Of a DNA stretch of 50,429 nucleotides, positions 1 to 50,429 are shown one piece after another. The notes beneath the pieces are model-generated. The model had not been told where the DNA came from. It saw only the letters and a program-made list of their open reading frames with translations, and ran no database searches. This DNA is from a virus (taxonomy: Duplodnaviria > Caudoviricetes). Positions within the stretch are counted from its first letter, which is position 1. Each line of letters starts with the position of its first letter. Both the position numbers and the translations under genes were made by a program. Where the stretch lies: the IMG/VR virus record IMGVR_UViG_3300021356_000031, positions 1-50,429 of that record. One strand, written 5' to 3'.

Positions 1-124
1 CGCAGGCATTTGGCGTGGAGCAGCTGGAGCTTATGCAGGGACAGGTAATTTCTTAAATCTTGGTGGTTATGACGGCATTACGTTTACGACTGGAAATGCT
101 GATATTTCATCGCAAACAGAACGC
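1..124 (+). repeat. 124-bp exact direct repeat, copy 1 (copy 2 at 48925-49048)
   Basis: Direct comparison: cgcaggcatttggcg...caaacagaacgc is identical at both sites and then diverges. Confidence 0.95.
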
Positions 125-2059
125 CTCCGCATCGACTCAAGCGGTAACGTCGGGATTGGCACTGACAGTCCGACAACATTTACTGGTTACATTACTGTTC
201 ACCACAAAAATACGTCAGGTGATGCAATACATTTGATTGAAAGCGATGGTGGAATTATTGGTCAAACTTTTGTTAATGATGCTAGTGGGGTTGTTACAAC
301 AGGGTCACGTTCAAACCATCCGTGGCGTGTTACTACTAACGATACAGAACGCCTCCGCATCGACTCAAGCGGGAATGTTGGTATTGGTACTAGCAGTCCG
401 TCTTCATATCCGGTTGCTTCAGAACTTGTCGTAGATACTGGTGTTAGTGGTGGAATAACTGTGGTCAGTGATTCAACTACTGGAGGCTACGGCGGTGTTT
501 ACTTTGCTGATGGGACTACTGGCAACGAACAATACAGGGGTTTTATCCAGTACGACCACAATAACGCCGGGTCTGTTGATAGCTTAATACTAGGAAGTTC
601 TGGCACAGAAGCCATGCGCATCGACTCTAGCGGACAGGTAGGTATTGGCACTAGCAGTCCGTCATCTTTTGATGCCGCTGGCGATAATTTAGTTGTAGGT
701 ACTGGTTCAGGCAACAACGGCATGACCGTTTATAGCGGCACGGCAAACGCTGGTTCTTTGTTTTTTGCTGATGGAACTGGCTCTGCGGCGGCTAAAGCTG
801 ATGGATACATTCAGTATGAGCATAACAACCAAGCCTTAGCTTTCGCCACAAGCGGTGGTTCAGAACGCCTCCGCATCACCTCAGGTGGTGATGTCATTGC
901 AAAAACAGCAGATGCGCGGATTGGCAGTGATGCTGGCTCTGTGGAATACGGCACGAGTGCAGCAAACTCAGTTCGGTTTTACACCACCAATCTTGAGCGG
1001 TTTAGGCTGACCTCAAGCGGCAACGTAAAAATTGGTACGGGTACTGACCGCTCTAGCTTCCTAACTGCTTCTACAGCGAACTTACAAATTGACGGTGGTG
1101 TTGTCTTTGATGCGGGTTCTGGCAATGACGCAGAAATATTCAACTATCGAACCACAGCCATGTTGTTTGGTAATAGTGGCACTGAAGATATGCGTATCGA
1201 CTCTAGTGGTCGAGTCTTAATAGGTCAAAGTAGCAATACAGGTTCTGTTAATGCGGATAATCTTGTTGTCGGAACAGGAAGTGGTAACAACGGATTAACT
1301 ATTCTTTCTGGCACAGGCAGCGGCGGAACATTGGCGTTTGCAGATTCTGGCGCAGATGAAGATGGATTTGTTTCGTTTAACCACGCAAACCAATTTATGC
1401 AGTTTGGCACAGCCGCCGCAGAACGTATGCGCATCGACTCAAGCGGCAACTTAATTGTCGGGGGCACGACAGCACAAGGAGCTTCAGCAGTAACCATGAC
1501 CGCCGGCGGTAGCATTGTTACTGATGGTTTTATTAAGCCTCACACCGATGATGCTTATGACTTAGGAGCTTCAAGCCAACGCTGGCAAGACCTCTACCTG
1601 TCAGGCGGTGCTTACTTAGGCGGGGTAGCTTCAGCCAATAAGCTAGACGACTACGAAGAAGGGACGTGGACTCCTACCTATTCTCCACAAGCAAGCGCCT
1701 TCACTTCTATTACTTACGATGCTGCTGTTTATGGGAAGTACGTCAAAGTCGGTGCAGTAGTGCATATTCAGGGAATTGTTAGAACAGATGCTATTAGCGG
1801 AGGATCTGGTAATGTTTACATAGGTGGAATGCCTTTTACTGCAGATAATTATGGGGTTATTTCTATTGGATATACAAACAACTTTGCTGGAGATCATCCC
1901 GGCGGTTTATACACGGCAGCCTCTAGCACAGATATTATTATCAGATATAGAACTACCGCGAACTCTGGATTAGACAACCTTTTAAACGTAACTGATTTAG
2001 ACACTGGCGGGAATAAAAATTACCTAATTTTTTCTGGCACTTACATGACAACTCAATAA
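2..2059 (+). CDS. Tail fibre, C-terminal part (5'-truncated; tip variant A)
   Basis: Frame is open from base 2, upstream of the ORF-track start at 233. Repeated ERxRIDSSGNVGIGT modules; ends in a KLDDYEEGTWTP domain. In frame with 46568-48924 across the 124-bp duplication. Confidence 0.9.
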   Translation, partial: AGIWRGAAGAYAGTGNFLNLGGYDGITFTTGNADISSQTERLRIDSSGNVGIGTDSPTTFTGYITVHHKNTSGDAIHLIESDGGIIGQTFVNDASGVVTTGSRSNHPWRVTTNDTERLRIDSSGNVGIGTSSPSSYPVASELVVDTGVSGGITVVSDSTTGGYGGVYFADGTTGNEQYRGFIQYDHNNAGSVDSLILGSSGTEAMRIDSSGQVGIGTSSPSSFDAAGDNLVVGTGSGNNGMTVYSGTANAGSLFFADGTGSAAAKADGYIQYEHNNQALAFATSGGSERLRITSGGDVIAKTADARIGSDAGSVEYGTSAANSVRFYTTNLERFRLTSSGNVKIGTGTDRSSFLTASTANLQIDGGVVFDAGSGNDAEIFNYRTTAMLFGNSGTEDMRIDSSGRVLIGQSSNTGSVNADNLVVGTGSGNNGLTILSGTGSGGTLAFADSGADEDGFVSFNHANQFMQFGTAAAERMRIDSSGNLIVGGTTAQGASAVTMTAGGSIVTDGFIKPHTDDAYDLGASSQRWQDLYLSGGAYLGGVASANKLDDYEEGTWTPTYSPQASAFTSITYDAAVYGKYVKVGAVVHIQGIVRTDAISGGSGNVYIGGMPFTADNYGVISIGYTNNFAGDHPGGLYTAASSTDIIIRYRTTANSGLDNLLNVTDLDTGGNKNYLIFSGTYMTTQ

Positions 2060-2062
2060 TTA

Positions 2063-2093
2063 TCTCAAGTGGATTCTTGAGACGGACAGTCCA
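2063..2093 (+). promoter_or_regulatory. Putative H-type RNA pseudoknot upstream of a Shine-Dalgarno site
   Basis: Stem TCTCAAG/CTTGAGA; loop TGGATT can pair with downstream AGTCCA (one G-U pair). AGGAG at 2099-2103. Confidence 0.5.
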
Positions 2094-2110
2094 ACAAAAG
2101 GAGAAAAAAT

Positions 2111-2368
2111 ATGGCTTTATCAGAAGCAACAGTAAACGACAAGATTGAAGTCGTTAGTCAAGGTTCTTGGTCTTGTGTACAAGTAAGAACCGCAACAGTA
2201 ATCAGTCGTGATGGCGAAGAGATTTCTAGGACTTTCCATCGTCACGTAGTCATGCCAGATGCTGACTTAGCTCAAGAAGACTCTGACGTGTCAGCAATCT
2301 GCACCACAGTTTTTACACAAGCCTGTAAAGACGCATACGCGGCTCATGTCGCATCACAAGGAGTATAA
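2111..2368 (+). CDS. Putative tail-fibre assembly/chaperone protein
   Basis: 85 aa with a strong SD, directly after the fibre tip that lacks an S74 domain; DKIEVV...QVRTATVI...SRTFHRHV motif. Confidence 0.55.
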   Translation: MALSEATVNDKIEVVSQGSWSCVQVRTATVISRDGEEISRTFHRHVVMPDADLAQEDSDVSAICTTVFTQACKDAYAAHVASQGV

Positions 2369-2371
2369 ATT

Positions 2372-2680
2372 ATGGCAGCAGTATGGACTGTATCAACACT
2401 TGAAAGAAACACAGCAGACGGTGGTGTCACTGTCGTACACTGGAGAGTCTCAGACTCAGAGACTGTAGGAGAAGACACTTATGTTGCTTCTTCTTACGGT
2501 ACTTGTGGATTCTCACCAGACCCCTCCTCAGAGGATTACATAGCTTATGATGACCTAACGGAAGCCGACGTGATTGGCTGGTGTCAGGGTGAGTTAGACG
2601 TTGAGGCTATTGAAGCTAGTCTGACTGCTAACATCAACGAGCAGAAGAACCCCACAACTGCTGATGGCGTGCCTTGGTAG
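2372..2680 (+). CDS. Tail-fibre-associated small protein
   Basis: 102 aa, WTVSTLER...VHWR...YDDLTEADVIGW...GVPW; a homologous ORF begins at 50264. Confidence 0.7.
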   Translation: MAAVWTVSTLERNTADGGVTVVHWRVSDSETVGEDTYVASSYGTCGFSPDPSSEDYIAYDDLTEADVIGWCQGELDVEAIEASLTANINEQKNPTTADGVPW

Positions 2681-2681
2681 T

Positions 2682-2710
2682 TTGACAACCTTCAAAAAAT
2701 ATGCTATAAT
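2682..2710 (+). promoter_or_regulatory. sigma70 consensus promoter with extended -10
   Basis: TTGACA (2682-2687), 17-bp spacer ending in TGc, then TATAAT (2705-2710). Confidence 0.9.
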
Positions 2711-2726
2711 CTTTTAAGGAGTTAAA

Positions 2727-2885
2727 ATGGATTTACTTATTATAATTAATACTATTACAACAATTGTTACAGTAGCTTCTATTGTTGCTGCTGCAACACC
2801 TACTCCTAAAGATGATGAGTGGATTGCAAAGCTTTATAAGTTTATAGACTTGTTAGCCATTAACATTGGTAAAGCGAAGCAGTAG
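2727..2885 (+). CDS. Small membrane protein, holin-like (52 aa, not in ORF track)
   Basis: MDLLIIINTITTIVTVASIVAAATPTPKDDEWIAKLYKFIDLLAINIGKAKQ; AAGGAG SD; follows the promoter. Confidence 0.75.
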   Translation: MDLLIIINTITTIVTVASIVAAATPTPKDDEWIAKLYKFIDLLAINIGKAKQ

Positions 2886-2897
2886 GTGAAGATAGGT

Positions 2898-3119
2898 ATG
2901 GCTGTTAAAACAGAAATGGATTTAGCTTTAGAGGCCCTTGAAAAGATTGCTAAGCATGAAAAAGAATGTGGTGAGCGTTGGGCAGAAGCTGTAATAGAAC
3001 TTAGAGAGCTTCGTAAAGCTACTGACAGTCATGCTGCCCGTTGGGAAAAACTTGCTTGGCTTGTAGTGGGTGTAGTTATTACTGGTGCATCTTCTGTTAT
3101 TTTTGCACATTTGGGATAA
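2898..3119 (+). CDS. Coiled-coil protein with C-terminal transmembrane helix
   Basis: HEKECGERW coiled coil followed by hydrophobic LAWLVVGVVITGASSVIF. Confidence 0.7.
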   Translation: MAVKTEMDLALEALEKIAKHEKECGERWAEAVIELRELRKATDSHAARWEKLAWLVVGVVITGASSVIFAHLG

Positions 3120-3122
3120 ATT

Positions 3123-6100
3123 ATGAGTAGTAAAAGGTCTAGCAGGAATAATAAAAAGGTTTTAAAAGCACTTCGCCAGAAGAGAGCTAGAGGTGGGCGT
3201 ACTAAAAAGTTTTATGGTGGTGTTGAAGGCATGACAGGGCTTAATATCCCTAGCGAAGCTGAAATACAAGCTCGTATAAGACAGCAGCAAGATACTAATC
3301 AAGAAACTCCTGAACAAAAAGCCGCTAGAGAGGCGCAAGAAAAAGCAGCTAAAGAAGAAGCCGATAGACAAAAAGCAGAAGCGGATAGACTTGAAGCTGA
3401 AAAAAAAGCAGAAGCGGATAGACTTGAAGCTGAAAAAATAGCAAAACAAGGGAAGGTTAGTAGTGGCACCCAACCTACTACTACTACTACTACTCCTACA
3501 CCTACTACTACAACATCTTCTGTTGATGATCCTAAGCCTTTAAGAAGTGATTATGGTTCTAATTTAGGTGGACGTAGAGCAATTACTGCAAGTCAAGCCT
3601 ATGAAAGAGATTTAGCGGCATGGGAAGCTAGACAAGCTGCTAATATAGACGTAACAGAAGGAATTGGTAGTGGGTCTCCTACAGACATTGCCACCAGTAC
3701 AGTACAAGAAGGAACTACTATGAGCACTACAACATCGACACAGGGAGGCCCTCCAATAAACTTAGAAGTAACGCCTCCTGAAACTCCAGATGCTCCAGTA
3801 GCAGACGTAGCCAAATTAGACACAGGCGCTATAACTGAAAAGTCTTCTGATGCAGATAAACTAGCAGCGGGTATTAGCACTGAAGTTCAGCAGTTAGATA
3901 CTACGCCTACTGCCGTTACAAGAGATAAGGCTGAAGCTGGTGTAGCTAAAGCAGAAGCTGTGAGCAAAACTTCTAAAGCTGAAAGTGTAAAAGACTTTGA
4001 TGCTGCTACATATGATGCAGCAACGGCAGAAGATCTTGATCCTACTAAAGCTGCTGTAGGAACAGTTAGCGAGGATGCTATAGCTAAAGTAGATGAAGTA
4101 GAAGGTCTTACAGAAAGAGCAGTAGGTCAAGAAACTACTGCTGCTCAAAAAGAAAGTACTTTGGCTAAAACAGCTGAGTTTACTATTGATCCTCGTTCTA
4201 TTGCACCTAGCGTAGAAGGAGATGTTGCTAATGTAAGTCCTACCGCTGAAGCTGAAAGATCAACACGTAGAGATATTGTAGGGACAGAAGCCGATGATGG
4301 CACTGCTGCTATGATTGATCAAACTGTAGGCTACGAAGCAGCTAAACGTCGAGCAGTAAAAGGAACAGCCGCAAAAGGTGCAGCCGCAGAAATGATTGCA
4401 GCTGTAGGTGATCTACCTCCTGATATTACAGCGGCTGTTGTAGAAGACCCTGCAACTGTAGAGGCTCAATTAGATGAGCAACCTGTAGAGGTAAGAGCAG
4501 CTATTGCAGCGTTGCCTACAGAAGCTTTAGTATCTTCTCAAATGGAGTCTTTACTTGGAGGTATTGAAGATGGAGAAACACCCGCATGGGCTAGGCCAGC
4601 AGTAGCAGCTATTGAGCAAAAACTAGCTGCTAGAGGCATGTCAACCTCCACTGTAGGGCGTGATGCACTATTTAATGCGATTATACAAAGTGCTTTACCT
4701 ATCGCGCAAAGCAACGCACAGGCACTCCAGCAACGCGCTGCCCAGAATCTTAGCAATCAACAGCAGGCTAATCTTGCACAGTCTACACAAGACATGCAGC
4801 GGCGTATGGCTAACTTAGCTAACCGTCAAGGGGCTGCTTCGCAGACTGCGCAAATGGCTCAACAGATGGGTGTATTGCAAAGCAACTTTAACCAGCAAGC
4901 AACTGTTCTGTCTGCACAACAACAACAGCAAACAAGAACTCAAAACTTAAATAATCAACAACAGGCTGCTGTGCTTCGTTCTCAAAACCAACAAGCTATA
5001 AACGCTCAACAGCTAGGTAACGAACAGCAGATGGAGCTTGCTGAGTTACAAATTGAAGCTGCTACAGAAGGTGCAAATCAAAATGCAGAGAATCAAAGAA
5101 GGTTAGCAGAGATGCAAGTCGCTGCCGACTTCTTATCTAAAAATGCAGCATTTAAGCAGCAGATGGAGCTTGCTAACCTTTCTAATGATCAGCAGATGCG
5201 TCTTGCTAATTTAACAGCAAGAAATCAAGCTGAGTCTCAAAGGATGTCTAATGCAGAGAAAATTGAGTTAGCAAATTTAAATGCAGAGCTACAGACAAAT
5301 ATAGCTCAGGGGCGTATAGCCGCAGAAATGAATGTTGCTCAATTAAATGTAGATCAACAGACAGCTATTAGAAATGCTACTATGGTTGCTAATGTTGATT
5401 TAACTAAATTTAACGCGGCTCAACAAGTAGAGCTTGCTAATAGTAAAGCAATGCAAACTTTAGTTCTTGCAGATTTAAATAATCGACAGCAGGCAGCATT
5501 ACAGAATGCTACAGCTATGGCTAGTTTGGATATGGCAACAGTAGATCAAAGAACTAAAATAGCTGTAACGAATGCTCAAAGTTTTTTAGCTATGGACATG
5601 GCTAATTTGAATAATGAACAACAAGCTATTATGTTTGATCAACAAGCTAAACAACAAAGAATATTATCTGATCAAGCAGCTGAGAACGCAAGACGGCAAT
5701 TTAATGCTACTTCTGAAAATCAAGTAAATCAATTTTTAACTTCTACAGAAGCAGCGATGCGACAATTTAATGCTAGTCAAAATAATGCTATGAAGCAATT
5801 CAATGCAAGTGAAGCGAATAGAGCTTCTGCTCTTAATGCTCAGTTAGCTACTGATGTTTCTAAAGCTAATGCTACAATGAAACTAAATGCAGATCAGTTT
5901 AATGAAAATATGGATTTACAAAGAGAAACATGGAATGCTGCCAATGCTCAAGCAGTAGAGCAATCTAACATTGAGTGGCGAAGAAAATCAAACACGATTG
6001 ATACCGCAGCACAGAATGCTTCTAATATGCTAAATGCTCAGCAGACCTTTCAAATGGATTCTGCTGAAATGGCTTTCTTGTGGCAAACTCTTAGAGATGA

Positions 6101-6260
6101 AGCCACATATCAAAGAACGGCATATGAAAATGATCAGCAAAGAAAAACAACCTTGTATGCTACGGCGCTTGCAAATGAAGCAGGGGCTAGTGGACAAGAA
6201 AACTCTACTTCAGTAGATCGTTTATTTAACTTAGTTAAAGGTGTAACAGGTGGTAGCTAA
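3123..6260 (+). CDS. Large internal virion/ejection protein (Q/A/N-rich coiled coil)
   Basis: 1045 aa: basic N-terminus, T/P/A/E-rich linker and long helical Q/N/A repeats; located in the post-tail internal-protein block. Confidence 0.65.
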   Translation: MSSKRSSRNNKKVLKALRQKRARGGRTKKFYGGVEGMTGLNIPSEAEIQARIRQQQDTNQETPEQKAAREAQEKAAKEEADRQKAEADRLEAEKKAEADRLEAEKIAKQGKVSSGTQPTTTTTTPTPTTTTSSVDDPKPLRSDYGSNLGGRRAITASQAYERDLAAWEARQAANIDVTEGIGSGSPTDIATSTVQEGTTMSTTTSTQGGPPINLEVTPPETPDAPVADVAKLDTGAITEKSSDADKLAAGISTEVQQLDTTPTAVTRDKAEAGVAKAEAVSKTSKAESVKDFDAATYDAATAEDLDPTKAAVGTVSEDAIAKVDEVEGLTERAVGQETTAAQKESTLAKTAEFTIDPRSIAPSVEGDVANVSPTAEAERSTRRDIVGTEADDGTAAMIDQTVGYEAAKRRAVKGTAAKGAAAEMIAAVGDLPPDITAAVVEDPATVEAQLDEQPVEVRAAIAALPTEALVSSQMESLLGGIEDGETPAWARPAVAAIEQKLAARGMSTSTVGRDALFNAIIQSALPIAQSNAQALQQRAAQNLSNQQQANLAQSTQDMQRRMANLANRQGAASQTAQMAQQMGVLQSNFNQQATVLSAQQQQQTRTQNLNNQQQAAVLRSQNQQAINAQQLGNEQQMELAELQIEAATEGANQNAENQRRLAEMQVAADFLSKNAAFKQQMELANLSNDQQMRLANLTARNQAESQRMSNAEKIELANLNAELQTNIAQGRIAAEMNVAQLNVDQQTAIRNATMVANVDLTKFNAAQQVELANSKAMQTLVLADLNNRQQAALQNATAMASLDMATVDQRTKIAVTNAQSFLAMDMANLNNEQQAIMFDQQAKQQRILSDQAAENARRQFNATSENQVNQFLTSTEAAMRQFNASQNNAMKQFNASEANRASALNAQLATDVSKANATMKLNADQFNENMDLQRETWNAANAQAVEQSNIEWRRKSNTIDTAAQNASNMLNAQQTFQMDSAEMAFLWQTLRDEATYQRTAYENDQQRKTTLYATALANEAGASGQENSTSVDRLFNLVKGVTGGS
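3372..3437 (+). repeat. Tandem 33-bp in-frame duplication (KAEADRLEAEK x2)
   Basis: aaagcagaagcggatagacttgaagctgaaaaa occurs twice. Confidence 0.9.
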
Positions 6261-7615
6261 TGGGATTTTTTAAAAAAATATTTAAAGGCATAGGTAAAGT
6301 TTTTCGTAAGATTGGTAGGGCAATTAAGAAAGGCTTTAAAAAATTTGGTAAGTTCATGGGTAAGCTTGGCATTGTAGGTCAGCTAGGTATGATGTTTATT
6401 CTTCCGGGGATAGGGGGTGCCCTTATGAAGGGCCTTGGAGGTATTGCAGGTAATATGGCAGCACTTACTGGAAAGTTTGCAGGTCTTAGCGGCACGGCGC
6501 TGGGTACAGCTGTTAAGGGCATGGGAGCCGTATTGAAAGGCGCTCATGGTTTTGTTCAAACAGGTGTAAATGCTTTTAAAACTGTTACAAGCGGAATTAT
6601 GGAGTTTGGTAAAACAGCGTTAAACAAAATACCCGGAATTGAAATTAGTAGTGCCAAAGCAAACTTCTTTGGTGCTGATAGCGTAATGGAAGGTATTCGT
6701 GTGGATGCGGCTAATATTGGAAACCCTTTCCGCAACAGTATTACACTAAAGCCCGGAATGTCTGTAGATCAGTTAAGTAAAACAACAGGTTTATCAGTAG
6801 AATCTTTACAAAAATTAAATCCAAATGTTAATTTATCGGCTCCGGGGGCTGACCTTACTGGGCGTACATTGAATTTAGATTTTGGTAATATTGCTCCTGA
6901 TATACAAAAAGTTATTGAAAATGCTAAGATAACAACTGCTGGTGGAGTTCCTTCAGACGCTTTTGGAGTTGATGTAGGAAGAGTTGATACGCTAAGGCCG
7001 GGAGAAGTAAATTTAAACTTTGACCACACGCCTACCCAGAACAATGGTTTTCCAACAAGTGCTGTTGATCCTTTTCCAGAAGTAACTAGTGTATTAAACC
7101 AAGCAGATTTAACTAGAATAGCTTCAGTAGAAATGCCTAACATTACAACTAATTTATTAGAGCCTATACCTGTAGATAAAATTGGAACGACTATGGCAGA
7201 TCCAGTAGGCACGATTGCAGATCCAACTACAGCTATTGAAAGTGTAGTACCTGATGGTCTGGCTGAAGTAGGAGCTACTCAACAAGAATCGTTATTATCT
7301 AGAGGTTTTACTAGGGCTAGAGAAGGTTTGTCAGCAAGCCTTACTAGTGCTTTAGATGATCCTATCGGCACAGGCTTGCCTATGGTTCAAAATCTAGCAA
7401 GTACTTTTGCTTCTCCAGAAGAAATTGATATGGGTCGAAGAGGCCCCGGATTTGTTGCAGATGTACTGCCACAATTTGATATTGCATCTGTTGATATGAC
7501 TCAATTATTAAATGCTGGCAACTATGGGCCGGGAGCCGTATCAATGGATTTCGTAAATCAAGCTATGCTATTTCAAAGCCCGAATCAACGCTTTCCGGGC
7601 GCATTAGGTTACTAG
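6260..7615 (+). CDS. Internal virion/ejection protein with amphipathic N-terminus and a degenerate LysM-like segment
   Basis: MGFFKKIFKGIGKVFRKIG..., a Gly-rich hydrophobic stretch, and ITLKPGMSVDQLSKTTGLSVESLQKLNP. Confidence 0.6.
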   Translation: MGFFKKIFKGIGKVFRKIGRAIKKGFKKFGKFMGKLGIVGQLGMMFILPGIGGALMKGLGGIAGNMAALTGKFAGLSGTALGTAVKGMGAVLKGAHGFVQTGVNAFKTVTSGIMEFGKTALNKIPGIEISSAKANFFGADSVMEGIRVDAANIGNPFRNSITLKPGMSVDQLSKTTGLSVESLQKLNPNVNLSAPGADLTGRTLNLDFGNIAPDIQKVIENAKITTAGGVPSDAFGVDVGRVDTLRPGEVNLNFDHTPTQNNGFPTSAVDPFPEVTSVLNQADLTRIASVEMPNITTNLLEPIPVDKIGTTMADPVGTIADPTTAIESVVPDGLAEVGATQQESLLSRGFTRAREGLSASLTSALDDPIGTGLPMVQNLASTFASPEEIDMGRRGPGFVADVLPQFDIASVDMTQLLNAGNYGPGAVSMDFVNQAMLFQSPNQRFPGALGY

Positions 7616-7625
7616 GAGATAAATA

Positions 7626-8180
7626 ATGAGTATGCCACAAATTAATACTGATTTTATACAAGCAAGACTAAGCAGGTCTGTTCCGGGTGAGTCTTTTGCT
7701 AATGATCCTGATACTCCGTATCCATTTGAAAAGGCTCCAGAGTTTACTTCTGTAAATAAAGCTTCAGAATTTATTTTTGAAAGAATTACTGAAGAAGAAA
7801 ACTATATGCAATTTATGGAAGTAATTGCAGGGGGTACGCCTCTAATGGAGATTGCTAAAGTATTGCTGTACTCTATGTATGACGAAGGTAAAATTAATCC
7901 TGATTTAATGATATTATTAATTGAACCTACTGTGTATATTTTAATGGCTTTGTGTGAGCGAGCAGACATTCCTTTTACTATTGATGGTGAGTTAGGCGAA
8001 GAAGAAGATCTTGATGGTAATAGTCAAGATTACGAAATTTTACAAAGACTTCAAGAGGCCCAAAGGTCAAATGAAATACCTTTACCACAAAATATAGAGC
8101 AAAGGTTGCAAGAGCTTAGGCCACCACCGCCTGAAGAGTCGCCCCCTGAACAAACAAGTCTACTAGATATGGAGCAGTAA
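7626..8180 (+). CDS. Hypothetical acidic virion-block protein
   Basis: 184 aa, GGAG SD, VPGES...PFEKAPEF motif. Confidence 0.7.
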   Translation: MSMPQINTDFIQARLSRSVPGESFANDPDTPYPFEKAPEFTSVNKASEFIFERITEEENYMQFMEVIAGGTPLMEIAKVLLYSMYDEGKINPDLMILLIEPTVYILMALCERADIPFTIDGELGEEEDLDGNSQDYEILQRLQEAQRSNEIPLPQNIEQRLQELRPPPPEESPPEQTSLLDMEQ

Positions 8181-9902
8181 ATGGCTATTGAAGAGTTTGG
8201 AGAATCATTACTTTCAGCCCAACGTGAGCGGTTTGCTGAGCAAGATAGGCAGGCACGTAAAGCACAAAAGAAAGCTAAACAAGCGCAGTATATGCAACTG
8301 GGCGGTGCCTTGATCGGCTCTCTAGCTCAAACAGGTGCCCAAAAGAAAGCAGCATCTTTTATGCGTAGTGAACCTATTATGGCTGCTAGGGCTAAATATA
8401 ATGCTGGCGTAGCGCAAAGTATTTCTCATTTAGAAAATAATAAACTAGCTCAAGCGCATCAACAAGGTGTTGTAGGTTATTTACGAGATAAATATATTCC
8501 GTTAATACAAGATCAAGTTAATAGAAATATTGATGAAAAAGATTATACTAAAGATGGGTATGACAAATACATCTATGACAAAGCTACTGAATTAGCTCAA
8601 GCTAACGAATCTAAGTTTAACGAAGCTACTGTTGCTGCTATGCGCGTAGGTAAGGACTCCACAGCCTTTGATAACTTTATTAAGTTGAATGACGGCATTG
8701 CTGATACTCCTATAGGTGCGGTAGCTCAAGGCATTACTGGACTCTTTAGAGGTAAATCTCAGCAAGCCTTACGAGCAGATGCAGCTAACAATATTATTAG
8801 TAGTAGATACATTCAAGATGTTGATGCTTTGAAAGCGGCGCAGTCTGCACTAGCCCAAGGCTTCCCGGCGTTAGAGGCCGCGCAGATTGGTCAAAGTGTA
8901 GAAAACTATAAAATGTCTGATGATGATTATAATGAAATTAGTCGAAAAGACGATACTATTACAAAACATATAGCAGGCAAACAATATACTATTACAGGTA
9001 CTCGTGTAATTAAAGAAAATTCATGGGGTCAAAAAAGAGAAACTTTTCAGCCTGATGCAGAGTTTGCTGATCTAGCAAAAAGTTTAACGCCTCCACCAAC
9101 AGTTACAAACGAGACTATAACGGCTATGGGCATAGAATATAATGTTACAACAAAACAACCTATGGATGTTTATGGTAATCCTACTGGTCAGCCTATAATT
9201 ACAAGGCAAGCAATAGGGCCTAGTTTGCGGGGGGCCGCAGCTATAGATGCTAGAGAAGTAAATGAAGTAGGCTCTCAAGTAAGAATGAGATTGCAAACTT
9301 TTAAAACTGGTGTATCAGATAATCCTTTTGAAGACTTTAGTGAGCCTTATGGCGAGTACGTTCTTGCAGATACAGATTTTACTGATAAAGATACTCAGCC
9401 TAAAGATTTATTTGATGCAAGATCCGCTGAAATGATAACTCAAGGATCAAAAATTACAACAGCTACTAATTCAAATAAGTACGCAAATAACTCTAAAAAT
9501 TTAGGAGTTACAATAAGTCAGCATGTATTTTTAAATGATATGGCAAGAATGAGTGATCAAGCCATTGGTGAAGATAACTATGATTTTTCAAAAACTCTTA
9601 TGGTTGCTGGAGCAGATCATTCACCTTTAGAAATTTTAGAAGCCATAGGTAGTATTAAAAAATCTAGACACGCAACAGTAGATTCTCAATATGTAAATAG
9701 CCTGTTAAGTCGAAATTTTTTAGGTGATCAACTAAATGCTTTACAGAGCGATCCAGAAACTTTAGGTAAATACATTAAAGCTTTTAATGCTTATCAAGAT
9801 GATCCAGCATATAATCATTTATTTAGAAAAGAAATACCTTTTGCTGGAGAACGCGCTTCAGTTTATGATTTAATGTTATTAACACAAAGAGCTAGTCAAT
9901 GA
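8181..9902 (+). CDS. Putative internal virion protein
   Basis: 573 aa, abuts neighbouring genes in the operon. Confidence 0.6.
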   Translation: MAIEEFGESLLSAQRERFAEQDRQARKAQKKAKQAQYMQLGGALIGSLAQTGAQKKAASFMRSEPIMAARAKYNAGVAQSISHLENNKLAQAHQQGVVGYLRDKYIPLIQDQVNRNIDEKDYTKDGYDKYIYDKATELAQANESKFNEATVAAMRVGKDSTAFDNFIKLNDGIADTPIGAVAQGITGLFRGKSQQALRADAANNIISSRYIQDVDALKAAQSALAQGFPALEAAQIGQSVENYKMSDDDYNEISRKDDTITKHIAGKQYTITGTRVIKENSWGQKRETFQPDAEFADLAKSLTPPPTVTNETITAMGIEYNVTTKQPMDVYGNPTGQPIITRQAIGPSLRGAAAIDAREVNEVGSQVRMRLQTFKTGVSDNPFEDFSEPYGEYVLADTDFTDKDTQPKDLFDARSAEMITQGSKITTATNSNKYANNSKNLGVTISQHVFLNDMARMSDQAIGEDNYDFSKTLMVAGADHSPLEILEAIGSIKKSRHATVDSQYVNSLLSRNFLGDQLNALQSDPETLGKYIKAFNAYQDDPAYNHLFRKEIPFAGERASVYDLMLLTQRASQ

Positions 9903-12900
9903 CAGAAATTTTAAAACCAAAGTTAAATTTTAATGATGAAAATGCTATAGCAGAGGCGCTAAAGCAGACTCCATTACAAAAAGTTCCTGAAGCTGCACAG
10001 GACTCTACGTTCTCTGTGTCTGACTTTAAGGCCAGACGAGCAGATGACTTAGAGGCTGTATTTGAATACAAGTTTGGTGAAAGTGATTATTATAAAGCAT
10101 TAAGAGATAATGTTCAAGACTTTGCGCCTGATGAAATTATAGACAGGTTAAGACAGGACTCCATGACTTTTTCTGGCTTTGGCACTGCTGCTATGCTTGA
10201 AAAGGCTCCACAAGAAGTTAAAGACGCTTATGGTAGAATACTACAAGATTGGGACAAAACAGATCCAGAAGGCTTTGAAAATTTAACTGCTCTATTTAGC
10301 AATACAAAACATCTAGTACAAGACCCTGTGACTGCTGCTACTTTGATGATAGGAGGCCCCGCACTTCCAATGGCTGCTCAGGCCGCAGTTAAAAAAGAAC
10401 TAGGTAAAAAAGCTTTGCAGTTTATGGCTAGTAATACTAGGAATGCAAACATGACTAAAGCGGCAGCGGCGGGTGCAGGCTGGGCAGGCTTAGGAAACTC
10501 TTCAGAGCAAGCTGTTAACATGGCAGCGGATATACAAAAAGATTTTGATGGTATTCAACTTTCAACCGCATTAGGAACTGGAGCAGTTATCGGTGCACCT
10601 TTAGGTAGATATTCTGAAGATATAGGGGCTGCTCTTGGTAGGGGTGCTGCGCGTCTTAATGAAAGATTTTTTCGTAGCAAGATAGGTGATGACAATATAA
10701 AAACTTCTGTAGATGAAACCGTTGTAGAGCGTCAAATGGTGCAAGAAACTGGTGCGCCACTTCAAAGGGATGAGCTTACACTAGAAGAGGCGCAAGAGGG
10801 CGGGTTAGAATTTATAAATGAAGTAGAAGAAGTTTTAGAGGGTATAGCACCTAGCCCTGAAAAAGCACAAAGTCAAGCAAAGTTTAATGCTAAAAGAGCT
10901 AGAGAGGCTATTAATAAAGCGAACAAAGAGGCGCAAGAAGATCGTTTGTACGGTGGCTTTGTGTCTGACTCTGAGCTAGATGAAATAGCAGAGCAATATG
11001 ACATAGATCGTGAAAACTTAGAAGAAATTATATTTGACTATGAAGCTAATAGAGATCTTCCAAATGTAGATGACTTTGATGATTATCTCATCGAAGAGGT
11101 AGGCGAAGTATTTTATAATCTTAACAAAGCTAAAAAGAGAAAAGAATTTGCTATTGCGTCTTTTAGTAACTACATGGCTAATCGAAAGAAAGGCTCAGAT
11201 CCTGTCCCTGAAAATTTAGAAAGGGCTGTCAATGCTTTAACTATTATGGCACAAGAGGCTGGGCGTGTAGACCCTCCTCAAGCTATTGTATCTAAAGCTC
11301 AAGCGTTTACTGCTAAGATAGGCGGTAGTGAAAAGACTGAAGCAGAAGTAGCAGATGTGCTTATGCAAGCAGAGCAGGGATTAATTTCTCCAGATAATGC
11401 ACGGGCAGCTTTATTAAAAACAACTCAAAAATTTCATGGCAAGTATGTTTTTGGTAGACCTACTAAGGTTTTGACAAAATTTAGTGAGTCACCAACAGCT
11501 GTGCGTCTAGCAGAAATGATGCGTTATGATGCTAATCAAACTTTCACCAGTGAAACTAAACAAGTTGGAATGGACTTCAATGAAACTTGGAAGGATTATG
11601 CAGGCTCCTTGTACTCTCCTTTAATACAAGCTATGCACGGCTTGCGTGATATTTCGCATGGTGGATTAAAAGATGCTATTAATTTAGATCTAAGCAGGGC
11701 TTTACGTGGTCAAAAATCTCAATCAGAAGAAGTTAATAAGGCGGCAAGTCTTATTAGAAAAAATGTTTTAAACACAGTAGTAGACCGTAATAGAGAGTTA
11801 GGTTTTGAAACAGACCTTATAGATGAAGACTACTTCCCTCGTTTGTGGAACCGCTCAGCTATTTTAAAAGATTTTTATGGCACATCAAATGTTTTTACAG
11901 ATGAAAAAAGAAATAAACTTGCAGGTAAGGGGCCGAACAAATTTGCTAAACTTCTTGTAGCAGACGGAGAGGCTGAAAATATTCAAGAAGCAAATGCAAT
12001 TATAGCAGGTATGCTTAAAAAGAAAACAGATGCAGAAGGCCCCGCCGGTGCAGAGTTTGTTTCTGGTAACTCCTTTTTTACTGCTAGAAAATTTACGAAT
12101 ATAAAAAACGATAATAAATACGAAGAATTTTTAGATAATAATGTAGAAAATGTAATGTTTCAATACATTACTCAGAGCGCAAATAAATATACTAAAAGAA
12201 AAGTATTTGGCGTGGACACTCTAGAGCGCAGTGATTTACCTTTTGATCAAAGAAAAGATTTTAATACAGTTTATATAGATAGGATTAAGGCTGAAGTCGA
12301 AGCAGCAGGTAACACTTTTACTGGGCAAGACTACAAAGATATTCAGAATTTATATAAAAGTATGACAGGAGAAGGTATAGAAGACTATGGACAAGGCGGT
12401 CAGGTTGCGCGTGATACTTATGCAACATTAGTACGCATGTCTACTTTGCCTCTAGCTACGATTTCAAGTCTTACTGAGATTTTACTAAATATTCAAAAAG
12501 CAGGAACTAAAGAGTCTGTTAAAGGATTTGGTAATGCTCTTGCTCAGGGAACAGAACTAATTACTAATGGCATTCGTAGGCGACTAGGGCAACAAGGATT
12601 GTCTGATCCTGAAATATTTGATGAAATGCGCGAATCATTTTTAATGTTAGAAAATGCTAACATTAGCGCAGCAGATAGGCTGGGTGATTCTTCTATTGCT
12701 GGGCATGGTTTTAAACAAGCTAACAGAAAATTTTTCCAAGTTACTTTACTTGACGGTTGGACAAAAACTGTGCAGCTTTCTGCGTATAATACAGGTAAAT
12801 CTTTAATACACAAAAATTTAAAAGCTATAGCAGATAATGGGACTTTGCCAGACTCTAAAAGAATTGGCAATATGCGGGATCAGCTTGCTGCATTAAATGT

Positions 12901-15226
12901 AGATGTAGATGAGGGCCTTGCGTATCTTAAAAGAAATGATGGGCAAATAAATACAAAAGATCCATTTTATAAGTCTGTTAAGCGTGGTGCTGGCCGATAT
13001 GTAAATGAAGTAGTTTTAGATACGGGGCCTAGAGCAGCTATAAAACCTATTTGGATGTCCGATCCAAAGAAGGCTATTTTTGCTGAGCTTCTTGGATATC
13101 CTACAGCTTTTTCAAATAAAGTTTTAAAAGAGTTTGTTAGAGGTTTTTCAAAGCCTATAGATAATCCTGAAGCTTTTGCAAATGCCTTGGCAGCTTCTTT
13201 GTCTATGACAGCTGCCGCTATTGGTTTAAACTATGTTCGTAATCCTGATTCTTTTAATGATAAAAGTGGAGCAGAGATAGCGGCTGAAGGCGTATCTAGA
13301 TGGGGTGGGGCTGGTATACTATTAGATATGGTGCAAAGAACTCAAAAAACTTATGACATCACAGGTAATCCTGCTACAGCCGCGTTAGGTCTGGCTGGGC
13401 CTGTCGGTAGTGATATAGGTAGAGTAGCAAGTTACGGTAAACTAGGGCCTATCATTGGGGGCAGAATGCCGGGATATGGTCTTCTTGGTTCGCTTCCTAA
13501 TGAAACAAAAGAACAATACGATAAATTTTTTAGCGACTTAGAAAAGAAAGAAAAAAGACTGCCTTATAGGAAAGGAGGTGAAGTTGAAATAGAAAGGGCT
13601 GCTGAAGAGCCTGATGAGCGCATAGATAAAGTAACAGGCAGACCTTACGATTCTCAAGCTGGTGAAGCTTTTATTGATGAAGAGGATCGCTCTGAGCGCA
13701 AGCAGTTTGTTATTGGAGGACTTTCAAGAGCAATATCTAGAGAGCTTTCACCTTTTGTTAGTGAACTAGCTAAAACTATTTTGGGAGAAACCAAAAAAAA
13801 TAATGTAAAGGTAAGTCAAGAGGGCGCTGTAAAGGTTGCAAAGAATATTGAAGAAGCTTACTCCAGCACTGATCCAGATATGCCTGCTGATTTAGATGAT
13901 CCAGATTTTCGTGAGTTTGTATTTACAGATACAAAACAGCTGTTAAATGAAAAACACGATATGTCTATGGCTGATTTTAGAGCAGAAATGCCAGAATTTA
14001 TAGATAAAGATAATACGTTAATTATGGGGCGTGAATTTAGTAAGGCGCGTGGTTATGACGATGAGCAGATCAGAGACTTTGAAAGAGCTATGGAGCTTTC
14101 AGAAATGTTTGCTATGGAAGGCAACGATGTGATGGATGTTAGCGCCCACATAGCACAAGAGCTAGATACTATTGGTGCTAGAGCTTTAGGCACAGATTGG
14201 ATAAGTAAGTTTGATAATATTTACAAAACTTCTGCTGCCAGATATGATAACAGAGTTGTAACTTCTAAAGAAGTGCAGGCACTAATAGATGAGTTTACGC
14301 CAGAAGAAAGAAAGCTGGCTAAAAAAATATTTAGTAAAATGCCTCGCCAAGCTTTGCAATTAGATCAGCAAGGTAAACGTGTAGCTATCGACTATTCAGT
14401 TTCAGATGAGCAACGATTAGATAACTTAGATAAGTTTTTAGCTAACTCTCAAGAAAAGAATATGGTCTATCGCTCAACAGCCAGTGGTTTCTTTAATGAG
14501 TTTGATGAGGCTGTAAACATGCCGCAGGAAACAGGGCTGCATGTGGGCACTAAGGCTCAAGCGGAGCGTATGGCGTTGTTCCGCAGGGAAGATGAAGATG
14601 TGTATGATGAAGATAGTGGAATATCATCTAAAAAACTATCTAAGCGTCTTGCAGAGCCTGTGCGCGAAGGGGAGACTCCACCGCCTTTAGCAATGACTAG
14701 AGGGTTTATACGGGTGGAAAGTCCACTATTAATAGAAGATATGAGCTTTGGAACTTACTCTAATGCGACATCTCTATTTGATTCTCCCAGTACGATGGCT
14801 GCAATAACAGAGGCTGTGCTAACACAAGCTCCCAAGCTAAATGCTACTAAGTTCAGTAATGCAAAACAGAACCTGTATGAAAAAGTATTAGACTTTGAAG
14901 CTTGGCAAGAGGCTGTAACAGATGGCACCCTTAATAAAAAGAAAATGTCAGAAAAAGATTTACTTGTGGAGCGTATGAAGATAGCGGATTTAAATATTAC
15001 ATTTAGAAAAATGCTAGAAGATCAGGGTTTTGACTCTATTAAATATTTAAACTTAGCAGATACTCCTGCTGAAGAAGAAACTGTAAATGCTTTTTCTTAC
15101 ATACTGTTTAAGCCTGAGCAATACAAAACTCAAAATGCTGTAGAGTTTGATCCCAAAGATCCACGGCATAACTTTGAGCATGGGGGTAAAGTACTAACTG
15201 TTTTAAAGAGAAGGAAAGCAGCATGA
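9899..15226 (+). CDS. Very large internal virion/ejection protein with C-terminal ADP-ribosyltransferase-like domain
   Basis: 1775 aa helical body with DYFPRLW. C-terminal VYRST...GLHVGT...QGFDSIKY...YILFKPEQYK...FDP pattern resembles ART-PolyVal. Confidence 0.65.
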   Translation: MTEILKPKLNFNDENAIAEALKQTPLQKVPEAAQDSTFSVSDFKARRADDLEAVFEYKFGESDYYKALRDNVQDFAPDEIIDRLRQDSMTFSGFGTAAMLEKAPQEVKDAYGRILQDWDKTDPEGFENLTALFSNTKHLVQDPVTAATLMIGGPALPMAAQAAVKKELGKKALQFMASNTRNANMTKAAAAGAGWAGLGNSSEQAVNMAADIQKDFDGIQLSTALGTGAVIGAPLGRYSEDIGAALGRGAARLNERFFRSKIGDDNIKTSVDETVVERQMVQETGAPLQRDELTLEEAQEGGLEFINEVEEVLEGIAPSPEKAQSQAKFNAKRAREAINKANKEAQEDRLYGGFVSDSELDEIAEQYDIDRENLEEIIFDYEANRDLPNVDDFDDYLIEEVGEVFYNLNKAKKRKEFAIASFSNYMANRKKGSDPVPENLERAVNALTIMAQEAGRVDPPQAIVSKAQAFTAKIGGSEKTEAEVADVLMQAEQGLISPDNARAALLKTTQKFHGKYVFGRPTKVLTKFSESPTAVRLAEMMRYDANQTFTSETKQVGMDFNETWKDYAGSLYSPLIQAMHGLRDISHGGLKDAINLDLSRALRGQKSQSEEVNKAASLIRKNVLNTVVDRNRELGFETDLIDEDYFPRLWNRSAILKDFYGTSNVFTDEKRNKLAGKGPNKFAKLLVADGEAENIQEANAIIAGMLKKKTDAEGPAGAEFVSGNSFFTARKFTNIKNDNKYEEFLDNNVENVMFQYITQSANKYTKRKVFGVDTLERSDLPFDQRKDFNTVYIDRIKAEVEAAGNTFTGQDYKDIQNLYKSMTGEGIEDYGQGGQVARDTYATLVRMSTLPLATISSLTEILLNIQKAGTKESVKGFGNALAQGTELITNGIRRRLGQQGLSDPEIFDEMRESFLMLENANISAADRLGDSSIAGHGFKQANRKFFQVTLLDGWTKTVQLSAYNTGKSLIHKNLKAIADNGTLPDSKRIGNMRDQLAALNVDVDEGLAYLKRNDGQINTKDPFYKSVKRGAGRYVNEVVLDTGPRAAIKPIWMSDPKKAIFAELLGYPTAFSNKVLKEFVRGFSKPIDNPEAFANALAASLSMTAAAIGLNYVRNPDSFNDKSGAEIAAEGVSRWGGAGILLDMVQRTQKTYDITGNPATAALGLAGPVGSDIGRVASYGKLGPIIGGRMPGYGLLGSLPNETKEQYDKFFSDLEKKEKRLPYRKGGEVEIERAAEEPDERIDKVTGRPYDSQAGEAFIDEEDRSERKQFVIGGLSRAISRELSPFVSELAKTILGETKKNNVKVSQEGAVKVAKNIEEAYSSTDPDMPADLDDPDFREFVFTDTKQLLNEKHDMSMADFRAEMPEFIDKDNTLIMGREFSKARGYDDEQIRDFERAMELSEMFAMEGNDVMDVSAHIAQELDTIGARALGTDWISKFDNIYKTSAARYDNRVVTSKEVQALIDEFTPEERKLAKKIFSKMPRQALQLDQQGKRVAIDYSVSDEQRLDNLDKFLANSQEKNMVYRSTASGFFNEFDEAVNMPQETGLHVGTKAQAERMALFRREDEDVYDEDSGISSKKLSKRLAEPVREGETPPPLAMTRGFIRVESPLLIEDMSFGTYSNATSLFDSPSTMAAITEAVLTQAPKLNATKFSNAKQNLYEKVLDFEAWQEAVTDGTLNKKKMSEKDLLVERMKIADLNITFRKMLEDQGFDSIKYLNLADTPAEEETVNAFSYILFKPEQYKTQNAVEFDPKDPRHNFEHGGKVLTVLKRRKAA

Positions 15227-16089
15227 AGTATGAAATTAAAAGAGGCGATACGTTAAGTCAAATAGCTCGTAAATTTAATATGAACTATAAAGAACTTGCA
15301 CGTTTAAATAAAATAGCTGATCCTGATAAAATTAGAGCGGGTCAAGTTATTAGTGTGCCGACTCAAGATATGAAAGCTCAAGTTGAAGCTGCTCAGCAAC
15401 CTGTACGCAAAGAGCCTATTAAACAACAAGCTCCTGTACGCGAAAAACCTGCTAGGCAGCCAGCCCCTCTGCGTCAAGAGCCTACTAAACAAGAGGCTCC
15501 TAAAAAGGAGTCTTTGATGAGTATGCCCAGCCGCCTTGCAAATCCTGTGCGTAATGAAGATCCTTTAATATCTACTAATGTGCGACAGTTTGTGTATGAC
15601 TTATTTGGAGGTTCAGAAACTTTAACAGAAAAAGATTTAAAACAAGAAGAAAAAGAAGCTTTAAAAAAGGCAGCCTTACGCGCACAAAGTCAAGGTAAAA
15701 AAGCTATTGAATACGCTGATTATGGTACTCAAGCTAAAGGGCAAAGCCAGTATGCAGATGTAGGCGGGGGTGGGGGAGCTTTAGATTTTATTACTAAAGT
15801 ATTTGATCCTCAGTATTCTATGAAGACTACCATAGGTCAAGCTCGTATAGAACAAGACGATGATGGGAATACTATTATTGTAGATCGTTATAACTTTAAT
15901 GACTCTGACGATAAGTTTAGTTTTACAGGTTTAATGGCTGGCATTAAAAAAGCAGGCTTTAGCCCATACGCGCAGCTAAGAAACATAGCTAGAGAGTTAG
16001 GAAGCGGAGAAGGTGAAGGGAGCGAAGTAAGAATTAATTTAGGTAAGCTTGCTTCTGCGGATGTTAAAAAAGTAGAAGGTCTTATTTAG
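15223..16089 (+). CDS. LysM-domain protein
   Basis: YEIKRGDTLSQIARKFNMNYKELARLNKIADPDKIRAGQVISVP is a canonical LysM. Confidence 0.9.
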   Translation: MKYEIKRGDTLSQIARKFNMNYKELARLNKIADPDKIRAGQVISVPTQDMKAQVEAAQQPVRKEPIKQQAPVREKPARQPAPLRQEPTKQEAPKKESLMSMPSRLANPVRNEDPLISTNVRQFVYDLFGGSETLTEKDLKQEEKEALKKAALRAQSQGKKAIEYADYGTQAKGQSQYADVGGGGGALDFITKVFDPQYSMKTTIGQARIEQDDDGNTIIVDRYNFNDSDDKFSFTGLMAGIKKAGFSPYAQLRNIARELGSGEGEGSEVRINLGKLASADVKKVEGLI

Positions 16090-16457
16090 TGTATAAGCAC
16101 TTTACAGAAGAAGAACTGGAGTGTAAGCACTGCCAAGCCAAGGGTATAGACCCCATGTTCATGAAGAAGGTAGATGCCTTACGTGAAAAGCTTGGCTTTA
16201 GCTTTCCTGTAACCTCTGCATACCGTTGTCCTGACCACCCCATAGAGGCCCGTAAAGCCTCTCCGGGGGCACATGCGTCAGGTAGGGCCATAGACATAGG
16301 GGTGTCCCATGAGAGGGCTTACAGGCTCGTACAGGGCGCTCTAGAGGCAGGTTTTACAGGTATTGGTATAAGTCAGAAAGGCCCCACAAGGTTCATACAC
16401 CTTGATGACTTAGAAGACTCTGAAGGCCGTCCAAGACCACACATCTGGAGTTATTAA
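16089..16457 (+). CDS. Endolysin, peptidase M15 family
   Basis: VTSAYRCPDH, GAHASGRAID and FIHLD zinc-peptidase motifs. Confidence 0.9.
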   Translation: MYKHFTEEELECKHCQAKGIDPMFMKKVDALREKLGFSFPVTSAYRCPDHPIEARKASPGAHASGRAIDIGVSHERAYRLVQGALEAGFTGIGISQKGPTRFIHLDDLEDSEGRPRPHIWSY

Positions 16458-16458
16458 T

Positions 16459-16848
16459 ATGAGTTTAGTAGCAAGCTTAGTAGGCCCTGTATCTGGACTA
16501 CTGGATAAGTTTATTGAAGACAAGGATCAGAAGAATGCTTTGGCCCATGAGATTGCTACCATGTCTGAGAAACATGCACAGGAGTTAGCTAAGGGTCAGC
16601 TTGAGGTTAACAAAACTGAAGCAGCACACTCTAATATCTTTGTAAGCGGCTGGAGGCCCTTCATTGGCTGGACATGTGGGCTAGGTATGTTTGGTAACTT
16701 CATTACTATACCATTTGCAAACTTTGTACTGGCCCTTTTAAAAATATCTATTGTCATTCCTCTCGTACCGCTAGAAACAATGATGCCTGTTCTCATGGGT
16801 ATGTTGGGTTTAGGTGCTATGAGAAGCTACGAAAAGACCAGAAAATGA
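16459..16848 (+). CDS. Holin (3TM / GTA-type)
   Basis: FVSGWRPFIGW...GMLGLGAMRSYEK signature. Confidence 0.85.
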   Translation: MSLVASLVGPVSGLLDKFIEDKDQKNALAHEIATMSEKHAQELAKGQLEVNKTEAAHSNIFVSGWRPFIGWTCGLGMFGNFITIPFANFVLALLKISIVIPLVPLETMMPVLMGMLGLGAMRSYEKTRK

Positions 16849-17294
16849 TCGGTGAAATATCTGCAATTATAGCTGGTGTTAATGCTGCAACAGGCGCTAT
16901 CAAGCGTGTAGCTGAAACTACAAATGATATACAATCTATATCAGGATTTTTATCAACACTAGGCGGCGCTGAAGTAGAGCTTGCACGGGCGCAAAATGAA
17001 GGTAAACTATCTGAAGCAGACGCTGTAAAGGCTGCATTAGCTAAAAAACAAATACAAGAAACCATGCAAGAAATTAAAGATTTGTTTACTATTAGCGGTA
17101 ACGGTCAGCTATACAACGAAGCTATGGCTGCTATGGCTGAAGCAAGAAAGGCTAAACAGCAAGAGTTGGCTAGAGCAGTAGCGGCTAAGAAACAGTTTTG
17201 GAAAGATGTAAGAGAAATAGGCGCTGTTATAGGGGTAATATTAATATTATTGCCTTTAATTTTAGCAGTATTACTTTCATATGTAACTAGATAA
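16845..17294 (+). CDS. Hypothetical protein with C-terminal TM helix
   Basis: 149 aa, helical, hydrophobic C-terminus; ATGA overlap with the holin. Confidence 0.7.
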   Translation: MIGEISAIIAGVNAATGAIKRVAETTNDIQSISGFLSTLGGAEVELARAQNEGKLSEADAVKAALAKKQIQETMQEIKDLFTISGNGQLYNEAMAAMAEARKAKQQELARAVAAKKQFWKDVREIGAVIGVILILLPLILAVLLSYVTR

Positions 17295-17305
17295 CTGGAG
17301 GCACC

Positions 17306-17503
17306 ATGCCAGCAGCTAAGAAACCAGCGAAAAAAAAATCCAGAGTTAACGAGGCAGGTAATTATACTAAGCCTACAATGCGTAAGCGTTTATTTAACAA
17401 GATCAAGGCAGGTTCTAAAGGTGGAAAACCGGGGCAATGGTCAGCCCGTAAAGCTCAGATGCTTGCTAAACAATATAAAGAAGCAGGTGGCGGGTATAAG
17501 TAA
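17306..17503 (+). CDS. Small basic protein (DUF5872-like N-terminal half)
   Basis: GSKGGKPGQWSARKAQMLAKQYKEAGGGY; GGAGG SD. Confidence 0.7.
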   Translation: MPAAKKPAKKKSRVNEAGNYTKPTMRKRLFNKIKAGSKGGKPGQWSARKAQMLAKQYKEAGGGYK

Positions 17504-17805
17504 TGGCTGATCCTAAGAAGGGTACAGGTAAAAAGCCTAAAGGTTCAGGTCGTAGATTATATACTGATGAGAATCCTAAAGATACTGTTCGTATTAAATA
17601 CGCCACTGTACAAGATGCTAGAGACACTGCACGCAAAGTTAAAAATATAAGTAAGCCCTATGCTCGTAAGATACAGATATTAACTGTAATGGAGCAAAGA
17701 GCTAAGGTTGCTGGTAAGTCTAAGCAGGCAGAGATTGCTAAAAAAGCAAAGGAGTCTCTTAGGAGGAAGCATGACAAAACAAGCACAACAAAAAAAAGAA
17801 AATAA
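17503..17805 (+). CDS. Small basic protein
   Basis: 100 aa, Lys/Arg-rich, RRLYTDENPKDTV motif. Confidence 0.7.
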   Translation: MADPKKGTGKKPKGSGRRLYTDENPKDTVRIKYATVQDARDTARKVKNISKPYARKIQILTVMEQRAKVAGKSKQAEIAKKAKESLRRKHDKTSTTKKRK

Positions 17806-17860
17806 AAAAGAACTTGAAAAACGGGTCAGACAACAACAGGATAAAAGGCACAACCAATAA
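17771..17860 (+). CDS. 29-aa basic peptide (not in ORF track)
   Basis: MTKQAQQKKENKKELEKRVRQQQDKRHNQ; AGGAGG SD; stop overlaps the next ATG. Confidence 0.55.
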   Translation: MTKQAQQKKENKKELEKRVRQQQDKRHNQ

Positions 17861-18129
17861 TGACACTCATAAAATTACTTCCTATATTAATACTTCTACA
17901 GGGCTGTACGTGGTACGGAGAGTTTGAACATATATCAAGCGTCCCTAATGGTAGTCCTTTTAATGACCGTTCTGAAACTTCTACAGATATTGTGTGGACA
18001 GGTTTAAAGATAGAGAAAGATACGTGGTACGTAGATGGTGCTTTAGGCTACGAGACATCCTCAGAGTTTGAGGGGCGCAATCCTTACGGTAGAATAAAGA
18101 TAGGTAAGGAACTAAAAACATGGGATTAA
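17860..18129 (+). CDS. Putative lipoprotein
   Basis: Signal peptide MTLIKLLPILILLQG-C with lipobox-like Cys; beta-strand-rich mature part. Confidence 0.6.
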   Translation: MTLIKLLPILILLQGCTWYGEFEHISSVPNGSPFNDRSETSTDIVWTGLKIEKDTWYVDGALGYETSSEFEGRNPYGRIKIGKELKTWD

Positions 18130-18374
18130 AAAAATCACAGAAGTCCCTTAAAGAGTGGACTAAACAGAAATGGGGTACTAAGTCAGGTAAACCATCAACA
18201 CAAGGAGCAAAAGCAACAGGTGAAAGGTATCTCCCGAAGAAGGCTAGAGAGGCTTTATCAGCAGCGGAGTACGCTGCCACTTCCAGAAAGAAAAGAGAAG
18301 ACACCAAGAAGGGAAAGCAGCACTCAAAGCAACCTAAGAAAATAGCTAAGAAGACAGCGAGGCATCGTAAATGA
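18120..18374 (+). CDS. Small basic protein (DUF5872-like C-terminal half)
   Basis: QKSLKEWTKQKWGT...ERYLPKKAREALS...KKGKQ. Confidence 0.7.
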   Translation: MGLKKSQKSLKEWTKQKWGTKSGKPSTQGAKATGERYLPKKAREALSAAEYAATSRKKREDTKKGKQHSKQPKKIAKKTARHRK

Positions 18375-18685
18375 GAGAAGAATATAAAAAAGGCGGCAAA
18401 GCTAAAAAGAAAGATCCAAGACTAGCCCGTGCGGGTGTTACTGGATACAACAAGCCTAAAAGAACTCCTAAGCACCCCACAAAGTCTCATGTTGTTGTTG
18501 CAAAACAAGGAGATCAAATTAAAACAATTAGGTTTGGTCAGCAGGGTGTGAGGGGTGCTGGTAAAAATCCTAAAACTGCTAAAGATAAAGCTAGAAAAAA
18601 ATCTTACTATGCTCGCCATAATGCCCAAGATCCTAATCCGTCTAAGCTTTCGGCTCGTTATTGGTCACATCGCGTAAAATGGTAG
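18371..18685 (+). CDS. Small basic protein
   Basis: 104 aa; KTIRFGQQG...RKKSYYARH...SARYWS..KW; N-terminal REEYKKGG tag. Confidence 0.75.
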   Translation: MREEYKKGGKAKKKDPRLARAGVTGYNKPKRTPKHPTKSHVVVAKQGDQIKTIRFGQQGVRGAGKNPKTAKDKARKKSYYARHNAQDPNPSKLSARYWSHRVKW

Positions 18686-18888
18686 GCCCTGTATCTCCTG
18701 TATCTAACATGCTGTTAAGCAGCTACGTAGATACCCAAACAAAACATAATGTTGTTACTGATACTACTAATGGTACTAGTAGAATTGACACTACTGTATT
18801 TAGGACTGTGTATTATCAATATGATCACGGGACGATAAGTGTAAAAAATGTTAGCTCATCTTCTCAAAATTTAAATTTATTAGTTTAA
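18679..18888 (+). CDS. Hypothetical protein, last gene of the plus arm
   Basis: ATG overlaps the end of the upstream gene; MVGPVSPVSN...QNLNLLV. Confidence 0.5.
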   Translation: MVGPVSPVSNMLLSSYVDTQTKHNVVTDTTNGTSRIDTTVFRTVYYQYDHGTISVKNVSSSSQNLNLLV

Positions 18889-19036
18889 GACGTAACCATA
18901 AAGTAAAAAATAATATTATTAGCATTGGCTGTACCGCTACAAATATAATTAAATTAGATAGTTTATATCCCCATCCTGTTATTTCTCCAATAACTATTAA
19001 TATATTAACACAGATATTAAATAAATAATCTATCAT
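18851..19036 (-). CDS. Small membrane protein, last gene of the minus arm
   Basis: 61 aa with two hydrophobic segments; ATGA overlap with the upstream gene. Confidence 0.6.
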   Translation of the reverse strand: MIDYLFNICVNILIVIGEITGWGYKLSNLIIFVAVQPMLIILFFTLWLRLKLINLNFEKMS

Positions 19037-19239
19037 TTTAATGTCTCTAATTCTTCCTCTAATTCTTTGTGTAAATTTTTAAACTTTGGGTCAACCTTGG
19101 TGAGTATTTTTTCTATATAACAAAGATCAGGGCTGCTAAATATTTGCGCTAATTTATTTTGTGGTAATCTAGAATACTCAGTCATCAGAAGACCCTCAGA
19201 GTTAATAAATACTTTAAAACTTACTACGTTCCCCTCCAT
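19033..19239 (-). CDS. Hypothetical protein
   Basis: Likely start MEGNVVSF just after the nrdB stop. Confidence 0.6.
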   Translation of the reverse strand: MEGNVVSFKVFINSEGLLMTEYSRLPQNKLAQIFSSPDLCYIEKILTKVDPKFKNLHKELEEELETLK

Positions 19240-19240
19240 G

Positions 19241-20212
19241 TTATGCGACCTTGTTAAAAGAAACTTTACCAACGTCACCCCGTAGTCCAGCCTTCATGTA
19301 GGTGGTAGCTCTACCTTCAAAGAAGTTCTGATGCTCTACACCTAACACATCGTCCAGCCAGTTCAGTGGGTTATCCTTGACATTGTAGTTAGTCTTCAGC
19401 CCTAACTGTAGCAGCCTGCGGTCAGCAATGTACCTGATGTACTGTTGCATCTCCTTCTTGGTCAAGCCCGGTATGTCACCTTGCTCAAACACCAAGTCCA
19501 AGAATCTATCCTCTAGGTCAACCATCTCACGACATGCCTGATATATCTCAGCCTTGAAGTCATCAGTCCACAAGTCTATGTTCTCCTGAATAAACTCCCT
19601 GAATAGCTTTGTCATGGCTTCTACGTGCATGGATTCATCACGTATGCTGTACGTAATAATCTGCCCCATACCCTTCATCTTGCCAAACCGTGGGAAGTTA
19701 AGTAGGATGATAAAGCTAGAAAACAACTGTAAACCTTCAGTAAAACCTGAGTAGATAGCTAGTGCCTTAGCAATGGACTTCTTGTCGCCCTTAGTGACCT
19801 TCACAGCGTTGATGTACTCATGCTTGTCTGCCATAGCCTCATACTCTGCAAACGCCTTATACTCCACCTCTGGCATCCCTACAGTGTCCAGTAGCAGGCT
19901 GTAGGCATGTTGGTGTATGGACTCCATGTTGGCAAAGCTAGACATCATCATACGTGCTTCAGGTTTCTTGAAGATACGCATGTACCTATCGACATACCCA
20001 GCACCTACGTCTACATCGGATTGTGTAAACAGACGGAAGATTTGAGTCAGTAGATTTTTTTCTTCATCAGTCATTGTCTGCCAATCTTTGACATCATTGT
20101 GCAATGGCACATCCTCTGGGAACCAGTGCATCTGATTCTGTTGTGAGTAGTAGTCGAACATCCAAGGATGGTCAAACGGTTTGTAGTAATCTCTAGTGTC
20201 TAATAAGCTCAT
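19241..20212 (-). CDS. nrdB: Ribonucleotide reductase class Ia beta subunit
   Basis: HWFPEDV, ESIHQHAYS (radical Tyr), EGLQLFSSF, RDESMH and NFFE motifs. Confidence 0.97.
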   Translation of the reverse strand: MSLLDTRDYYKPFDHPWMFDYYSQQNQMHWFPEDVPLHNDVKDWQTMTDEEKNLLTQIFRLFTQSDVDVGAGYVDRYMRIFKKPEARMMMSSFANMESIHQHAYSLLLDTVGMPEVEYKAFAEYEAMADKHEYINAVKVTKGDKKSIAKALAIYSGFTEGLQLFSSFIILLNFPRFGKMKGMGQIITYSIRDESMHVEAMTKLFREFIQENIDLWTDDFKAEIYQACREMVDLEDRFLDLVFEQGDIPGLTKKEMQQYIRYIADRRLLQLGLKTNYNVKDNPLNWLDDVLGVEHQNFFEGRATTYMKAGLRGDVGKVSFNKVA

Positions 20213-20514
20213 GCAACATCTCCCTCTTTAATAAAAACACCATGAGTATTCATGTGTCCCTTTCTGTCTTTTATATCGTTGTATGCCACCTTTAAACATT
20301 CCTCAAGTGTCGTATCATTCATAATGGCTAAGGTGTTCAACACTACCAAGCAGTCACCGATGTCATCAGTAACGTCACGTTCCTTGGCTATGTTATCTCC
20401 TAACTCCCCCATCTCTGACACAAGCTTAGCAAATTGAGCAAGGGGTGTACTGTTGTTGATTATACCACGCTCCATAGACCAGAGGCTAATCAGGTGTATA
20501 AGTTCATCGCTCAT
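20209..20514 (-). CDS. MazG-like nucleotide pyrophosphohydrolase
   Basis: KLVSEMGEL...DDIGDCLVVL...AYNDIKDRKG...GVFIKE. Confidence 0.85.
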   Translation of the reverse strand: MSDELIHLISLWSMERGIINNSTPLAQFAKLVSEMGELGDNIAKERDVTDDIGDCLVVLNTLAIMNDTTLEECLKVAYNDIKDRKGHMNTHGVFIKEGDVA

Positions 20515-20671
20515 TCTTTTTGTTCTCCAAGTATTCTTCAAGTAGTCTAGTCAGTCCTATGTCAAGCAATAGCTGTACTGCTTGAGGGTCTAGGTCTAAC
20601 TCCATCTGAGCAGAACCATCTGCGTTCTCTGTAACTTTTTTGACAACTATTTTAGGAAGGTCATCGCTCAT
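20504..20671 (-). CDS. Hypothetical protein (55 aa, not in ORF track)
   Basis: MSDDLPKIVVKKVTENADGSAQMELDLDPQAVQLLLDIGLTRLLEEYLENKKNER fills the gap with short overlaps on both sides. Confidence 0.65.
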   Translation of the reverse strand: MSDDLPKIVVKKVTENADGSAQMELDLDPQAVQLLLDIGLTRLLEEYLENKKNER

Positions 20672-20882
20672 TAGTTTCGTACCCCGTGCTTATCAATGCC
20701 TGTTTAAATACTTCAAGCATATAAATTATATCTTTTAGATCTAATGATCCGCTTGACTTAGCTTTAAGAAGATTTTCATTATCCCAGCCAATAATTAGTA
20801 CTTCATTATATTCGCCTTTACAGTCTTCAAAAATCTCATCAGCCGTTGCTTGGTCAGGAACCATCTTTATAACATTACTCAT
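20661..20882 (-). CDS. Hypothetical protein
   Basis: MSNVIKM...EVLIIGWD; operonic. Confidence 0.65.
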   Translation of the reverse strand: MSNVIKMVPDQATADEIFEDCKGEYNEVLIIGWDNENLLKAKSSGSLDLKDIIYMLEVFKQALISTGYETNER

Positions 20883-21078
20883 TAAAGTGTGTCTCCAAAA
20901 CAATTAACTTGTCTTCTGCTTCAGCAATCTTGCCTACAAGAGCATCCATAGTCTCAACTAGATTACCATGTTCTCCCACGCCAACGGGATTGTCAATATA
21001 GTTCTGAACCTCTGCTTTATAAACTTCTATTTCAGCTTTGTATAAACGCATCATGGCGTTAATCTTGGGGTCTAGCAC
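20875..21078 (-). CDS. Hypothetical phage protein
   Basis: NPVGVGEHGNL motif, helical hairpin. Confidence 0.7.
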   Translation of the reverse strand: MLDPKINAMMRLYKAEIEVYKAEVQNYIDNPVGVGEHGNLVETMDALVGKIAEAEDKLIVLETHFNE

Positions 21079-21322
21079 TGTATCCCTCCTCCAGTAGTTC
21101 TTTATATTTGTTTAGGTACTCTTTGTAGCTCAAAGGTGCCTCCTTCTGTTTAATCTTGTCATTCATGTAGCTAGACCACATCTGCATACAGTAGGTACTG
21201 AACATCATAATCTTATCGTCCTGCTCCTTGTAGTACGCTAGGTACTCAGGCCACGTAACGTATTTCTGTAGCTCCTGTATATAGAACTGTGCTCTGTATA
21301 CTGGGTGTTCATCATCCTTCAC
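21059..21322 (-). CDS. Hypothetical protein
   Basis: 87 aa, operonic between nrdA and the downstream genes. Confidence 0.6.
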   Translation of the reverse strand: MKDDEHPVYRAQFYIQELQKYVTWPEYLAYYKEQDDKIMMFSTYCMQMWSSYMNDKIKQKEAPLSYKEYLNKYKELLEEGYSARPQD

Positions 21323-23195
21323 AGCTTAAACATTCTCCGTCTTCGAGGTTGATTCTGGGGATTTTAACATTAACATTCTCTGTATTTCTAGCTGCTGTAG
21401 AGCGCAGGTAATACATAGATTTGAGTTTGTTAGCTCCTGTCCAATGTACATGATTAACATATTCCAGATACTCATCGTGTACCTCCTGTGGGGCAGTAGA
21501 GGGTGGCGGCTCAAAGAACAGGTTTACTGACTGTGCTTGACAGACGTACTTTTGTCTTTGGTAGGCGTGTTCAATAATCCAGATCTGGTTAAGTTCCGGG
21601 GCCGTCTTAAATATGGCCTTCTCTTCTTCCGTGAGCGCCTCCAAGTCTTTAACAGAGCCTTCAGCAGCTGCAATATCTTTCCACGTTTTCTCTGTGTTGA
21701 TACCTTTGGTTTCAAGTAGTTCCTCCAGATACTTATTCTTTACTTTAAAAGATCCTGTTAAAGTTTTGTGCGTAAATACGTTAGCCCTTGTAGGCTCAAT
21801 AGAAGGGCTTGTTCCACCACATATAATACTAGAACTAGCGTTAGGGGCAATAGCAAGCAGATGGGAATTACGCAGGCCACTACGAGCCATGTCAGGAGCC
21901 TCCCCACGCTCTCTAGCCAAACTTCTGGAAGCCATCGTAGCTCTGTCTTTGATCGTTTTAAACGCTCTATTGTTGAAGCTGGAGGCGTACATTCCTTCAA
22001 AAGGGATTCCATTACGTTGAAGGTAACTATGAAAACCCATCGCTCCAAGGCCAATCGCCCGTTCTCTATATGCTGAATAAGCGGCTTTTGTAAACCCTGC
22101 TTTACTTTGTCTAACATAAGAATCAAACTCCTCTGGTTTTGAGTCTCCATGCCACGCATGTTCTCCACCCGTAGCGTTATCAATAAAGTGTTCAATGATG
22201 TTATCTAGCATAGTCACTAGGTCATCAATGAACTGTTCATCGTCCTTCCAATCATCAAAGTATTCTAGGTTAACACTAGACAAGCAACACACTGCTGTAC
22301 GTTGCTCACTGGTCGGTAAGGTAATCTCAGAGCATAAGTTACTCTGGCGTACCTCTAGACCTAGCTCCTTCTGTGAGGCTGGTAGAGCGTCATTGCAGCG
22401 GTCTAGGTTAACAATGTAGGGTTCACCTGTCTCTGCTCTGGTGTGTATTAGCTGCCACCACAAGTCCCTTGCTGATACAGTCTTGACTGCCTGCTTAGAC
22501 TTGGGGTCAACTAAACGCCACTGACCATCAGACATGACGGAGGCCAAGAACTCGTCTGTGATTGTAATACCATTGTGAAGGTTGAGACACTTACGATTAA
22601 GATCACCACCAGTAGTTTTTCGCATAGCGATAAATTCTTCAACCTCTGGATGGCTGATGTCCATGTAAGCTGCATAAGATCCTCTCCTTGTTATGCCTTG
22701 ATTGAAGGCGAGCATTTGACTGTCAACTACGTGCATGAAAGGGATGCTGCCAGTAGACTGACTGCCGTTAGAAGTAGAAACCCCATTGCTTCTAACATCA
22801 CCCCAATATCCACCCAAGCCTCCACCTCCACTCGCCAGCCAAATATTCTCATCATAGTGATCAGATAAACCACGCCTTGAATCAGGAACATAATTAAGAA
22901 AACAGCTAATAGGGAGGCCACGGCTGGTTCCCCCGTTACTAAGTATAGGAGTGCTAAAACCGAACCAACTCTTACTTGCGTAATCGTAAAGTCGCTGTGC
23001 AAGATTGTAGTCAGTGTGTCCTTGATACGTTGCGCCATAGACGGACGCTCTGGCGAATGCTTCTTGGGCATGTGTCTCGTCCTTCCATAAATATCTATCT
23101 TTAATTGTTTCTAAAGAAAAACTATCTAAATTACTTTCTAAATCGTAATCAATCTGAATCCCTAAATAATCCTGCTTCCCAATTTTTGATGTCAT
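21312..23195 (-). CDS. nrdA: Ribonucleotide reductase class I alpha subunit (no ATP cone)
   Basis: STPILSN, PISCF, QSNLCSEI, AIAPNASSS, QAQSVNLF, KSMYYLRS and C-terminal CLSCEG. Confidence 0.97.
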   Translation of the reverse strand: MTSKIGKQDYLGIQIDYDLESNLDSFSLETIKDRYLWKDETHAQEAFARASVYGATYQGHTDYNLAQRLYDYASKSWFGFSTPILSNGGTSRGLPISCFLNYVPDSRRGLSDHYDENIWLASGGGGLGGYWGDVRSNGVSTSNGSQSTGSIPFMHVVDSQMLAFNQGITRRGSYAAYMDISHPEVEEFIAMRKTTGGDLNRKCLNLHNGITITDEFLASVMSDGQWRLVDPKSKQAVKTVSARDLWWQLIHTRAETGEPYIVNLDRCNDALPASQKELGLEVRQSNLCSEITLPTSEQRTAVCCLSSVNLEYFDDWKDDEQFIDDLVTMLDNIIEHFIDNATGGEHAWHGDSKPEEFDSYVRQSKAGFTKAAYSAYRERAIGLGAMGFHSYLQRNGIPFEGMYASSFNNRAFKTIKDRATMASRSLARERGEAPDMARSGLRNSHLLAIAPNASSSIICGGTSPSIEPTRANVFTHKTLTGSFKVKNKYLEELLETKGINTEKTWKDIAAAEGSVKDLEALTEEEKAIFKTAPELNQIWIIEHAYQRQKYVCQAQSVNLFFEPPPSTAPQEVHDEYLEYVNHVHWTGANKLKSMYYLRSTAARNTENVNVKIPRINLEDGECLSCEG

Positions 23196-23334
23196 ACCTA
23201 TCATCCTTTTCATTCAGCTGCTCTTTTCGATAACCTTTACTTCGAGCTTTATTTTTAGATCTTTTCTTTTTATTAAATTTAGCTACCCGCTCCGCCTTTC
23301 TATCGTAGCTGCTCACTGGGATGCTCCAACTCAT
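23149..23334 (-). CDS. Small basic hypothetical protein
   Basis: Fills the gap between the DUF3310 gene and nrdA; start uncertain. Confidence 0.5.
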   Translation of the reverse strand: MSWSIPVSSYDRKAERVAKFNKKKRSKNKARSKGYRKEQLNEKDDRYDIKNWEAGLFRDSD

Positions 23335-23653
23335 AGTTCAGAAGACGATCTTCATACCATCTTGCTTTTCTAAGATCCTCAACAGGTTTTCCTTTATACC
23401 GAAAGCGCCAGCGATACTTTAAAGAATTACCACGTAGATAACCAATGTACTCATCGTGCGTAAGCATACCTTTAATAGCATCAATACACTCCATTCCACT
23501 ATTGTTATAATGCTCTGGTCGGTTAACTACATCGTAGCTCTTAGCCATAGCCTCCTCAGAGAACACTGGATGCTCGTTAAGTGCATCGTCCTCTTCTACT
23601 GTCTTAAATGACATCTTGTTCCACTCCTCTGGTGTTATGTTATCAATGCTCAT
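23300..23653 (-). CDS. DUF3310 / T7 gp1.7-like nucleotide kinase
   Basis: DVVNRPEHY...ECIDAI...GYLRGNSLKYRWR..YKG..EDLRKARWY. Confidence 0.85.
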   Translation of the reverse strand: MSIDNITPEEWNKMSFKTVEEDDALNEHPVFSEEAMAKSYDVVNRPEHYNNSGMECIDAIKGMLTHDEYIGYLRGNSLKYRWRFRYKGKPVEDLRKARWYEDRLLNYELEHPSEQLR

Positions 23654-24162
23654 GGCATCTCCACTTTTAATTTATCGTTACGCTTCTTATACTCTTCAGT
23701 TTCTCTAGCTTTAACATCAATCCAATTATCAGGTATGCTGTCTTCACTAAACCATCTGAAACCATTAGTTCCTGCCCACTCAGCGTGAGATCTTTTTGTT
23801 CCGTCTTTACGGCGCTTTGCTCCCGGCATTGGGGCTGAAGGATTGGCAAATAAAAAAACAAGCTCTGTATCTTTAGGTAAAATTTTCTTTACCCAAATAT
23901 ATTTATTATATTCTTGAAAGTCCCAGAACCTACCTTTAGATTCAAGCAATATTTTCTTACCGTCAATCACACGAACAAAGTCTGGTTCATAGGTGTGTTT
24001 AATAATGTAATCAACTTTATCAGTATGGTGGCTCCAATCTTTTAAAATTGACTCATGAAGGACGGCTTCCCAAATAGAATCATATTTGTCACCGTTGGGA
24101 GCTAGAAGTTTGGGAGGGCGGGGTACTCTTTTTTTACGTGCGCCAGATTTAACGTGCGCCAT
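23650..24162 (-). CDS. Endonuclease I-like Holliday junction resolvase (T7 gp3-like)
   Basis: YDSIWE...HTYEPDF...LESKGRF...SHAEWA...GFRW. Confidence 0.85.
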   Translation of the reverse strand: MAHVKSGARKKRVPRPPKLLAPNGDKYDSIWEAVLHESILKDWSHHTDKVDYIIKHTYEPDFVRVIDGKKILLESKGRFWDFQEYNKYIWVKKILPKDTELVFLFANPSAPMPGAKRRKDGTKRSHAEWAGTNGFRWFSEDSIPDNWIDVKARETEEYKKRNDKLKVEMP

Positions 24163-24445
24163 GAATATACTTCTTATAATTATTATTAAAGATATTGAAA
24201 TCAATATCGTCTATCTTGTAACCATCCTTAATCATTTTTTTGAGGACAGTCACTACCCACTTCTTTGTGTAGATACTAAGATATAAAGTCTTGTTACTGT
24301 AAATATATTCTTGTTGTGCTAGGAATTGATCTACATTGTTTATATTTATCTTCTCTTTTTCTTCGTCTGGCACAAGCGTATGCAGCCAGCTACAAAGTAT
24401 TTCAAGACTTTTAGATCTAATGCGCTTCATTATTTTACTATTCAA
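24149..24445 (-). CDS. Hypothetical protein
   Basis: 98 aa, operonic. Confidence 0.65.
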   Translation of the reverse strand: MNSKIMKRIRSKSLEILCSWLHTLVPDEEKEKININNVDQFLAQQEYIYSNKTLYLSIYTKKWVVTVLKKMIKDGYKIDDIDFNIFNNNYKKYIHGAR

Positions 24446-25332
24446 ATAGATACTTCCTCTACTCTAGGTGGCGAAACAACCTTAGTCAAATAGGTAAGAC
24501 CTTTAGAGTATTTAAATACTCGAAGCCCATGACCATTATTGCTATCCGACCAACAATCATATTTATGGGGACAAAAGACGCATTGCCTGCTTAGTTTTTC
24601 ATTCCCTTTTGCGCCTTCAGGTATAGGATTATAACACTTCTCAGGCGGCGTGTCAAGTTTAATAGCTTTCTTTACATTTTTTATTTGACTTTTAATAGTG
24701 GGCTTGTCCATGTCATCTGGTCTAAATAAACAAAGCTCACCATTTTCTTTGTTTATCACAAGAAAGCCGCCAGCATTTGTGCCCTCATGAGCTTCATATC
24801 CAGTGAGTTGAGACAGGTATCCGAAGTCATCCTGTTCTGCTAAAGTTCCCTCTGCAAACTTTTTAAATGCAAAACCTGAAGCAGTTTTTATGTCAACAAC
24901 CTCGCCATCTATTTTGCAGTCCATGTGTCCCGTGATCCCCTCAACAACTACTTCTTTTTGTTCATCTGTTACAGTGTGCCCAGATAGCTTTACTAAAATA
25001 AGTAGTAGTTCTTCTAAGATATGACCGTATAAAAACTTTATTTGAGTAGAGGCAGAGTGAGTCCCTGTAGCCTGCTGGCTCCTCATATCATACCACAACT
25101 GTCGCGCAGGCTTGCCCACGTTACTCATACGGAGGCCCTTAGTTTGCTTTTTTGGTGTGGCCCAGTGAGCCAAAGCAGACTTCATCCTTTCGCCAAAATC
25201 ATAAATTAAATCATCTGATAATTTAATATCTTTGCCTTCAGACAAAACATTTATTGCAGAATAAATATCTTCGATCAAAGTATCTAAGTTTTTAGAAGAG
25301 TTCAAGTTGCACCCCATTAGAAAATAATTCAT
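24442..25332 (-). CDS. PD-(D/E)xK exonuclease (Cas4/RecB-like fold)
   Basis: LRMSNVGKPARQLWY, GHMDCKIDGEVVDIKT, YLSQLTGY, CVFCPHKYDCW. Confidence 0.85.
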   Translation of the reverse strand: MNYFLMGCNLNSSKNLDTLIEDIYSAINVLSEGKDIKLSDDLIYDFGERMKSALAHWATPKKQTKGLRMSNVGKPARQLWYDMRSQQATGTHSASTQIKFLYGHILEELLLILVKLSGHTVTDEQKEVVVEGITGHMDCKIDGEVVDIKTASGFAFKKFAEGTLAEQDDFGYLSQLTGYEAHEGTNAGGFLVINKENGELCLFRPDDMDKPTIKSQIKNVKKAIKLDTPPEKCYNPIPEGAKGNEKLSRQCVFCPHKYDCWSDSNNGHGLRVFKYSKGLTYLTKVVSPPRVEEVSI

Positions 25333-25819
25333 CTAGGATTTCGATAGCGACGGGGTGTTGAATGTAGAACCACTCGCCCTTACGCCCATGTGACTTAGCT
25401 AGAAGCTCGTGTGCGTCCTTCTCAGCGGTTCGTCGGTCATCAGTATCATATGCCTTGATTAGCTTGTAGTCTCTGTAGGGAGAGCTAGTCTGATACTGCT
25501 TGAGCCTATCCTCTGCGTCCACAGCCATCCCTACTTTGCACCAGCCCGGAAATGCTGGGTTGACAATGATGTAGACTTGACCCTCCTTCATTGTCTCATA
25601 GGCTCCCAAGGCGCTGAAGGCAGCGTCCCCTAGAGTCTTGTACCGTCCGGGCTTATGCAACGGATGGAACTTAGAAATTTCTTTACCATTTACCCACATT
25701 CTACGAGCATCCCTAGCTTTCACAGCGTTAGGATTATCTTTGTAGTACATAGGTTTACCAGTTTTAGGATTGATTTTAGTGTGTTTCAGCCCAGTTGTTC
25801 CCGACATTGTATTCTCCAT
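25292..25819 (-). CDS. GIY-YIG (T5orf172-type) nuclease-domain protein
   Basis: GQVYIIVNPAFPGWCKVGMA...RLKQYQT...GEWF. Confidence 0.8.
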   Translation of the reverse strand: MENTMSGTTGLKHTKINPKTGKPMYYKDNPNAVKARDARRMWVNGKEISKFHPLHKPGRYKTLGDAAFSALGAYETMKEGQVYIIVNPAFPGWCKVGMAVDAEDRLKQYQTSSPYRDYKLIKAYDTDDRRTAEKDAHELLAKSHGRKGEWFYIQHPVAIEILDELFSNGVQLELF

Positions 25820-27521
25820 CTAAAGGACATTTTAATTTTAAAGCTAGACCAGCTTCTCGTATCGCCTCAACACCTAGTTTACCTACAGTGTCAGCACTCA
25901 TTTGTTCTGTCTCAACCTGCCATTCATCATGAACATTAGCTACAACATGGGCATCAATATCTTTTATTTTTTCTTCAAAGATAATCAAAGCTTTCTTCAT
26001 AACTATTGCACCAGCACTCTGCAATAAAGTATTGAGTGCAGCGTGTTCAGATCTTACTATTAGTTTTCTACCATCTATACCTTTGATGCTTCCTTTTTTA
26101 GCCGCTCTTCCAACTCTATCTTTAAGAGTTTTGAATGATGGTAGATTATCGAAGAAAGATTTTCTAAGTCTCGCACCAACTTCTCTACCTCCCCCAGCCA
26201 CTGTGCCAAGCTTAGGATCTCCTGCTCCGTATAGGAGGGCATAGATGAAAGTTTTTGCCTGATTTCTTGATTCAAGTCCCGCAAGTCGTTGGTTAGTTGT
26301 GTGGATGTCTCCATTAATGATTTCATTTTTGTAGTCTTCATCCTCCATGTAGTGGGCTAACATTCTTAATTCAAGACCGCTTGCATCTATACCGACCAGT
26401 TTATAACCTTCAGGAACTATCCAACACTCTCTACATTCTTTTCCATACGGAGAAGAAAGACTAGGAATTTGTGCCATATTGGGACTGTTGTGTGTCATCC
26501 TACCCGTAATAGTACCATTAGAGTTTACATAGCCATGCACTCTGTCATCATCACCACTTTCTTTTATCCAAGATTTTACAGCAGCAATGCGCTTCTGCAA
26601 CATTAAATACTTAGAGATCAGTTCGGCTTGCGGTATATTTTTTATTTTACTTAATACTTTCTCATCCACTATCGGCTGCCCTGTGGGTGTAAACTTTTTA
26701 GGTTTCCATCCAAAGTCTTGTAGATATTCGCCTATCTGCTTACGAGATCCTAAGTTAAAGGGATGCCTAATAGTTCGTTTTATTTTTTTATCTCTGCATA
26801 TTATTTTGTACTCAGCCTCATTAAGTCTTACGCGAGTACCTAACTCTCTGCACTTTGCAAATTTAGAAACAGCCCCATCAGCATTGTAGCATATCCGCAG
26901 TGTAAATACCTCTTCTTTAGGCTTGAACTCTTTCTGAACTTCTCTTTTAATCACTTCGATGTTTTCTTCTAGTTCAGCCTGTAAGGAGAGGACATGCTGC
27001 CAATCTAATAAGAATCCTTTGTCTCTTTGTTTATTTAACAGAGCATACACTTTCTGCTCTATATCTACAGATTGTGCTGAGAAACCCTTAGCCTCAGTCT
27101 TTAGTATCTTGTATACTTTAGCATTTAAAAGCACATCGTTAACACAATATTTTAGCATCTCATTTGAGTACTGACTAAAATCTTCATGGTCTAACTTACG
27201 TTGCCCTAGCTTCATACCCCAAGATCCAAGGCTGTGTCCGCCTTCTCTAGTGGGATTTATCAGCCTAGACAATACTAGTGTATCCCGAAGGATACACTTT
27301 TCAGACAGGTCTACACCATAAAGATCTTTTATTACGGGTATATCAAAGCCAATGATATTGTGACCTATAAGTTTATCTGCCTTACTTAGCAAATCAACAC
27401 CTTCTTGTAATTCAGATGGTGTAAACTTATAGATTACATCATTGTCTATGTCATACGCTACAATACAAAAGATAACTGAATAGTCTAGCCCGTCAGTTTC
27501 AATGTCAAATACTAAATTCAA
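25776..27521 (-). CDS. DNA polymerase family A with 3'-5' exonuclease (T7-like)
   Basis: FDIETDG, GHNIIGFD, DASGLELR (motif A), RNQAKTFIYALLYG (motif B), VHDE (motif C). Confidence 0.97.
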   Translation of the reverse strand: MNLVFDIETDGLDYSVIFCIVAYDIDNDVIYKFTPSELQEGVDLLSKADKLIGHNIIGFDIPVIKDLYGVDLSEKCILRDTLVLSRLINPTREGGHSLGSWGMKLGQRKLDHEDFSQYSNEMLKYCVNDVLLNAKVYKILKTEAKGFSAQSVDIEQKVYALLNKQRDKGFLLDWQHVLSLQAELEENIEVIKREVQKEFKPKEEVFTLRICYNADGAVSKFAKCRELGTRVRLNEAEYKIICRDKKIKRTIRHPFNLGSRKQIGEYLQDFGWKPKKFTPTGQPIVDEKVLSKIKNIPQAELISKYLMLQKRIAAVKSWIKESGDDDRVHGYVNSNGTITGRMTHNSPNMAQIPSLSSPYGKECRECWIVPEGYKLVGIDASGLELRMLAHYMEDEDYKNEIINGDIHTTNQRLAGLESRNQAKTFIYALLYGAGDPKLGTVAGGGREVGARLRKSFFDNLPSFKTLKDRVGRAAKKGSIKGIDGRKLIVRSEHAALNTLLQSAGAIVMKKALIIFEEKIKDIDAHVVANVHDEWQVETEQMSADTVGKLGVEAIREAGLALKLKCPLDGEYNVGNNWAETH

Positions 27522-29185
27522 AATGGTACCCCATCCTGTTCATCATAAAATTCATCTGGCTCATCAGCTAATATTTCTGATAGTCTACCAGTTTCATTAT
27601 CATAAAGCAAGTGTGTAGCCATACCAACATCGCCAGTGTATCTAGATTTTAGAACTCTTACATGTGTTGTACTCGCCTCCACTGGATCGTCGCTCTGCTG
27701 GTTACGCTCAAGTGCAATAACACAATCACTAAGCTGGGCTATAGATTGGCTCCCTCGCAGGTGAGATAGCCCCACAGTGATGCCTTGCTCATGCCCTTTG
27801 TTACCTTCTACTCGACGTAGATGAGATACAAGAATCATACCCGCACCAGTTTCTTCTACTAAAGATCTGAGTCGTGTCATGATGCTGTCGATAGCCCTAC
27901 GTTCATCGCCTTCAGCCATAGAAGATACAAGCATGTGCAAGTGGTCTACAATGACCCACTTACAATCACAGCCAATAGTCAGGTAGCGCAGTTTAGAAAA
28001 TATTTCTTCTATGTCGTGCTGACCAAGGTGCGAGTAGATCCACAGCCGATCTTTAGCATCGCCCTTAAAAAGATCTTCATAGTGCTTTCGCCACTGCTCC
28101 TCTGGGAACTCTTCTCTAACTTGATTAATATAAAGCTTCGCATTTGCTTCAATAGAAACTATACCATCCACAGTCCTGTTCTTGTTTTCCTCAAGAGCTA
28201 AGATGCCGACACGATCTTTAGTATTCTTAATAATAAAGTGTTCGATCTCTCTGGTGATAGAGGTCTTTCCAAGGCCGGTTCCTCCAGTGATAGTCACTAG
28301 CTCGCCCCGCCGCATACCATAAAGCTTTTCGTTTAGTCCACTCCAAGGATATGGTATAGATTCTAAACGCTCTCTATTAAAGTAACTATCGTCCATCTCA
28401 GAAACATTCACGATGCCAGAGGGAGTATATAGTTTAGCGGCCCACCAAGCAGTGACATAAGCCTGCTTACTGTTTTGCCTGAGCATGTCATTAGGATCTT
28501 TAAACTCTACAGGCATGTGTAATATTTTACTTTTGCCCGGACGTAGAATTCTTGCTACTTTCTTTGCAGCTTCCTTGCCTGCCTTGTCATTATCAAAGTT
28601 AATCACAACACAATCAAATGATTCCAGAAACTCTAGATTTTCTTTGACATCTTTGACCGCACCGCCAGCACCATTCTTAACAGAAACTACAGGCCATTTA
28701 GATCCTAACAACTCGTAAGCTGCCATCGCATCGCACTCGCCTTCGACCAAAGTAATAAACTTGCCACCAGCTTGAAAGGCTTGCTGTCCAAATAAGCCAG
28801 TGCCTTTTGGCGAGCCTTCCCACATAAAAGATTTATCTTTCACATCTCGAACTTTAGCACCGCCCATTTCATTACCATTATAGTATGGATAAAAATGATT
28901 AGTAATTTTATTAGAAGAGTCTAGTACAGATTTGACACCATATTTTTTAACTGTATCCAGAGAGATTGATCTGTCTGATAATTGATTGAAGTCTCCATCA
29001 CTGTAGTTCATTGAGTTACGTTTATAAGTTTTAAAGTCACTAACTTGATCTGGCAAGCCACCGTCCTCATAGTTTCTAAGATAAGTATTACAACTAAAGC
29101 AATAGCCGTGGCCGTCTCCATCAACAGACACGGGATCACTACCACCACATTTAGTGCAGGGCAAATGAAATTTTACAAAAGCCAT
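27518..29185 (-). CDS. Primase-helicase (T7 gp4-like)
   Basis: Zn finger CTKC...CFSC, TOPRIM EGECD/DND, Walker A GGTGLGKT, VDHLH, LRGSQSIAQLSD. Confidence 0.97.
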   Translation of the reverse strand: MAFVKFHLPCTKCGGSDPVSVDGDGHGYCFSCNTYLRNYEDGGLPDQVSDFKTYKRNSMNYSDGDFNQLSDRSISLDTVKKYGVKSVLDSSNKITNHFYPYYNGNEMGGAKVRDVKDKSFMWEGSPKGTGLFGQQAFQAGGKFITLVEGECDAMAAYELLGSKWPVVSVKNGAGGAVKDVKENLEFLESFDCVVINFDNDKAGKEAAKKVARILRPGKSKILHMPVEFKDPNDMLRQNSKQAYVTAWWAAKLYTPSGIVNVSEMDDSYFNRERLESIPYPWSGLNEKLYGMRRGELVTITGGTGLGKTSITREIEHFIIKNTKDRVGILALEENKNRTVDGIVSIEANAKLYINQVREEFPEEQWRKHYEDLFKGDAKDRLWIYSHLGQHDIEEIFSKLRYLTIGCDCKWVIVDHLHMLVSSMAEGDERRAIDSIMTRLRSLVEETGAGMILVSHLRRVEGNKGHEQGITVGLSHLRGSQSIAQLSDCVIALERNQQSDDPVEASTTHVRVLKSRYTGDVGMATHLLYDNETGRLSEILADEPDEFYDEQDGVPF

Positions 29186-29195
29186 TATGTCTCCA

Positions 29196-29219
29196 TAAAA
29201 GAAAGGGGCCGAAGCCCCT
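29196..29219 (-). terminator. Intrinsic terminator with cUUCGg loop
   Basis: Minus strand AGGGGC-TTCG-GCCCCT-TTCTTTT. Confidence 0.8.
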
Positions 29220-29224
29220 ATCAG

Positions 29225-29455
29225 TTAGTCCATACCTTCTAGGTTTTCTTGTTCAGGAGCAGTGAGTATTTCCTCTAATTCTTTAGAGAATGTTATCTCT
29301 GCTGCCTGCAATATAGAAAGCCTTTTCTTTAATACTGCACCTTCCTCACGGATTTCTCGAACAAATCCTACTATCAGCTGTCCCCTCTCAGGTAGCTCAG
29401 CAACATCATATTCTTTGTCCTCGAACGATACAGTATTTTTTAGTTCTTCACTCAA
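29225..29455 (-). CDS. Hypothetical acidic protein
   Basis: 76 aa, follows the SSB gene with a 4-bp overlap. Confidence 0.7.
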   Translation of the reverse strand: MSEELKNTVSFEDKEYDVAELPERGQLIVGFVREIREEGAVLKKRLSILQAAEITFSKELEEILTAPEQENLEGMD

Positions 29456-29877
29456 AGCTCTGCTTCCTCCTCATCTTCAATTTCAAATTCATCCGCATTA
29501 GGATCATTGTACTCTACAAGTTTTAGGACTTGCATCTTCATGAAATCGAGACCTTTGTAAGTTCGACCATTCCACTGAGACTCCCACTCCTTGTATTGTA
29601 CTTTGACATGCGAGCCATTGCCAACAGTCACATCAATTTCTTGTTTGCGCTTGTCGATCAATCCCGGCGCTTTGCGAATCATACCATTAGGCCCATTAAC
29701 TTTGCGCTTAAATACAATCGCAGGCCCCTCATCCATTTGCTTGACGGGAAAACCACGATCTTCAAAGCTCTGAGCGGTGGCTTCATCCACTACTAGATTG
29801 ACCGAATAGCACGGATCATATTTAGTATTGGGTGAAGTTACAAAAGCCCAATAAGCTGTTCCTTCAAGTACTGCCAT
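29452..29877 (-). CDS. Single-stranded DNA-binding protein (T7 gp2.5-like)
   Basis: Start at MAVLEGTAYWA with GAGG SD; VGNGSHVKV, MQVLKLVEY and an acidic C-terminal tail. Confidence 0.8.
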   Translation of the reverse strand: MAVLEGTAYWAFVTSPNTKYDPCYSVNLVVDEATAQSFEDRGFPVKQMDEGPAIVFKRKVNGPNGMIRKAPGLIDKRKQEIDVTVGNGSHVKVQYKEWESQWNGRTYKGLDFMKMQVLKLVEYNDPNADEFEIEDEEEAEL

Positions 29878-29911
29878 TTTTTTATACCTCGCGTTTGGTT
29901 TTGGTTTGCGT

Positions 29912-29940
29912 ATTATACGGACTAAAGACAACCATGTCAA
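29912..29940 (-). promoter_or_regulatory. sigma70 consensus promoter for SSB/replication genes
   Basis: Minus strand TTGACA-tggttgtctttagtccg (17 bp)-TATAAT. Confidence 0.9.
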
Positions 29941-30230
29941 GCATAATTTTCTTCCCACCGTAATTTTCTTTTTTTGCGCCCTTCTTCTTGGGCGATCCTA
30001 CTGGCATCACATCTTGCTGCATACCAATAAAGTTTATTAAGTTCCTCCTTTAACTGTCTGATTGATAAGGTTATTTTACCCTTGCCGAACATCGGTACTA
30101 CTGTGGCTTTTTTATTCCCGACTTTAATTTTACAGTTTCGCCAGCCATCTAAATAGTACCAAGTTACAAACTCATCGCTGCGCTTTGGGTTCAATAAAAA
30201 ACTTTTTAGTTTTAAAATATCTTTTGTCAC
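29937..30230 (-). CDS. Hypothetical protein
   Basis: 97 aa, basic, operonic. Confidence 0.6.
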   Translation of the reverse strand: MTKDILKLKSFLLNPKRSDEFVTWYYLDGWRNCKIKVGNKKATVVPMFGKGKITLSIRQLKEELNKLYWYAARCDASRIAQEEGRKKRKLRWEENYA

Positions 30231-30448
30231 TCGCAGTTCCTGTCAATAAACTCAACAAAGAGCATAGACAAATCGTTATCTTGTATTCTCCAACTACCTA
30301 CTTCAGAGCAACGATCCTCTACAAAATTAATAAACTTAAACTTGACACGTTCTGATGGAGGACTGACACCTATTCTTAAAGCAAACAGTTGGCACCACCA
30401 ATCATCTACATCACTACAAAATTCTTCCCGTGTATCAGTAGCACTCAT
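30227..30448 (-). CDS. Hypothetical protein
   Basis: 73 aa, operonic. Confidence 0.6.
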   Translation of the reverse strand: MSATDTREEFCSDVDDWWCQLFALRIGVSPPSERVKFKFINFVEDRCSEVGSWRIQDNDLSMLFVEFIDRNCE

Positions 30449-30644
30449 TTGCTTCCTCCCATTGAGTTTTTAAATAAAGTCTAGTAAAAGATTCAGGGAA
30501 AACCTCACCATGTTTTAACATTAAACGCAGAACATCGGCCTGCATCTCATCGTTAATATCTTCAAGACCACAATAGATTGTGGAATAGTAAAGTATGTGG
30601 TTACACATGTCAATTAAGTTCTGCATTGTTTTACTCCTCTCCAA
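30435..30644 (-). CDS. Hypothetical protein
   Basis: Up to 69 aa, likely start MQNLIDM; operonic. Confidence 0.55.
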   Translation of the reverse strand: MERSKTMQNLIDMCNHILYYSTIYCGLEDINDEMQADVLRLMLKHGEVFPESFTRLYLKTQWEEANECY

Positions 30645-31081
30645 CGCATATCAATAACTTTTGGTTTGTAATTAAAATAATACTCAGTGTACCCAGCCAG
30701 TGAAGTCTCTCGCTTACACTCATCAGGCATACACTGTGGTGGATCAGTCCATTCAATATCTGGCACAGCTTCAGGAGGATTCTTGAGAGCTTCGGCGCAC
30801 TTAGTAATGGTCATATGTACCTTACCATAACGGCTAGTGTATTCCTCACCCAAGGCTATCATGTGATCCCAGAGCCACTGATAATGTTTCTTGTTAGTGC
30901 GAGTCCAAACAGTGCTGGGATGATTTTTATGGGCCAGCTTGTAAGGTACATTACCGTCACCCTCAACATGGTGTGCAGCACAGAGCATTTGTGCAGATTC
31001 TAAAATCATTTTAACTACATGCTTATCGCACTGCATTTGTGCGGCCTTGACAGGGCAGGTATCAATATAAAATATATTCAT
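30614..31081 (-). CDS. Pyrimidine-dimer DNA glycosylase-like protein (DenV-related family)
   Basis: MNIFY...DKHVVKMILESAQML...HKNHPSTVW...EYTSRYGKVH...PPQCMPD. Confidence 0.8.
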   Translation of the reverse strand: MNIFYIDTCPVKAAQMQCDKHVVKMILESAQMLCAAHHVEGDGNVPYKLAHKNHPSTVWTRTNKKHYQWLWDHMIALGEEYTSRYGKVHMTITKCAEALKNPPEAVPDIEWTDPPQCMPDECKRETSLAGYTEYYFNYKPKVIDMRWRGVKQCRT

Positions 31082-31362
31082 GCAGTTTCCTTATTCCAAA
31101 GAAGATCATTGTGCAAGCGCATCAAAGTAGTTCTAGCATCTCTAAGTCTGTCATATTGAGGACTTACATGGCGATTAGGTTCAGCTAGTTTCATGTCATA
31201 ATCTAATACATTCACACGCTCCAGTAGTGTGTCTCTAATTTCAGAAGATATCAACTCTCGCAAGTTATTTTTGAAGTTATCAACATTGCTGTTGAGTATC
31301 AAAGCCTCCCGACTCTTAGAGTAAATTACAAAATGATCTACAAACAAATCTATTTTATCCAA
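31078..31362 (-). CDS. Hypothetical protein
   Basis: 94 aa, operonic. Confidence 0.6.
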   Translation of the reverse strand: MDKIDLFVDHFVIYSKSREALILNSNVDNFKNNLRELISSEIRDTLLERVNVLDYDMKLAEPNRHVSPQYDRLRDARTTLMRLHNDLLWNKETA

Positions 31363-31588
31363 CGGTTACAACCTCCAACTCAGTTTCAATCCAAACCTTA
31401 GCGCCACACGGTAGCGGGTTGTCAGGACAGTAGTAAACACTTACCAATGGCTTACCTTCAGAGTCTACAACAGCGGCATGATTAGCCTTTCTATTTTGTT
31501 TGTAGTCCTTGACAGTAATCACTGGCAACTCAGCGCCTTTAGCATTAGCCTTAATGTTATGTTGATTGACATGGATTCTAGTTTTCAT
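31355..31588 (-). CDS. Conserved-looking phage hypothetical protein
   Basis: MKTRIHVNQHNIKAN...PVITVK...PLPCGAKVWIET. Confidence 0.7.
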   Translation of the reverse strand: MKTRIHVNQHNIKANAKGAELPVITVKDYKQNRKANHAAVVDSEGKPLVSVYYCPDNPLPCGAKVWIETELEVVTVG

Positions 31589-31742
31589 CTTCATCTTCCT
31601 CAAAAATAGTAACACTTATGGCCCAAGAAAAACTTTCAGGCTTGTATCCTCTATCAATTAACTCAGCCTGTATACACTCGCTGATGTAATCACTGTCCCG
31701 ATTGTCGTGGAACTCATTAATTAAAATATCTTTAGTGGACAT
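31578..31742 (-). CDS. Acidic hypothetical protein (54 aa, not in ORF track)
   Basis: MSTKDILINEFHDNRDSDYISECIQAELIDRGYKPESFSWAISVTIFEEDEDEN; GAGG SD. Confidence 0.6.
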   Translation of the reverse strand: MSTKDILINEFHDNRDSDYISECIQAELIDRGYKPESFSWAISVTIFEEDEDEN

Positions 31743-32028
31743 TATCTACCTCTTTATAAAAAGACTTGAAAATTTGTTGGATGAATAACATCTCATCAAG
31801 TTTAAGATCACACCAAGAGCAGTCAATTAATTCTAATCGCAAGCCATCCTCATCAAAAGCCTCACTTCCGCTAGAGAATAAAGCACAGCCCACATCACCA
31901 TCAAAATATAAAACAAATAATGAGTTTCCAACGACACTTGTGTGCACACTAGGTTCACCCACATCACACAAAAAACCATTAAAACTTTGAGGATCAAAGC
32001 CAAATAAATTTCCTATCCTTTCATCCAT
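31732..32028 (-). CDS. Acidic hypothetical protein
   Basis: 98 aa, early-region gene. Confidence 0.6.
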   Translation of the reverse strand: MDERIGNLFGFDPQSFNGFLCDVGEPSVHTSVVGNSLFVLYFDGDVGCALFSSGSEAFDEDGLRLELIDCSWCDLKLDEMLFIQQIFKSFYKEVDNVH

Positions 32029-32060
32029 AACAATCTTCCATTACCGGGGGTTATATTAAG

Positions 32061-32090
32061 TGAGCAGTTTAACACCATGCTCAGGGTGTC
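32061..32090 (-). promoter_or_regulatory. Compact H-type RNA pseudoknot
   Basis: Minus strand GACACC-c-TGAGCA-t-GGTGTT-aaac-TGCTCA forms two 6-bp stems. Confidence 0.65.
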
Positions 32091-32095
32091 AGGAG

Positions 32096-33052
32096 TTAGG
32101 CCGCCATTGGAAATCTTGCAATTACTTGCTGTACTTTTTCAGATTTCTTAACTTGAGCAACTGGGATATCTCTTGTATTTTTACGAGTACCTACATGATG
32201 GCTTGACCAATCAGTCAAAGCATTGTAGACAGCCCAGTAATTTTCACCCATTGTTCGCTTGTACCGCATATTGTACTGTGACCAAGAATAAACCAAAGAA
32301 GAATTATTATATGCTGTCGGCATGGTCATAATTGAACGGACATCCTCACCTTCTTTTAATTTACCAAGTGCGAACTTAGAGCCTGTCGCCTCTGCAATAT
32401 AACTAAAAGCTTCCTTGCGACCAACCGGCGTGTTAGACCACTCAGCCCAGATCTCATTCTGAGTATCAAGAATATTCATTATCTTATTCATTTGATGGGC
32501 ACCCTGATCCACACTAAGCTTATTGGTATGTCGAGCCTTGTAAATTCCAGCGGTCTGCCCAAGAAATACTTGATGATTTGTGCAAGCGTTTTGCAAGGCT
32601 CCAACAGTCGCTTGGTAAGGCCATACAGAATTGAATGAATTAATATGCAGCATTTCAAGGATAGCCGTGTCACCATCAGGAGTTGTGATCTCATGATTGG
32701 GTAGCTGATGCCGTACAAAACAAACCGCACCGTCATCGCCCACTTGGATAGTTTCTTTAATATCCCGAAGATTTAAATTACTACGTTCCAATACATTACG
32801 AGCAGTATCAATCATTTTAGTATGTGACACTGGCTTGTAACGATCACCGTGGATCGCCAAGGCATCGCCAGTATCTTCGCGGTAATAAACATTCTTACCT
32901 TCAAGTTTAAGTATACCACCAAATTTATCTGTGCCACTTGCCTTATATAATACTGGCGTAGAGACAACTTCAAAGTCTGCATCGCCATAGCCAGCGTCCC
33001 GAAGATTGTCAACTGCTGAATTGTTACCGAACAAAGAAGTAATTGTGTTCAT
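32096..33052 (-). CDS. DUF932/DUF945-like protein
   Basis: YREDTGDALAIHGDRYKPVSH, INSFN, ACTN, ARHT, NYWAVYNALTDWSSH. Confidence 0.8.
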   Translation of the reverse strand: MNTITSLFGNNSAVDNLRDAGYGDADFEVVSTPVLYKASGTDKFGGILKLEGKNVYYREDTGDALAIHGDRYKPVSHTKMIDTARNVLERSNLNLRDIKETIQVGDDGAVCFVRHQLPNHEITTPDGDTAILEMLHINSFNSVWPYQATVGALQNACTNHQVFLGQTAGIYKARHTNKLSVDQGAHQMNKIMNILDTQNEIWAEWSNTPVGRKEAFSYIAEATGSKFALGKLKEGEDVRSIMTMPTAYNNSSLVYSWSQYNMRYKRTMGENYWAVYNALTDWSSHHVGTRKNTRDIPVAQVKKSEKVQQVIARFPMAA

Positions 33053-33159
33053 ACGAACTCCTGATTATAAAATAATGAGTTACCAGCTGCTCATTGTCAC
33101 TCTTTAAAGGCTCCACAAGGGAGGTGACGGGTCAGGCTTCACGGTGCCTCCAACCGTAC

Positions 33160-33209
33160 CCCTAGAAAAACTAGGAAGGTCGTAAGACCTCCTTCCTAGT
33201 TTTCTAGGG
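33160..33209. repeat. Bulged long hairpin H1 with GTC-GTAA-GAC apex
   Basis: CCCTAGAAAAACTAGGA-AGGTC-GTAA-GACCT-[CCT]-TCCTAGTTTTCTAGGG. Confidence 0.9.
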
Positions 33210-33237
33210 AGAATCTTAAAGTATTTTAACTGCGCTG

Positions 33238-34044
33238 TCAAGCGACCAACTGTAAATTATTTGGGTCTGCAAAAAAGTTAAAACTACCCTGATTTTTGAG
33301 GCGCTCTAATTTTGTAGATCCCTTGCGTGTTAATTTACCGATGGCACCGTCCTGATCTAAGAATCGCAAGTCAGTCTCATCAAAGTCTGCTAACTTTACA
33401 GTCTTACCAAACAACTGTATAGTGTCAGGTATCTTGAACTCGCCCTTGCATTCTTTAGTGTTAAAAGATATTGCAATATTGAGTCCAAGCTCTGTCGCAG
33501 TTTTAAGTTGCTGTATAGTCTTGACACTATTAAGTGATGCCGAAAATGTTAGATGATAGTTGGACAAAGTATTTCGAGCAACACGGTGTAGGACTTTCGA
33601 GTAATCGTAAAACTGTATATTAGGCAAAGATTGGACAAGATCAGACCAATCAATATCACTAGTACCATTGAGCCGAATACAATAGTTGTCGGTTTCACGG
33701 CGTAATATCTCAGCCCTCAGTCGGTCTTTAAATCCATCAGGATCTTTAAGATACTGAACAGTTTTACGAGTCATAGCTTTCTGGGCACGGGACATACCTA
33801 GTCTACCTGAAGTCCGAAGGCAAGGAACTTTACACCCAGCAACATCGGCATAGGAACATAAAGTTTTCTTAGCCACAAGATCTGCGGGTTGCAAATACAA
33901 TATACCTGTGGTATAATCCTTTTTAAGACCTTTTAAGATCTTAGTAGAGCTATTAAACCCTAACAAAGGTAGATTATAATTATATATATAATCTTCAATA
34001 GGTTTAATAGACTTCAAAGCTATTAAGTTAATACTTTTCACCAA
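33238..34044 (-). CDS. Gp88-like protein
   Basis: ILYLQPA..LC......C...CL..SGR, IRLNGTSDIDW, IQFYDYSK, NYHLTFS, DETDLRFLD. Confidence 0.75.
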   Translation of the reverse strand: MVKSINLIALKSIKPIEDYIYNYNLPLLGFNSSTKILKGLKKDYTTGILYLQPADLVAKKTLCSYADVAGCKVPCLRTSGRLGMSRAQKAMTRKTVQYLKDPDGFKDRLRAEILRRETDNYCIRLNGTSDIDWSDLVQSLPNIQFYDYSKVLHRVARNTLSNYHLTFSASLNSVKTIQQLKTATELGLNIAISFNTKECKGEFKIPDTIQLFGKTVKLADFDETDLRFLDQDGAIGKLTRKGSTKLERLKNQGSFNFFADPNNLQLVA

Positions 34045-34211
34045 TTAGCCCTCGTATTTTTTCGACGCACATCAGCACGATAGTTTTTACGATCACCAAA
34101 ATCATTAAATTTTAATTCAGATATAGTGCAAGGTATGCAGTGTATTTTATCTGATAACTTGCAAGCTACTTCTAATTTAACGACCACACCGCAATTAAAA
34201 CATTTATTCAC
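34038..34211 (-). CDS. Small zinc-finger protein (57 aa, not in ORF track)
   Basis: GTG start with GGAGG SD; NKCFNCG...HCIPC (two CxxC pairs). Confidence 0.6.
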   Translation of the reverse strand: MNKCFNCGVVVKLEVACKLSDKIHCIPCTISELKFNDFGDRKNYRADVRRKNTRANW

Positions 34212-34398
34212 CAAAGGCTTCCTCCCATTCCTGAGTTGTAATGCCTGACACTATAAATTCACGCTGGGCATCAGTCAAGTTTGGCATCGCATCTTGAATT
34301 AACATGCCACCCTGCCAGTTACTTAACTGTTCAGCAGTGATCGGCATATCAACAATGTGGCGAACACCAGTTAACATAGATTTTTTTTCGATCAGCAC
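34204..34398 (-). CDS. Conserved-looking phage hypothetical protein
   Basis: KSMLTG...IQDAMPNLTDAQREFIVSGITTQEW; AGGAG SD. Confidence 0.75.
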   Translation of the reverse strand: MLIEKKSMLTGVRHIVDMPITAEQLSNWQGGMLIQDAMPNLTDAQREFIVSGITTQEWEEAFGE

Positions 34399-34411
34399 AC
34401 TTTTCTCCTGT

Positions 34412-34464
34412 TCCCTTTTTAATCTTTAGAGGTCGTAAGACCTCCTCTAAAGATTAAAAAGGGA
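34412..34464. repeat. Bulged long hairpin H2 with GTC-GTAA-GAC apex
   Basis: TCCCTTTTTAATCTTTA-GAGGTC-GTAA-GACCTC-[CTC]-TAAAGATTAAAAAGGGA. Confidence 0.92.
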
Positions 34465-34478
34465 GCCGAAGCTCCCTT
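34456..34478 (-). terminator. Intrinsic terminator with cUUCGg loop, overlapping H2
   Basis: Minus strand GGGAGC-TTCG-GCTCCC-TTTTT. Confidence 0.85.
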
Positions 34479-34501
34479 GTAGGTTTAATTAAGACTTAAA
34501 G

Positions 34502-34747
34502 TTATTCTTCCTTAGCTTCAATCCGATTAACTACAAGCAATAACGCTTGGGCTAAATCAAACTCGCTGGTCTGGCAAGAATTATTCCTAAAAGTTTTATT
34601 CTTTAATAAATCTTTAACTCCCTCCAAGCCATCGGGTCGATCTTCAAGTAATCTTAACTGGGTATGGATTTCTCGAAACGCCTCGTCGAATATTACTAAT
34701 TCTCTTTCGACATGAGTTAGATCTAAAACTGTTTGAAATACTGACAT
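34502..34747 (-). CDS. Early hypothetical protein
   Basis: 81 aa, TAAGGA SD. Confidence 0.65.
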   Translation of the reverse strand: MSVFQTVLDLTHVERELVIFDEAFREIHTQLRLLEDRPDGLEGVKDLLKNKTFRNNSCQTSEFDLAQALLLVVNRIEAKEE

Positions 34748-34756
34748 AATATATCC

Positions 34757-34846
34757 TTAAACGTGAGTAGCGAGTTTAATTAAAATTGGAGACAGCAGAG
34801 CCGCCCAAGTAAAAAAAACAATAAAACTTAAAAAAATAAGATTCAT
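34757..34846 (-). CDS. 29-aa single-transmembrane peptide (not in ORF track)
   Basis: MNLIFLSFIVFFTWAALLSPILIKLATHV; AGGAG SD 5 nt upstream; its stop overlaps the SD of the next gene. Confidence 0.6.
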   Translation of the reverse strand: MNLIFLSFIVFFTWAALLSPILIKLATHV

Positions 34847-34857
34847 TAAAACTCCTG

Positions 34858-34877
34858 AAAAGGCCCCCGAAGGGGCC
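34858..34877 (-). terminator. Putative weak intrinsic terminator with cUUCGg loop
   Basis: Minus strand GGCCCC-TTCG-GGGGCC-TTTT. Confidence 0.7.
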
Positions 34878-34885
34878 AAGTTAAA

Positions 34886-35260
34886 TTAGATCATTCCAAG
34901 GTCAGCAGCGGTAGCGATTCGAGGGGCCGAAGAAGTTTTAAAGTTCTTGGACTGCTTTGGATTGGCAGTAATTTTAACTTCTTTGTTAGACTTTAAGTCT
35001 TCAGTCTTCAGAACTTTAACATACTTGGCAGCAGCCGAAGTCTTACCGTTGATTTTCTTGACGGAGAATAATTTATTTATGTCCCCAGCCAAAGGCTGAC
35101 CATCGTGAACGGCCTTGATCGTCGCACCAAAGCGAGCCGTGAGTTTAGCAAACTCAAATCGCTTGATGTCATTTTCACCAATATATTTGTAAGCCAAAGT
35201 CTTGGCACAAGCATATACAGCTTTATCAGTAGCAGGTTTAGTCAAATCGTATTTAGCCAT
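34886..35260 (-). CDS. First early gene, Lys/Ala-rich hypothetical protein
   Basis: 124 aa, followed by a terminator. Confidence 0.7.
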   Translation of the reverse strand: MAKYDLTKPATDKAVYACAKTLAYKYIGENDIKRFEFAKLTARFGATIKAVHDGQPLAGDINKLFSVKKINGKTSAAAKYVKVLKTEDLKSNKEVKITANPKQSKNFKTSSAPRIATAADLGMI

Positions 35261-35312
35261 AATCGTTTTCCCGATTGTGTAATTTTTCGTCGAGCCGCTG
35301 TCGGCCCTTCCT

Positions 35313-35383
35313 AGTTTTGACTATCTATAAAATTTAAAGAAGTCGTAAGACTTCTTCTTTAAATTTTATAGATAGTCAAAACT
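35313..35383. repeat. Bulged long hairpin H3 with GTC-GTAA-GAC apex
   Basis: AGTTTTGACTATCTATAAAATTTAAA-GAAGTC-GTAA-GACTTC-[TTC]-TTTAAATTTTATAGATAGTCAAAACT (32 bp paired). Confidence 0.95.
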
Positions 35384-35386
35384 TCT

Positions 35387-35710
35387 CAGCTAGTCCCTTC
35401 AAAACCTTAAAAGGTTTTGAAGGGACTAGCTGGATCGTAAAAGACCCTTTGGGTCTTTTAAATTTGGGAGTCCTTAGCTCCTCTTAGGAGGAGCTAGATG
35501 GCTGTGAAGACTTGCCAGCTAATTAGTTTTCAAATTCTTGAAAACTAAGAAAAACTTTGAAGTTTAAAGTAAACTTCAAAGACTAAAAAGACTTCTGTTT
35601 ACTTTGTAAACTAGAAGTCTTCAAAGTTTTCTGGAGGTCAAACCTCTAAAGTCTTCTTAGACTTTAGAGTTTTGGGAGGTCGCACTTAAAAGTCTTCAAA
35701 GACTTTTAAG
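35387..35710. repeat. Array of eight consecutive inverted repeats
   Basis: 35387-35432 (22-bp arms), 35438-35460, 35475-35496, 35523-35548, 35555-35581, 35588-35621, 35644-35669, 35685-35710. Confidence 0.92.
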
Positions 35711-35836
35711 AATGCGCGGGAAGGTTAGATAGTATCTGTAGTTTTTCTTAGATCTTTAGAGGGCTGGGCAGGTGGCCACACCCCCCACCTACTATATATA
35801 CTAATTCGTATACATTTTAAGCAAAAAGGAGTGTCA

Positions 35837-35922
35837 ACCAGTTTAGGCGGGTCTTTAAAGTCCTAACTGTACCCCATATGAGCCAAAAGTTGTGTTTACC
35901 AGTTTGGGCGGGTCTTCAAAGT
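35837..35922 (+). repeat. 25-bp imperfect direct repeat, 61-bp period
   Basis: accagtttaggcgggtctttaaagt (35837) and accagtttgggcgggtcttcaaagt (35898). Confidence 0.85.
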
Positions 35923-35972
35923 ACTTTAAAGTGGGAGGTATATATAGATATAGCCCCGGTGGGTCTATGAAT

Positions 35973-36001
35973 ATTATAGAGATTATTTTACGATTTGTCA
36001 A
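35973..36001 (-). promoter_or_regulatory. sigma70 consensus promoter, leftward
   Basis: Minus strand TTGACA-aatcgtaaaataatctc (17 bp)-TATAAT. Confidence 0.9.
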
Positions 36002-36009
36002 GAAAAAAC

Positions 36010-36038
36010 TTGACAAATCTGTAAACTACCTATATAAT
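36010..36038 (+). promoter_or_regulatory. sigma70 consensus promoter, rightward
   Basis: TTGACA-aatctgtaaactaccta (17 bp)-TATAAT. Confidence 0.92.
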
Positions 36039-36044
36039 AAGAGC

Positions 36045-36428
36045 ATGAAAAAAGAATTGACAACAAAACAACAGTCCTTTTTAAACAACTTGGTTGAAAC
36101 AGGAGGTGATCCTAGACTAGCAGCCGAACTAGCTGGCTATGCTCCTAATACTCATTGGCAAGTTACAAAAGCTTTAAAGAATGAGATTATTGATATGGCC
36201 TCTAATATTTTGGCTCAATCTGCACCCAAAGCTGCCATGAAGCTTGTGCAAGTTATGGAATCTGATTCGCCTACACCGCAAGCTAATGTAAAGCTTCAAG
36301 CGGCACAGACTATCTTAGATAGGATAGGTTTAGGTAAAGCAGATAAATTAGATGTGAACCACAAAGTTGAAGGAGGTATTTTTTTACTACCCGCTAAAGA
36401 AGAGGTAGTAATAGATGTTAAGGCGTAG
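36045..36428 (+). CDS. terS: Terminase small subunit (putative)
   Basis: LTTKQQSFL...AAELAGY HTH and AAQTILDRIG; upstream of TerL. Start reassigned to the ATG just after the promoter. Confidence 0.75.
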   Translation: MKKELTTKQQSFLNNLVETGGDPRLAAELAGYAPNTHWQVTKALKNEIIDMASNILAQSAPKAAMKLVQVMESDSPTPQANVKLQAAQTILDRIGLGKADKLDVNHKVEGGIFLLPAKEEVVIDVKA

Positions 36429-36639
36429 ATCTAGTTCTACAATACCTTTTGGATATATACTTTCTGAAGATCCTAAGTTTCTAGAAGAAGTTCCAGAAGA
36501 GTTAGAAGCTCTAGAAAAAGTAAAACCTTTAATAAAAGATAAGACTCTTAGCCTTCGTGAAGGAGCTATGTGGCTAGAACACACTACGGGACGTAGCTTG
36601 AGTCATACAGGATTAAAAAAGATAGTTAATAATGGATGA
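36415..36639 (+). CDS. Small putative DNA-binding protein
   Basis: IPFGY...PEELEAL...SLREGAMWL...GR.LSH.GLKKI resembles the DNA-binding recombinase-domain pattern. Confidence 0.6.
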   Translation: MLRRRSSSTIPFGYILSEDPKFLEEVPEELEALEKVKPLIKDKTLSLREGAMWLEHTTGRSLSHTGLKKIVNNG

Positions 36640-38317
36640 TTGGGAAATAAATCCAGACAGTTACCAAAAAGATTCTAATGGTAATTTTATTTTAAAAATA
36701 GATGGGACACCTAAAAAGAAGGGTGGTAGAACGAAAGGTTCTAAATCTAGAGGGTATAACTACAGCAGGGCTACCCAAAATAAGATAGCAGCGCGGAAAG
36801 CAGTAAGAGCTAAAGAAAAACTTATTGCAAAAGCAGAAGCAAAAATAAAAAATCAAAAGACTTCTTTAAAAACTTCTAAAGCTGCATTAGCTAAAATAGA
36901 AAACAAAGAAAAATCATCAGAAGGTAAGATTTTAACAGCAGATGCTGTCGAAGATCTACCAAAAAAAGTAAAAGAAGAAGCTTTAGAAAATGTTATCTTC
37001 AGACCGAATGATGGGCCGCAGACAGACTTTTTAGCGGCTCCTGAAACGGATGTACTGTATGGCGGCGCAGCAGGGGGTGGTAAGTCCTATGCTATGCTCG
37101 TAGATCCCCTGAGATTCGCTCATAGGGCTGCTCACAGGGCGTTAATACTAAGACGCTCAATGCCTGAACTCAGGGAACTTATAGATAAGTCTAGGGAGTT
37201 ATATCCGAAGGCTTTTCCGGGGTGTAAGTTCAGAGAAGTTGAAAAGATCTGGACATTCCCCAGCGGAGCTAAACTAGAGTTTGGCTTCCTTGAAAGAGAT
37301 GCAGATGTGTACCGCTATCAAGGACAAGCTTATAGTTGGATTGGTTTTGATGAGATTACTCACCTATCAACAGAGTTTTCTTGGAACTACCTAGCATCCC
37401 GACTACGTACTACAGACCCTGAGATTACGCCGTACATGCGTTGTACAGCTAACCCCGGTGGTGCTGGTGCAACATGGGTAAAGAAGCGTTATGTGAATCC
37501 ATCAGAGCCTAATGAGAGCTTCACAGGTCACGATGGATTGACACGACGTTTTATACCAGCCCGTCTAGAAGATAACCCGTATCTTGCAAAAGATGGCAGA
37601 TACGAACAGATGTTAAATGCTTTGCCAGATGTACAGCGTAAGCAACTTCTAGAAGGTAACTGGGACATTACAGAAGGTGCTGCCTTTACAGAGTTTGATG
37701 TAATGGAGCATGTTATAACACCATTTGAAATCCCAGTAGGTTGGGAAAGGGTGAAAGGAATTGACTACGGATACGCTTCTGAATCTGCTTGTGTTTGGGG
37801 TGCTGTTGATCCCAGCGATGGCACATTAATAATTTACAGAGAATTATATCGTAAAGGATTAACAGGCGTCGATTTAGCTCAGTTAATTACTAACATGGAG
37901 CTACAAGATCCTTTTTCAGTTGCTGGTGTCCTTGACACCGCAGCTTGGAACAGAACAGGCACAACAGGCCCTACAGTTGGAGAGACACTTCAGCGAGCAG
38001 GGCATAAGTTACGAAGAGCAGATAAAAATAGAATACAAGGTAAGATACAAATCCACGAATACTTGCGAGTACAGCCTAGTGGCAGACCAAAGCTACAAAT
38101 ATTTAATAGCTGCCCAAACCTAATACGTGAACTCCAAAGTATTCCTCTGGATAAATCTAACCCAGAAGATGTAAATACACATGCGCCTGACCACGCTTAC
38201 GATGCGTTAAGGTATCTTATTATGTCAAGACCTAGAGTTAATGACATATTTAGTCAGTTCAGGAATCTAAGAACACAGCAGGCTTACACACCCGTTGATG
38301 CAGAGTTTGGATATTAA
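36632..38317 (+). CDS. terL: Terminase large subunit with basic N-terminal extension
   Basis: YGGAAGGGKS Walker A, GFDE Walker B, TANPGG, GIDYG, DHAYDALRY. Confidence 0.96.
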   Translation: MDDWEINPDSYQKDSNGNFILKIDGTPKKKGGRTKGSKSRGYNYSRATQNKIAARKAVRAKEKLIAKAEAKIKNQKTSLKTSKAALAKIENKEKSSEGKILTADAVEDLPKKVKEEALENVIFRPNDGPQTDFLAAPETDVLYGGAAGGGKSYAMLVDPLRFAHRAAHRALILRRSMPELRELIDKSRELYPKAFPGCKFREVEKIWTFPSGAKLEFGFLERDADVYRYQGQAYSWIGFDEITHLSTEFSWNYLASRLRTTDPEITPYMRCTANPGGAGATWVKKRYVNPSEPNESFTGHDGLTRRFIPARLEDNPYLAKDGRYEQMLNALPDVQRKQLLEGNWDITEGAAFTEFDVMEHVITPFEIPVGWERVKGIDYGYASESACVWGAVDPSDGTLIIYRELYRKGLTGVDLAQLITNMELQDPFSVAGVLDTAAWNRTGTTGPTVGETLQRAGHKLRRADKNRIQGKIQIHEYLRVQPSGRPKLQIFNSCPNLIRELQSIPLDKSNPEDVNTHAPDHAYDALRYLIMSRPRVNDIFSQFRNLRTQQAYTPVDAEFGY

Positions 38318-38318
38318 T

Positions 38319-38687
38319 ATGAAAAAAAGAACTAAATACAACAATGGTGGATTAAGCACTTCTTTTAGTAAAGGTGTATTTGAACTAGAAGGAAATGTAA
38401 CAGGAAATAAACAACAAAGAACTTCCCAAGGGACAGCTTCTTTAACTGGAGGTGGTTATAAAGCTTCTATAAATAAAGGCTATGATACCCAATCAGGCAA
38501 AAGTCAAAACTATAGTTTAGAAAAACAACTGCCTAATCAATCTTCAGTTGTTTTTAAAAAGAATAAAAATAATACAAGTTTAGACTATCATAAACAAACA
38601 AGCAAAGGTTCAAATATTAAATTCGGACTAAATAGAAATGCTCAAGGCGATTTAGGTATTAGCATGGGTTTTTCTAAACCTATTTAA
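38319..38687 (+). CDS. Beta-strand-rich hypothetical protein
   Basis: MKKRTKYNNGG followed by alternating beta strands, ending GISMGFSKPI. Confidence 0.6.
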   Translation: MKKRTKYNNGGLSTSFSKGVFELEGNVTGNKQQRTSQGTASLTGGGYKASINKGYDTQSGKSQNYSLEKQLPNQSSVVFKKNKNNTSLDYHKQTSKGSNIKFGLNRNAQGDLGISMGFSKPI

Positions 38688-38697
38688 AGGTATATTA

Positions 38698-40851
38698 ATG
38701 GCAGAAACTAATTTAACAGCTAATAACATTTACTTTGAAGATGTACCGAATGAAGACGGTATGCAGCTTACGCTGGAAGAAAACCTGCGTAACAACTTAG
38801 TAGGTCTTATTAATGATCGCTATACTTCTGCTAAGATGTCTCGTGACTTAGATGAGCAGCGATGGCTAACAGCTTACCATAACTATCGTGGTCTTTATGG
38901 CAAAAATGTACGCTTTAGAGAATCTGAAAAATCTAGAGTGTTTGTTAAAGTAACTAAGACTAAAGTTCTTGCAGCCTTTGGTCAACTCGTAGACGTAGTA
39001 TTTGGTGCTAATAAGTTTCCGATTGGAATTACAGAAACTAAAGTACCAGAAGGTGTATCAAAACACGCACACGTTACTCCGGGTGTTGAAACTTCGCAAC
39101 CTGAAGTTCAAGAAGAAACAACAGAAAATCCATATGATGTAGGTTATGAAGGTGACGGGCGTGTTTTAAAGCCCGGAGCTACTTATGGTACGGGTAAGTT
39201 TGAAGAGATAATGCTTGACAAGCAGGCCGAAGAAAAAGACATGCTTGTTGAAGGTTTATCTCCAGACCCTCAAGTTCTTGAATTAAGTCCAGCGCAGAAA
39301 GCTGCAAGACGTATGGAAAAAATAATTCACGATCAGATAGAGGAGTCAAACGGCGCTAGTGAAATTAGAAACGCATTATTTGAATCAGCTTTATTCGGCA
39401 CAGGAATCGTTAAAGGGCCATTCAATTTTAACAAAACCCTCCATCGATGGGCTGAAGGAGAGGACGGTGATCGAACTTACTCTCCTGTTGATGTTAGGGT
39501 GCCTCGCTTGGAGTTTGTTAGCATCTGGGATTTTTTCCCCGACCCCAACGCAACAAATATTAATGAATCAGAGTATGTATTCCATAGACATAGAATGAAT
39601 CGTACTCAGCTTCGTAGTCTTGGTAAGATGCCTTACTTTGACAAAGAAGCTATACGTACATGCCTTCAGATGGGGCCTAACTACGTAGAAGAAGATTATG
39701 AATATGAACTAAAAGATGATAACCGTGGTGATGACTATGGTTCATCTCAGTATGAAGTTCTAGAGTATTGGGGCGTGATGGATGCGGAATACTGTCGCCA
39801 AGTAGGTATGGAAATACCCGAAGATGTAGACGACCTAGACGAAGTTCAAATAAACGCTTGGACTTGCAACGGTCAAATGCTTCGCAGTGTTGTAAATCCA
39901 TTCACCCCCTTCCGTATTCCTTATCATGCGTTTAGCTACGAAAAGAATCCCTATAGCTTTTTTGGTATAGGCGTAGCAGAAAACATGGATGACTCTCAAA
40001 AGATTATGAATGGTCATGCACGTATGGCTATTGATAATCTGGCTCTATCAGGCTCTGTAATCTTTGATGTTGATGAAACTGCCCTTGTAGGCGGTCAGAG
40101 CATGGAGATTTATCCCGGTAAAGTGTTCAGACGGCAAGCAGGTGTGCCCGGAACAGCTATTAATGGCTTAAAGTTTCCAAACACTACTGTAGAAAATATG
40201 CAGATGTTTGATAAATTCCGACAGCTTGCAGACGAGCAAACAGGTATTCCATCTTACAGTCATGGTCAAACAGGCGTACAAAGCATGACACGTACCGCAT
40301 CAGGTATGTCTATGTTGCTGGGTGCAGCTTCATTAAATATTAAAACTGTTATTAAAAATCTTGATGACTTCTTGTTAAAGCCTTTAGGTGAAGCATACTT
40401 CCAATGGAATATGCAGTTTTTAGATTCTAAGTTAGGTGTAGAAGGTGATTTAGAAGTTAAGGCTACAGGAACTAACAGCTTGATGCAGAAGGAAGTACGC
40501 TCTCAAAGGCTTACAATGTTTCTTCAAACAGCGGCTAACCCTGCCGTGGCTCCGTTTATTAAGATGAATAAACTTATTAGTGAACTGGCGTATAGTTTAG
40601 ATCTAGACCCAGATGAACTAATGAATGACCCTGAAGAAGCTGCAATGATGGCTCAGATTATAGGAATGCAAAACAATGTTGGACAAGCAACTGGCGCGGA
40701 AGCTGGCCCCGGTGGTCAAGAACAAGGAGCTATGGGAGCCGCTGAAGGAGTACCTGAACAGCCTCAAGACCTTGGAGCTACAGGTACTGGTGGCGGCAAC
40801 ATCGGAACTGGAGCTGTTCCGCAGCCAAGGGAAGATGAGTTTTCTGGCTAG
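38698..40851 (+). CDS. Portal protein
   Basis: 717 aa after TerL; SRVFVKVTKTKV, FGTGIVKGP, DFFPDP, RTASGMSML. Confidence 0.9.
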   Translation: MAETNLTANNIYFEDVPNEDGMQLTLEENLRNNLVGLINDRYTSAKMSRDLDEQRWLTAYHNYRGLYGKNVRFRESEKSRVFVKVTKTKVLAAFGQLVDVVFGANKFPIGITETKVPEGVSKHAHVTPGVETSQPEVQEETTENPYDVGYEGDGRVLKPGATYGTGKFEEIMLDKQAEEKDMLVEGLSPDPQVLELSPAQKAARRMEKIIHDQIEESNGASEIRNALFESALFGTGIVKGPFNFNKTLHRWAEGEDGDRTYSPVDVRVPRLEFVSIWDFFPDPNATNINESEYVFHRHRMNRTQLRSLGKMPYFDKEAIRTCLQMGPNYVEEDYEYELKDDNRGDDYGSSQYEVLEYWGVMDAEYCRQVGMEIPEDVDDLDEVQINAWTCNGQMLRSVVNPFTPFRIPYHAFSYEKNPYSFFGIGVAENMDDSQKIMNGHARMAIDNLALSGSVIFDVDETALVGGQSMEIYPGKVFRRQAGVPGTAINGLKFPNTTVENMQMFDKFRQLADEQTGIPSYSHGQTGVQSMTRTASGMSMLLGAASLNIKTVIKNLDDFLLKPLGEAYFQWNMQFLDSKLGVEGDLEVKATGTNSLMQKEVRSQRLTMFLQTAANPAVAPFIKMNKLISELAYSLDLDPDELMNDPEEAAMMAQIIGMQNNVGQATGAEAGPGGQEQGAMGAAEGVPEQPQDLGATGTGGGNIGTGAVPQPREDEFSG

Positions 40852-40909
40852 ATTAGAAACATTACCTTCTCAAGTAGACGAAGCACTTAATAGGAAAGAA
40901 TATGACTAA
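40676..40909 (+). CDS. Small helical protein overlapping the portal C-terminus
   Basis: 77 aa with ELFRSQGK..L..L motif; AGGA SD; its stop overlaps the next gene start. Confidence 0.65.
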   Translation: MLDKQLARKLAPVVKNKELWEPLKEYLNSLKTLELQVLVAATSELELFRSQGKMSFLARLETLPSQVDEALNRKEYD

Positions 40910-41528
40910 ACAAAAACTTACAGACCTAACAGGCGATGGTAAAATAACTCAGGCAGATGTTTTAAAAGGTCGTGGAGTTTTTAATGAAGGAGGCTCTATG
41001 ATGATACCTCCTGAAGGTGTGCCAGTGGATACTTATCCAAATATACCAGAAGACGAAATGGATGAAGCAATGGCATCACAACTTCCAGATAATGAAATGG
41101 AAGATAACTACATTGAATATGTGATGGATGAGTCACTCAATGACGAAGAACAAGATTATTTAGCAGAAGTATTACAAGGAGATCCAAGGTTGTCAGACAT
41201 CTTGGACAAAGTAATTACTACTGCTTCAGAATTTTCGGGTGCTGGAGAAGTCGAAGGCCCCGGAACTGGTGTATCAGATTCTATCCCCGCTCGTTTGAGT
41301 GATGGAGAGTTTGTATTTACCAGAAAAGCAACCGACCAGATTGGTGCAGACAATCTCCAACGAATGATGGACGATGCTGAACGTGCCTATGATGGCGGTT
41401 TACAACGTGAAGACATGGCTATTGGTGGCATGGCACAAGATGAAGAAGAACTTTCTCCATTAAGTAAAACCGATGAGGAAATTAAAAAGCTCATGATGGG
41501 TGCCAACAAAATGCCTAGTCTTCGTTAA
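40902..41528 (+). CDS. Acidic head-associated protein with GPGTGxSDSIPARLSDGEFV domain
   Basis: 208 aa between portal and scaffold; N-terminal DLTGDGKITQADV EF-hand-like loop; two GG tags. Confidence 0.7.
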   Translation: MTKQKLTDLTGDGKITQADVLKGRGVFNEGGSMMIPPEGVPVDTYPNIPEDEMDEAMASQLPDNEMEDNYIEYVMDESLNDEEQDYLAEVLQGDPRLSDILDKVITTASEFSGAGEVEGPGTGVSDSIPARLSDGEFVFTRKATDQIGADNLQRMMDDAERAYDGGLQREDMAIGGMAQDEEELSPLSKTDEEIKKLMMGANKMPSLR

Positions 41529-41534
41529 TTTTAC

Positions 41535-41767
41535 GGCTACCTTGGTAAGACAAGCCCCATAAACTCGACGGAGTTAATATGGCTACCTTGCAAGACACAA
41601 GCCCCGTGAAGGAGATTGAGAATGTCAGAAGTACAACAAGAGGAAACACCTAATCCATATAACGCTAGAAAGTCTTGGCACACGCCAGATAAACCCAGTA
41701 TGGGAAATGCAGATGGATTATTTTTTGAACCTCAACAAGAGCAGGCTACCCTTGATGAAGAGGCCCC
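41535..41767 (+). promoter_or_regulatory. Three copies of a GGCTAC-stem-loop-CCCC motif around the scaffold gene start
   Basis: Copies at 41535-41558, 41581-41605 and 41744-41767. Confidence 0.65.
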
Positions 41768-42458
41768 TGATCAACAAGAGGAACAACCTCGTAAAAGAAC
41801 TAACTATAAAAAGCGATACGATGATCTAAAGCGTCATTATGATCAAAAGCTTGGAGAGTTTAAACAAAAGGAGCAAGAGCTTCTTGCAATGGCTCAACAG
41901 GCACAGCCTCGCTATGAACCGCCTAAATCTGAAGAAGAGATAGAAAGTTTTAAGCAGGAGTATCCTGATCTTTACAATACTGTTGAATCTGTAGCACATA
42001 TGCAGAGTCAACGGCAGGTAGCAGAACTTGAAGCACAACTACAGTCTATGCGTCAGCGTGAGGCTGAAGTAATGCGTCGAGAGGCTGAAGCTACTTTACA
42101 ACAGCGTCATCCAGACTTTGATGAAATCAGAGGGGATGAGCAGTTTCATGAGTGGGCAAAGCAGCAACCTGAGCAAATTCAGGATTGGGTTTATAACAAC
42201 CCTGATAATGTTGCTTTGGCATCAAAAGCTATTGATCTTTATAAGTTAGAAACTGGCAAGACTCAAACTAAACAACAGTCCAGAAAAAAACCTCAAGGTT
42301 CAGCAGCAGATATGGTATCAACTAAAACAACTAACGTAGATGCTGGTCAACCTAAGATTTGGACTGAACGGGAAATCGCTGCTATGTCCCTAGATCAGTT
42401 TGATAAGCACGAAGCTGACATCAAACAAGCAATGATAGAGGGTCGTGTAGTAGCATAA
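41622..42458 (+). CDS. Capsid scaffolding protein
   Basis: Directly upstream of the MCP; Q/E-rich coiled coil, YKKRYDDLKRH, HPDF, C-terminal EGRV. Confidence 0.85.
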   Translation: MSEVQQEETPNPYNARKSWHTPDKPSMGNADGLFFEPQQEQATLDEEAPDQQEEQPRKRTNYKKRYDDLKRHYDQKLGEFKQKEQELLAMAQQAQPRYEPPKSEEEIESFKQEYPDLYNTVESVAHMQSQRQVAELEAQLQSMRQREAEVMRREAEATLQQRHPDFDEIRGDEQFHEWAKQQPEQIQDWVYNNPDNVALASKAIDLYKLETGKTQTKQQSRKKPQGSAADMVSTKTTNVDAGQPKIWTEREIAAMSLDQFDKHEADIKQAMIEGRVVA

Positions 42459-42485
42459 TTAACTTTGTGTTAGGAGTATATTAAC

Positions 42486-43475
42486 ATGGCTAATAACGTA
42501 TCAGATCAATTTTTTGAGCCGTCAACCGATACAGATGCAAACTTTGCGAATTCCGTATCAGGTCAGGCGAATTCATTTTTCTTACCTAAAGTTTATTCCA
42601 AGCAGGTATTAAACTTTTTCCGTAAGGCTTCTGTAGTTGAAGCAATCACCAACACCGACTATGCAGGTGAAATTGCACAGTTTGGTGATAGTGTACGCAT
42701 CATTAAAGAGCCTGAAATTACTGTTTATCAGTATGAGCGTGGTCAAGACGTAACGCAGACCAAGCTGACCGACCAAGAAATTTCCTTGGTTGTTGACATT
42801 GCAAACGCATTTAAGTTCATCGTAGATGACATTGAAACCAATATGTCTCACGTTAACTTCCGTGACGTTGCTACGTCTTCAGCGGCTTATTCTTTGCGTG
42901 ATGCTTTTGACTCAGGTGTACTGGCAACGATGTTTGCTGGTGTATCTAGCTCTAGCCCCGACCATATTCTTGGTTCTGATAGCGCAACTGACCTTGCTGC
43001 TGGTACTTTTGACGGTACTGGTAACTTGGACATTGGTTTTGCTTCAGGTGAGCATGATCCTATCGACGTAATGGCTCGTATGGCTCGTTTGCTTGATGAG
43101 CAAAACATTCCTGAAGAAGGACGATGGTTTGTAGCTAGTCCTGAGTTCTATGAAGTACTTGGACAAGCAAGCTCTAAGCTACTGTCTGTAGACTTCAACG
43201 CAGGTCAAGGTTCCATCCGTAATGGTTTGGTAAGCTCTGGCAAGCTGCGTGGATTCGATATGTACAAGTCAAACAACATTGCTGCAACGTCTAACGCTGC
43301 TGGCAAGTGCTTGGCGGGTCACATTTCTTCTACGGCTACTGCTCAAACTATTACCAGCACTGAAGTGATCCGTGATCCTTCTAGCTTTGGTGATATTGTT
43401 CGTGGTCTACACGTTTACGGTGCTAAGGTACTGCGACCAGAAGCTCTGGTTTCAGCTTTCTACGGTATCGACTAA
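42486..43475 (+). CDS. Major capsid protein
   Basis: FLPKVYSKQVL, NTDYAGEI..GDSVRI, GDIVRGLHVYGAKVLRPE; AGGAG SD; terminator follows. Confidence 0.93.
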   Translation: MANNVSDQFFEPSTDTDANFANSVSGQANSFFLPKVYSKQVLNFFRKASVVEAITNTDYAGEIAQFGDSVRIIKEPEITVYQYERGQDVTQTKLTDQEISLVVDIANAFKFIVDDIETNMSHVNFRDVATSSAAYSLRDAFDSGVLATMFAGVSSSSPDHILGSDSATDLAAGTFDGTGNLDIGFASGEHDPIDVMARMARLLDEQNIPEEGRWFVASPEFYEVLGQASSKLLSVDFNAGQGSIRNGLVSSGKLRGFDMYKSNNIAATSNAAGKCLAGHISSTATAQTITSTEVIRDPSSFGDIVRGLHVYGAKVLRPEALVSAFYGID

Positions 43476-43486
43476 TAGACCGTTAT

Positions 43487-43517
43487 GGGAGGGCTGCTTC
43501 GGTGGCCCTCTCTTTTT
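43487..43517 (+). terminator. Intrinsic terminator after the MCP gene
   Basis: GGGAGGGCTGC-TTCG-GTGGCCCTCTC-TTTTT. Confidence 0.9.
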
Positions 43518-43532
43518 ATTGGAGATTTTTAA

Positions 43533-43742
43533 ATGCCTCAAATCGGTTCAGATGCAAAACCAATGATGTTTCGTAAAACTCTTGTAAGTAAAGAAAGCCG
43601 TTTCCGAAAAGGAATGAATCTTTCTCAGTACAAAGATAATTATGATCGTATTTTTAACAAGTCTTCGGATACTACGGAGTATGCTACAGAACTTGAGGCA
43701 GCTAGAGAAAAAAGTAAAACTTTTTCAATGGAGCAAGACTAA
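43533..43742 (+). CDS. Hypothetical protein
   Basis: 69 aa, GGAG SD, YKDNYDRIF motif. Confidence 0.7.
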   Translation: MPQIGSDAKPMMFRKTLVSKESRFRKGMNLSQYKDNYDRIFNKSSDTTEYATELEAAREKSKTFSMEQD

Positions 43743-44056
43743 TGAGTTTATTCAAAACGATTAAAAAATTAGTAGCTGAAGTAAATCAAAAAACAAACTA
43801 CGGTGGTGTTCAAGAGCTACCCATGTATGGGATTGGATACGATGAAAAAATCCAATATAATGAAGGGGGTCAGACTATGTACGGTAAAGATAAAAAGAAA
43901 GGTATGATGTACGGTGGTATGAGCCGTAAGAATAAGATGGGCGGTGGGCGTTCTATGTACGGTCATGGCGGTAAAGCTTCTTCAGGTATTTATGAAATGG
44001 AAGCAGCTTGTAATGAAATGGCTGGATATAACAAAAGTGCGGCAAGAGGCAAATGA
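43742..44056 (+). CDS. Small Gly/Met/Lys-rich protein with four GG tags
   Basis: KIQYNEGG, KKGMMYGG, RKNKMGGG, RSMYGHGG. Confidence 0.65.
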   Translation: MSLFKTIKKLVAEVNQKTNYGGVQELPMYGIGYDEKIQYNEGGQTMYGKDKKKGMMYGGMSRKNKMGGGRSMYGHGGKASSGIYEMEAACNEMAGYNKSAARGK

Positions 44057-44196
44057 GAGTATCGGCCCCTAAAGGCTATCACTGGATGAAATCTGGTAAG
44101 TCTTACAAGCTTATGAAAGATCCTAAAGACGGATATAAGCCCCACAAGGGCGCAAGCAAGTCAGCAAACTTTGAGGTTCAAAAGGTACATAAATAA
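44053..44196 (+). CDS. 47-aa basic protein (not in ORF track)
   Basis: MRVSAPKGYHWMKSGKSYKLMKDPKDGYKPHKGASKSANFEVQKVHK; coupled by ATGA and TAATG overlaps. Confidence 0.7.
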   Translation: MRVSAPKGYHWMKSGKSYKLMKDPKDGYKPHKGASKSANFEVQKVHK

Positions 44197-44966
44197 TGGC
44201 TGCAACATATCTACAAATAACCAATGAACTTCTGCGAGAGCTAAATGAGGTTGCGTTGACTTCTGCAACTTTTGCTGGTGCTATTGGTATTCAACAACAT
44301 GTCAAAGATGTAGTCAATAGGGCTTACTTTGATATAGTTAATGAAGAACCTCAGTGGCCTTTTCTAGCAGCTAATTTAAGTGGTGAAACAGACCCTATGT
44401 ACGGCAATGTGTATGTAGAAACTGTGGCAGGACAGCGTTGGTATAATTTAAAACCTTCTAGTTCTTCTCTAACCACTGACTATGGTTATGTTGATTGGGA
44501 TAACTTTTATTTAACTACTGTAGGTGTATCAGGAGAAACAGCACCTTATGTTGCACGTAACTTGCGTTTTACTACTATAGAATCTTGGAAAGACTATCGA
44601 CGTATTCCAGAAAACTTAGATGATGCAGATACCCAGCAATATGGTGTACCTGACCGTGTAATTAAAAGTCCTGATAATCGTAAGTTTGGACTAAGCGCAA
44701 TACCTGATAAAGTATATCGTGTTTGGTTTTATGCTTACGTATTACCTACAGAACTTTCAGCTTTTGGTGATGAAATAGTTTTTCCAGATGTATATAAAAC
44801 AGTTTTGCTTGCAAGAGCTAGATATTATGTACATCAGTTTAAAGAAAATACACAAGAAGCGGCCTTTGCTCTGGAAGATTATAAACGTGGATTACGTTTA
44901 ATGAAACTTCATTTAATGGAGCCTACGCCCGGATATTTTAAAGATGACCGTATGAGGTTTGTATAA
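44196..44966 (+). CDS. Tail adaptor / tail tubular protein A-like
   Basis: MAATYLQITNELLRELNE N-terminus; position after the head genes. Confidence 0.75.
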   Translation: MAATYLQITNELLRELNEVALTSATFAGAIGIQQHVKDVVNRAYFDIVNEEPQWPFLAANLSGETDPMYGNVYVETVAGQRWYNLKPSSSSLTTDYGYVDWDNFYLTTVGVSGETAPYVARNLRFTTIESWKDYRRIPENLDDADTQQYGVPDRVIKSPDNRKFGLSAIPDKVYRVWFYAYVLPTELSAFGDEIVFPDVYKTVLLARARYYVHQFKENTQEAAFALEDYKRGLRLMKLHLMEPTPGYFKDDRMRFV

Positions 44967-46564
44967 TGTCTCAGCCTTTTGGTATTTCATGCAGAGGTGG
45001 TTTAAACACAAACCTTAATCAGCTTGAAATGCTTCGACAACCCGGCTTTGCTACTAAGCTCAGAAACTTTGAGGTAGATCCTGATGGAGGCTACAGACGA
45101 GTTAACGGGTTTACGCAGTATGGCGATACACGTCCTAATAGTGATAATGATATTCTTGGGATTTTTGTGTATGGCGACGGCGTGGTTGTCTGTTCAGGCA
45201 CTGATATACATTTTAGTATTGATGGCTCAACGTGGATACAAATTAATAAAAGTAGTGTGGCTAATGGTGGTGATGACTATACCACTTTTACGGGTCGCAG
45301 TGCCTTAACACGTACAGGCCAAGGACAATGTTCATTTGCACTTTTTGAAGGTGCGACATTTGATTATGGTGAGTTGATCATTGCAGACGGTGCTAACAAG
45401 CTTTATTCGTTTCGCATGGAAGGTACTGGCGCACTAACGACTCGCACATTTTTTGCGTTTGAAATTACAGTAGATGGTACTAACGGCGTTAAGTATATAG
45501 CAAACCATGATCATCATCTTATTGCAGCAGGTGTACAAAATAACTTAAATACAGTTTATTACAGTGTCTACAACGACCCTGATAACTTTACGGGTACTGG
45601 TGCTGGCTCAGTAGTTATATCAGATCAAATTCAAGGCATTCGTGGCTTCCGTACTGATTTGATTGTATTTGCTAAAAATAGCATTCACAAGCTTATAAAT
45701 ATTAATGACTCTGCAAGTATACGTATTGATCCTATTACAGAAAACGTAGGATGTTTATCAGGCTATAGCATTCAAGAAATTGGTGGTGATTTGTTATTTT
45801 TAAGTCCTGATGGTATTCGTACTATTGCAGGTACAGCACGTATTGGTGACGTTGAGTTAAGTTCTGTGTCTCGACAGATTCAACAAATTATTGGAAATAT
45901 TGCAGACTCAATTAATACATTTACTATTGACAGTTGTGTATTACGTTCTAAATCTCAGTATCGTTTATTTTATACAGACAGTAGTGCAAGTTCATCAGTT
46001 TCTAAAGGCATTATAGGTACCTTTACTCCTAATGGTTTTGAATGGTCTGAAACGCTTGGTATTCAGGCTATGGGACTTACAACAGGATTTGACAATAATG
46101 GAGTTGAAAAAGCTTTTCATGGTGATAAAGATGGGTACATCTATAATCATGATACAGGAGATACTTTTAATCCTCAAGGCTCCGCAGAAAATATAGCTGC
46201 AGAATATCAAACACCTAATTTTGATTTTGGTGATATTGGAACTAGAAAAACTATTAAATATGTACGTCTTTCTGTATCGCCCGAAGGCGAGTGTCAGCCA
46301 ACGCTAAGAATGCGTTTTGATTATGAAGACCCTAATATTACACAGCCCCCAGACTATACACTAGACTCTATTCCTTTACCAGCTATTTTTGGTTCGGCTG
46401 CATTTGGAGTAGCCACTTTTGGCGCTGCTAACGATCCAATGTTTAGACAACCAGTAGAAGGCAGCGGAAATACAATTAGTTTTAGAATTAAAAGCGAAGA
46501 TACTAAAGCGCCATATGCAATTAATGGTCTTTACATAGATTATATGCCATCAGGTAGGAGATAA
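44966..46564 (+). CDS. Tail nozzle / tubular protein B-like
   Basis: 532 aa beta-rich; GGLN, NVGC..SIQEIGGDLLFLSPDGIR. Confidence 0.75.
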   Translation: MSQPFGISCRGGLNTNLNQLEMLRQPGFATKLRNFEVDPDGGYRRVNGFTQYGDTRPNSDNDILGIFVYGDGVVVCSGTDIHFSIDGSTWIQINKSSVANGGDDYTTFTGRSALTRTGQGQCSFALFEGATFDYGELIIADGANKLYSFRMEGTGALTTRTFFAFEITVDGTNGVKYIANHDHHLIAAGVQNNLNTVYYSVYNDPDNFTGTGAGSVVISDQIQGIRGFRTDLIVFAKNSIHKLININDSASIRIDPITENVGCLSGYSIQEIGGDLLFLSPDGIRTIAGTARIGDVELSSVSRQIQQIIGNIADSINTFTIDSCVLRSKSQYRLFYTDSSASSSVSKGIIGTFTPNGFEWSETLGIQAMGLTTGFDNNGVEKAFHGDKDGYIYNHDTGDTFNPQGSAENIAAEYQTPNFDFGDIGTRKTIKYVRLSVSPEGECQPTLRMRFDYEDPNITQPPDYTLDSIPLPAIFGSAAFGVATFGAANDPMFRQPVEGSGNTISFRIKSEDTKAPYAINGLYIDYMPSGRR

Positions 46565-46567
46565 TAA

Positions 46568-49500
46568 ATGGCTCAAAATTACACAAGACAAAGCTCATTT
46601 AGTGATGGCGATACTATTAGTGCCTCTATTTTTAATGATGAGTACAATCAGATAGTTAATGCTTTTTCATATTCTAGTTCGTCAGCATCTTCTACAGGCC
46701 ACAGGCACGATGGTTCCTCTGGTCAAGGCGGTAATATTTTTAAAATTGGCGACCTAGATTTTCTTAATAAAATTGAAGTAGATGACACTAACAATCGTTG
46801 GGGTTTTTATGTAGAAGTTTCTAGTGCGGCTGTAGAGCAAATTCGCATACAAGATGGTGCTATTGTACCTGTTACTAATAATGATATTGATCTAGGTACA
46901 TCTTCTTTAGAGTTTAAAGATTTGTTTCTTGATGGAACTGCTCACATTGATACTCTTGATGTAGATGTAAATGCTACAGTTGCTGGTACATTAGGAGTAA
47001 CTGGAGCAACTACACTGTCTAGTACTTTAGCAGTTACGGGTGCAGTTACAGCTAATGCTGGGGTTGTAGTAGATAATATTACGATAGACGGTACAGAGAT
47101 AGATTTAAGCTCTGGGGATCTTACTGTAGATGTAGCTGGCGATATTATACTAGATGCAGATGGTGGAGATGTACTGTTAAAAGATGCTGGCGTTCAATAT
47201 GCTGCATTAACAAATAATTCAGGTAATTTAATTATTAAATCTGGCTCTACTACTATGCTTACAGCCAGCGGAGCTAATGCTACATTTGCAGGTAATGTAG
47301 ATGTAGACGGTAATTTAACAGTTACAGGCACTACTACTTTTAATGGAGGTACGCTTACTTTAGGTGATGCAGCTTCAGATAATGTAGTTTTTGGAGCAGA
47401 TGTAAACTCAAACATTATACCTAATACAGATAATGCTTATGATTTAGGAAGTTCTTCACAAGAATGGAAGGATCTGTATGTAGATGGTATTGCATACTTA
47501 GATGGTATTAACTTTAATGGTACGGCTATTTCTGCTACTGCTGCTGAAATTAATATTCTTGATGGTGTTACCGCTACAGCCACAGAACTAAACCTGCTGG
47601 ATGGCGTTACTGCTACCACCGCTGAATTGAACTACGTTGATGGGGTTACTTCAGCAATCCAGACACAATTGGATGCTAAGGCTCCTACAGCTTCGCCTAC
47701 GTTTACTGGGACTGTTACTGTTCCCGGCTTAACCACAACCGCTGATGTATCCTTTGGCGACAACGACAAGGCCATCTTTGGTGCTGGTAGTGACCTACAG
47801 ATTTATCACGATGGTAGTCATAGCTACATTGAAGATGCGGCAGGAACTGGAAACCTTAAACTCAGAACCAACACGCTACGAATTGAAAACGCGGCGGGAA
47901 CAGAGTTATCCGCATTGTTTGTGCAAGATGGAGCGGCGACACTCTACAACGACAATACTGCTCGTTTAGCCACCACCTCCACAGGCATCGATGTTACGGG
48001 TGATGTGGTCAGCGATGGTTTGACTGTTGATGGTGATGGTTCTTTTACTGGCAATTTTGAAATATCTGGCTTAAGCCCAAAGATTTTCCTAAATGAAACA
48101 GATACTACAGATGTAAATAGCCGCATAAGAAGTGCTGGCGGTAAGCTAGAAATACAAACAGTAGATAATTCAGATGCTAATCCTGTAACACGTTTTCAAA
48201 TAAACCACTCAACAGGTGATGTCAGCATTCCTAGTGGTGATTTAGACGTAACGGGTACTGTGACGGCTGATGGTTTGACGGTTGATGGCAGTGCAACTAT
48301 TCAAGCAAGTTCAAGCCCGGCGCTAATTGTTAAAGATACAACTAATAATGCTGAAGCAAGGCTTCAAGCATTCAATAGCACTGCAACAGTTGGAACGCAG
48401 TCCAACCATTCATTTAGCATAGAAACAAACGACACTAATCGTGCTTTGTTTGCCTCCAACGGAGACATCAGCTTTTACGAAGACACTGGCACAACTGCTA
48501 AGTTCTTTTGGGATGCTTCTGCGGAGTCTTTGGGCATCGGGACTATCAATCCAACAGGCGATTTAGAAATAGCTACATCAGCAACAGACACGGGCGTTGA
48601 TTTAGTCCTTGATGGTAATAAAACCAGCAATGGCGGTGTTGGAAGCATAATCTTTAATAACAATGGCGACAGCGTTGGCATGATTCGCTCCAACAGAGCA
48701 TCTGCTAATGATGCGGCGGATATGCTGTTTTACACACAGGCTACTGGTGGCGCTAATTCAGAACGCATGCGCATCGACTCCAGCGGCAACGTCGGTATAG
48801 GCACTAGCAGTCCAGTAACCCTTAAATCTTCTACTACATTACAAGTTGATGGTAATGCAAAACTAGGGGATGACAATGGTCGTGGTCTACTTTCATTAGG
48901 AGACATTGCTTCTACTGGAGCTAACGCAGGCATTTGGCGTGGAGCAGCTGGAGCTTATGCAGGGACAGGTAATTTCTTAAATCTTGGTGGTTATGACGGC
49001 ATTACGTTTACGACTGGAAATGCTGATATTTCATCGCAAACAGAACGCATGCGCATTGACTCAAGCGGCAATCTTTTGGTGGGTAAGACTAGTGCTAGTA
49101 GCGCCACTGTAGGGTTCCAAGCTGGACAAGATGGCTTTATTGCGGCAACAAGAGCAAGCGCACAGCCTTTAGTTCTTAACCGCACAACAAACGATGGAAT
49201 CATTGCAGACTTCCGTAAAGACGGCTCAACAGTCGGTAGTATTGGTACTGCTACGGCAGATACTTATCCATATTTTGCTTCATCAACTTTTGGTTTTCGT
49301 TTAAGAAACTCGACAAAAACAATCACACCATCTACAAGCACTGGCGCTAATAACGATGCGGCTGTTGATTTAGGTTATTCAAGTAGCCGCTTCAAAGACC
49401 TCCACCTGTCAGGCAATGTTAATGCGGCACAAGTAAACTTAGCAGATGCTGGTGGCACATTAAGAAACGTCTTAGATTTAGATGGGTCTGACAATTTAAA

Positions 49501-50254
49501 AGTTGGTACAGGCTCTTCTGCTGGAACTAGGGCTATTACCTTCTTCACAGAAAATACGGAGCAGATGAGGCTGGATGCGTCAGGCAACTTGCTGGTGGGG
49601 AAGACTTCTGCCTCTGGTTCCACAGTAGGAGGAGAAATTCGTGCCACTGGTGCTGTTTTAGCAGTACGTGATGGAGATTTCGCTGGATACTTTAACCGTA
49701 AAACATCCGACGGCGAGATTGTACGTTTTGTAAGAGACACCACAACAGTCGGTAGTATTAGTGCTGTTGATAGCGATTTGTTGATTATGTCCTCACAAAG
49801 TGGACATAAAGGTTTACGTTTTGGCAATGGTTATATAGCTCCTACAAATAATAGTGGTGCTGTTGAGGACAACACAACAGACTTAGGTTTAAATTCTTAT
49901 AGATTCCAAGACATTTACGCCGCCAACGGAACGATTCAAACGTCTGACCGCAACGAAAAGCAAGACATCGAAGCACTGTCTGATGCAGAGCAGCGCGTAG
50001 CTGTAGCTTGCAAAGGTTTACTACGCAAGTTCCGCTGGAAGTCTGCCGTAGAAGAAAAAGGCGACGAAGCTCGTATCCACTTTGGAATCATTGCACAAGA
50101 CCTAAAATCAGCATTTGAGGCAGAAGGCTTAGACGCTGGACGCTACGGGATGTTTATCAACACAACATGGACTGATGAAGAAACTGGTGAGGAACGTAGC
50201 CGCATGGGTGTGCGCTACAGTGAACTATTAGCATTCATCATCGCAGCAATCTAG
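46568..50254 (+). CDS. Tail fibre (tip variant B) with C-terminal peptidase S74 intramolecular chaperone
   Basis: N-terminal anchor YTRQSSF..GHRHDG; ERMRIDSSGN modules; TSDRNEKQDI...HFGIIAQDL...GVRYSEL. Confidence 0.92.
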   Translation: MAQNYTRQSSFSDGDTISASIFNDEYNQIVNAFSYSSSSASSTGHRHDGSSGQGGNIFKIGDLDFLNKIEVDDTNNRWGFYVEVSSAAVEQIRIQDGAIVPVTNNDIDLGTSSLEFKDLFLDGTAHIDTLDVDVNATVAGTLGVTGATTLSSTLAVTGAVTANAGVVVDNITIDGTEIDLSSGDLTVDVAGDIILDADGGDVLLKDAGVQYAALTNNSGNLIIKSGSTTMLTASGANATFAGNVDVDGNLTVTGTTTFNGGTLTLGDAASDNVVFGADVNSNIIPNTDNAYDLGSSSQEWKDLYVDGIAYLDGINFNGTAISATAAEINILDGVTATATELNLLDGVTATTAELNYVDGVTSAIQTQLDAKAPTASPTFTGTVTVPGLTTTADVSFGDNDKAIFGAGSDLQIYHDGSHSYIEDAAGTGNLKLRTNTLRIENAAGTELSALFVQDGAATLYNDNTARLATTSTGIDVTGDVVSDGLTVDGDGSFTGNFEISGLSPKIFLNETDTTDVNSRIRSAGGKLEIQTVDNSDANPVTRFQINHSTGDVSIPSGDLDVTGTVTADGLTVDGSATIQASSSPALIVKDTTNNAEARLQAFNSTATVGTQSNHSFSIETNDTNRALFASNGDISFYEDTGTTAKFFWDASAESLGIGTINPTGDLEIATSATDTGVDLVLDGNKTSNGGVGSIIFNNNGDSVGMIRSNRASANDAADMLFYTQATGGANSERMRIDSSGNVGIGTSSPVTLKSSTTLQVDGNAKLGDDNGRGLLSLGDIASTGANAGIWRGAAGAYAGTGNFLNLGGYDGITFTTGNADISSQTERMRIDSSGNLLVGKTSASSATVGFQAGQDGFIAATRASAQPLVLNRTTNDGIIADFRKDGSTVGSIGTATADTYPYFASSTFGFRLRNSTKTITPSTSTGANNDAAVDLGYSSSRFKDLHLSGNVNAAQVNLADAGGTLRNVLDLDGSDNLKVGTGSSAGTRAITFFTENTEQMRLDASGNLLVGKTSASGSTVGGEIRATGAVLAVRDGDFAGYFNRKTSDGEIVRFVRDTTTVGSISAVDSDLLIMSSQSGHKGLRFGNGYIAPTNNSGAVEDNTTDLGLNSYRFQDIYAANGTIQTSDRNEKQDIEALSDAEQRVAVACKGLLRKFRWKSAVEEKGDEARIHFGIIAQDLKSAFEAEGLDAGRYGMFINTTWTDEETGEERSRMGVRYSELLAFIIAAI
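48925..49048 (+). repeat. 124-bp exact direct repeat, copy 2
   Basis: Identical to 1-124. Confidence 0.95.
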
Positions 50255-50263
50255 GAGATTAAA

Positions 50264-50429
50264 ATGGCTACATGGACAATCGCAACACTTGAACGAAACA
50301 CAGACTCAGACCAAGGGGTAATCGTAGCCCACTGGCGGGTAACTGAAACTGAAACTGTGGGTACTGGAGATGACGCTGTAACTTACAGTGCTTCATCCTA
50401 TGGAACCTGTGGCTTCACCCCAGACCCCT
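50264..50429 (+). CDS. Tail-fibre-associated small protein, 3'-truncated (homologue of 2372-2680)
   Basis: MATWTIATLERNTDSDQGVIVAHWRVTETETVG...SSYGTCGFTPDP; AGGAG SD. Confidence 0.8.
   Translation, partial: MATWTIATLERNTDSDQGVIVAHWRVTETETVGTGDDAVTYSASSYGTCGFTPDP

Follow-up and report, generated by a model that had tools for sequence, protein, structure and literature searches.

The capsid targeting sequence of phage T4 is a short terminal peptide common to otherwise unrelated proteins of the virion interior; a prohead protease takes off both this sequence and the head propeptides of giant phages, cutting at L/I-x-E or at sites of that kind. In clan CE (adenovirus protease, ASFV pS273R) and in C39 leaders, a glycine pair is preceded by a hydrophobic residue; the adenain rule places M, L or I three residues before the cut, and the substrates of the adenovirus protease include small basic core proteins. 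In the Photorhabdus virulence cassette, N-terminal signal peptides load effectors into the tube (PMC11495950). The closest relatives of the motif described here flank the hook of tape measure proteins. Residues 1022-1066 of the JBD30 protein make up a predicted hook resembling the C-terminus of T5 pb2* (PMC11445458). The tape measure protein of T5, pb2, is cut after R1127, and the C-terminal segment of pb2* enters the space between two subunits of the hub, from where it runs on as a beta-strand (PMC10038345). Lambda gpH, which cryo-EM maps do not resolve from roughly residue 690 to residue 817, is also cleaved, in its glycine-rich region, at a site and by an agent that PMC12617516 gives as unidentified.

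The DNA analysed here (the window) is the whole contig of a marine phage, 50,429 bases with 61 called genes (16,067 aa, 110 GG dipeptides), 29 of which are replication genes on the - strand. The motif under study reads [RK]-x-x-[FYM]-x-x-G-G in its strict form, with variants that carry a basic fourth residue; no publication describing it was found in open-access text. A sequence-only reading had listed ten strict and three variant matches, and a six-frame regex scan of the window recovered every one of them where it had been placed (Table 1). The ten strict matches fall in five proteins, all late and encoded on the + strand, and the scan returned one further in-gene variant, the KQYKEAGG of the 65-aa protein. 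Outside the frames of the called genes lie a strict match at 28329 (- strand) and variants at 35615, 34643 and 49942; for 28329 and 34643 this was worked out by hand from the coordinates, and 35615 and 49942 are simply in none of the called genes. As had been noted by eye, strict matches are absent, among the 61 called genes, from the 29 replication genes and from major capsid protein (MCP), portal, adaptor, nozzle and tail fibres. The KGLYLSGG of CRP-1 tail fibres and the YLSGG of the window's fibre form a separate fibre element. The notion that tags sit at termini holds for eight of the 13 listed tags, which are at most 35 residues from a protein end, and fails for the remainder; five of the 13 start inside the first 35 residues. 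Tag codons are mixed synonymous ones, with no underlying DNA repeat.

Table 1. Tagged proteins, tags and hook core in the window
Feature	Coordinates	Strand	Location or remark
Tandem variants RQKRARGG and RTKKFYGG	3174..3221 (second copy from 3198)	+	Residues 18-33 of the 1045-aa internal-virion-like protein (3123-6260)
RLPYRKGG	13556..13579	+	Residue 1220 of the 1775-aa giant late protein (9899-15226)
RKQFVIGG	13697..13720	+	Residue 1267 of the 1775-aa protein
RHNFEHGG	15164..15187	+	Ends 12 residues short of the C-terminus of the 1775-aa protein
Variant KQYKEAGG	17468..17491	+	C-terminus of the 65-aa basic protein (17306-17503)
REEYKKGG	18374..18397	+	Residues 2-9 of the 104-aa basic protein (18371-18685)
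RTKYNNGG	38328..38351	+	Residues 12-19 of the 130-aa protein (38295-38687), in the large terminase–portal interval
208-aa hook protein	40902..41528	+	Beside the portal gene; two tags and a tape-measure-like hook
RGVFNEGG (site 1)	40971..40994	+	208-aa protein
Hook core FSGAGEVEGPGTGVSDSIPARLSDGEFV	41232..41315	+	Residues 111-138 of the 208-aa protein
REDMAIGG (site 2)	41406..41429	+	208-aa protein, after the helix that follows the hook
104-aa K/M/G-rich protein	43742..44056	+	Encoded between MCP and adaptor
Tags of the K/M/G-rich protein	KIQYNEGG 43847; KKGMMYGG 43895; RKNKMGGG (variant) 43925; RSMYGHGG 43949	+	Regex scan

The strict motif lies above a composition-matched background, since within-protein shuffles gave a mean of 1.07 matches and a maximum of 6, and none of 5000 reached the observed ten. 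In a post hoc test over about 120,000 comparable two-class motifs (8698 scored) and 150 shuffled proteomes, it ranked 8th of those scored, and 8% of the shuffled proteomes yielded some motif equally extreme. Because the motif was defined after looking, its enrichment is suggestive, not significant, on the window data alone. An independent scoring matrix was built from all GG contexts in 150 database proteins of the family of the 208-aa protein (the hook family) and applied to the other 60 window proteins, where seven sites reached at least 4 bits against 0.81 expected, a number matched in none of 500 shuffles. These seven sites, five strict tags and two of the variants listed earlier, are spread over four unrelated proteins. 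Across five related phages, late proteins hold 12 strict matches where 4.0 are expected (Poisson P 9e-4) and early proteins none where 1.4 are expected. Counts per family are not independent events, their members being homologous, and amount to 140 tags against 5.3 expected in the hook family (89 distinct sequences) and 57 against 3.9 in the small K/M/G family, in which all 24 distinct sequences are tagged; the families of portal (5.0 expected), large terminase (2.5), MCP (1.1), nozzle (2.5) and adaptor (0.5) contain no strict match. Relatives of the hook protein have variable N-terminal extensions with extra, often tandem copies of the motif, and in 140 such extensions (32,102 aa) 42 strict matches were found against 2.5 expected. 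Around the 350 GG sites of these extensions, R at -6 is enriched 6.7-fold, Y at -3 4.9-fold and K at -3 2.6-fold, and the latter residue is the commonest at the fourth motif position (104 of 350 contexts), which bears out the admission of basic residues there.

The tags are shared by late proteins otherwise without similarity, and they are conserved in orthologues. The tandem variants of the 1045-aa protein (5.4 and 5.6 bits by the independent matrix) have a counterpart in the tandem pairs of its CRP-1 and HMO-2011 orthologues (MAEGGMVKKYQEGG and MAKGGMIRKMQTGG). Within the 1775-aa protein, RLPYRKGG (5.5 bits) is matched in the L092 orthologue (54% identity in the best segment) by RRAPFEKGG, and RKQFVIGG, scoring just 2.0 bits, by RKRFVKGG. 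For RHNFEHGG, L092 has RHGFIGGG at the equivalent place and HTVC115P gp40 terminates in KKSFKSGGLLDKKRG, while the score of this tag, -0.6, leaves it without matrix support. REEYKKGG (8.9 bits) is MREDYKKGG in the L092 orthologue and is missing from that of CRP-1, and the tag of the 130-aa protein (RTKYNNGG, 4.9 bits) is found near the N-terminus in five of five distinct family members, the window's included. Members of the small K/M/G family have about 2 to 7 GG sites each, as read from their sequences, and the Atlas model of the window's member has a mean pLDDT of 0.30. The 65-aa protein belongs to a family in which 12 of 13 distinct members read K-x-Y-K-x-x-G-G-G-Y-K; its match is probably part of a folded small domain, so that it can only doubtfully be counted among the tags. 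The motif as such is real and operates as a protein sequence. Its consensus, once refined, reads R-x-x-[K/Y/F/M]-[A/N]-x-G-G-x-hydrophobic, and it falls in segments predicted to be disordered in the AlphaFold2 and Atlas models of the 208-aa and K/M/G-rich proteins. We tentatively regard them as copies of one short linear motif, approximately R-x-x-[K/Y/F/M]-[A/N/x]-x-G-G-[S/L/M/K]-hydrophobic, a view to which we would give somewhat less than even chances.

The 208-aa protein belongs to a family of 3543 proteins at E <= 1e-3, and an orthologue was found in 78 of 80 portal-fetched loci, always encoded by the gene after the portal gene. Residues 91-183 match tape measure families in PHROGs, and 17 columns between residues 63 and 133 are invariant among 86 members. 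Site 1 could be aligned in 73 of 75 distinct orthologues, with R at -6 in 44 and the second G in all 73; the residues that follow are S (58 of 73), M/L, M/L, V/M, P (61), P and E (63), such that the site is conserved on both sides as R-x-x-K-A-E-G-G and S-M-L-V-P-P-E. Site 2 could be aligned in 57 of the 75, all with GG and 47 with A at -2; position -3 is K in 33, M in 10 and Y in 7, and GG is followed by L/M/Y and M/L/V. The element directly upstream of the hook core is FSGAG in the window, which is not x-x-x-G-G, and FSGGG in the family member P0028, FEDGG in CRP-1 and FDEGG in HMO-2011. In an AlphaFold2 monomer model made from 86 sequences, pLDDT is below 50 for the tags and the hook core, among them residues 29-32 of site 1 and residues 122-129 and 131-134 of the core, despite these being the most conserved columns.

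The hook core, G-P-G-T-G-x-S-D-S-I-P-A-x-L-S-x-G-E-F-V followed by a helix, is common to the 208-aa protein and the tape measure proteins of long-tailed phages, where it is located close to the distal end. A phmmer search of PDB sequences with the 208-aa protein matched Douge gp16 (E 3.7e-9) twice, around 956-995 and 1410-1445, and the hook regions of JBD30 gp46 (1018-1066, E 0.006) and lambda gpH (about 730-785, E 0.077). By tblastn the hook region was found in 362 isolate phage records; of the 60 matches listed, almost every one carries a tape measure annotation. Lambda gpH has FATGG at 733 and YATGG at 778, one on each side of its hook, the latter at a position equal to that of site 2 (MAIGG). 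Among ten sampled tape measures of long-tailed phages, [F/Y/M/L/K]-A-x-G-G precedes the hook in all ten and follows it in seven, and the arrangement of hook and flanking elements recurs from lambda to actinobacterial phages. The shared features are the core, the [F/Y/M]-A-x-G-G-hydrophobic element, which in tape measures lies before and usually after the core and in the window after it, and a region that is disordered in our model and, in lambda, is left unresolved without its partner (PMC12617516). The window differs in that the hook is carried by a short-tailed phage protein beside the portal, not by a tail-length ruler, and in that the flanking element has several copies, some of them in other proteins without the hook; moreover, a basic residue six positions before G-G is typical here, but in lambda is present in the first copy only (KFHFATGG). 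The tail genes of the window are of podovirus type: they include an adaptor of SU10 type, and one 532-aa product is orthologous to HMO-2011 gp44, listed as tubular tail protein B in PMC4819975. This podovirus has no tape measure. Given these genes and its length of 208 aa, the hook-bearing protein is not itself a tape measure; judging from its sequence, it appears to work like a hook module.

The closest relatives of the motif flank the tape measure hook, which speaks for a role in the tail channel and in injection, not in sorting to the head. Our preferred, though still tentative, reading is that it is a docking motif for proteins passing through the tail channel. Such a motif would be a strand that folds only on its partner, a component of the portal-tail channel or a further injected protein, and proteins due to leave via the tail would be held or lined up by it; extra copies would have spread over internal or injected proteins (the 1045-aa and 1775-aa proteins), three small proteins and the extensions of hook relatives. 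The latch would be comparable to the one that the C-terminal end of cleaved T5 pb2 forms in the opened tail hub. As far as a comparison by description allows, the Photorhabdus cassette is alike in that a short peptide assigns diverse payloads to the interior of an injection tube, and differs in needing an AAA ATPase (Pvc15) and being a contractile particle (PMC11495950). Several observations do not fit docking well, namely the departure of the window's FSGAG from x-x-x-G-G, the poor matrix scores of the tags at 13697 and 15164, and the resemblance of the match in the 65-aa protein to part of a folded domain. Furthermore, the repeated copies in small basic proteins and the extreme N-terminal tags suit cleavage at least as well.

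Could the tags then be processing sites, cut at or next to G-G by a phage or host enzyme or by self-catalysis? Such cuts would trim short pieces off termini, separate the last 180 aa of the hook protein, which are conserved, from its variable extension and break the small basic proteins down into peptides; we consider this unlikely, if the strongest of the alternatives. It agrees with tags at residues 2-33 or 12 residues from a C-terminus, with the precursor-like repeats of the small K/M/G proteins and of otherwise unconserved extensions, and with the conservation of site 1 on both sides. In lambda gpH, FATGG at 733 falls in the very glycine-rich region where cleavage occurs, and T5 pb2 is likewise cut, although the T5 cut follows R and not G-G (PMC12617516 and PMC10038345). 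Against processing, no maturation protease was detected by Pfam and PHROGs scans, within profile reach, in the 61 called proteins and the fragments of the giant proteins, that is, in the whole genome; apart from an M15 cell-wall peptidase and the S74 tail-fibre chaperone no peptidase was matched, and neither was a prohead protease family nor a CE, C39 peptidase or ABC domain. In CRP-1 the orthologue of the 104-aa basic protein lacks the tag. The idea of a cleavage code put forward from sequence gained no support from the computations. Adenain-type G-G-X sites of clan CE fit poorly, the required M, L or I being present in one of ten strict tags and the hydrophobic residue of the tags lying one place farther from G-G than the rule demands, and the profiles reveal no cognate cysteine protease. 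Double-glycine leaders can be set aside: the profiles show neither a C39 nor an ABC domain, tags often lie inside proteins or at the C-terminus, and the residues upstream are basic.

It is also rather improbable that the tags share no function at all, being a mixture, lumped together by a regex, of conserved beta-turns specific to single families (an aromatic residue followed by G-G), of K/M/G repeats of low complexity and of a few chance matches. The window-only post hoc P of about 0.08, the well-conserved small domain around the 65-aa match, the separate fibre element and the two tags that score poorly by matrix all speak for such lumping, and HTVC033P has no strict match; however, this tagless phage also lacks a BLAST match to the hook protein. 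A matrix derived only from hook proteins nonetheless finds its excess of sites in four unrelated window proteins, R at -6 is enriched around GG in extensions that are otherwise unconserved, and the same flanking arrangement is repeated in distant tape measures.

Least probable is a head-cargo address that binds scaffold, MCP or portal in the procapsid in the style of T4: the late, function-unassigned character of the tagged proteins near portal, scaffold, MCP and the internal-protein cluster, the N-terminal place of several tags, their predicted disorder, which suits a binding peptide, and the gene order of portal and hook protein speak for it, but tape measures are components of the tail lumen and not of the head, a simple address has no use for a high and variable copy number, and neither the head location of the tagged proteins nor the loading of cargo into the head, as first proposed, received computed support. 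The likeness to the T4 targeting sequence and giant-phage propeptides, a short peptide across unrelated proteins, goes along with another sequence, many internal or repeated tags and no prohead protease within profile reach; five of the 13 tags are near the N-terminus, and a T4-type targeting sequence fits poorly.

Docking and cutting may also be marked by one element. It is a long shot, but [F/Y/M/K]-A/x-x-G-G could serve tailed phages at large as a code for tail-channel proteins, common to long-tailed tape measures and short-tailed internal proteins and including the gpH-to-gpH* cut of lambda; in HMO-2011-type phages this code would have been multiplied into a genome-wide tag set. A conserved, disordered motif shared by tape measures and the internal proteins of short-tailed phages is a concrete target, and it bears on the site and agent of the lambda tape measure cut described in PMC12617516. 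The motif may be used to predict injected proteins among unannotated phage proteins, and it bears on the question of how internal, injected proteins are recruited and arranged in short-tailed phages.

In this study, we show that the peptide tag [RK]-x-x-[FYM]-x-x-G-G, here called the strict motif, is confined to late proteins. Every match listed by the sequence-only reading was found where it had been placed, and the claim of a late-only distribution held: ten strict matches lie in five late proteins and none in the 29 replication-strand genes, nor, as had also been stated for capsid, portal and tail, do any occur in the capsid, portal, adaptor, nozzle or fibres of the window. Shuffling within proteins gave a mean of 1.07 expected strict matches, and 0 of 5000 shuffles reached the ten observed. 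Since the expression had been written after the data were seen, we scored a family of comparable motifs, each with a doubled-residue anchor and two residue classes at any two of the six upstream places. Here the strict motif (Poisson P 2.4e-7) ranks 8 of 8698 and is outranked by motifs centred on Q-Q and S-S; 8% of 150 shuffled proteomes yield some motif that is equally extreme, and the window alone is therefore only suggestive. The strongest two-class motif of the proteome is centred on Q-Q, with N/Q at -5 and -2 (8 matches vs 0.29 expected), and its hits come, we take it, from the N/Q-rich repeat region of the 1045-aa protein that is common to relatives of this protein. We rejected a repeat or regulatory word at the DNA level as the source of the tags: their R and G residues use mixed synonymous codons and no DNA repeat lies beneath them, so the signal resides in the protein.

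For a replication test, five related isolate genomes were taken. The late-versus-early enrichment proposed as a check was indeed present, their late-strand proteins holding 12 strict matches vs 4.0 expected (Poisson P 9e-4; 2 of the 12 supplied by a duplicated tail-fibre element) and their early proteins none vs 1.4 expected. Control motifs that differed in spacing or anchor, or that used aliphatic residues, stayed near expectation. HTVC033P has no strict match, nor any BLAST match to the 'hook' protein, which is the 208-aa product in our virus. Matches in tail fibres, KGLYLSGG of CRP-1 and YLSGG of the window's fibre, were set aside as a fibre element in its own right. A stronger test than this count made use of a scoring matrix built from all 422 distinct G-G contexts in 150 database representatives of the hook-protein family, contexts not chosen by the residues of the strict motif. 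Run on the remaining 60 window proteins, the matrix gave 7 sites at 4 bits or more vs 0.81 expected, which 0 of 500 shuffles attained. All 7 coincide with tags from the sequence-only reading, 5 of them strict and 2 variants with a basic fourth residue.

The window spans its contig in full (50,429 bases) and comes from an HMO-2011-type marine podovirus, whose nearest isolates are the Pelagibacter phages HTVC115P, HTVC104P and HTVC103P (~68% identical in nucleotide sequence across terminase, portal and capsid). Its 61 proteins were called with our own greedy longest-ORF picker in place of a gene finder. Primase-helicase, DNA polymerase A and ribonucleotide reductase are encoded in the replication block. 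Late genes comprise small and large terminase, an SU10-type portal, the 208-aa protein, a P22-type capsid protein and small proteins, together with an SU10-type adaptor, tail fibres and a 532-aa orthologue of HMO-2011 gp44, the latter listed as tubular tail protein B (PMC4819975). Further late products are a helical, scaffold-like protein of 280 aa, a run of large proteins without Pfam domain (1045, 451, 184, 573 and 1775 aa), a LysM protein, an M15 peptidase and a holin. The first ORF, tail-fibre-like, runs off the 5' end of the contig, and the last large gene codes for a tail fibre of 1228 aa that has an S74 chaperone domain. Probably the genome is circularly permuted and the contig begins within its fibre region. 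Just 5' of the adaptor gene lies a 47-aa ORF, missing in the first gene list, that is kept in 23 related loci at 53-96% identity (consensus ...KGYHWMK...HKGASKS...). A 175-aa ORF with T5orf172/MUG113 domains adjoins the DNA polymerase gene and overlaps the polymerase start, and looks like a homing-endonuclease-type insertion.

Gene blocks, matrix sites and other features of the window
Feature	Position	Strand	Content
First plus-strand block	1-18888	+	gene calls
Replication block	18851-35260	-	gene calls; 29 genes
Second plus-strand block	35892-50254	+	gene calls
First ORF	2-2059		tail-fibre-like
1045-aa protein	3123-6260		matrix sites: both tags
1775-aa protein	9899-15226		matrix site: one, site 1220
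288-aa LysM protein	15223-16089
65-aa basic protein	17306-17503
104-aa protein	from 18371		matrix site: one
175-aa ORF	25292-25819	-
130-aa protein	38295-38687		matrix site: one
Portal C-terminal tail	40600-40851		glycine-rich
208-aa hook protein	40902-41528	+	tag sites 1 and 2
104-aa protein	from 43742		matrix sites: two
47-aa ORF	44053-44196
Last large gene	46568-50254		1228-aa tail fibre

Orthologues of the 208-aa protein were present in 78 loci among 80 viral contigs gathered by portal similarity, and both of its tags are conserved. Site 1 (RGVFNEGG) aligns in 73 of 75 distinct orthologues, with R at -6 in 44, the second G in 73 and the continuation S-M/L-M/L-V/M-P-P-E. Site 2 (REDMAIGG) aligns in 57 of the 75, with A at -2 in 47, G-G in 57/57, K (33), M (10) or Y (7) at -3, and two hydrophobic residues after G-G. 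The K/M/G-rich family of small proteins between the capsid and adaptor genes is tagged in 24/24 distinct members, in varying number, and the 130-aa family carries its tag near the N-terminus in 5/5. Summed over homologous and hence non-independent sequences, tags number 140 vs 5.3 expected in the hook family and 57 vs 3.9 in the small-protein family, with no strict matches across homologues of portal (5.0 expected), terminase (2.5), capsid (1.1), nozzle (2.5) and adaptor (0.5). Relatives of the 1775-aa protein turned up in no more than 3 loci when viral contigs were scanned. Only one of these, L092, is full length (54% identity in the best segment), so conservation of the three tags, all kept there, rests on one orthologue; in L092, the 104-aa protein at 18371 also has an orthologue, and it keeps MREDYKKGG. 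By tblastn, residues 1190-1300 of the 1775-aa protein had no match among isolate phages. The 1775-aa and LysM proteins match different parts of phrog_7348 (2564 positions), and the latter also matches residues 1415-1591 of HTVC115P gp40 (1893 aa); a protein that is a single giant elsewhere is thus split or differently arranged here. The basic protein of 65 aa is very strongly conserved, at 69-92% identity even to distant relatives, and has K-x-Y-K-x-x-G-G-G-Y-K as its C-terminus; in HMO-2011 it makes up the C-terminal half of a larger product.

The hook family comprises 3543 proteins at E <= 1e-3 (382 at E <= 1e-30), the best 150 of which underlie the following details. What the window encodes in 208 aa is the conserved C-terminal part; relatives are extended at the N-terminus, by as much as several hundred residues. 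A set of 140 extensions (32,102 aa) contains 42 strict matches vs 2.5 expected. Around their 350 G-G sites, R at -6 is enriched 6.7-fold, Y at -3 4.9-fold and K at -3 2.6-fold, the last bearing out the suggestion that the fourth residue may be basic; A and N at -2 are enriched ~2.5-fold, and M, I and L are enriched two places past G-G. Tandem copies are frequent (e.g. ...G-G-S-M-L-V-P-P-E-R-E-Q-Y-x-x-G-G...), and a tandem pair also occurs in the 1045-aa protein, as it does in the orthologues from CRP-1 and HMO-2011.

The most conserved part of the 208-aa protein, F111-V138 in its middle, has matches in the tape measure proteins of three phages: mycobacteriophage Douge (two copies), Pseudomonas phage JBD30, and lambda. 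Among isolate phages, 362 records match the hook region, and of the 60 rows listed nearly all carry the annotation tape measure. Upstream of the core, the Douge and JBD30 alignments read Y-A-G-G-G-F-L, Y-A-N-G-G-F-L and F-A-S-G-G-H-I. In the lambda gpH record, the core and its helix lie between F-A-T-G-G-F (733) and Y-A-T-G-G-Y-V (778), and the first copy, K-F-H-F-A-T-G-G, satisfies the strict motif. Among ten tape measure fragments sampled across the matches listed, [F/Y/M/L/K]-A-x-G-G lies within 45 residues upstream of the core in 10/10 and within 70 residues downstream in 7/10. From this flanking element in lambda, Douge, JBD30 and the sampled tape measures, it follows that the tags are the podovirus form of a hook-associated element. 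In open-access text, we found no publication on the motif for HMO-2011 virion proteomics or cryo-EM, or for tape measure motifs. The glycine-rich portal tail (...GTGGGNIGTG...) ends in E-D-E-F-S-G, which resembles S-E-F-S-G-A-G, the start of the hook core in the protein encoded next.

What, then, would such an element do? In the AlphaFold2 model of the 208-aa protein (86-row alignment, mean pLDDT 71), pLDDT drops below 50 exactly at 29-32, 122-129, 131-134 and 175-179, which are the two tags and the hook core, also the best conserved columns; the Atlas model of the 104-aa protein has a pLDDT of 0.30. Conserved yet unstructured segments, as predicted here, would suit motifs that act on a partner. 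JBD30 residues 1022-1066 form a predicted hook resembling the C-terminus of T5 pb2 after its cleavage (PMC11445458), and this pb2 segment inserts between subunits of the opened hub (PMC10038345).

A processing site is a rather doubtful alternative. Lambda offers a precedent, gpH being cut within its glycine-rich region at a site and by a catalyst reported as unknown, with residues ~690-817 unresolved (PMC12617516). The 61 called proteins were scanned with Pfam or PHROGs, the large ones also as fragments; no maturation protease came up, and the sole peptidase-type matches were the M15 cell-wall peptidase and, among the tail fibres, the S74 chaperone. When the 1775-, 1045-, 573-, 451- and 184-aa proteins were cut into pieces of 300-400 aa, Pfam gave nothing above noise, and PHROGs on protein fragments found no protease. 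An unrecognised protease, a host enzyme or self-cleavage is possible. G-G-K as a lysine-acylation site was rejected for the window, where no protein BLAST-matches the lysine-acyltransferase of HTVC115P or HTVC103P. The annotation 'toxin-activating lysine-acyltransferase' belongs to HTVC115P gp46 (28510-28959) and HTVC103P gp34 (9458-9907); in HTVC115P the gene sits within the internal-virion-protein gene cluster, a hint that lipid modification of some injected proteins could occur. That the tags have no common function is unlikely; the matrix gives no more than 2.0 and -0.6 bits to the tags at 13697 and 15164, respectively, which counts against the reading we prefer. An address for head cargo, as originally proposed, is quite improbable. 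Modelled as a complex in control-free runs, the portal (717 aa, 33 alignment rows) and the 208-aa protein (86 rows) scored 0.00 both times, which weighs neither way.

We consider it settled that the motif is real, late-specific and conserved, and that its sequence pattern is the same as that of the tape measure element. By analogy with T5, the tag could, as a tentative but quite conceivable reading, serve tail-channel proteins as a docking strand.

Follow-up and report, generated by a model that had tools for sequence, protein, structure and literature searches.

Bulged hairpins with an invariant tip at the starts of early transcription units in a marine podovirus, and a small basic protein as their candidate partner

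Three long hairpins with one and the same tip stand among the early genes of an uncultured marine phage, each ahead of a gene, and they raise the question of what reads them and to what effect. The DNA analysed here (the window) is a single stretch of 50,429 nucleotides. The replisome of the phage is T7-like, and none of its genes is recognisable as an RNA polymerase; its best cultured matches are Pelagibacter phages (51% identity for the DNA polymerase and 47% for the primase), the nearest cultured phages being of the HTVC103P type. To our knowledge, early gene control in marine podoviruses without their own RNA polymerase is essentially unstudied. The DUF932 protein, encoded after the first hairpin, has no match among cultured relatives, the first 12 kb of HTVC103P contains no stem longer than 9 bp and no covariance-model match, and a DNA search of the 30–38 kb region against the phage collection found nothing. 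The features are listed in Table 1.

Table 1 Hairpins, genes and transcription signals of the early region, with positions in the window
Feature	Position	Strand	Description
H1	33160–33209	−	Bulged hairpin: 13 bp, 1-nt irregularity, 6 bp, then tip; covariance model 56.9 bits
H2	34412–34464	−	Bulged hairpin, 21 perfect bp under the bulge; covariance model 62.8 bits
H3	35313–35383	−	Bulged hairpin, 30 perfect bp under the bulge; covariance model 58.6 bits
DUF932 gene	32096–33052	−	Headed by H1
p124 gene, first early gene	34886–35260	−	124-aa basic orphan protein; candidate hairpin partner
Promoter P(H1)	33213–33241	−	TTGACA-17-TAAGAT; sigma70 match 10/12
Leftward early promoter	35973–36001	−	Perfect sigma70 consensus, 12/12; rightward twin at 36010–36038
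Further perfect promoter	29912–29940	−	Sigma70, 12/12
Intrinsic terminator	34459–34478	−	G+C stem, 4-nt loop, T run
Untranslated hairpin-rich leader	35384–35966	−	Between the leftward promoter and H3

The initial annotation described a family of three hairpins with an identical apex, and they are real, far beyond chance: the count of the tip sequence, the folding of shuffled sequences and a covariance model agree. The sequence GTCGTAAGAC occurs three times in the genome, always on the + strand and each time as the tip of a hairpin, where 0.04 occurrences are expected; a count of three was reached in none of 100 shuffles, and permitting one mismatch returned the same three sites only. The covariance model finds exactly three matches in the 50-kb genome, namely H1, H2 and H3. 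Fold energies of the sense (minus-strand) RNA are −31.3, −37.3 and −41.5 kcal/mol for H1, H2 and H3 (z-scores −4.3, −6.4 and −9.6), and none of 200 shuffles folds as well. The + strand folds about as well as the sense strand, both as RNA and as DNA, and the palindrome centres are higher in G+C than the arms. The lower stems of H2 and H3 are perfect; the irregularity in H1 is one extra base. Long perfect stems are concentrated here: 10 of the 11 stems of at least 10 bp in the whole genome fall within 33.1–36.0 kb.

Each hairpin also carries three extra bases that duplicate the adjacent triplet, always on the same side as first described: on the + strand they are pyrimidines in the 3′ arm, on the sense strand purines in the 5′ arm. 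Because these bases repeat their neighbours, the position of the bulge is ambiguous: the distance of 5–6 bp from the loop given originally is one possible register, and the bulge can be drawn anywhere from 2 to 6 bp away (one variant permits only the register beside the TC/GA pairs). The hairpins do lie upstream of minus-strand genes, which start at 33052, 34398 and 35260.

In relatives the family comprises 22 distinct bulged hairpins among 130 instances. The bulge is always on the 5′ (sense) side, with 3 nt in 16 hairpins and 4 nt in 6; none of the 22 has it on the opposite side or lacks it. An 8-nt core is identical in 21 of the 22, and every member has a near-perfect lower helix of about 19 bp or more, from 13+6 up to 31 bp. 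Conservation sits in the upper part of about 37 nt, which is all that H1, H2 and H3 have in common within the genome, and the outer stem drifts. The stems, originally called unrelated, are free in their outer part but semi-conserved over the inner 13 bp, where a degenerate consensus has purines in the 5′ arm at pairs 1–5 (20–22 of 22) and T, C/T and T at pairs 8–10. When 13 cores were aligned, all 195 cells paired, with changes on both sides in 11 of 13 lower-stem pairs; no shuffle in 500 reached this pattern, and slid controls pair at 33–51%. These compensatory changes around an unchanged core bear out the proposed selection on shape plus tip. Among 522 stem pairs, 515 are Watson–Crick, one is G.T and none is A.C, making a G.U-pair test for the strand uninformative; many of the double changes are transversions. 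Palindromes of the leader show the opposite pattern, with stems kept and loops varying. A variable outer stem, an invariant tip and bulge, and a single orientation are typical of a hairpin that is recognised by its tip as a single strand.

Searches for known relatives of this element gave little. No Rfam family was found at gathering score (best 35 bits against a gathering score of 71), the sub-threshold matches being microRNA precursors and similar long hairpins. The 10-mer was not seen in a phage context in the literature on either strand, the listed matches being primers or unrelated genomes. A host scan with a 17-nt pattern gave only single matches, in at least 120 bacterial or archaeal contigs of many phyla; these are background and offer no host clue. 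No tRNA genes were found. In a viral scan for the hairpin pattern, 34 of 61 loci were chance matches, which fell in coding sequence, in direct repeats of no relation or in short terminators that happen to have this loop.

The surroundings of the hairpins differ in kind. That the region from 30.0 to 35.9 kb has no consensus sigma70 promoter, as the initial annotation had it, is misleading: the perfect ones (35973–36001 and 29912–29940) do lie just outside, but P(H1), matching at 10 of 12 positions, is inside. Its −10 hexamer ends 3 nt before the base of H1 and its −35 hexamer overlaps the stop codon of a GP88-like gene. Across four lineages the stems differ but this 3-nt spacing from −10 to hairpin does not; the distant locus L321 has TTTACA-17-TATAAT, 7 nt and a hairpin, and in L322 and L323 TATAAT adjoins the hairpin base. 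At H2, the T run and last stem bases of the intrinsic terminator double as the hairpin's 5′ arm, and a ribosome-binding site begins 3 nt after the hairpin, followed by a GTG start at 34398. In a related DNA contig, where the gene cassettes on either side are swapped, this island of H2 and terminator (34402–34476) is intact, and another relative, L124, also has a terminator and then a hairpin, with a different terminator sequence. H3 stands at the end of the leader, 52 nt ahead of the p124 start codon. The leader contains a 21-bp perfect hairpin (35387–35432) as well as terminator-like and operator-like palindromes; all hairpin-bearing lineages have a leader in this style, which hairpin-less relatives lack.

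Only H1 has an adjoining promoter and only H2 an adjoining terminator. The bulged hairpins have no T run, H2 being separate from its terminator, and all three are followed downstream by a further terminator at 29204–29219. Relatives vary in the genes they have between the hairpins, and some cassette donors have no hairpin at all. In an RNA run, one contig spans H1 (33127–33359) and another lies in the leader; as these are contigs only and DNA carry-over is possible, they are weak evidence, they cannot show RNA ends, and stretches without RNA cover in X21 carry no weight.

The best candidate for a partner is the product of the first early gene, p124; binding by an injected protein, as had been suggested, may occur but is the less favoured option. 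The p124 protein has a pI of 9.9, with 21 Lys and 3 Arg. No PHROG family and no Pfam family above cut-off was found for it (Pfam matches at E up to 10 were noise only), the protein atlas gave no usable match, and its predicted structure, of modest confidence (pLDDT 66), had no fold match in the PDB at E 0.001 or better with Foldseek. Its distribution follows that of the hairpins: all 13 loci that encode p124 have two or three of them, compared with none of the six loci that cover the early region but have no p124. Three near-complete hairpin-less relatives have DUF932 proteins 76–87% identical to that of the studied phage; p124 was not found in them by protein search or profile, the covariance model has no match there, and they have 0–1 perfect stems of at least 12 bp versus 5–7 in hairpin-bearing genomes. 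One contig (L139) carries hairpins and p124 with the other replisome type (primase 66% identical), so the link is with the early module and not with the type of primase. The p124 unit is closed by an intrinsic terminator both in the studied genome and in L321. Since p124 adjoins H3, co-inheritance may be plain linkage within one early module, and the leader palindromes, in the same module, could equally be p124 targets.

Remote homologues of p124, 35–49% identical and the only ones found, were placed on four metagenome contigs (L321–L324). All four have long hairpins between early genes, with lower stems of 19–23 bp or 11+10 bp; the bulged ones have a tip region of 11–14 nt with extra 5′-side purines, ending in GA. 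A bulged hairpin directly precedes the p124 homologue in L321 and L324, and an unbulged one does so in L322 and L323; in L321 and L324 a DUF932 homologue is also preceded by a hairpin of the H1–H3 family. Two of the four lineages carry other tip sequences, and L321 keeps the core of the studied genome although its p124 homologue is only about 40% identical. A further genome, L107, has two different tips, and its first gene is faintly p124-like (hhalign probability 6%); the 185-aa product has no PHROG family and no relatives besides itself. Tip and protein do not match one to one (L321, L107), a point against p124 as the reader.

With one hairpin per early block, always inherited with p124, the hairpins and p124 look like a new RNA control signal and its partner protein. 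We tentatively favour a reading in which H1–H3 are RNA operator hairpins at the starts of early transcription units, read by the p124 family in a manner like N at nut or Tat at TAR. Host RNA polymerase would make early RNA leftward from the sigma70 promoters, and the hairpins would fold in that RNA. H3 closes the long leader ahead of the first gene, H2 follows directly on an internal terminator, and H1 begins at about +1 of an internal promoter. Together, the invariant bulged tip and the purine-rich inner helix would form the recognition site for a lineage-specific factor, most probably p124, encoded immediately after H3; once bound to the nascent hairpin, this factor would decide what becomes of the early transcript. 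In the version we favour, the factor would load onto the elongating polymerase and bring about read-through of internal terminators, as lambda N does at nut and Tat at TAR. The lower helix, of at least 19 bp, would make a substrate for host RNase III, which probably also cuts H1–H3, and cutting would separate the units. The two leading readings, both compatible with the evidence, are RNase III sites on the one hand and, on the other, RNA elements that bind a protein, for antitermination or otherwise. More doubtful is a wider proposal: a hitherto undescribed two-part system of early transcription control in several deep lineages of abundant marine podoviruses, in which the orphan p124 family would act with long RNA hairpins that are bulged on one side, differ in tip between lineages, and stand at +1 of early promoters used by host polymerase as well as between blocks of early genes, a system unlike N–nut and Tat–TAR in origin though similar in working.

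Whereas structure, conservation, covariation, placement and co-inheritance with p124 are observations, we infer that the hairpins act as RNA and not as DNA, that p124 binds them, and in which direction the effect goes; several observations pull the other way. p124 is only a candidate RNA binder, without a recognised family; H2 comes after its terminator, not before it; and close relatives do without the whole system. Moreover, a single G.T among 522 pairs together with many transversions is what upkeep of a palindrome at the DNA level gives, not compensation at the RNA level, and counts against the RNA reading.

The layout is close to that of lambda N/nut: the leftward early operon begins with the gene of a small basic protein, a hairpin stands between the promoter and that gene, further copies head other units, terminators lie within, and host RNA polymerase transcribes. 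The likeness of p124 to N is one of position, size and charge only: no relation in sequence or fold was found, and p124 is rich in Lys, with only 3 Arg, unlike the arginine-rich RNA-binding motif of N. In lambda, boxB accompanies boxA and has a short, bulge-free stem under a five-base loop, whereas the hairpins here have stems of 19–31 bp, a bulge of 3–4 nt and another tip. H1 and H3 lie downstream of a promoter and upstream of terminators; H2 follows its terminator. HIV TAR, which is read by Tat, a small basic protein acting on elongation, offers an analogy of architecture only: a long hairpin at the very start of the transcript, a 3-nt bulge in the 5′ arm a few pairs under the loop, and here a candidate small basic reader. 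However, Tat and TAR belong to a different domain of life, and the sequences are unrelated.

Rather unlikely, in our estimate, is that H1–H3 are hairpins for RNase III processing and stability without any phage partner. Cutting would detach the leader and separate the units, H1 would act as a 5′-terminal stabiliser on P(H1) transcripts, and the shared tip would reflect common descent or fixing of the cleavage site. The positions copy the T7 pattern: host polymerase makes a polycistronic early RNA, long hairpins precede its first gene and separate its gene blocks, and the replisome too is T7-like. At H2 a cut would leave the terminator hairpin on the upstream RNA, and the downstream RNA would start with a short leader whose ribosome-binding site is free. 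In T7, RNase III cuts at an internal loop within an irregular helix, whereas the helices here are perfect, without an internal loop, and the conserved part is tip and bulge. Tip and bulge, the most conserved parts of the element, are not known to be read by bacterial RNase III, which requires neither in a particular form. Cleavage where a transcript has only just begun (H1, L321, L322) would serve little purpose, and co-inheritance with p124 is left unexplained. Helix length suits cleavage in all lineages, the distant ones included: the available text of PMC3867540 gives 22 bp for an idealised Escherichia coli substrate, with bulges steering cleavage to one strand, and by this length rule H1–H3 have the intercistronic helix of about two turns (about 20–22 bp) of a T7-type site.

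Action at the DNA level is unlikely. On that reading a cruciform or single-stranded fold would mark an origin, load the primase, offer a site for nicking, start transcription by a polymerase that escaped recognition, or modulate the adjacent sigma70 promoter. The near-perfect arms and the equal folding of both strands as DNA agree with it, GTC, the recognition triplet of T7 primase, stands beside the loop on both strands, and the block of large virion proteins also differs between hairpin-bearing and hairpin-less genomes (two genomes versus three). An N4 promoter hairpin is centred about 11 nt before the RNA start and requires a 3500-aa injected polymerase. N4 early promoters, according to the available text of PMC4496689, have a conserved loop and adjacent bases on a stem that is free provided pairing holds, and H1–H3 likewise number three early-region sites with a conserved tip and a free but pairing stem. 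Their stems, however, are 19–31 bp long with four loop bases and a bulge, against up to 7 bp and a three-base loop in N4, consensus sigma70 promoters already serve the region, P(H1) aims straight into H1, and no such polymerase gene was found; the N4-type promoter offered as one option by the initial annotation is therefore not supported. Neither PHROGs nor Pfam revealed an RNA polymerase in the examined ORFs of at least 150 aa, a sequence search of the PDB matched neither the 1775-aa nor the 1045-aa protein, and a scan for DxDxD or a T7-like motif C gave none; the virion proteins thus gain no support as hidden polymerases from any of these scans. The 1775-aa virion protein, moreover, has homologues in hairpin-less genomes, with which it shares a 731-aa core. 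No HUH nuclease was found, and unlike F-plasmid Frpo, whose −35 and −10 hexamers form within the hairpin stem, H1, H2 and H3 contain none of the promoter-like sites found. G+C-rich palindrome centres are unfavourable to extrusion, L139 shows that the hairpins are not tied to one type of replisome, and strict orientation with transcription, fixed −10 spacing and proximity to ribosome-binding sites suit RNA better. Very unlikely is a role as precursors of small hairpin RNAs, in which RNase III would free tip, bulge and about 13 bp and the three copies would act in trans, for example as a host-protein decoy: helix length suffices for RNase III and conservation is concentrated in the upper part, but a trans-acting RNA has no need of fixed positions relative to promoters and genes. 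We regard it as highly improbable that the hairpins are selfish or merely structural palindromes, or recombination linkers at cassette borders with no direct regulatory role. The persistence of the H2 island between swapped cassettes and the differing gene content between hairpins speak for linkers, and in the available text of PMC2839356 the PeSLs of T4-type phages are promoter-plus-terminator stem-loop islands between variable early genes that stay while cassettes swap and that mediate shuffling. Here, too, small conserved regulatory islands lie between variable early genes; PeSL copies, however, are near-identical in sequence, each with a strong sigma70 promoter, and their stem-loop is a terminator, whereas the copies here share only the upper part, which leaves little homology for exchange. 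The hairpin-free cassette donors also tell against linkers, and an invariant tip, one-sided bulge and strict orientation in deep lineages indicate selection on the element itself.

Returning to the favoured pairing of hairpin and p124, the signal is compact and strongly conserved, and a candidate partner can be named from sequence alone. The pair is directly testable with RNAs of about 40 nt and one 124-aa protein, natural tip variants providing ready specificity swaps. If true, the pairing would be a new RNA–protein recognition module and, depending on its effect, a new way by which termination is overcome or transcripts are stabilised in bacteria; if these are plain RNase III sites, they would show that tip and bulge can be conserved there for reasons not yet understood.

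A minor observation concerns terminators in the two types of genome: the hairpin-less L155 has no extra terminators, yet both types share the terminator before the primase gene.

H1, H2 and H3, the three long bulged hairpins of the minus-strand early region, are strong on either strand. On the sense (minus) strand, the order of elements is the same in all three: a long lower stem, then in the 5′ arm three extra purines that copy the preceding triplet, followed by TC, a 4-base loop and GA. The initial annotation described an identical apex, and GTCGTAAGAC is indeed found at all three tips: it occurs three times in the window, on the + strand in every case (0.04 expected; none of 100 shuffles gives three copies). 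The genome has 11 perfect stems of at least 10 bp, and all but one of them lie within 33.1–36.0 kb.

The hairpin element is a real, conserved family, and a previously undescribed one, since it has no match in Rfam and the motif was not found in print in a phage context among the matches listed. Scanning viral contigs with a 17-letter pattern yielded 61 loci; in 27 the matching sequence caps a long hairpin, usually with two or three to a contig, and the remaining 34 are chance matches. Members missed by the pattern were recovered through protein searches with DUF932 (48 loci) and the primase-helicase (58 loci), for a total of 22 distinct hairpins in 130 instances. The bulge is on the 5′ sense side in all 22 (3 nt in 16, 4 nt in 6) and repeats the preceding 3–4 bases in 20 of these 22, the window's group, which is not so in the remote locus L321. 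The 8-nt core of the tip is identical in 21 of the 22. Lower stems range from 13 (+6) to 31 bp, with 515 Watson–Crick pairs out of 522 and a single G.T pair. Across the family the arms remain perfect, while neither the bulge nor the tip is ever 'corrected'.

In 13 gapless 37-nt cores, pairing is found in 195 of 195 cells, which is partly by construction because the rows were chosen by a script demanding pairing; the changes on both sides seen in 11 of the 13 lower-stem pairs are not. None of 500 shuffles equals this covariation, and slid partners pair at 33–51%. The inner 13 bp follow a consensus (5′-arm purine at pairs 1–5; T, C/T and T at pairs 8–10). The stems had been called unrelated; since the inner 13 bp are constrained, with a semi-fixed consensus in the 22 hairpins, this is true of the outer stem only. 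The proposed covariance search, run with a model built from the cores, returned exactly three matches in the window (57–63 bits), three in each of two related genomes, and zero in three near-complete hairpin-less relatives and in the first 12 kb of the cultured phage HTVC103P.

The virus record of 50,429 bases has an estimated completeness of 97%. Besides the primase-helicase and DNA polymerase genes, the leftward genes include a gp2.5-like single-strand-binding protein, ribonucleotide reductase and a Cas4-like exonuclease; the rightward arm encodes terminase, portal, capsid, tail and large virion proteins. None of the protein-family libraries searched recognised an RNA polymerase in the window. 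Among cultured phages, the closest are HTVC103P-type Pelagibacter phages, and their identity of only 51% (polymerase) and 47% (primase) indicates that the window's group is uncultured. The two gene arms diverge at 35.3–36.0 kb. The back-to-back promoter pair sits within an inverted repeat with 31-nt arms (35972-36039). The 5′-terminal part of the longest single-strand-binding-protein ORF (29452-29958) contains a further perfect sigma70 promoter (29912-29940), so that translation probably starts at an ATG further downstream; a terminator (29204-29219) lies upstream of the primase gene. Between the polymerase and exonuclease genes, a 175-aa ORF with a T5orf172/MUG113 domain (25292-25819) may be a homing-endonuclease-like insert.

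Positions of hairpins, control signals and selected genes in the window
Feature	Positions	Strand or direction	Remark
451-aa ORF	6260-7615		confined to hairpin-bearing genomes (2 vs 3)
288-aa LysM ORF	15223-16089		confined to hairpin-bearing genomes (2 vs 3)
61-aa ORF	18851-19036		confined to hairpin-bearing genomes (2 vs 3)
Family A DNA polymerase gene	25776-27521	leftward	
T7-like primase-helicase gene	27518-29185	leftward	
H1	33160-33209	either	strong hairpin
Promoter before H1	33241-33213	minus	sigma70, TTGACA-17-TAAGAT
H2	34412-34464	either	strong hairpin
Intrinsic terminator before H2	34478-34459		
H3	35313-35383	either	strong hairpin
Leader palindromes	35523-35548, 35555-35581, 35644-35669, 35685-35710		
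Early-arm promoter	35973-36001	minus	sigma70, perfect 12/12
Structural-arm promoter	36010-36038	plus	sigma70, perfect 12/12

H1 starts 3 nt past the −10 hexamer of its promoter, so a transcript begun there would have H1 at its extreme 5′ end; promoter, spacing and hairpin of this type are repeated in four lineages with differing stems. The 107-nt untranslated region from H1 to the DUF932 start (33053-33159), with a small conserved hairpin just past H1, is confined to hairpin-bearing relatives, the others having a short leader. The 5′ arm of H2 is built from the T run and last stem bases of the terminator before it, and a ribosome-binding site begins 3 nt downstream of H2. This island (34402-34476) is retained in a related DNA contig in which the flanking genes are replaced on both sides. 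At loci L121 (about 5650-5720), L115 and L139, a G+C-rich stem structure of ~50 nt with no ORF lies upstream of the H2-terminator position; an Rfam search with this cassette structure gave no match. H3 forms the end of a ~650-nt leader rich in other hairpins, and the first early gene, encoding the 124-aa protein p124, follows 52 nt further on.

Phages with a DUF932 protein 76–89% identical to that of the window split into two types. Hairpins, hairpin-rich leader and p124 all occur in one type and are all missing from the other, in which a plain sigma70 promoter lies ~45 nt ahead of the DUF932 start. p124 is encoded at all 13 hairpin loci and missing from the 6 hairpin-less loci that cover the early region, and neither protein search nor profile found it in the three near-complete hairpin-less genomes. 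These genomes have 0–1 perfect stems of at least 12 bp, versus 5–7 in hairpin-bearing ones. L139 (on the same contig as L082 and L031) is a mosaic, combining an early module with p124 (94%) and three hairpins with a replication module of the other type (primase 66%, polymerase 60% identical); the hairpins are thus not tied to primase type. A genome-wide gene comparison of two hairpin-bearing with three hairpin-less genomes, a sample too small for more, yielded three ORFs confined to the former (see table) and strong divergence of the 573-aa and 1775-aa virion proteins. The large-virion-protein block 6260-16089 (ORFs of 451, 184, 573, 1775 and 288 aa) is common to the two hairpin-bearing genomes and absent or 23–51% identical in the three others; Pfam recognises nothing in its ORFs but the LysM domain.

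p124 is basic (pI 9.9, 21 Lys), with a predicted helical N-terminal part and lysine-rich tail (pLDDT 66). It matches no PHROG family, no Pfam family above cut-off and no fold at E ≤0.001, and its close relatives form 11 clusters only. An exhaustive profile search found three remote homologues (110–124 aa, 35–49% identity); a fourth match, a repetitive 847-aa protein, was taken as spurious. A metagenome scan placed the homologues on four contigs, all of which have long hairpins between early genes, with an 11–14-nt tip region, extra 5′-side purines and a terminal GA (23–43 bits in the covariance model). L321 and L324 each have one such hairpin immediately before the p124 homologue and one before a DUF932 homologue (45% and 52% identical). 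The L321 hairpin has the window's core; the tips of L322/L323 and L324 differ from it, the L324 loop being variable and its flanks constant. L321 has a good promoter, TTTACA-17-TATAAT, then 7 nt, then a hairpin, and in L322/L323 TATAAT abuts the hairpin base. The distant singleton L107, with a leader and 5′ untranslated region recognisably akin to those of the window, has a second hairpin of the same build with a different tip ahead of its first gene. An intrinsic terminator closes the p124 unit in both the window and L321.

The free outer stem, the fixed bulged tip and an orientation that is always with transcription suggest that the hairpin acts as a single strand and is recognised at its tip; because hairpins repeatedly lie at +1 of sigma70 promoters, RNA is more likely than DNA, and co-inheritance, which extends from close relatives to homologues of 35% identity, makes the orphan protein p124 the candidate reader. 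We therefore lean, with less than even confidence, towards an RNA operator through which p124 would be loaded onto the host polymerase during transcription or onto the transcript. The pair resembles lambda N and nut in position, size and charge, and Tat and TAR in hairpin build. Against this, no domain or fold links p124 to RNA, linkage in one early module could account for the co-inheritance, tips and proteins do not correspond one to one (L321, L107), H2 lies downstream of its terminator, and close relatives do without the system. Cleavage by host RNase III would probably accompany such an operator, because a helix of ~19 bp or more is kept in all lineages, the length class of RNase III substrates (PMC3867540). 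The same helix length speaks for the main rival, in which RNase III cleavage would be the whole function; we consider this unlikely, though the strongest competitor. The RNA-operator reading is also weakened by the scarcity of G.T pairs and by the many double changes of transversion type, which resemble palindrome upkeep at the DNA level, yet a DNA-level role seems improbable overall. In its N4 form, the hairpin promoter suggested initially, it fails on polymerase, stem length and loop (PMC4496689). The family would represent phage early-operon control hairpins of a new form, with p124 as a testable candidate partner.

The leader before H3 contains further repeats. A perfect, unbulged 21-bp hairpin (35387-35432) lies 3 nt upstream of H3 and is retained in relatives, with very different stem sequences in some lineages. 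Among relatives, the four leader palindromes keep the stem sequence constant and vary the loop, the reverse of H1–H3, and look like protein-binding sites in double-stranded DNA, or terminators. Finally, the 10-mer CTTTRAAGAC has four exact copies in the leader (35502-35921), all on the minus strand, and 25 matches in the window with one mismatch allowed (10.7 expected); the inner stems of the bulged hairpins are similar to it.
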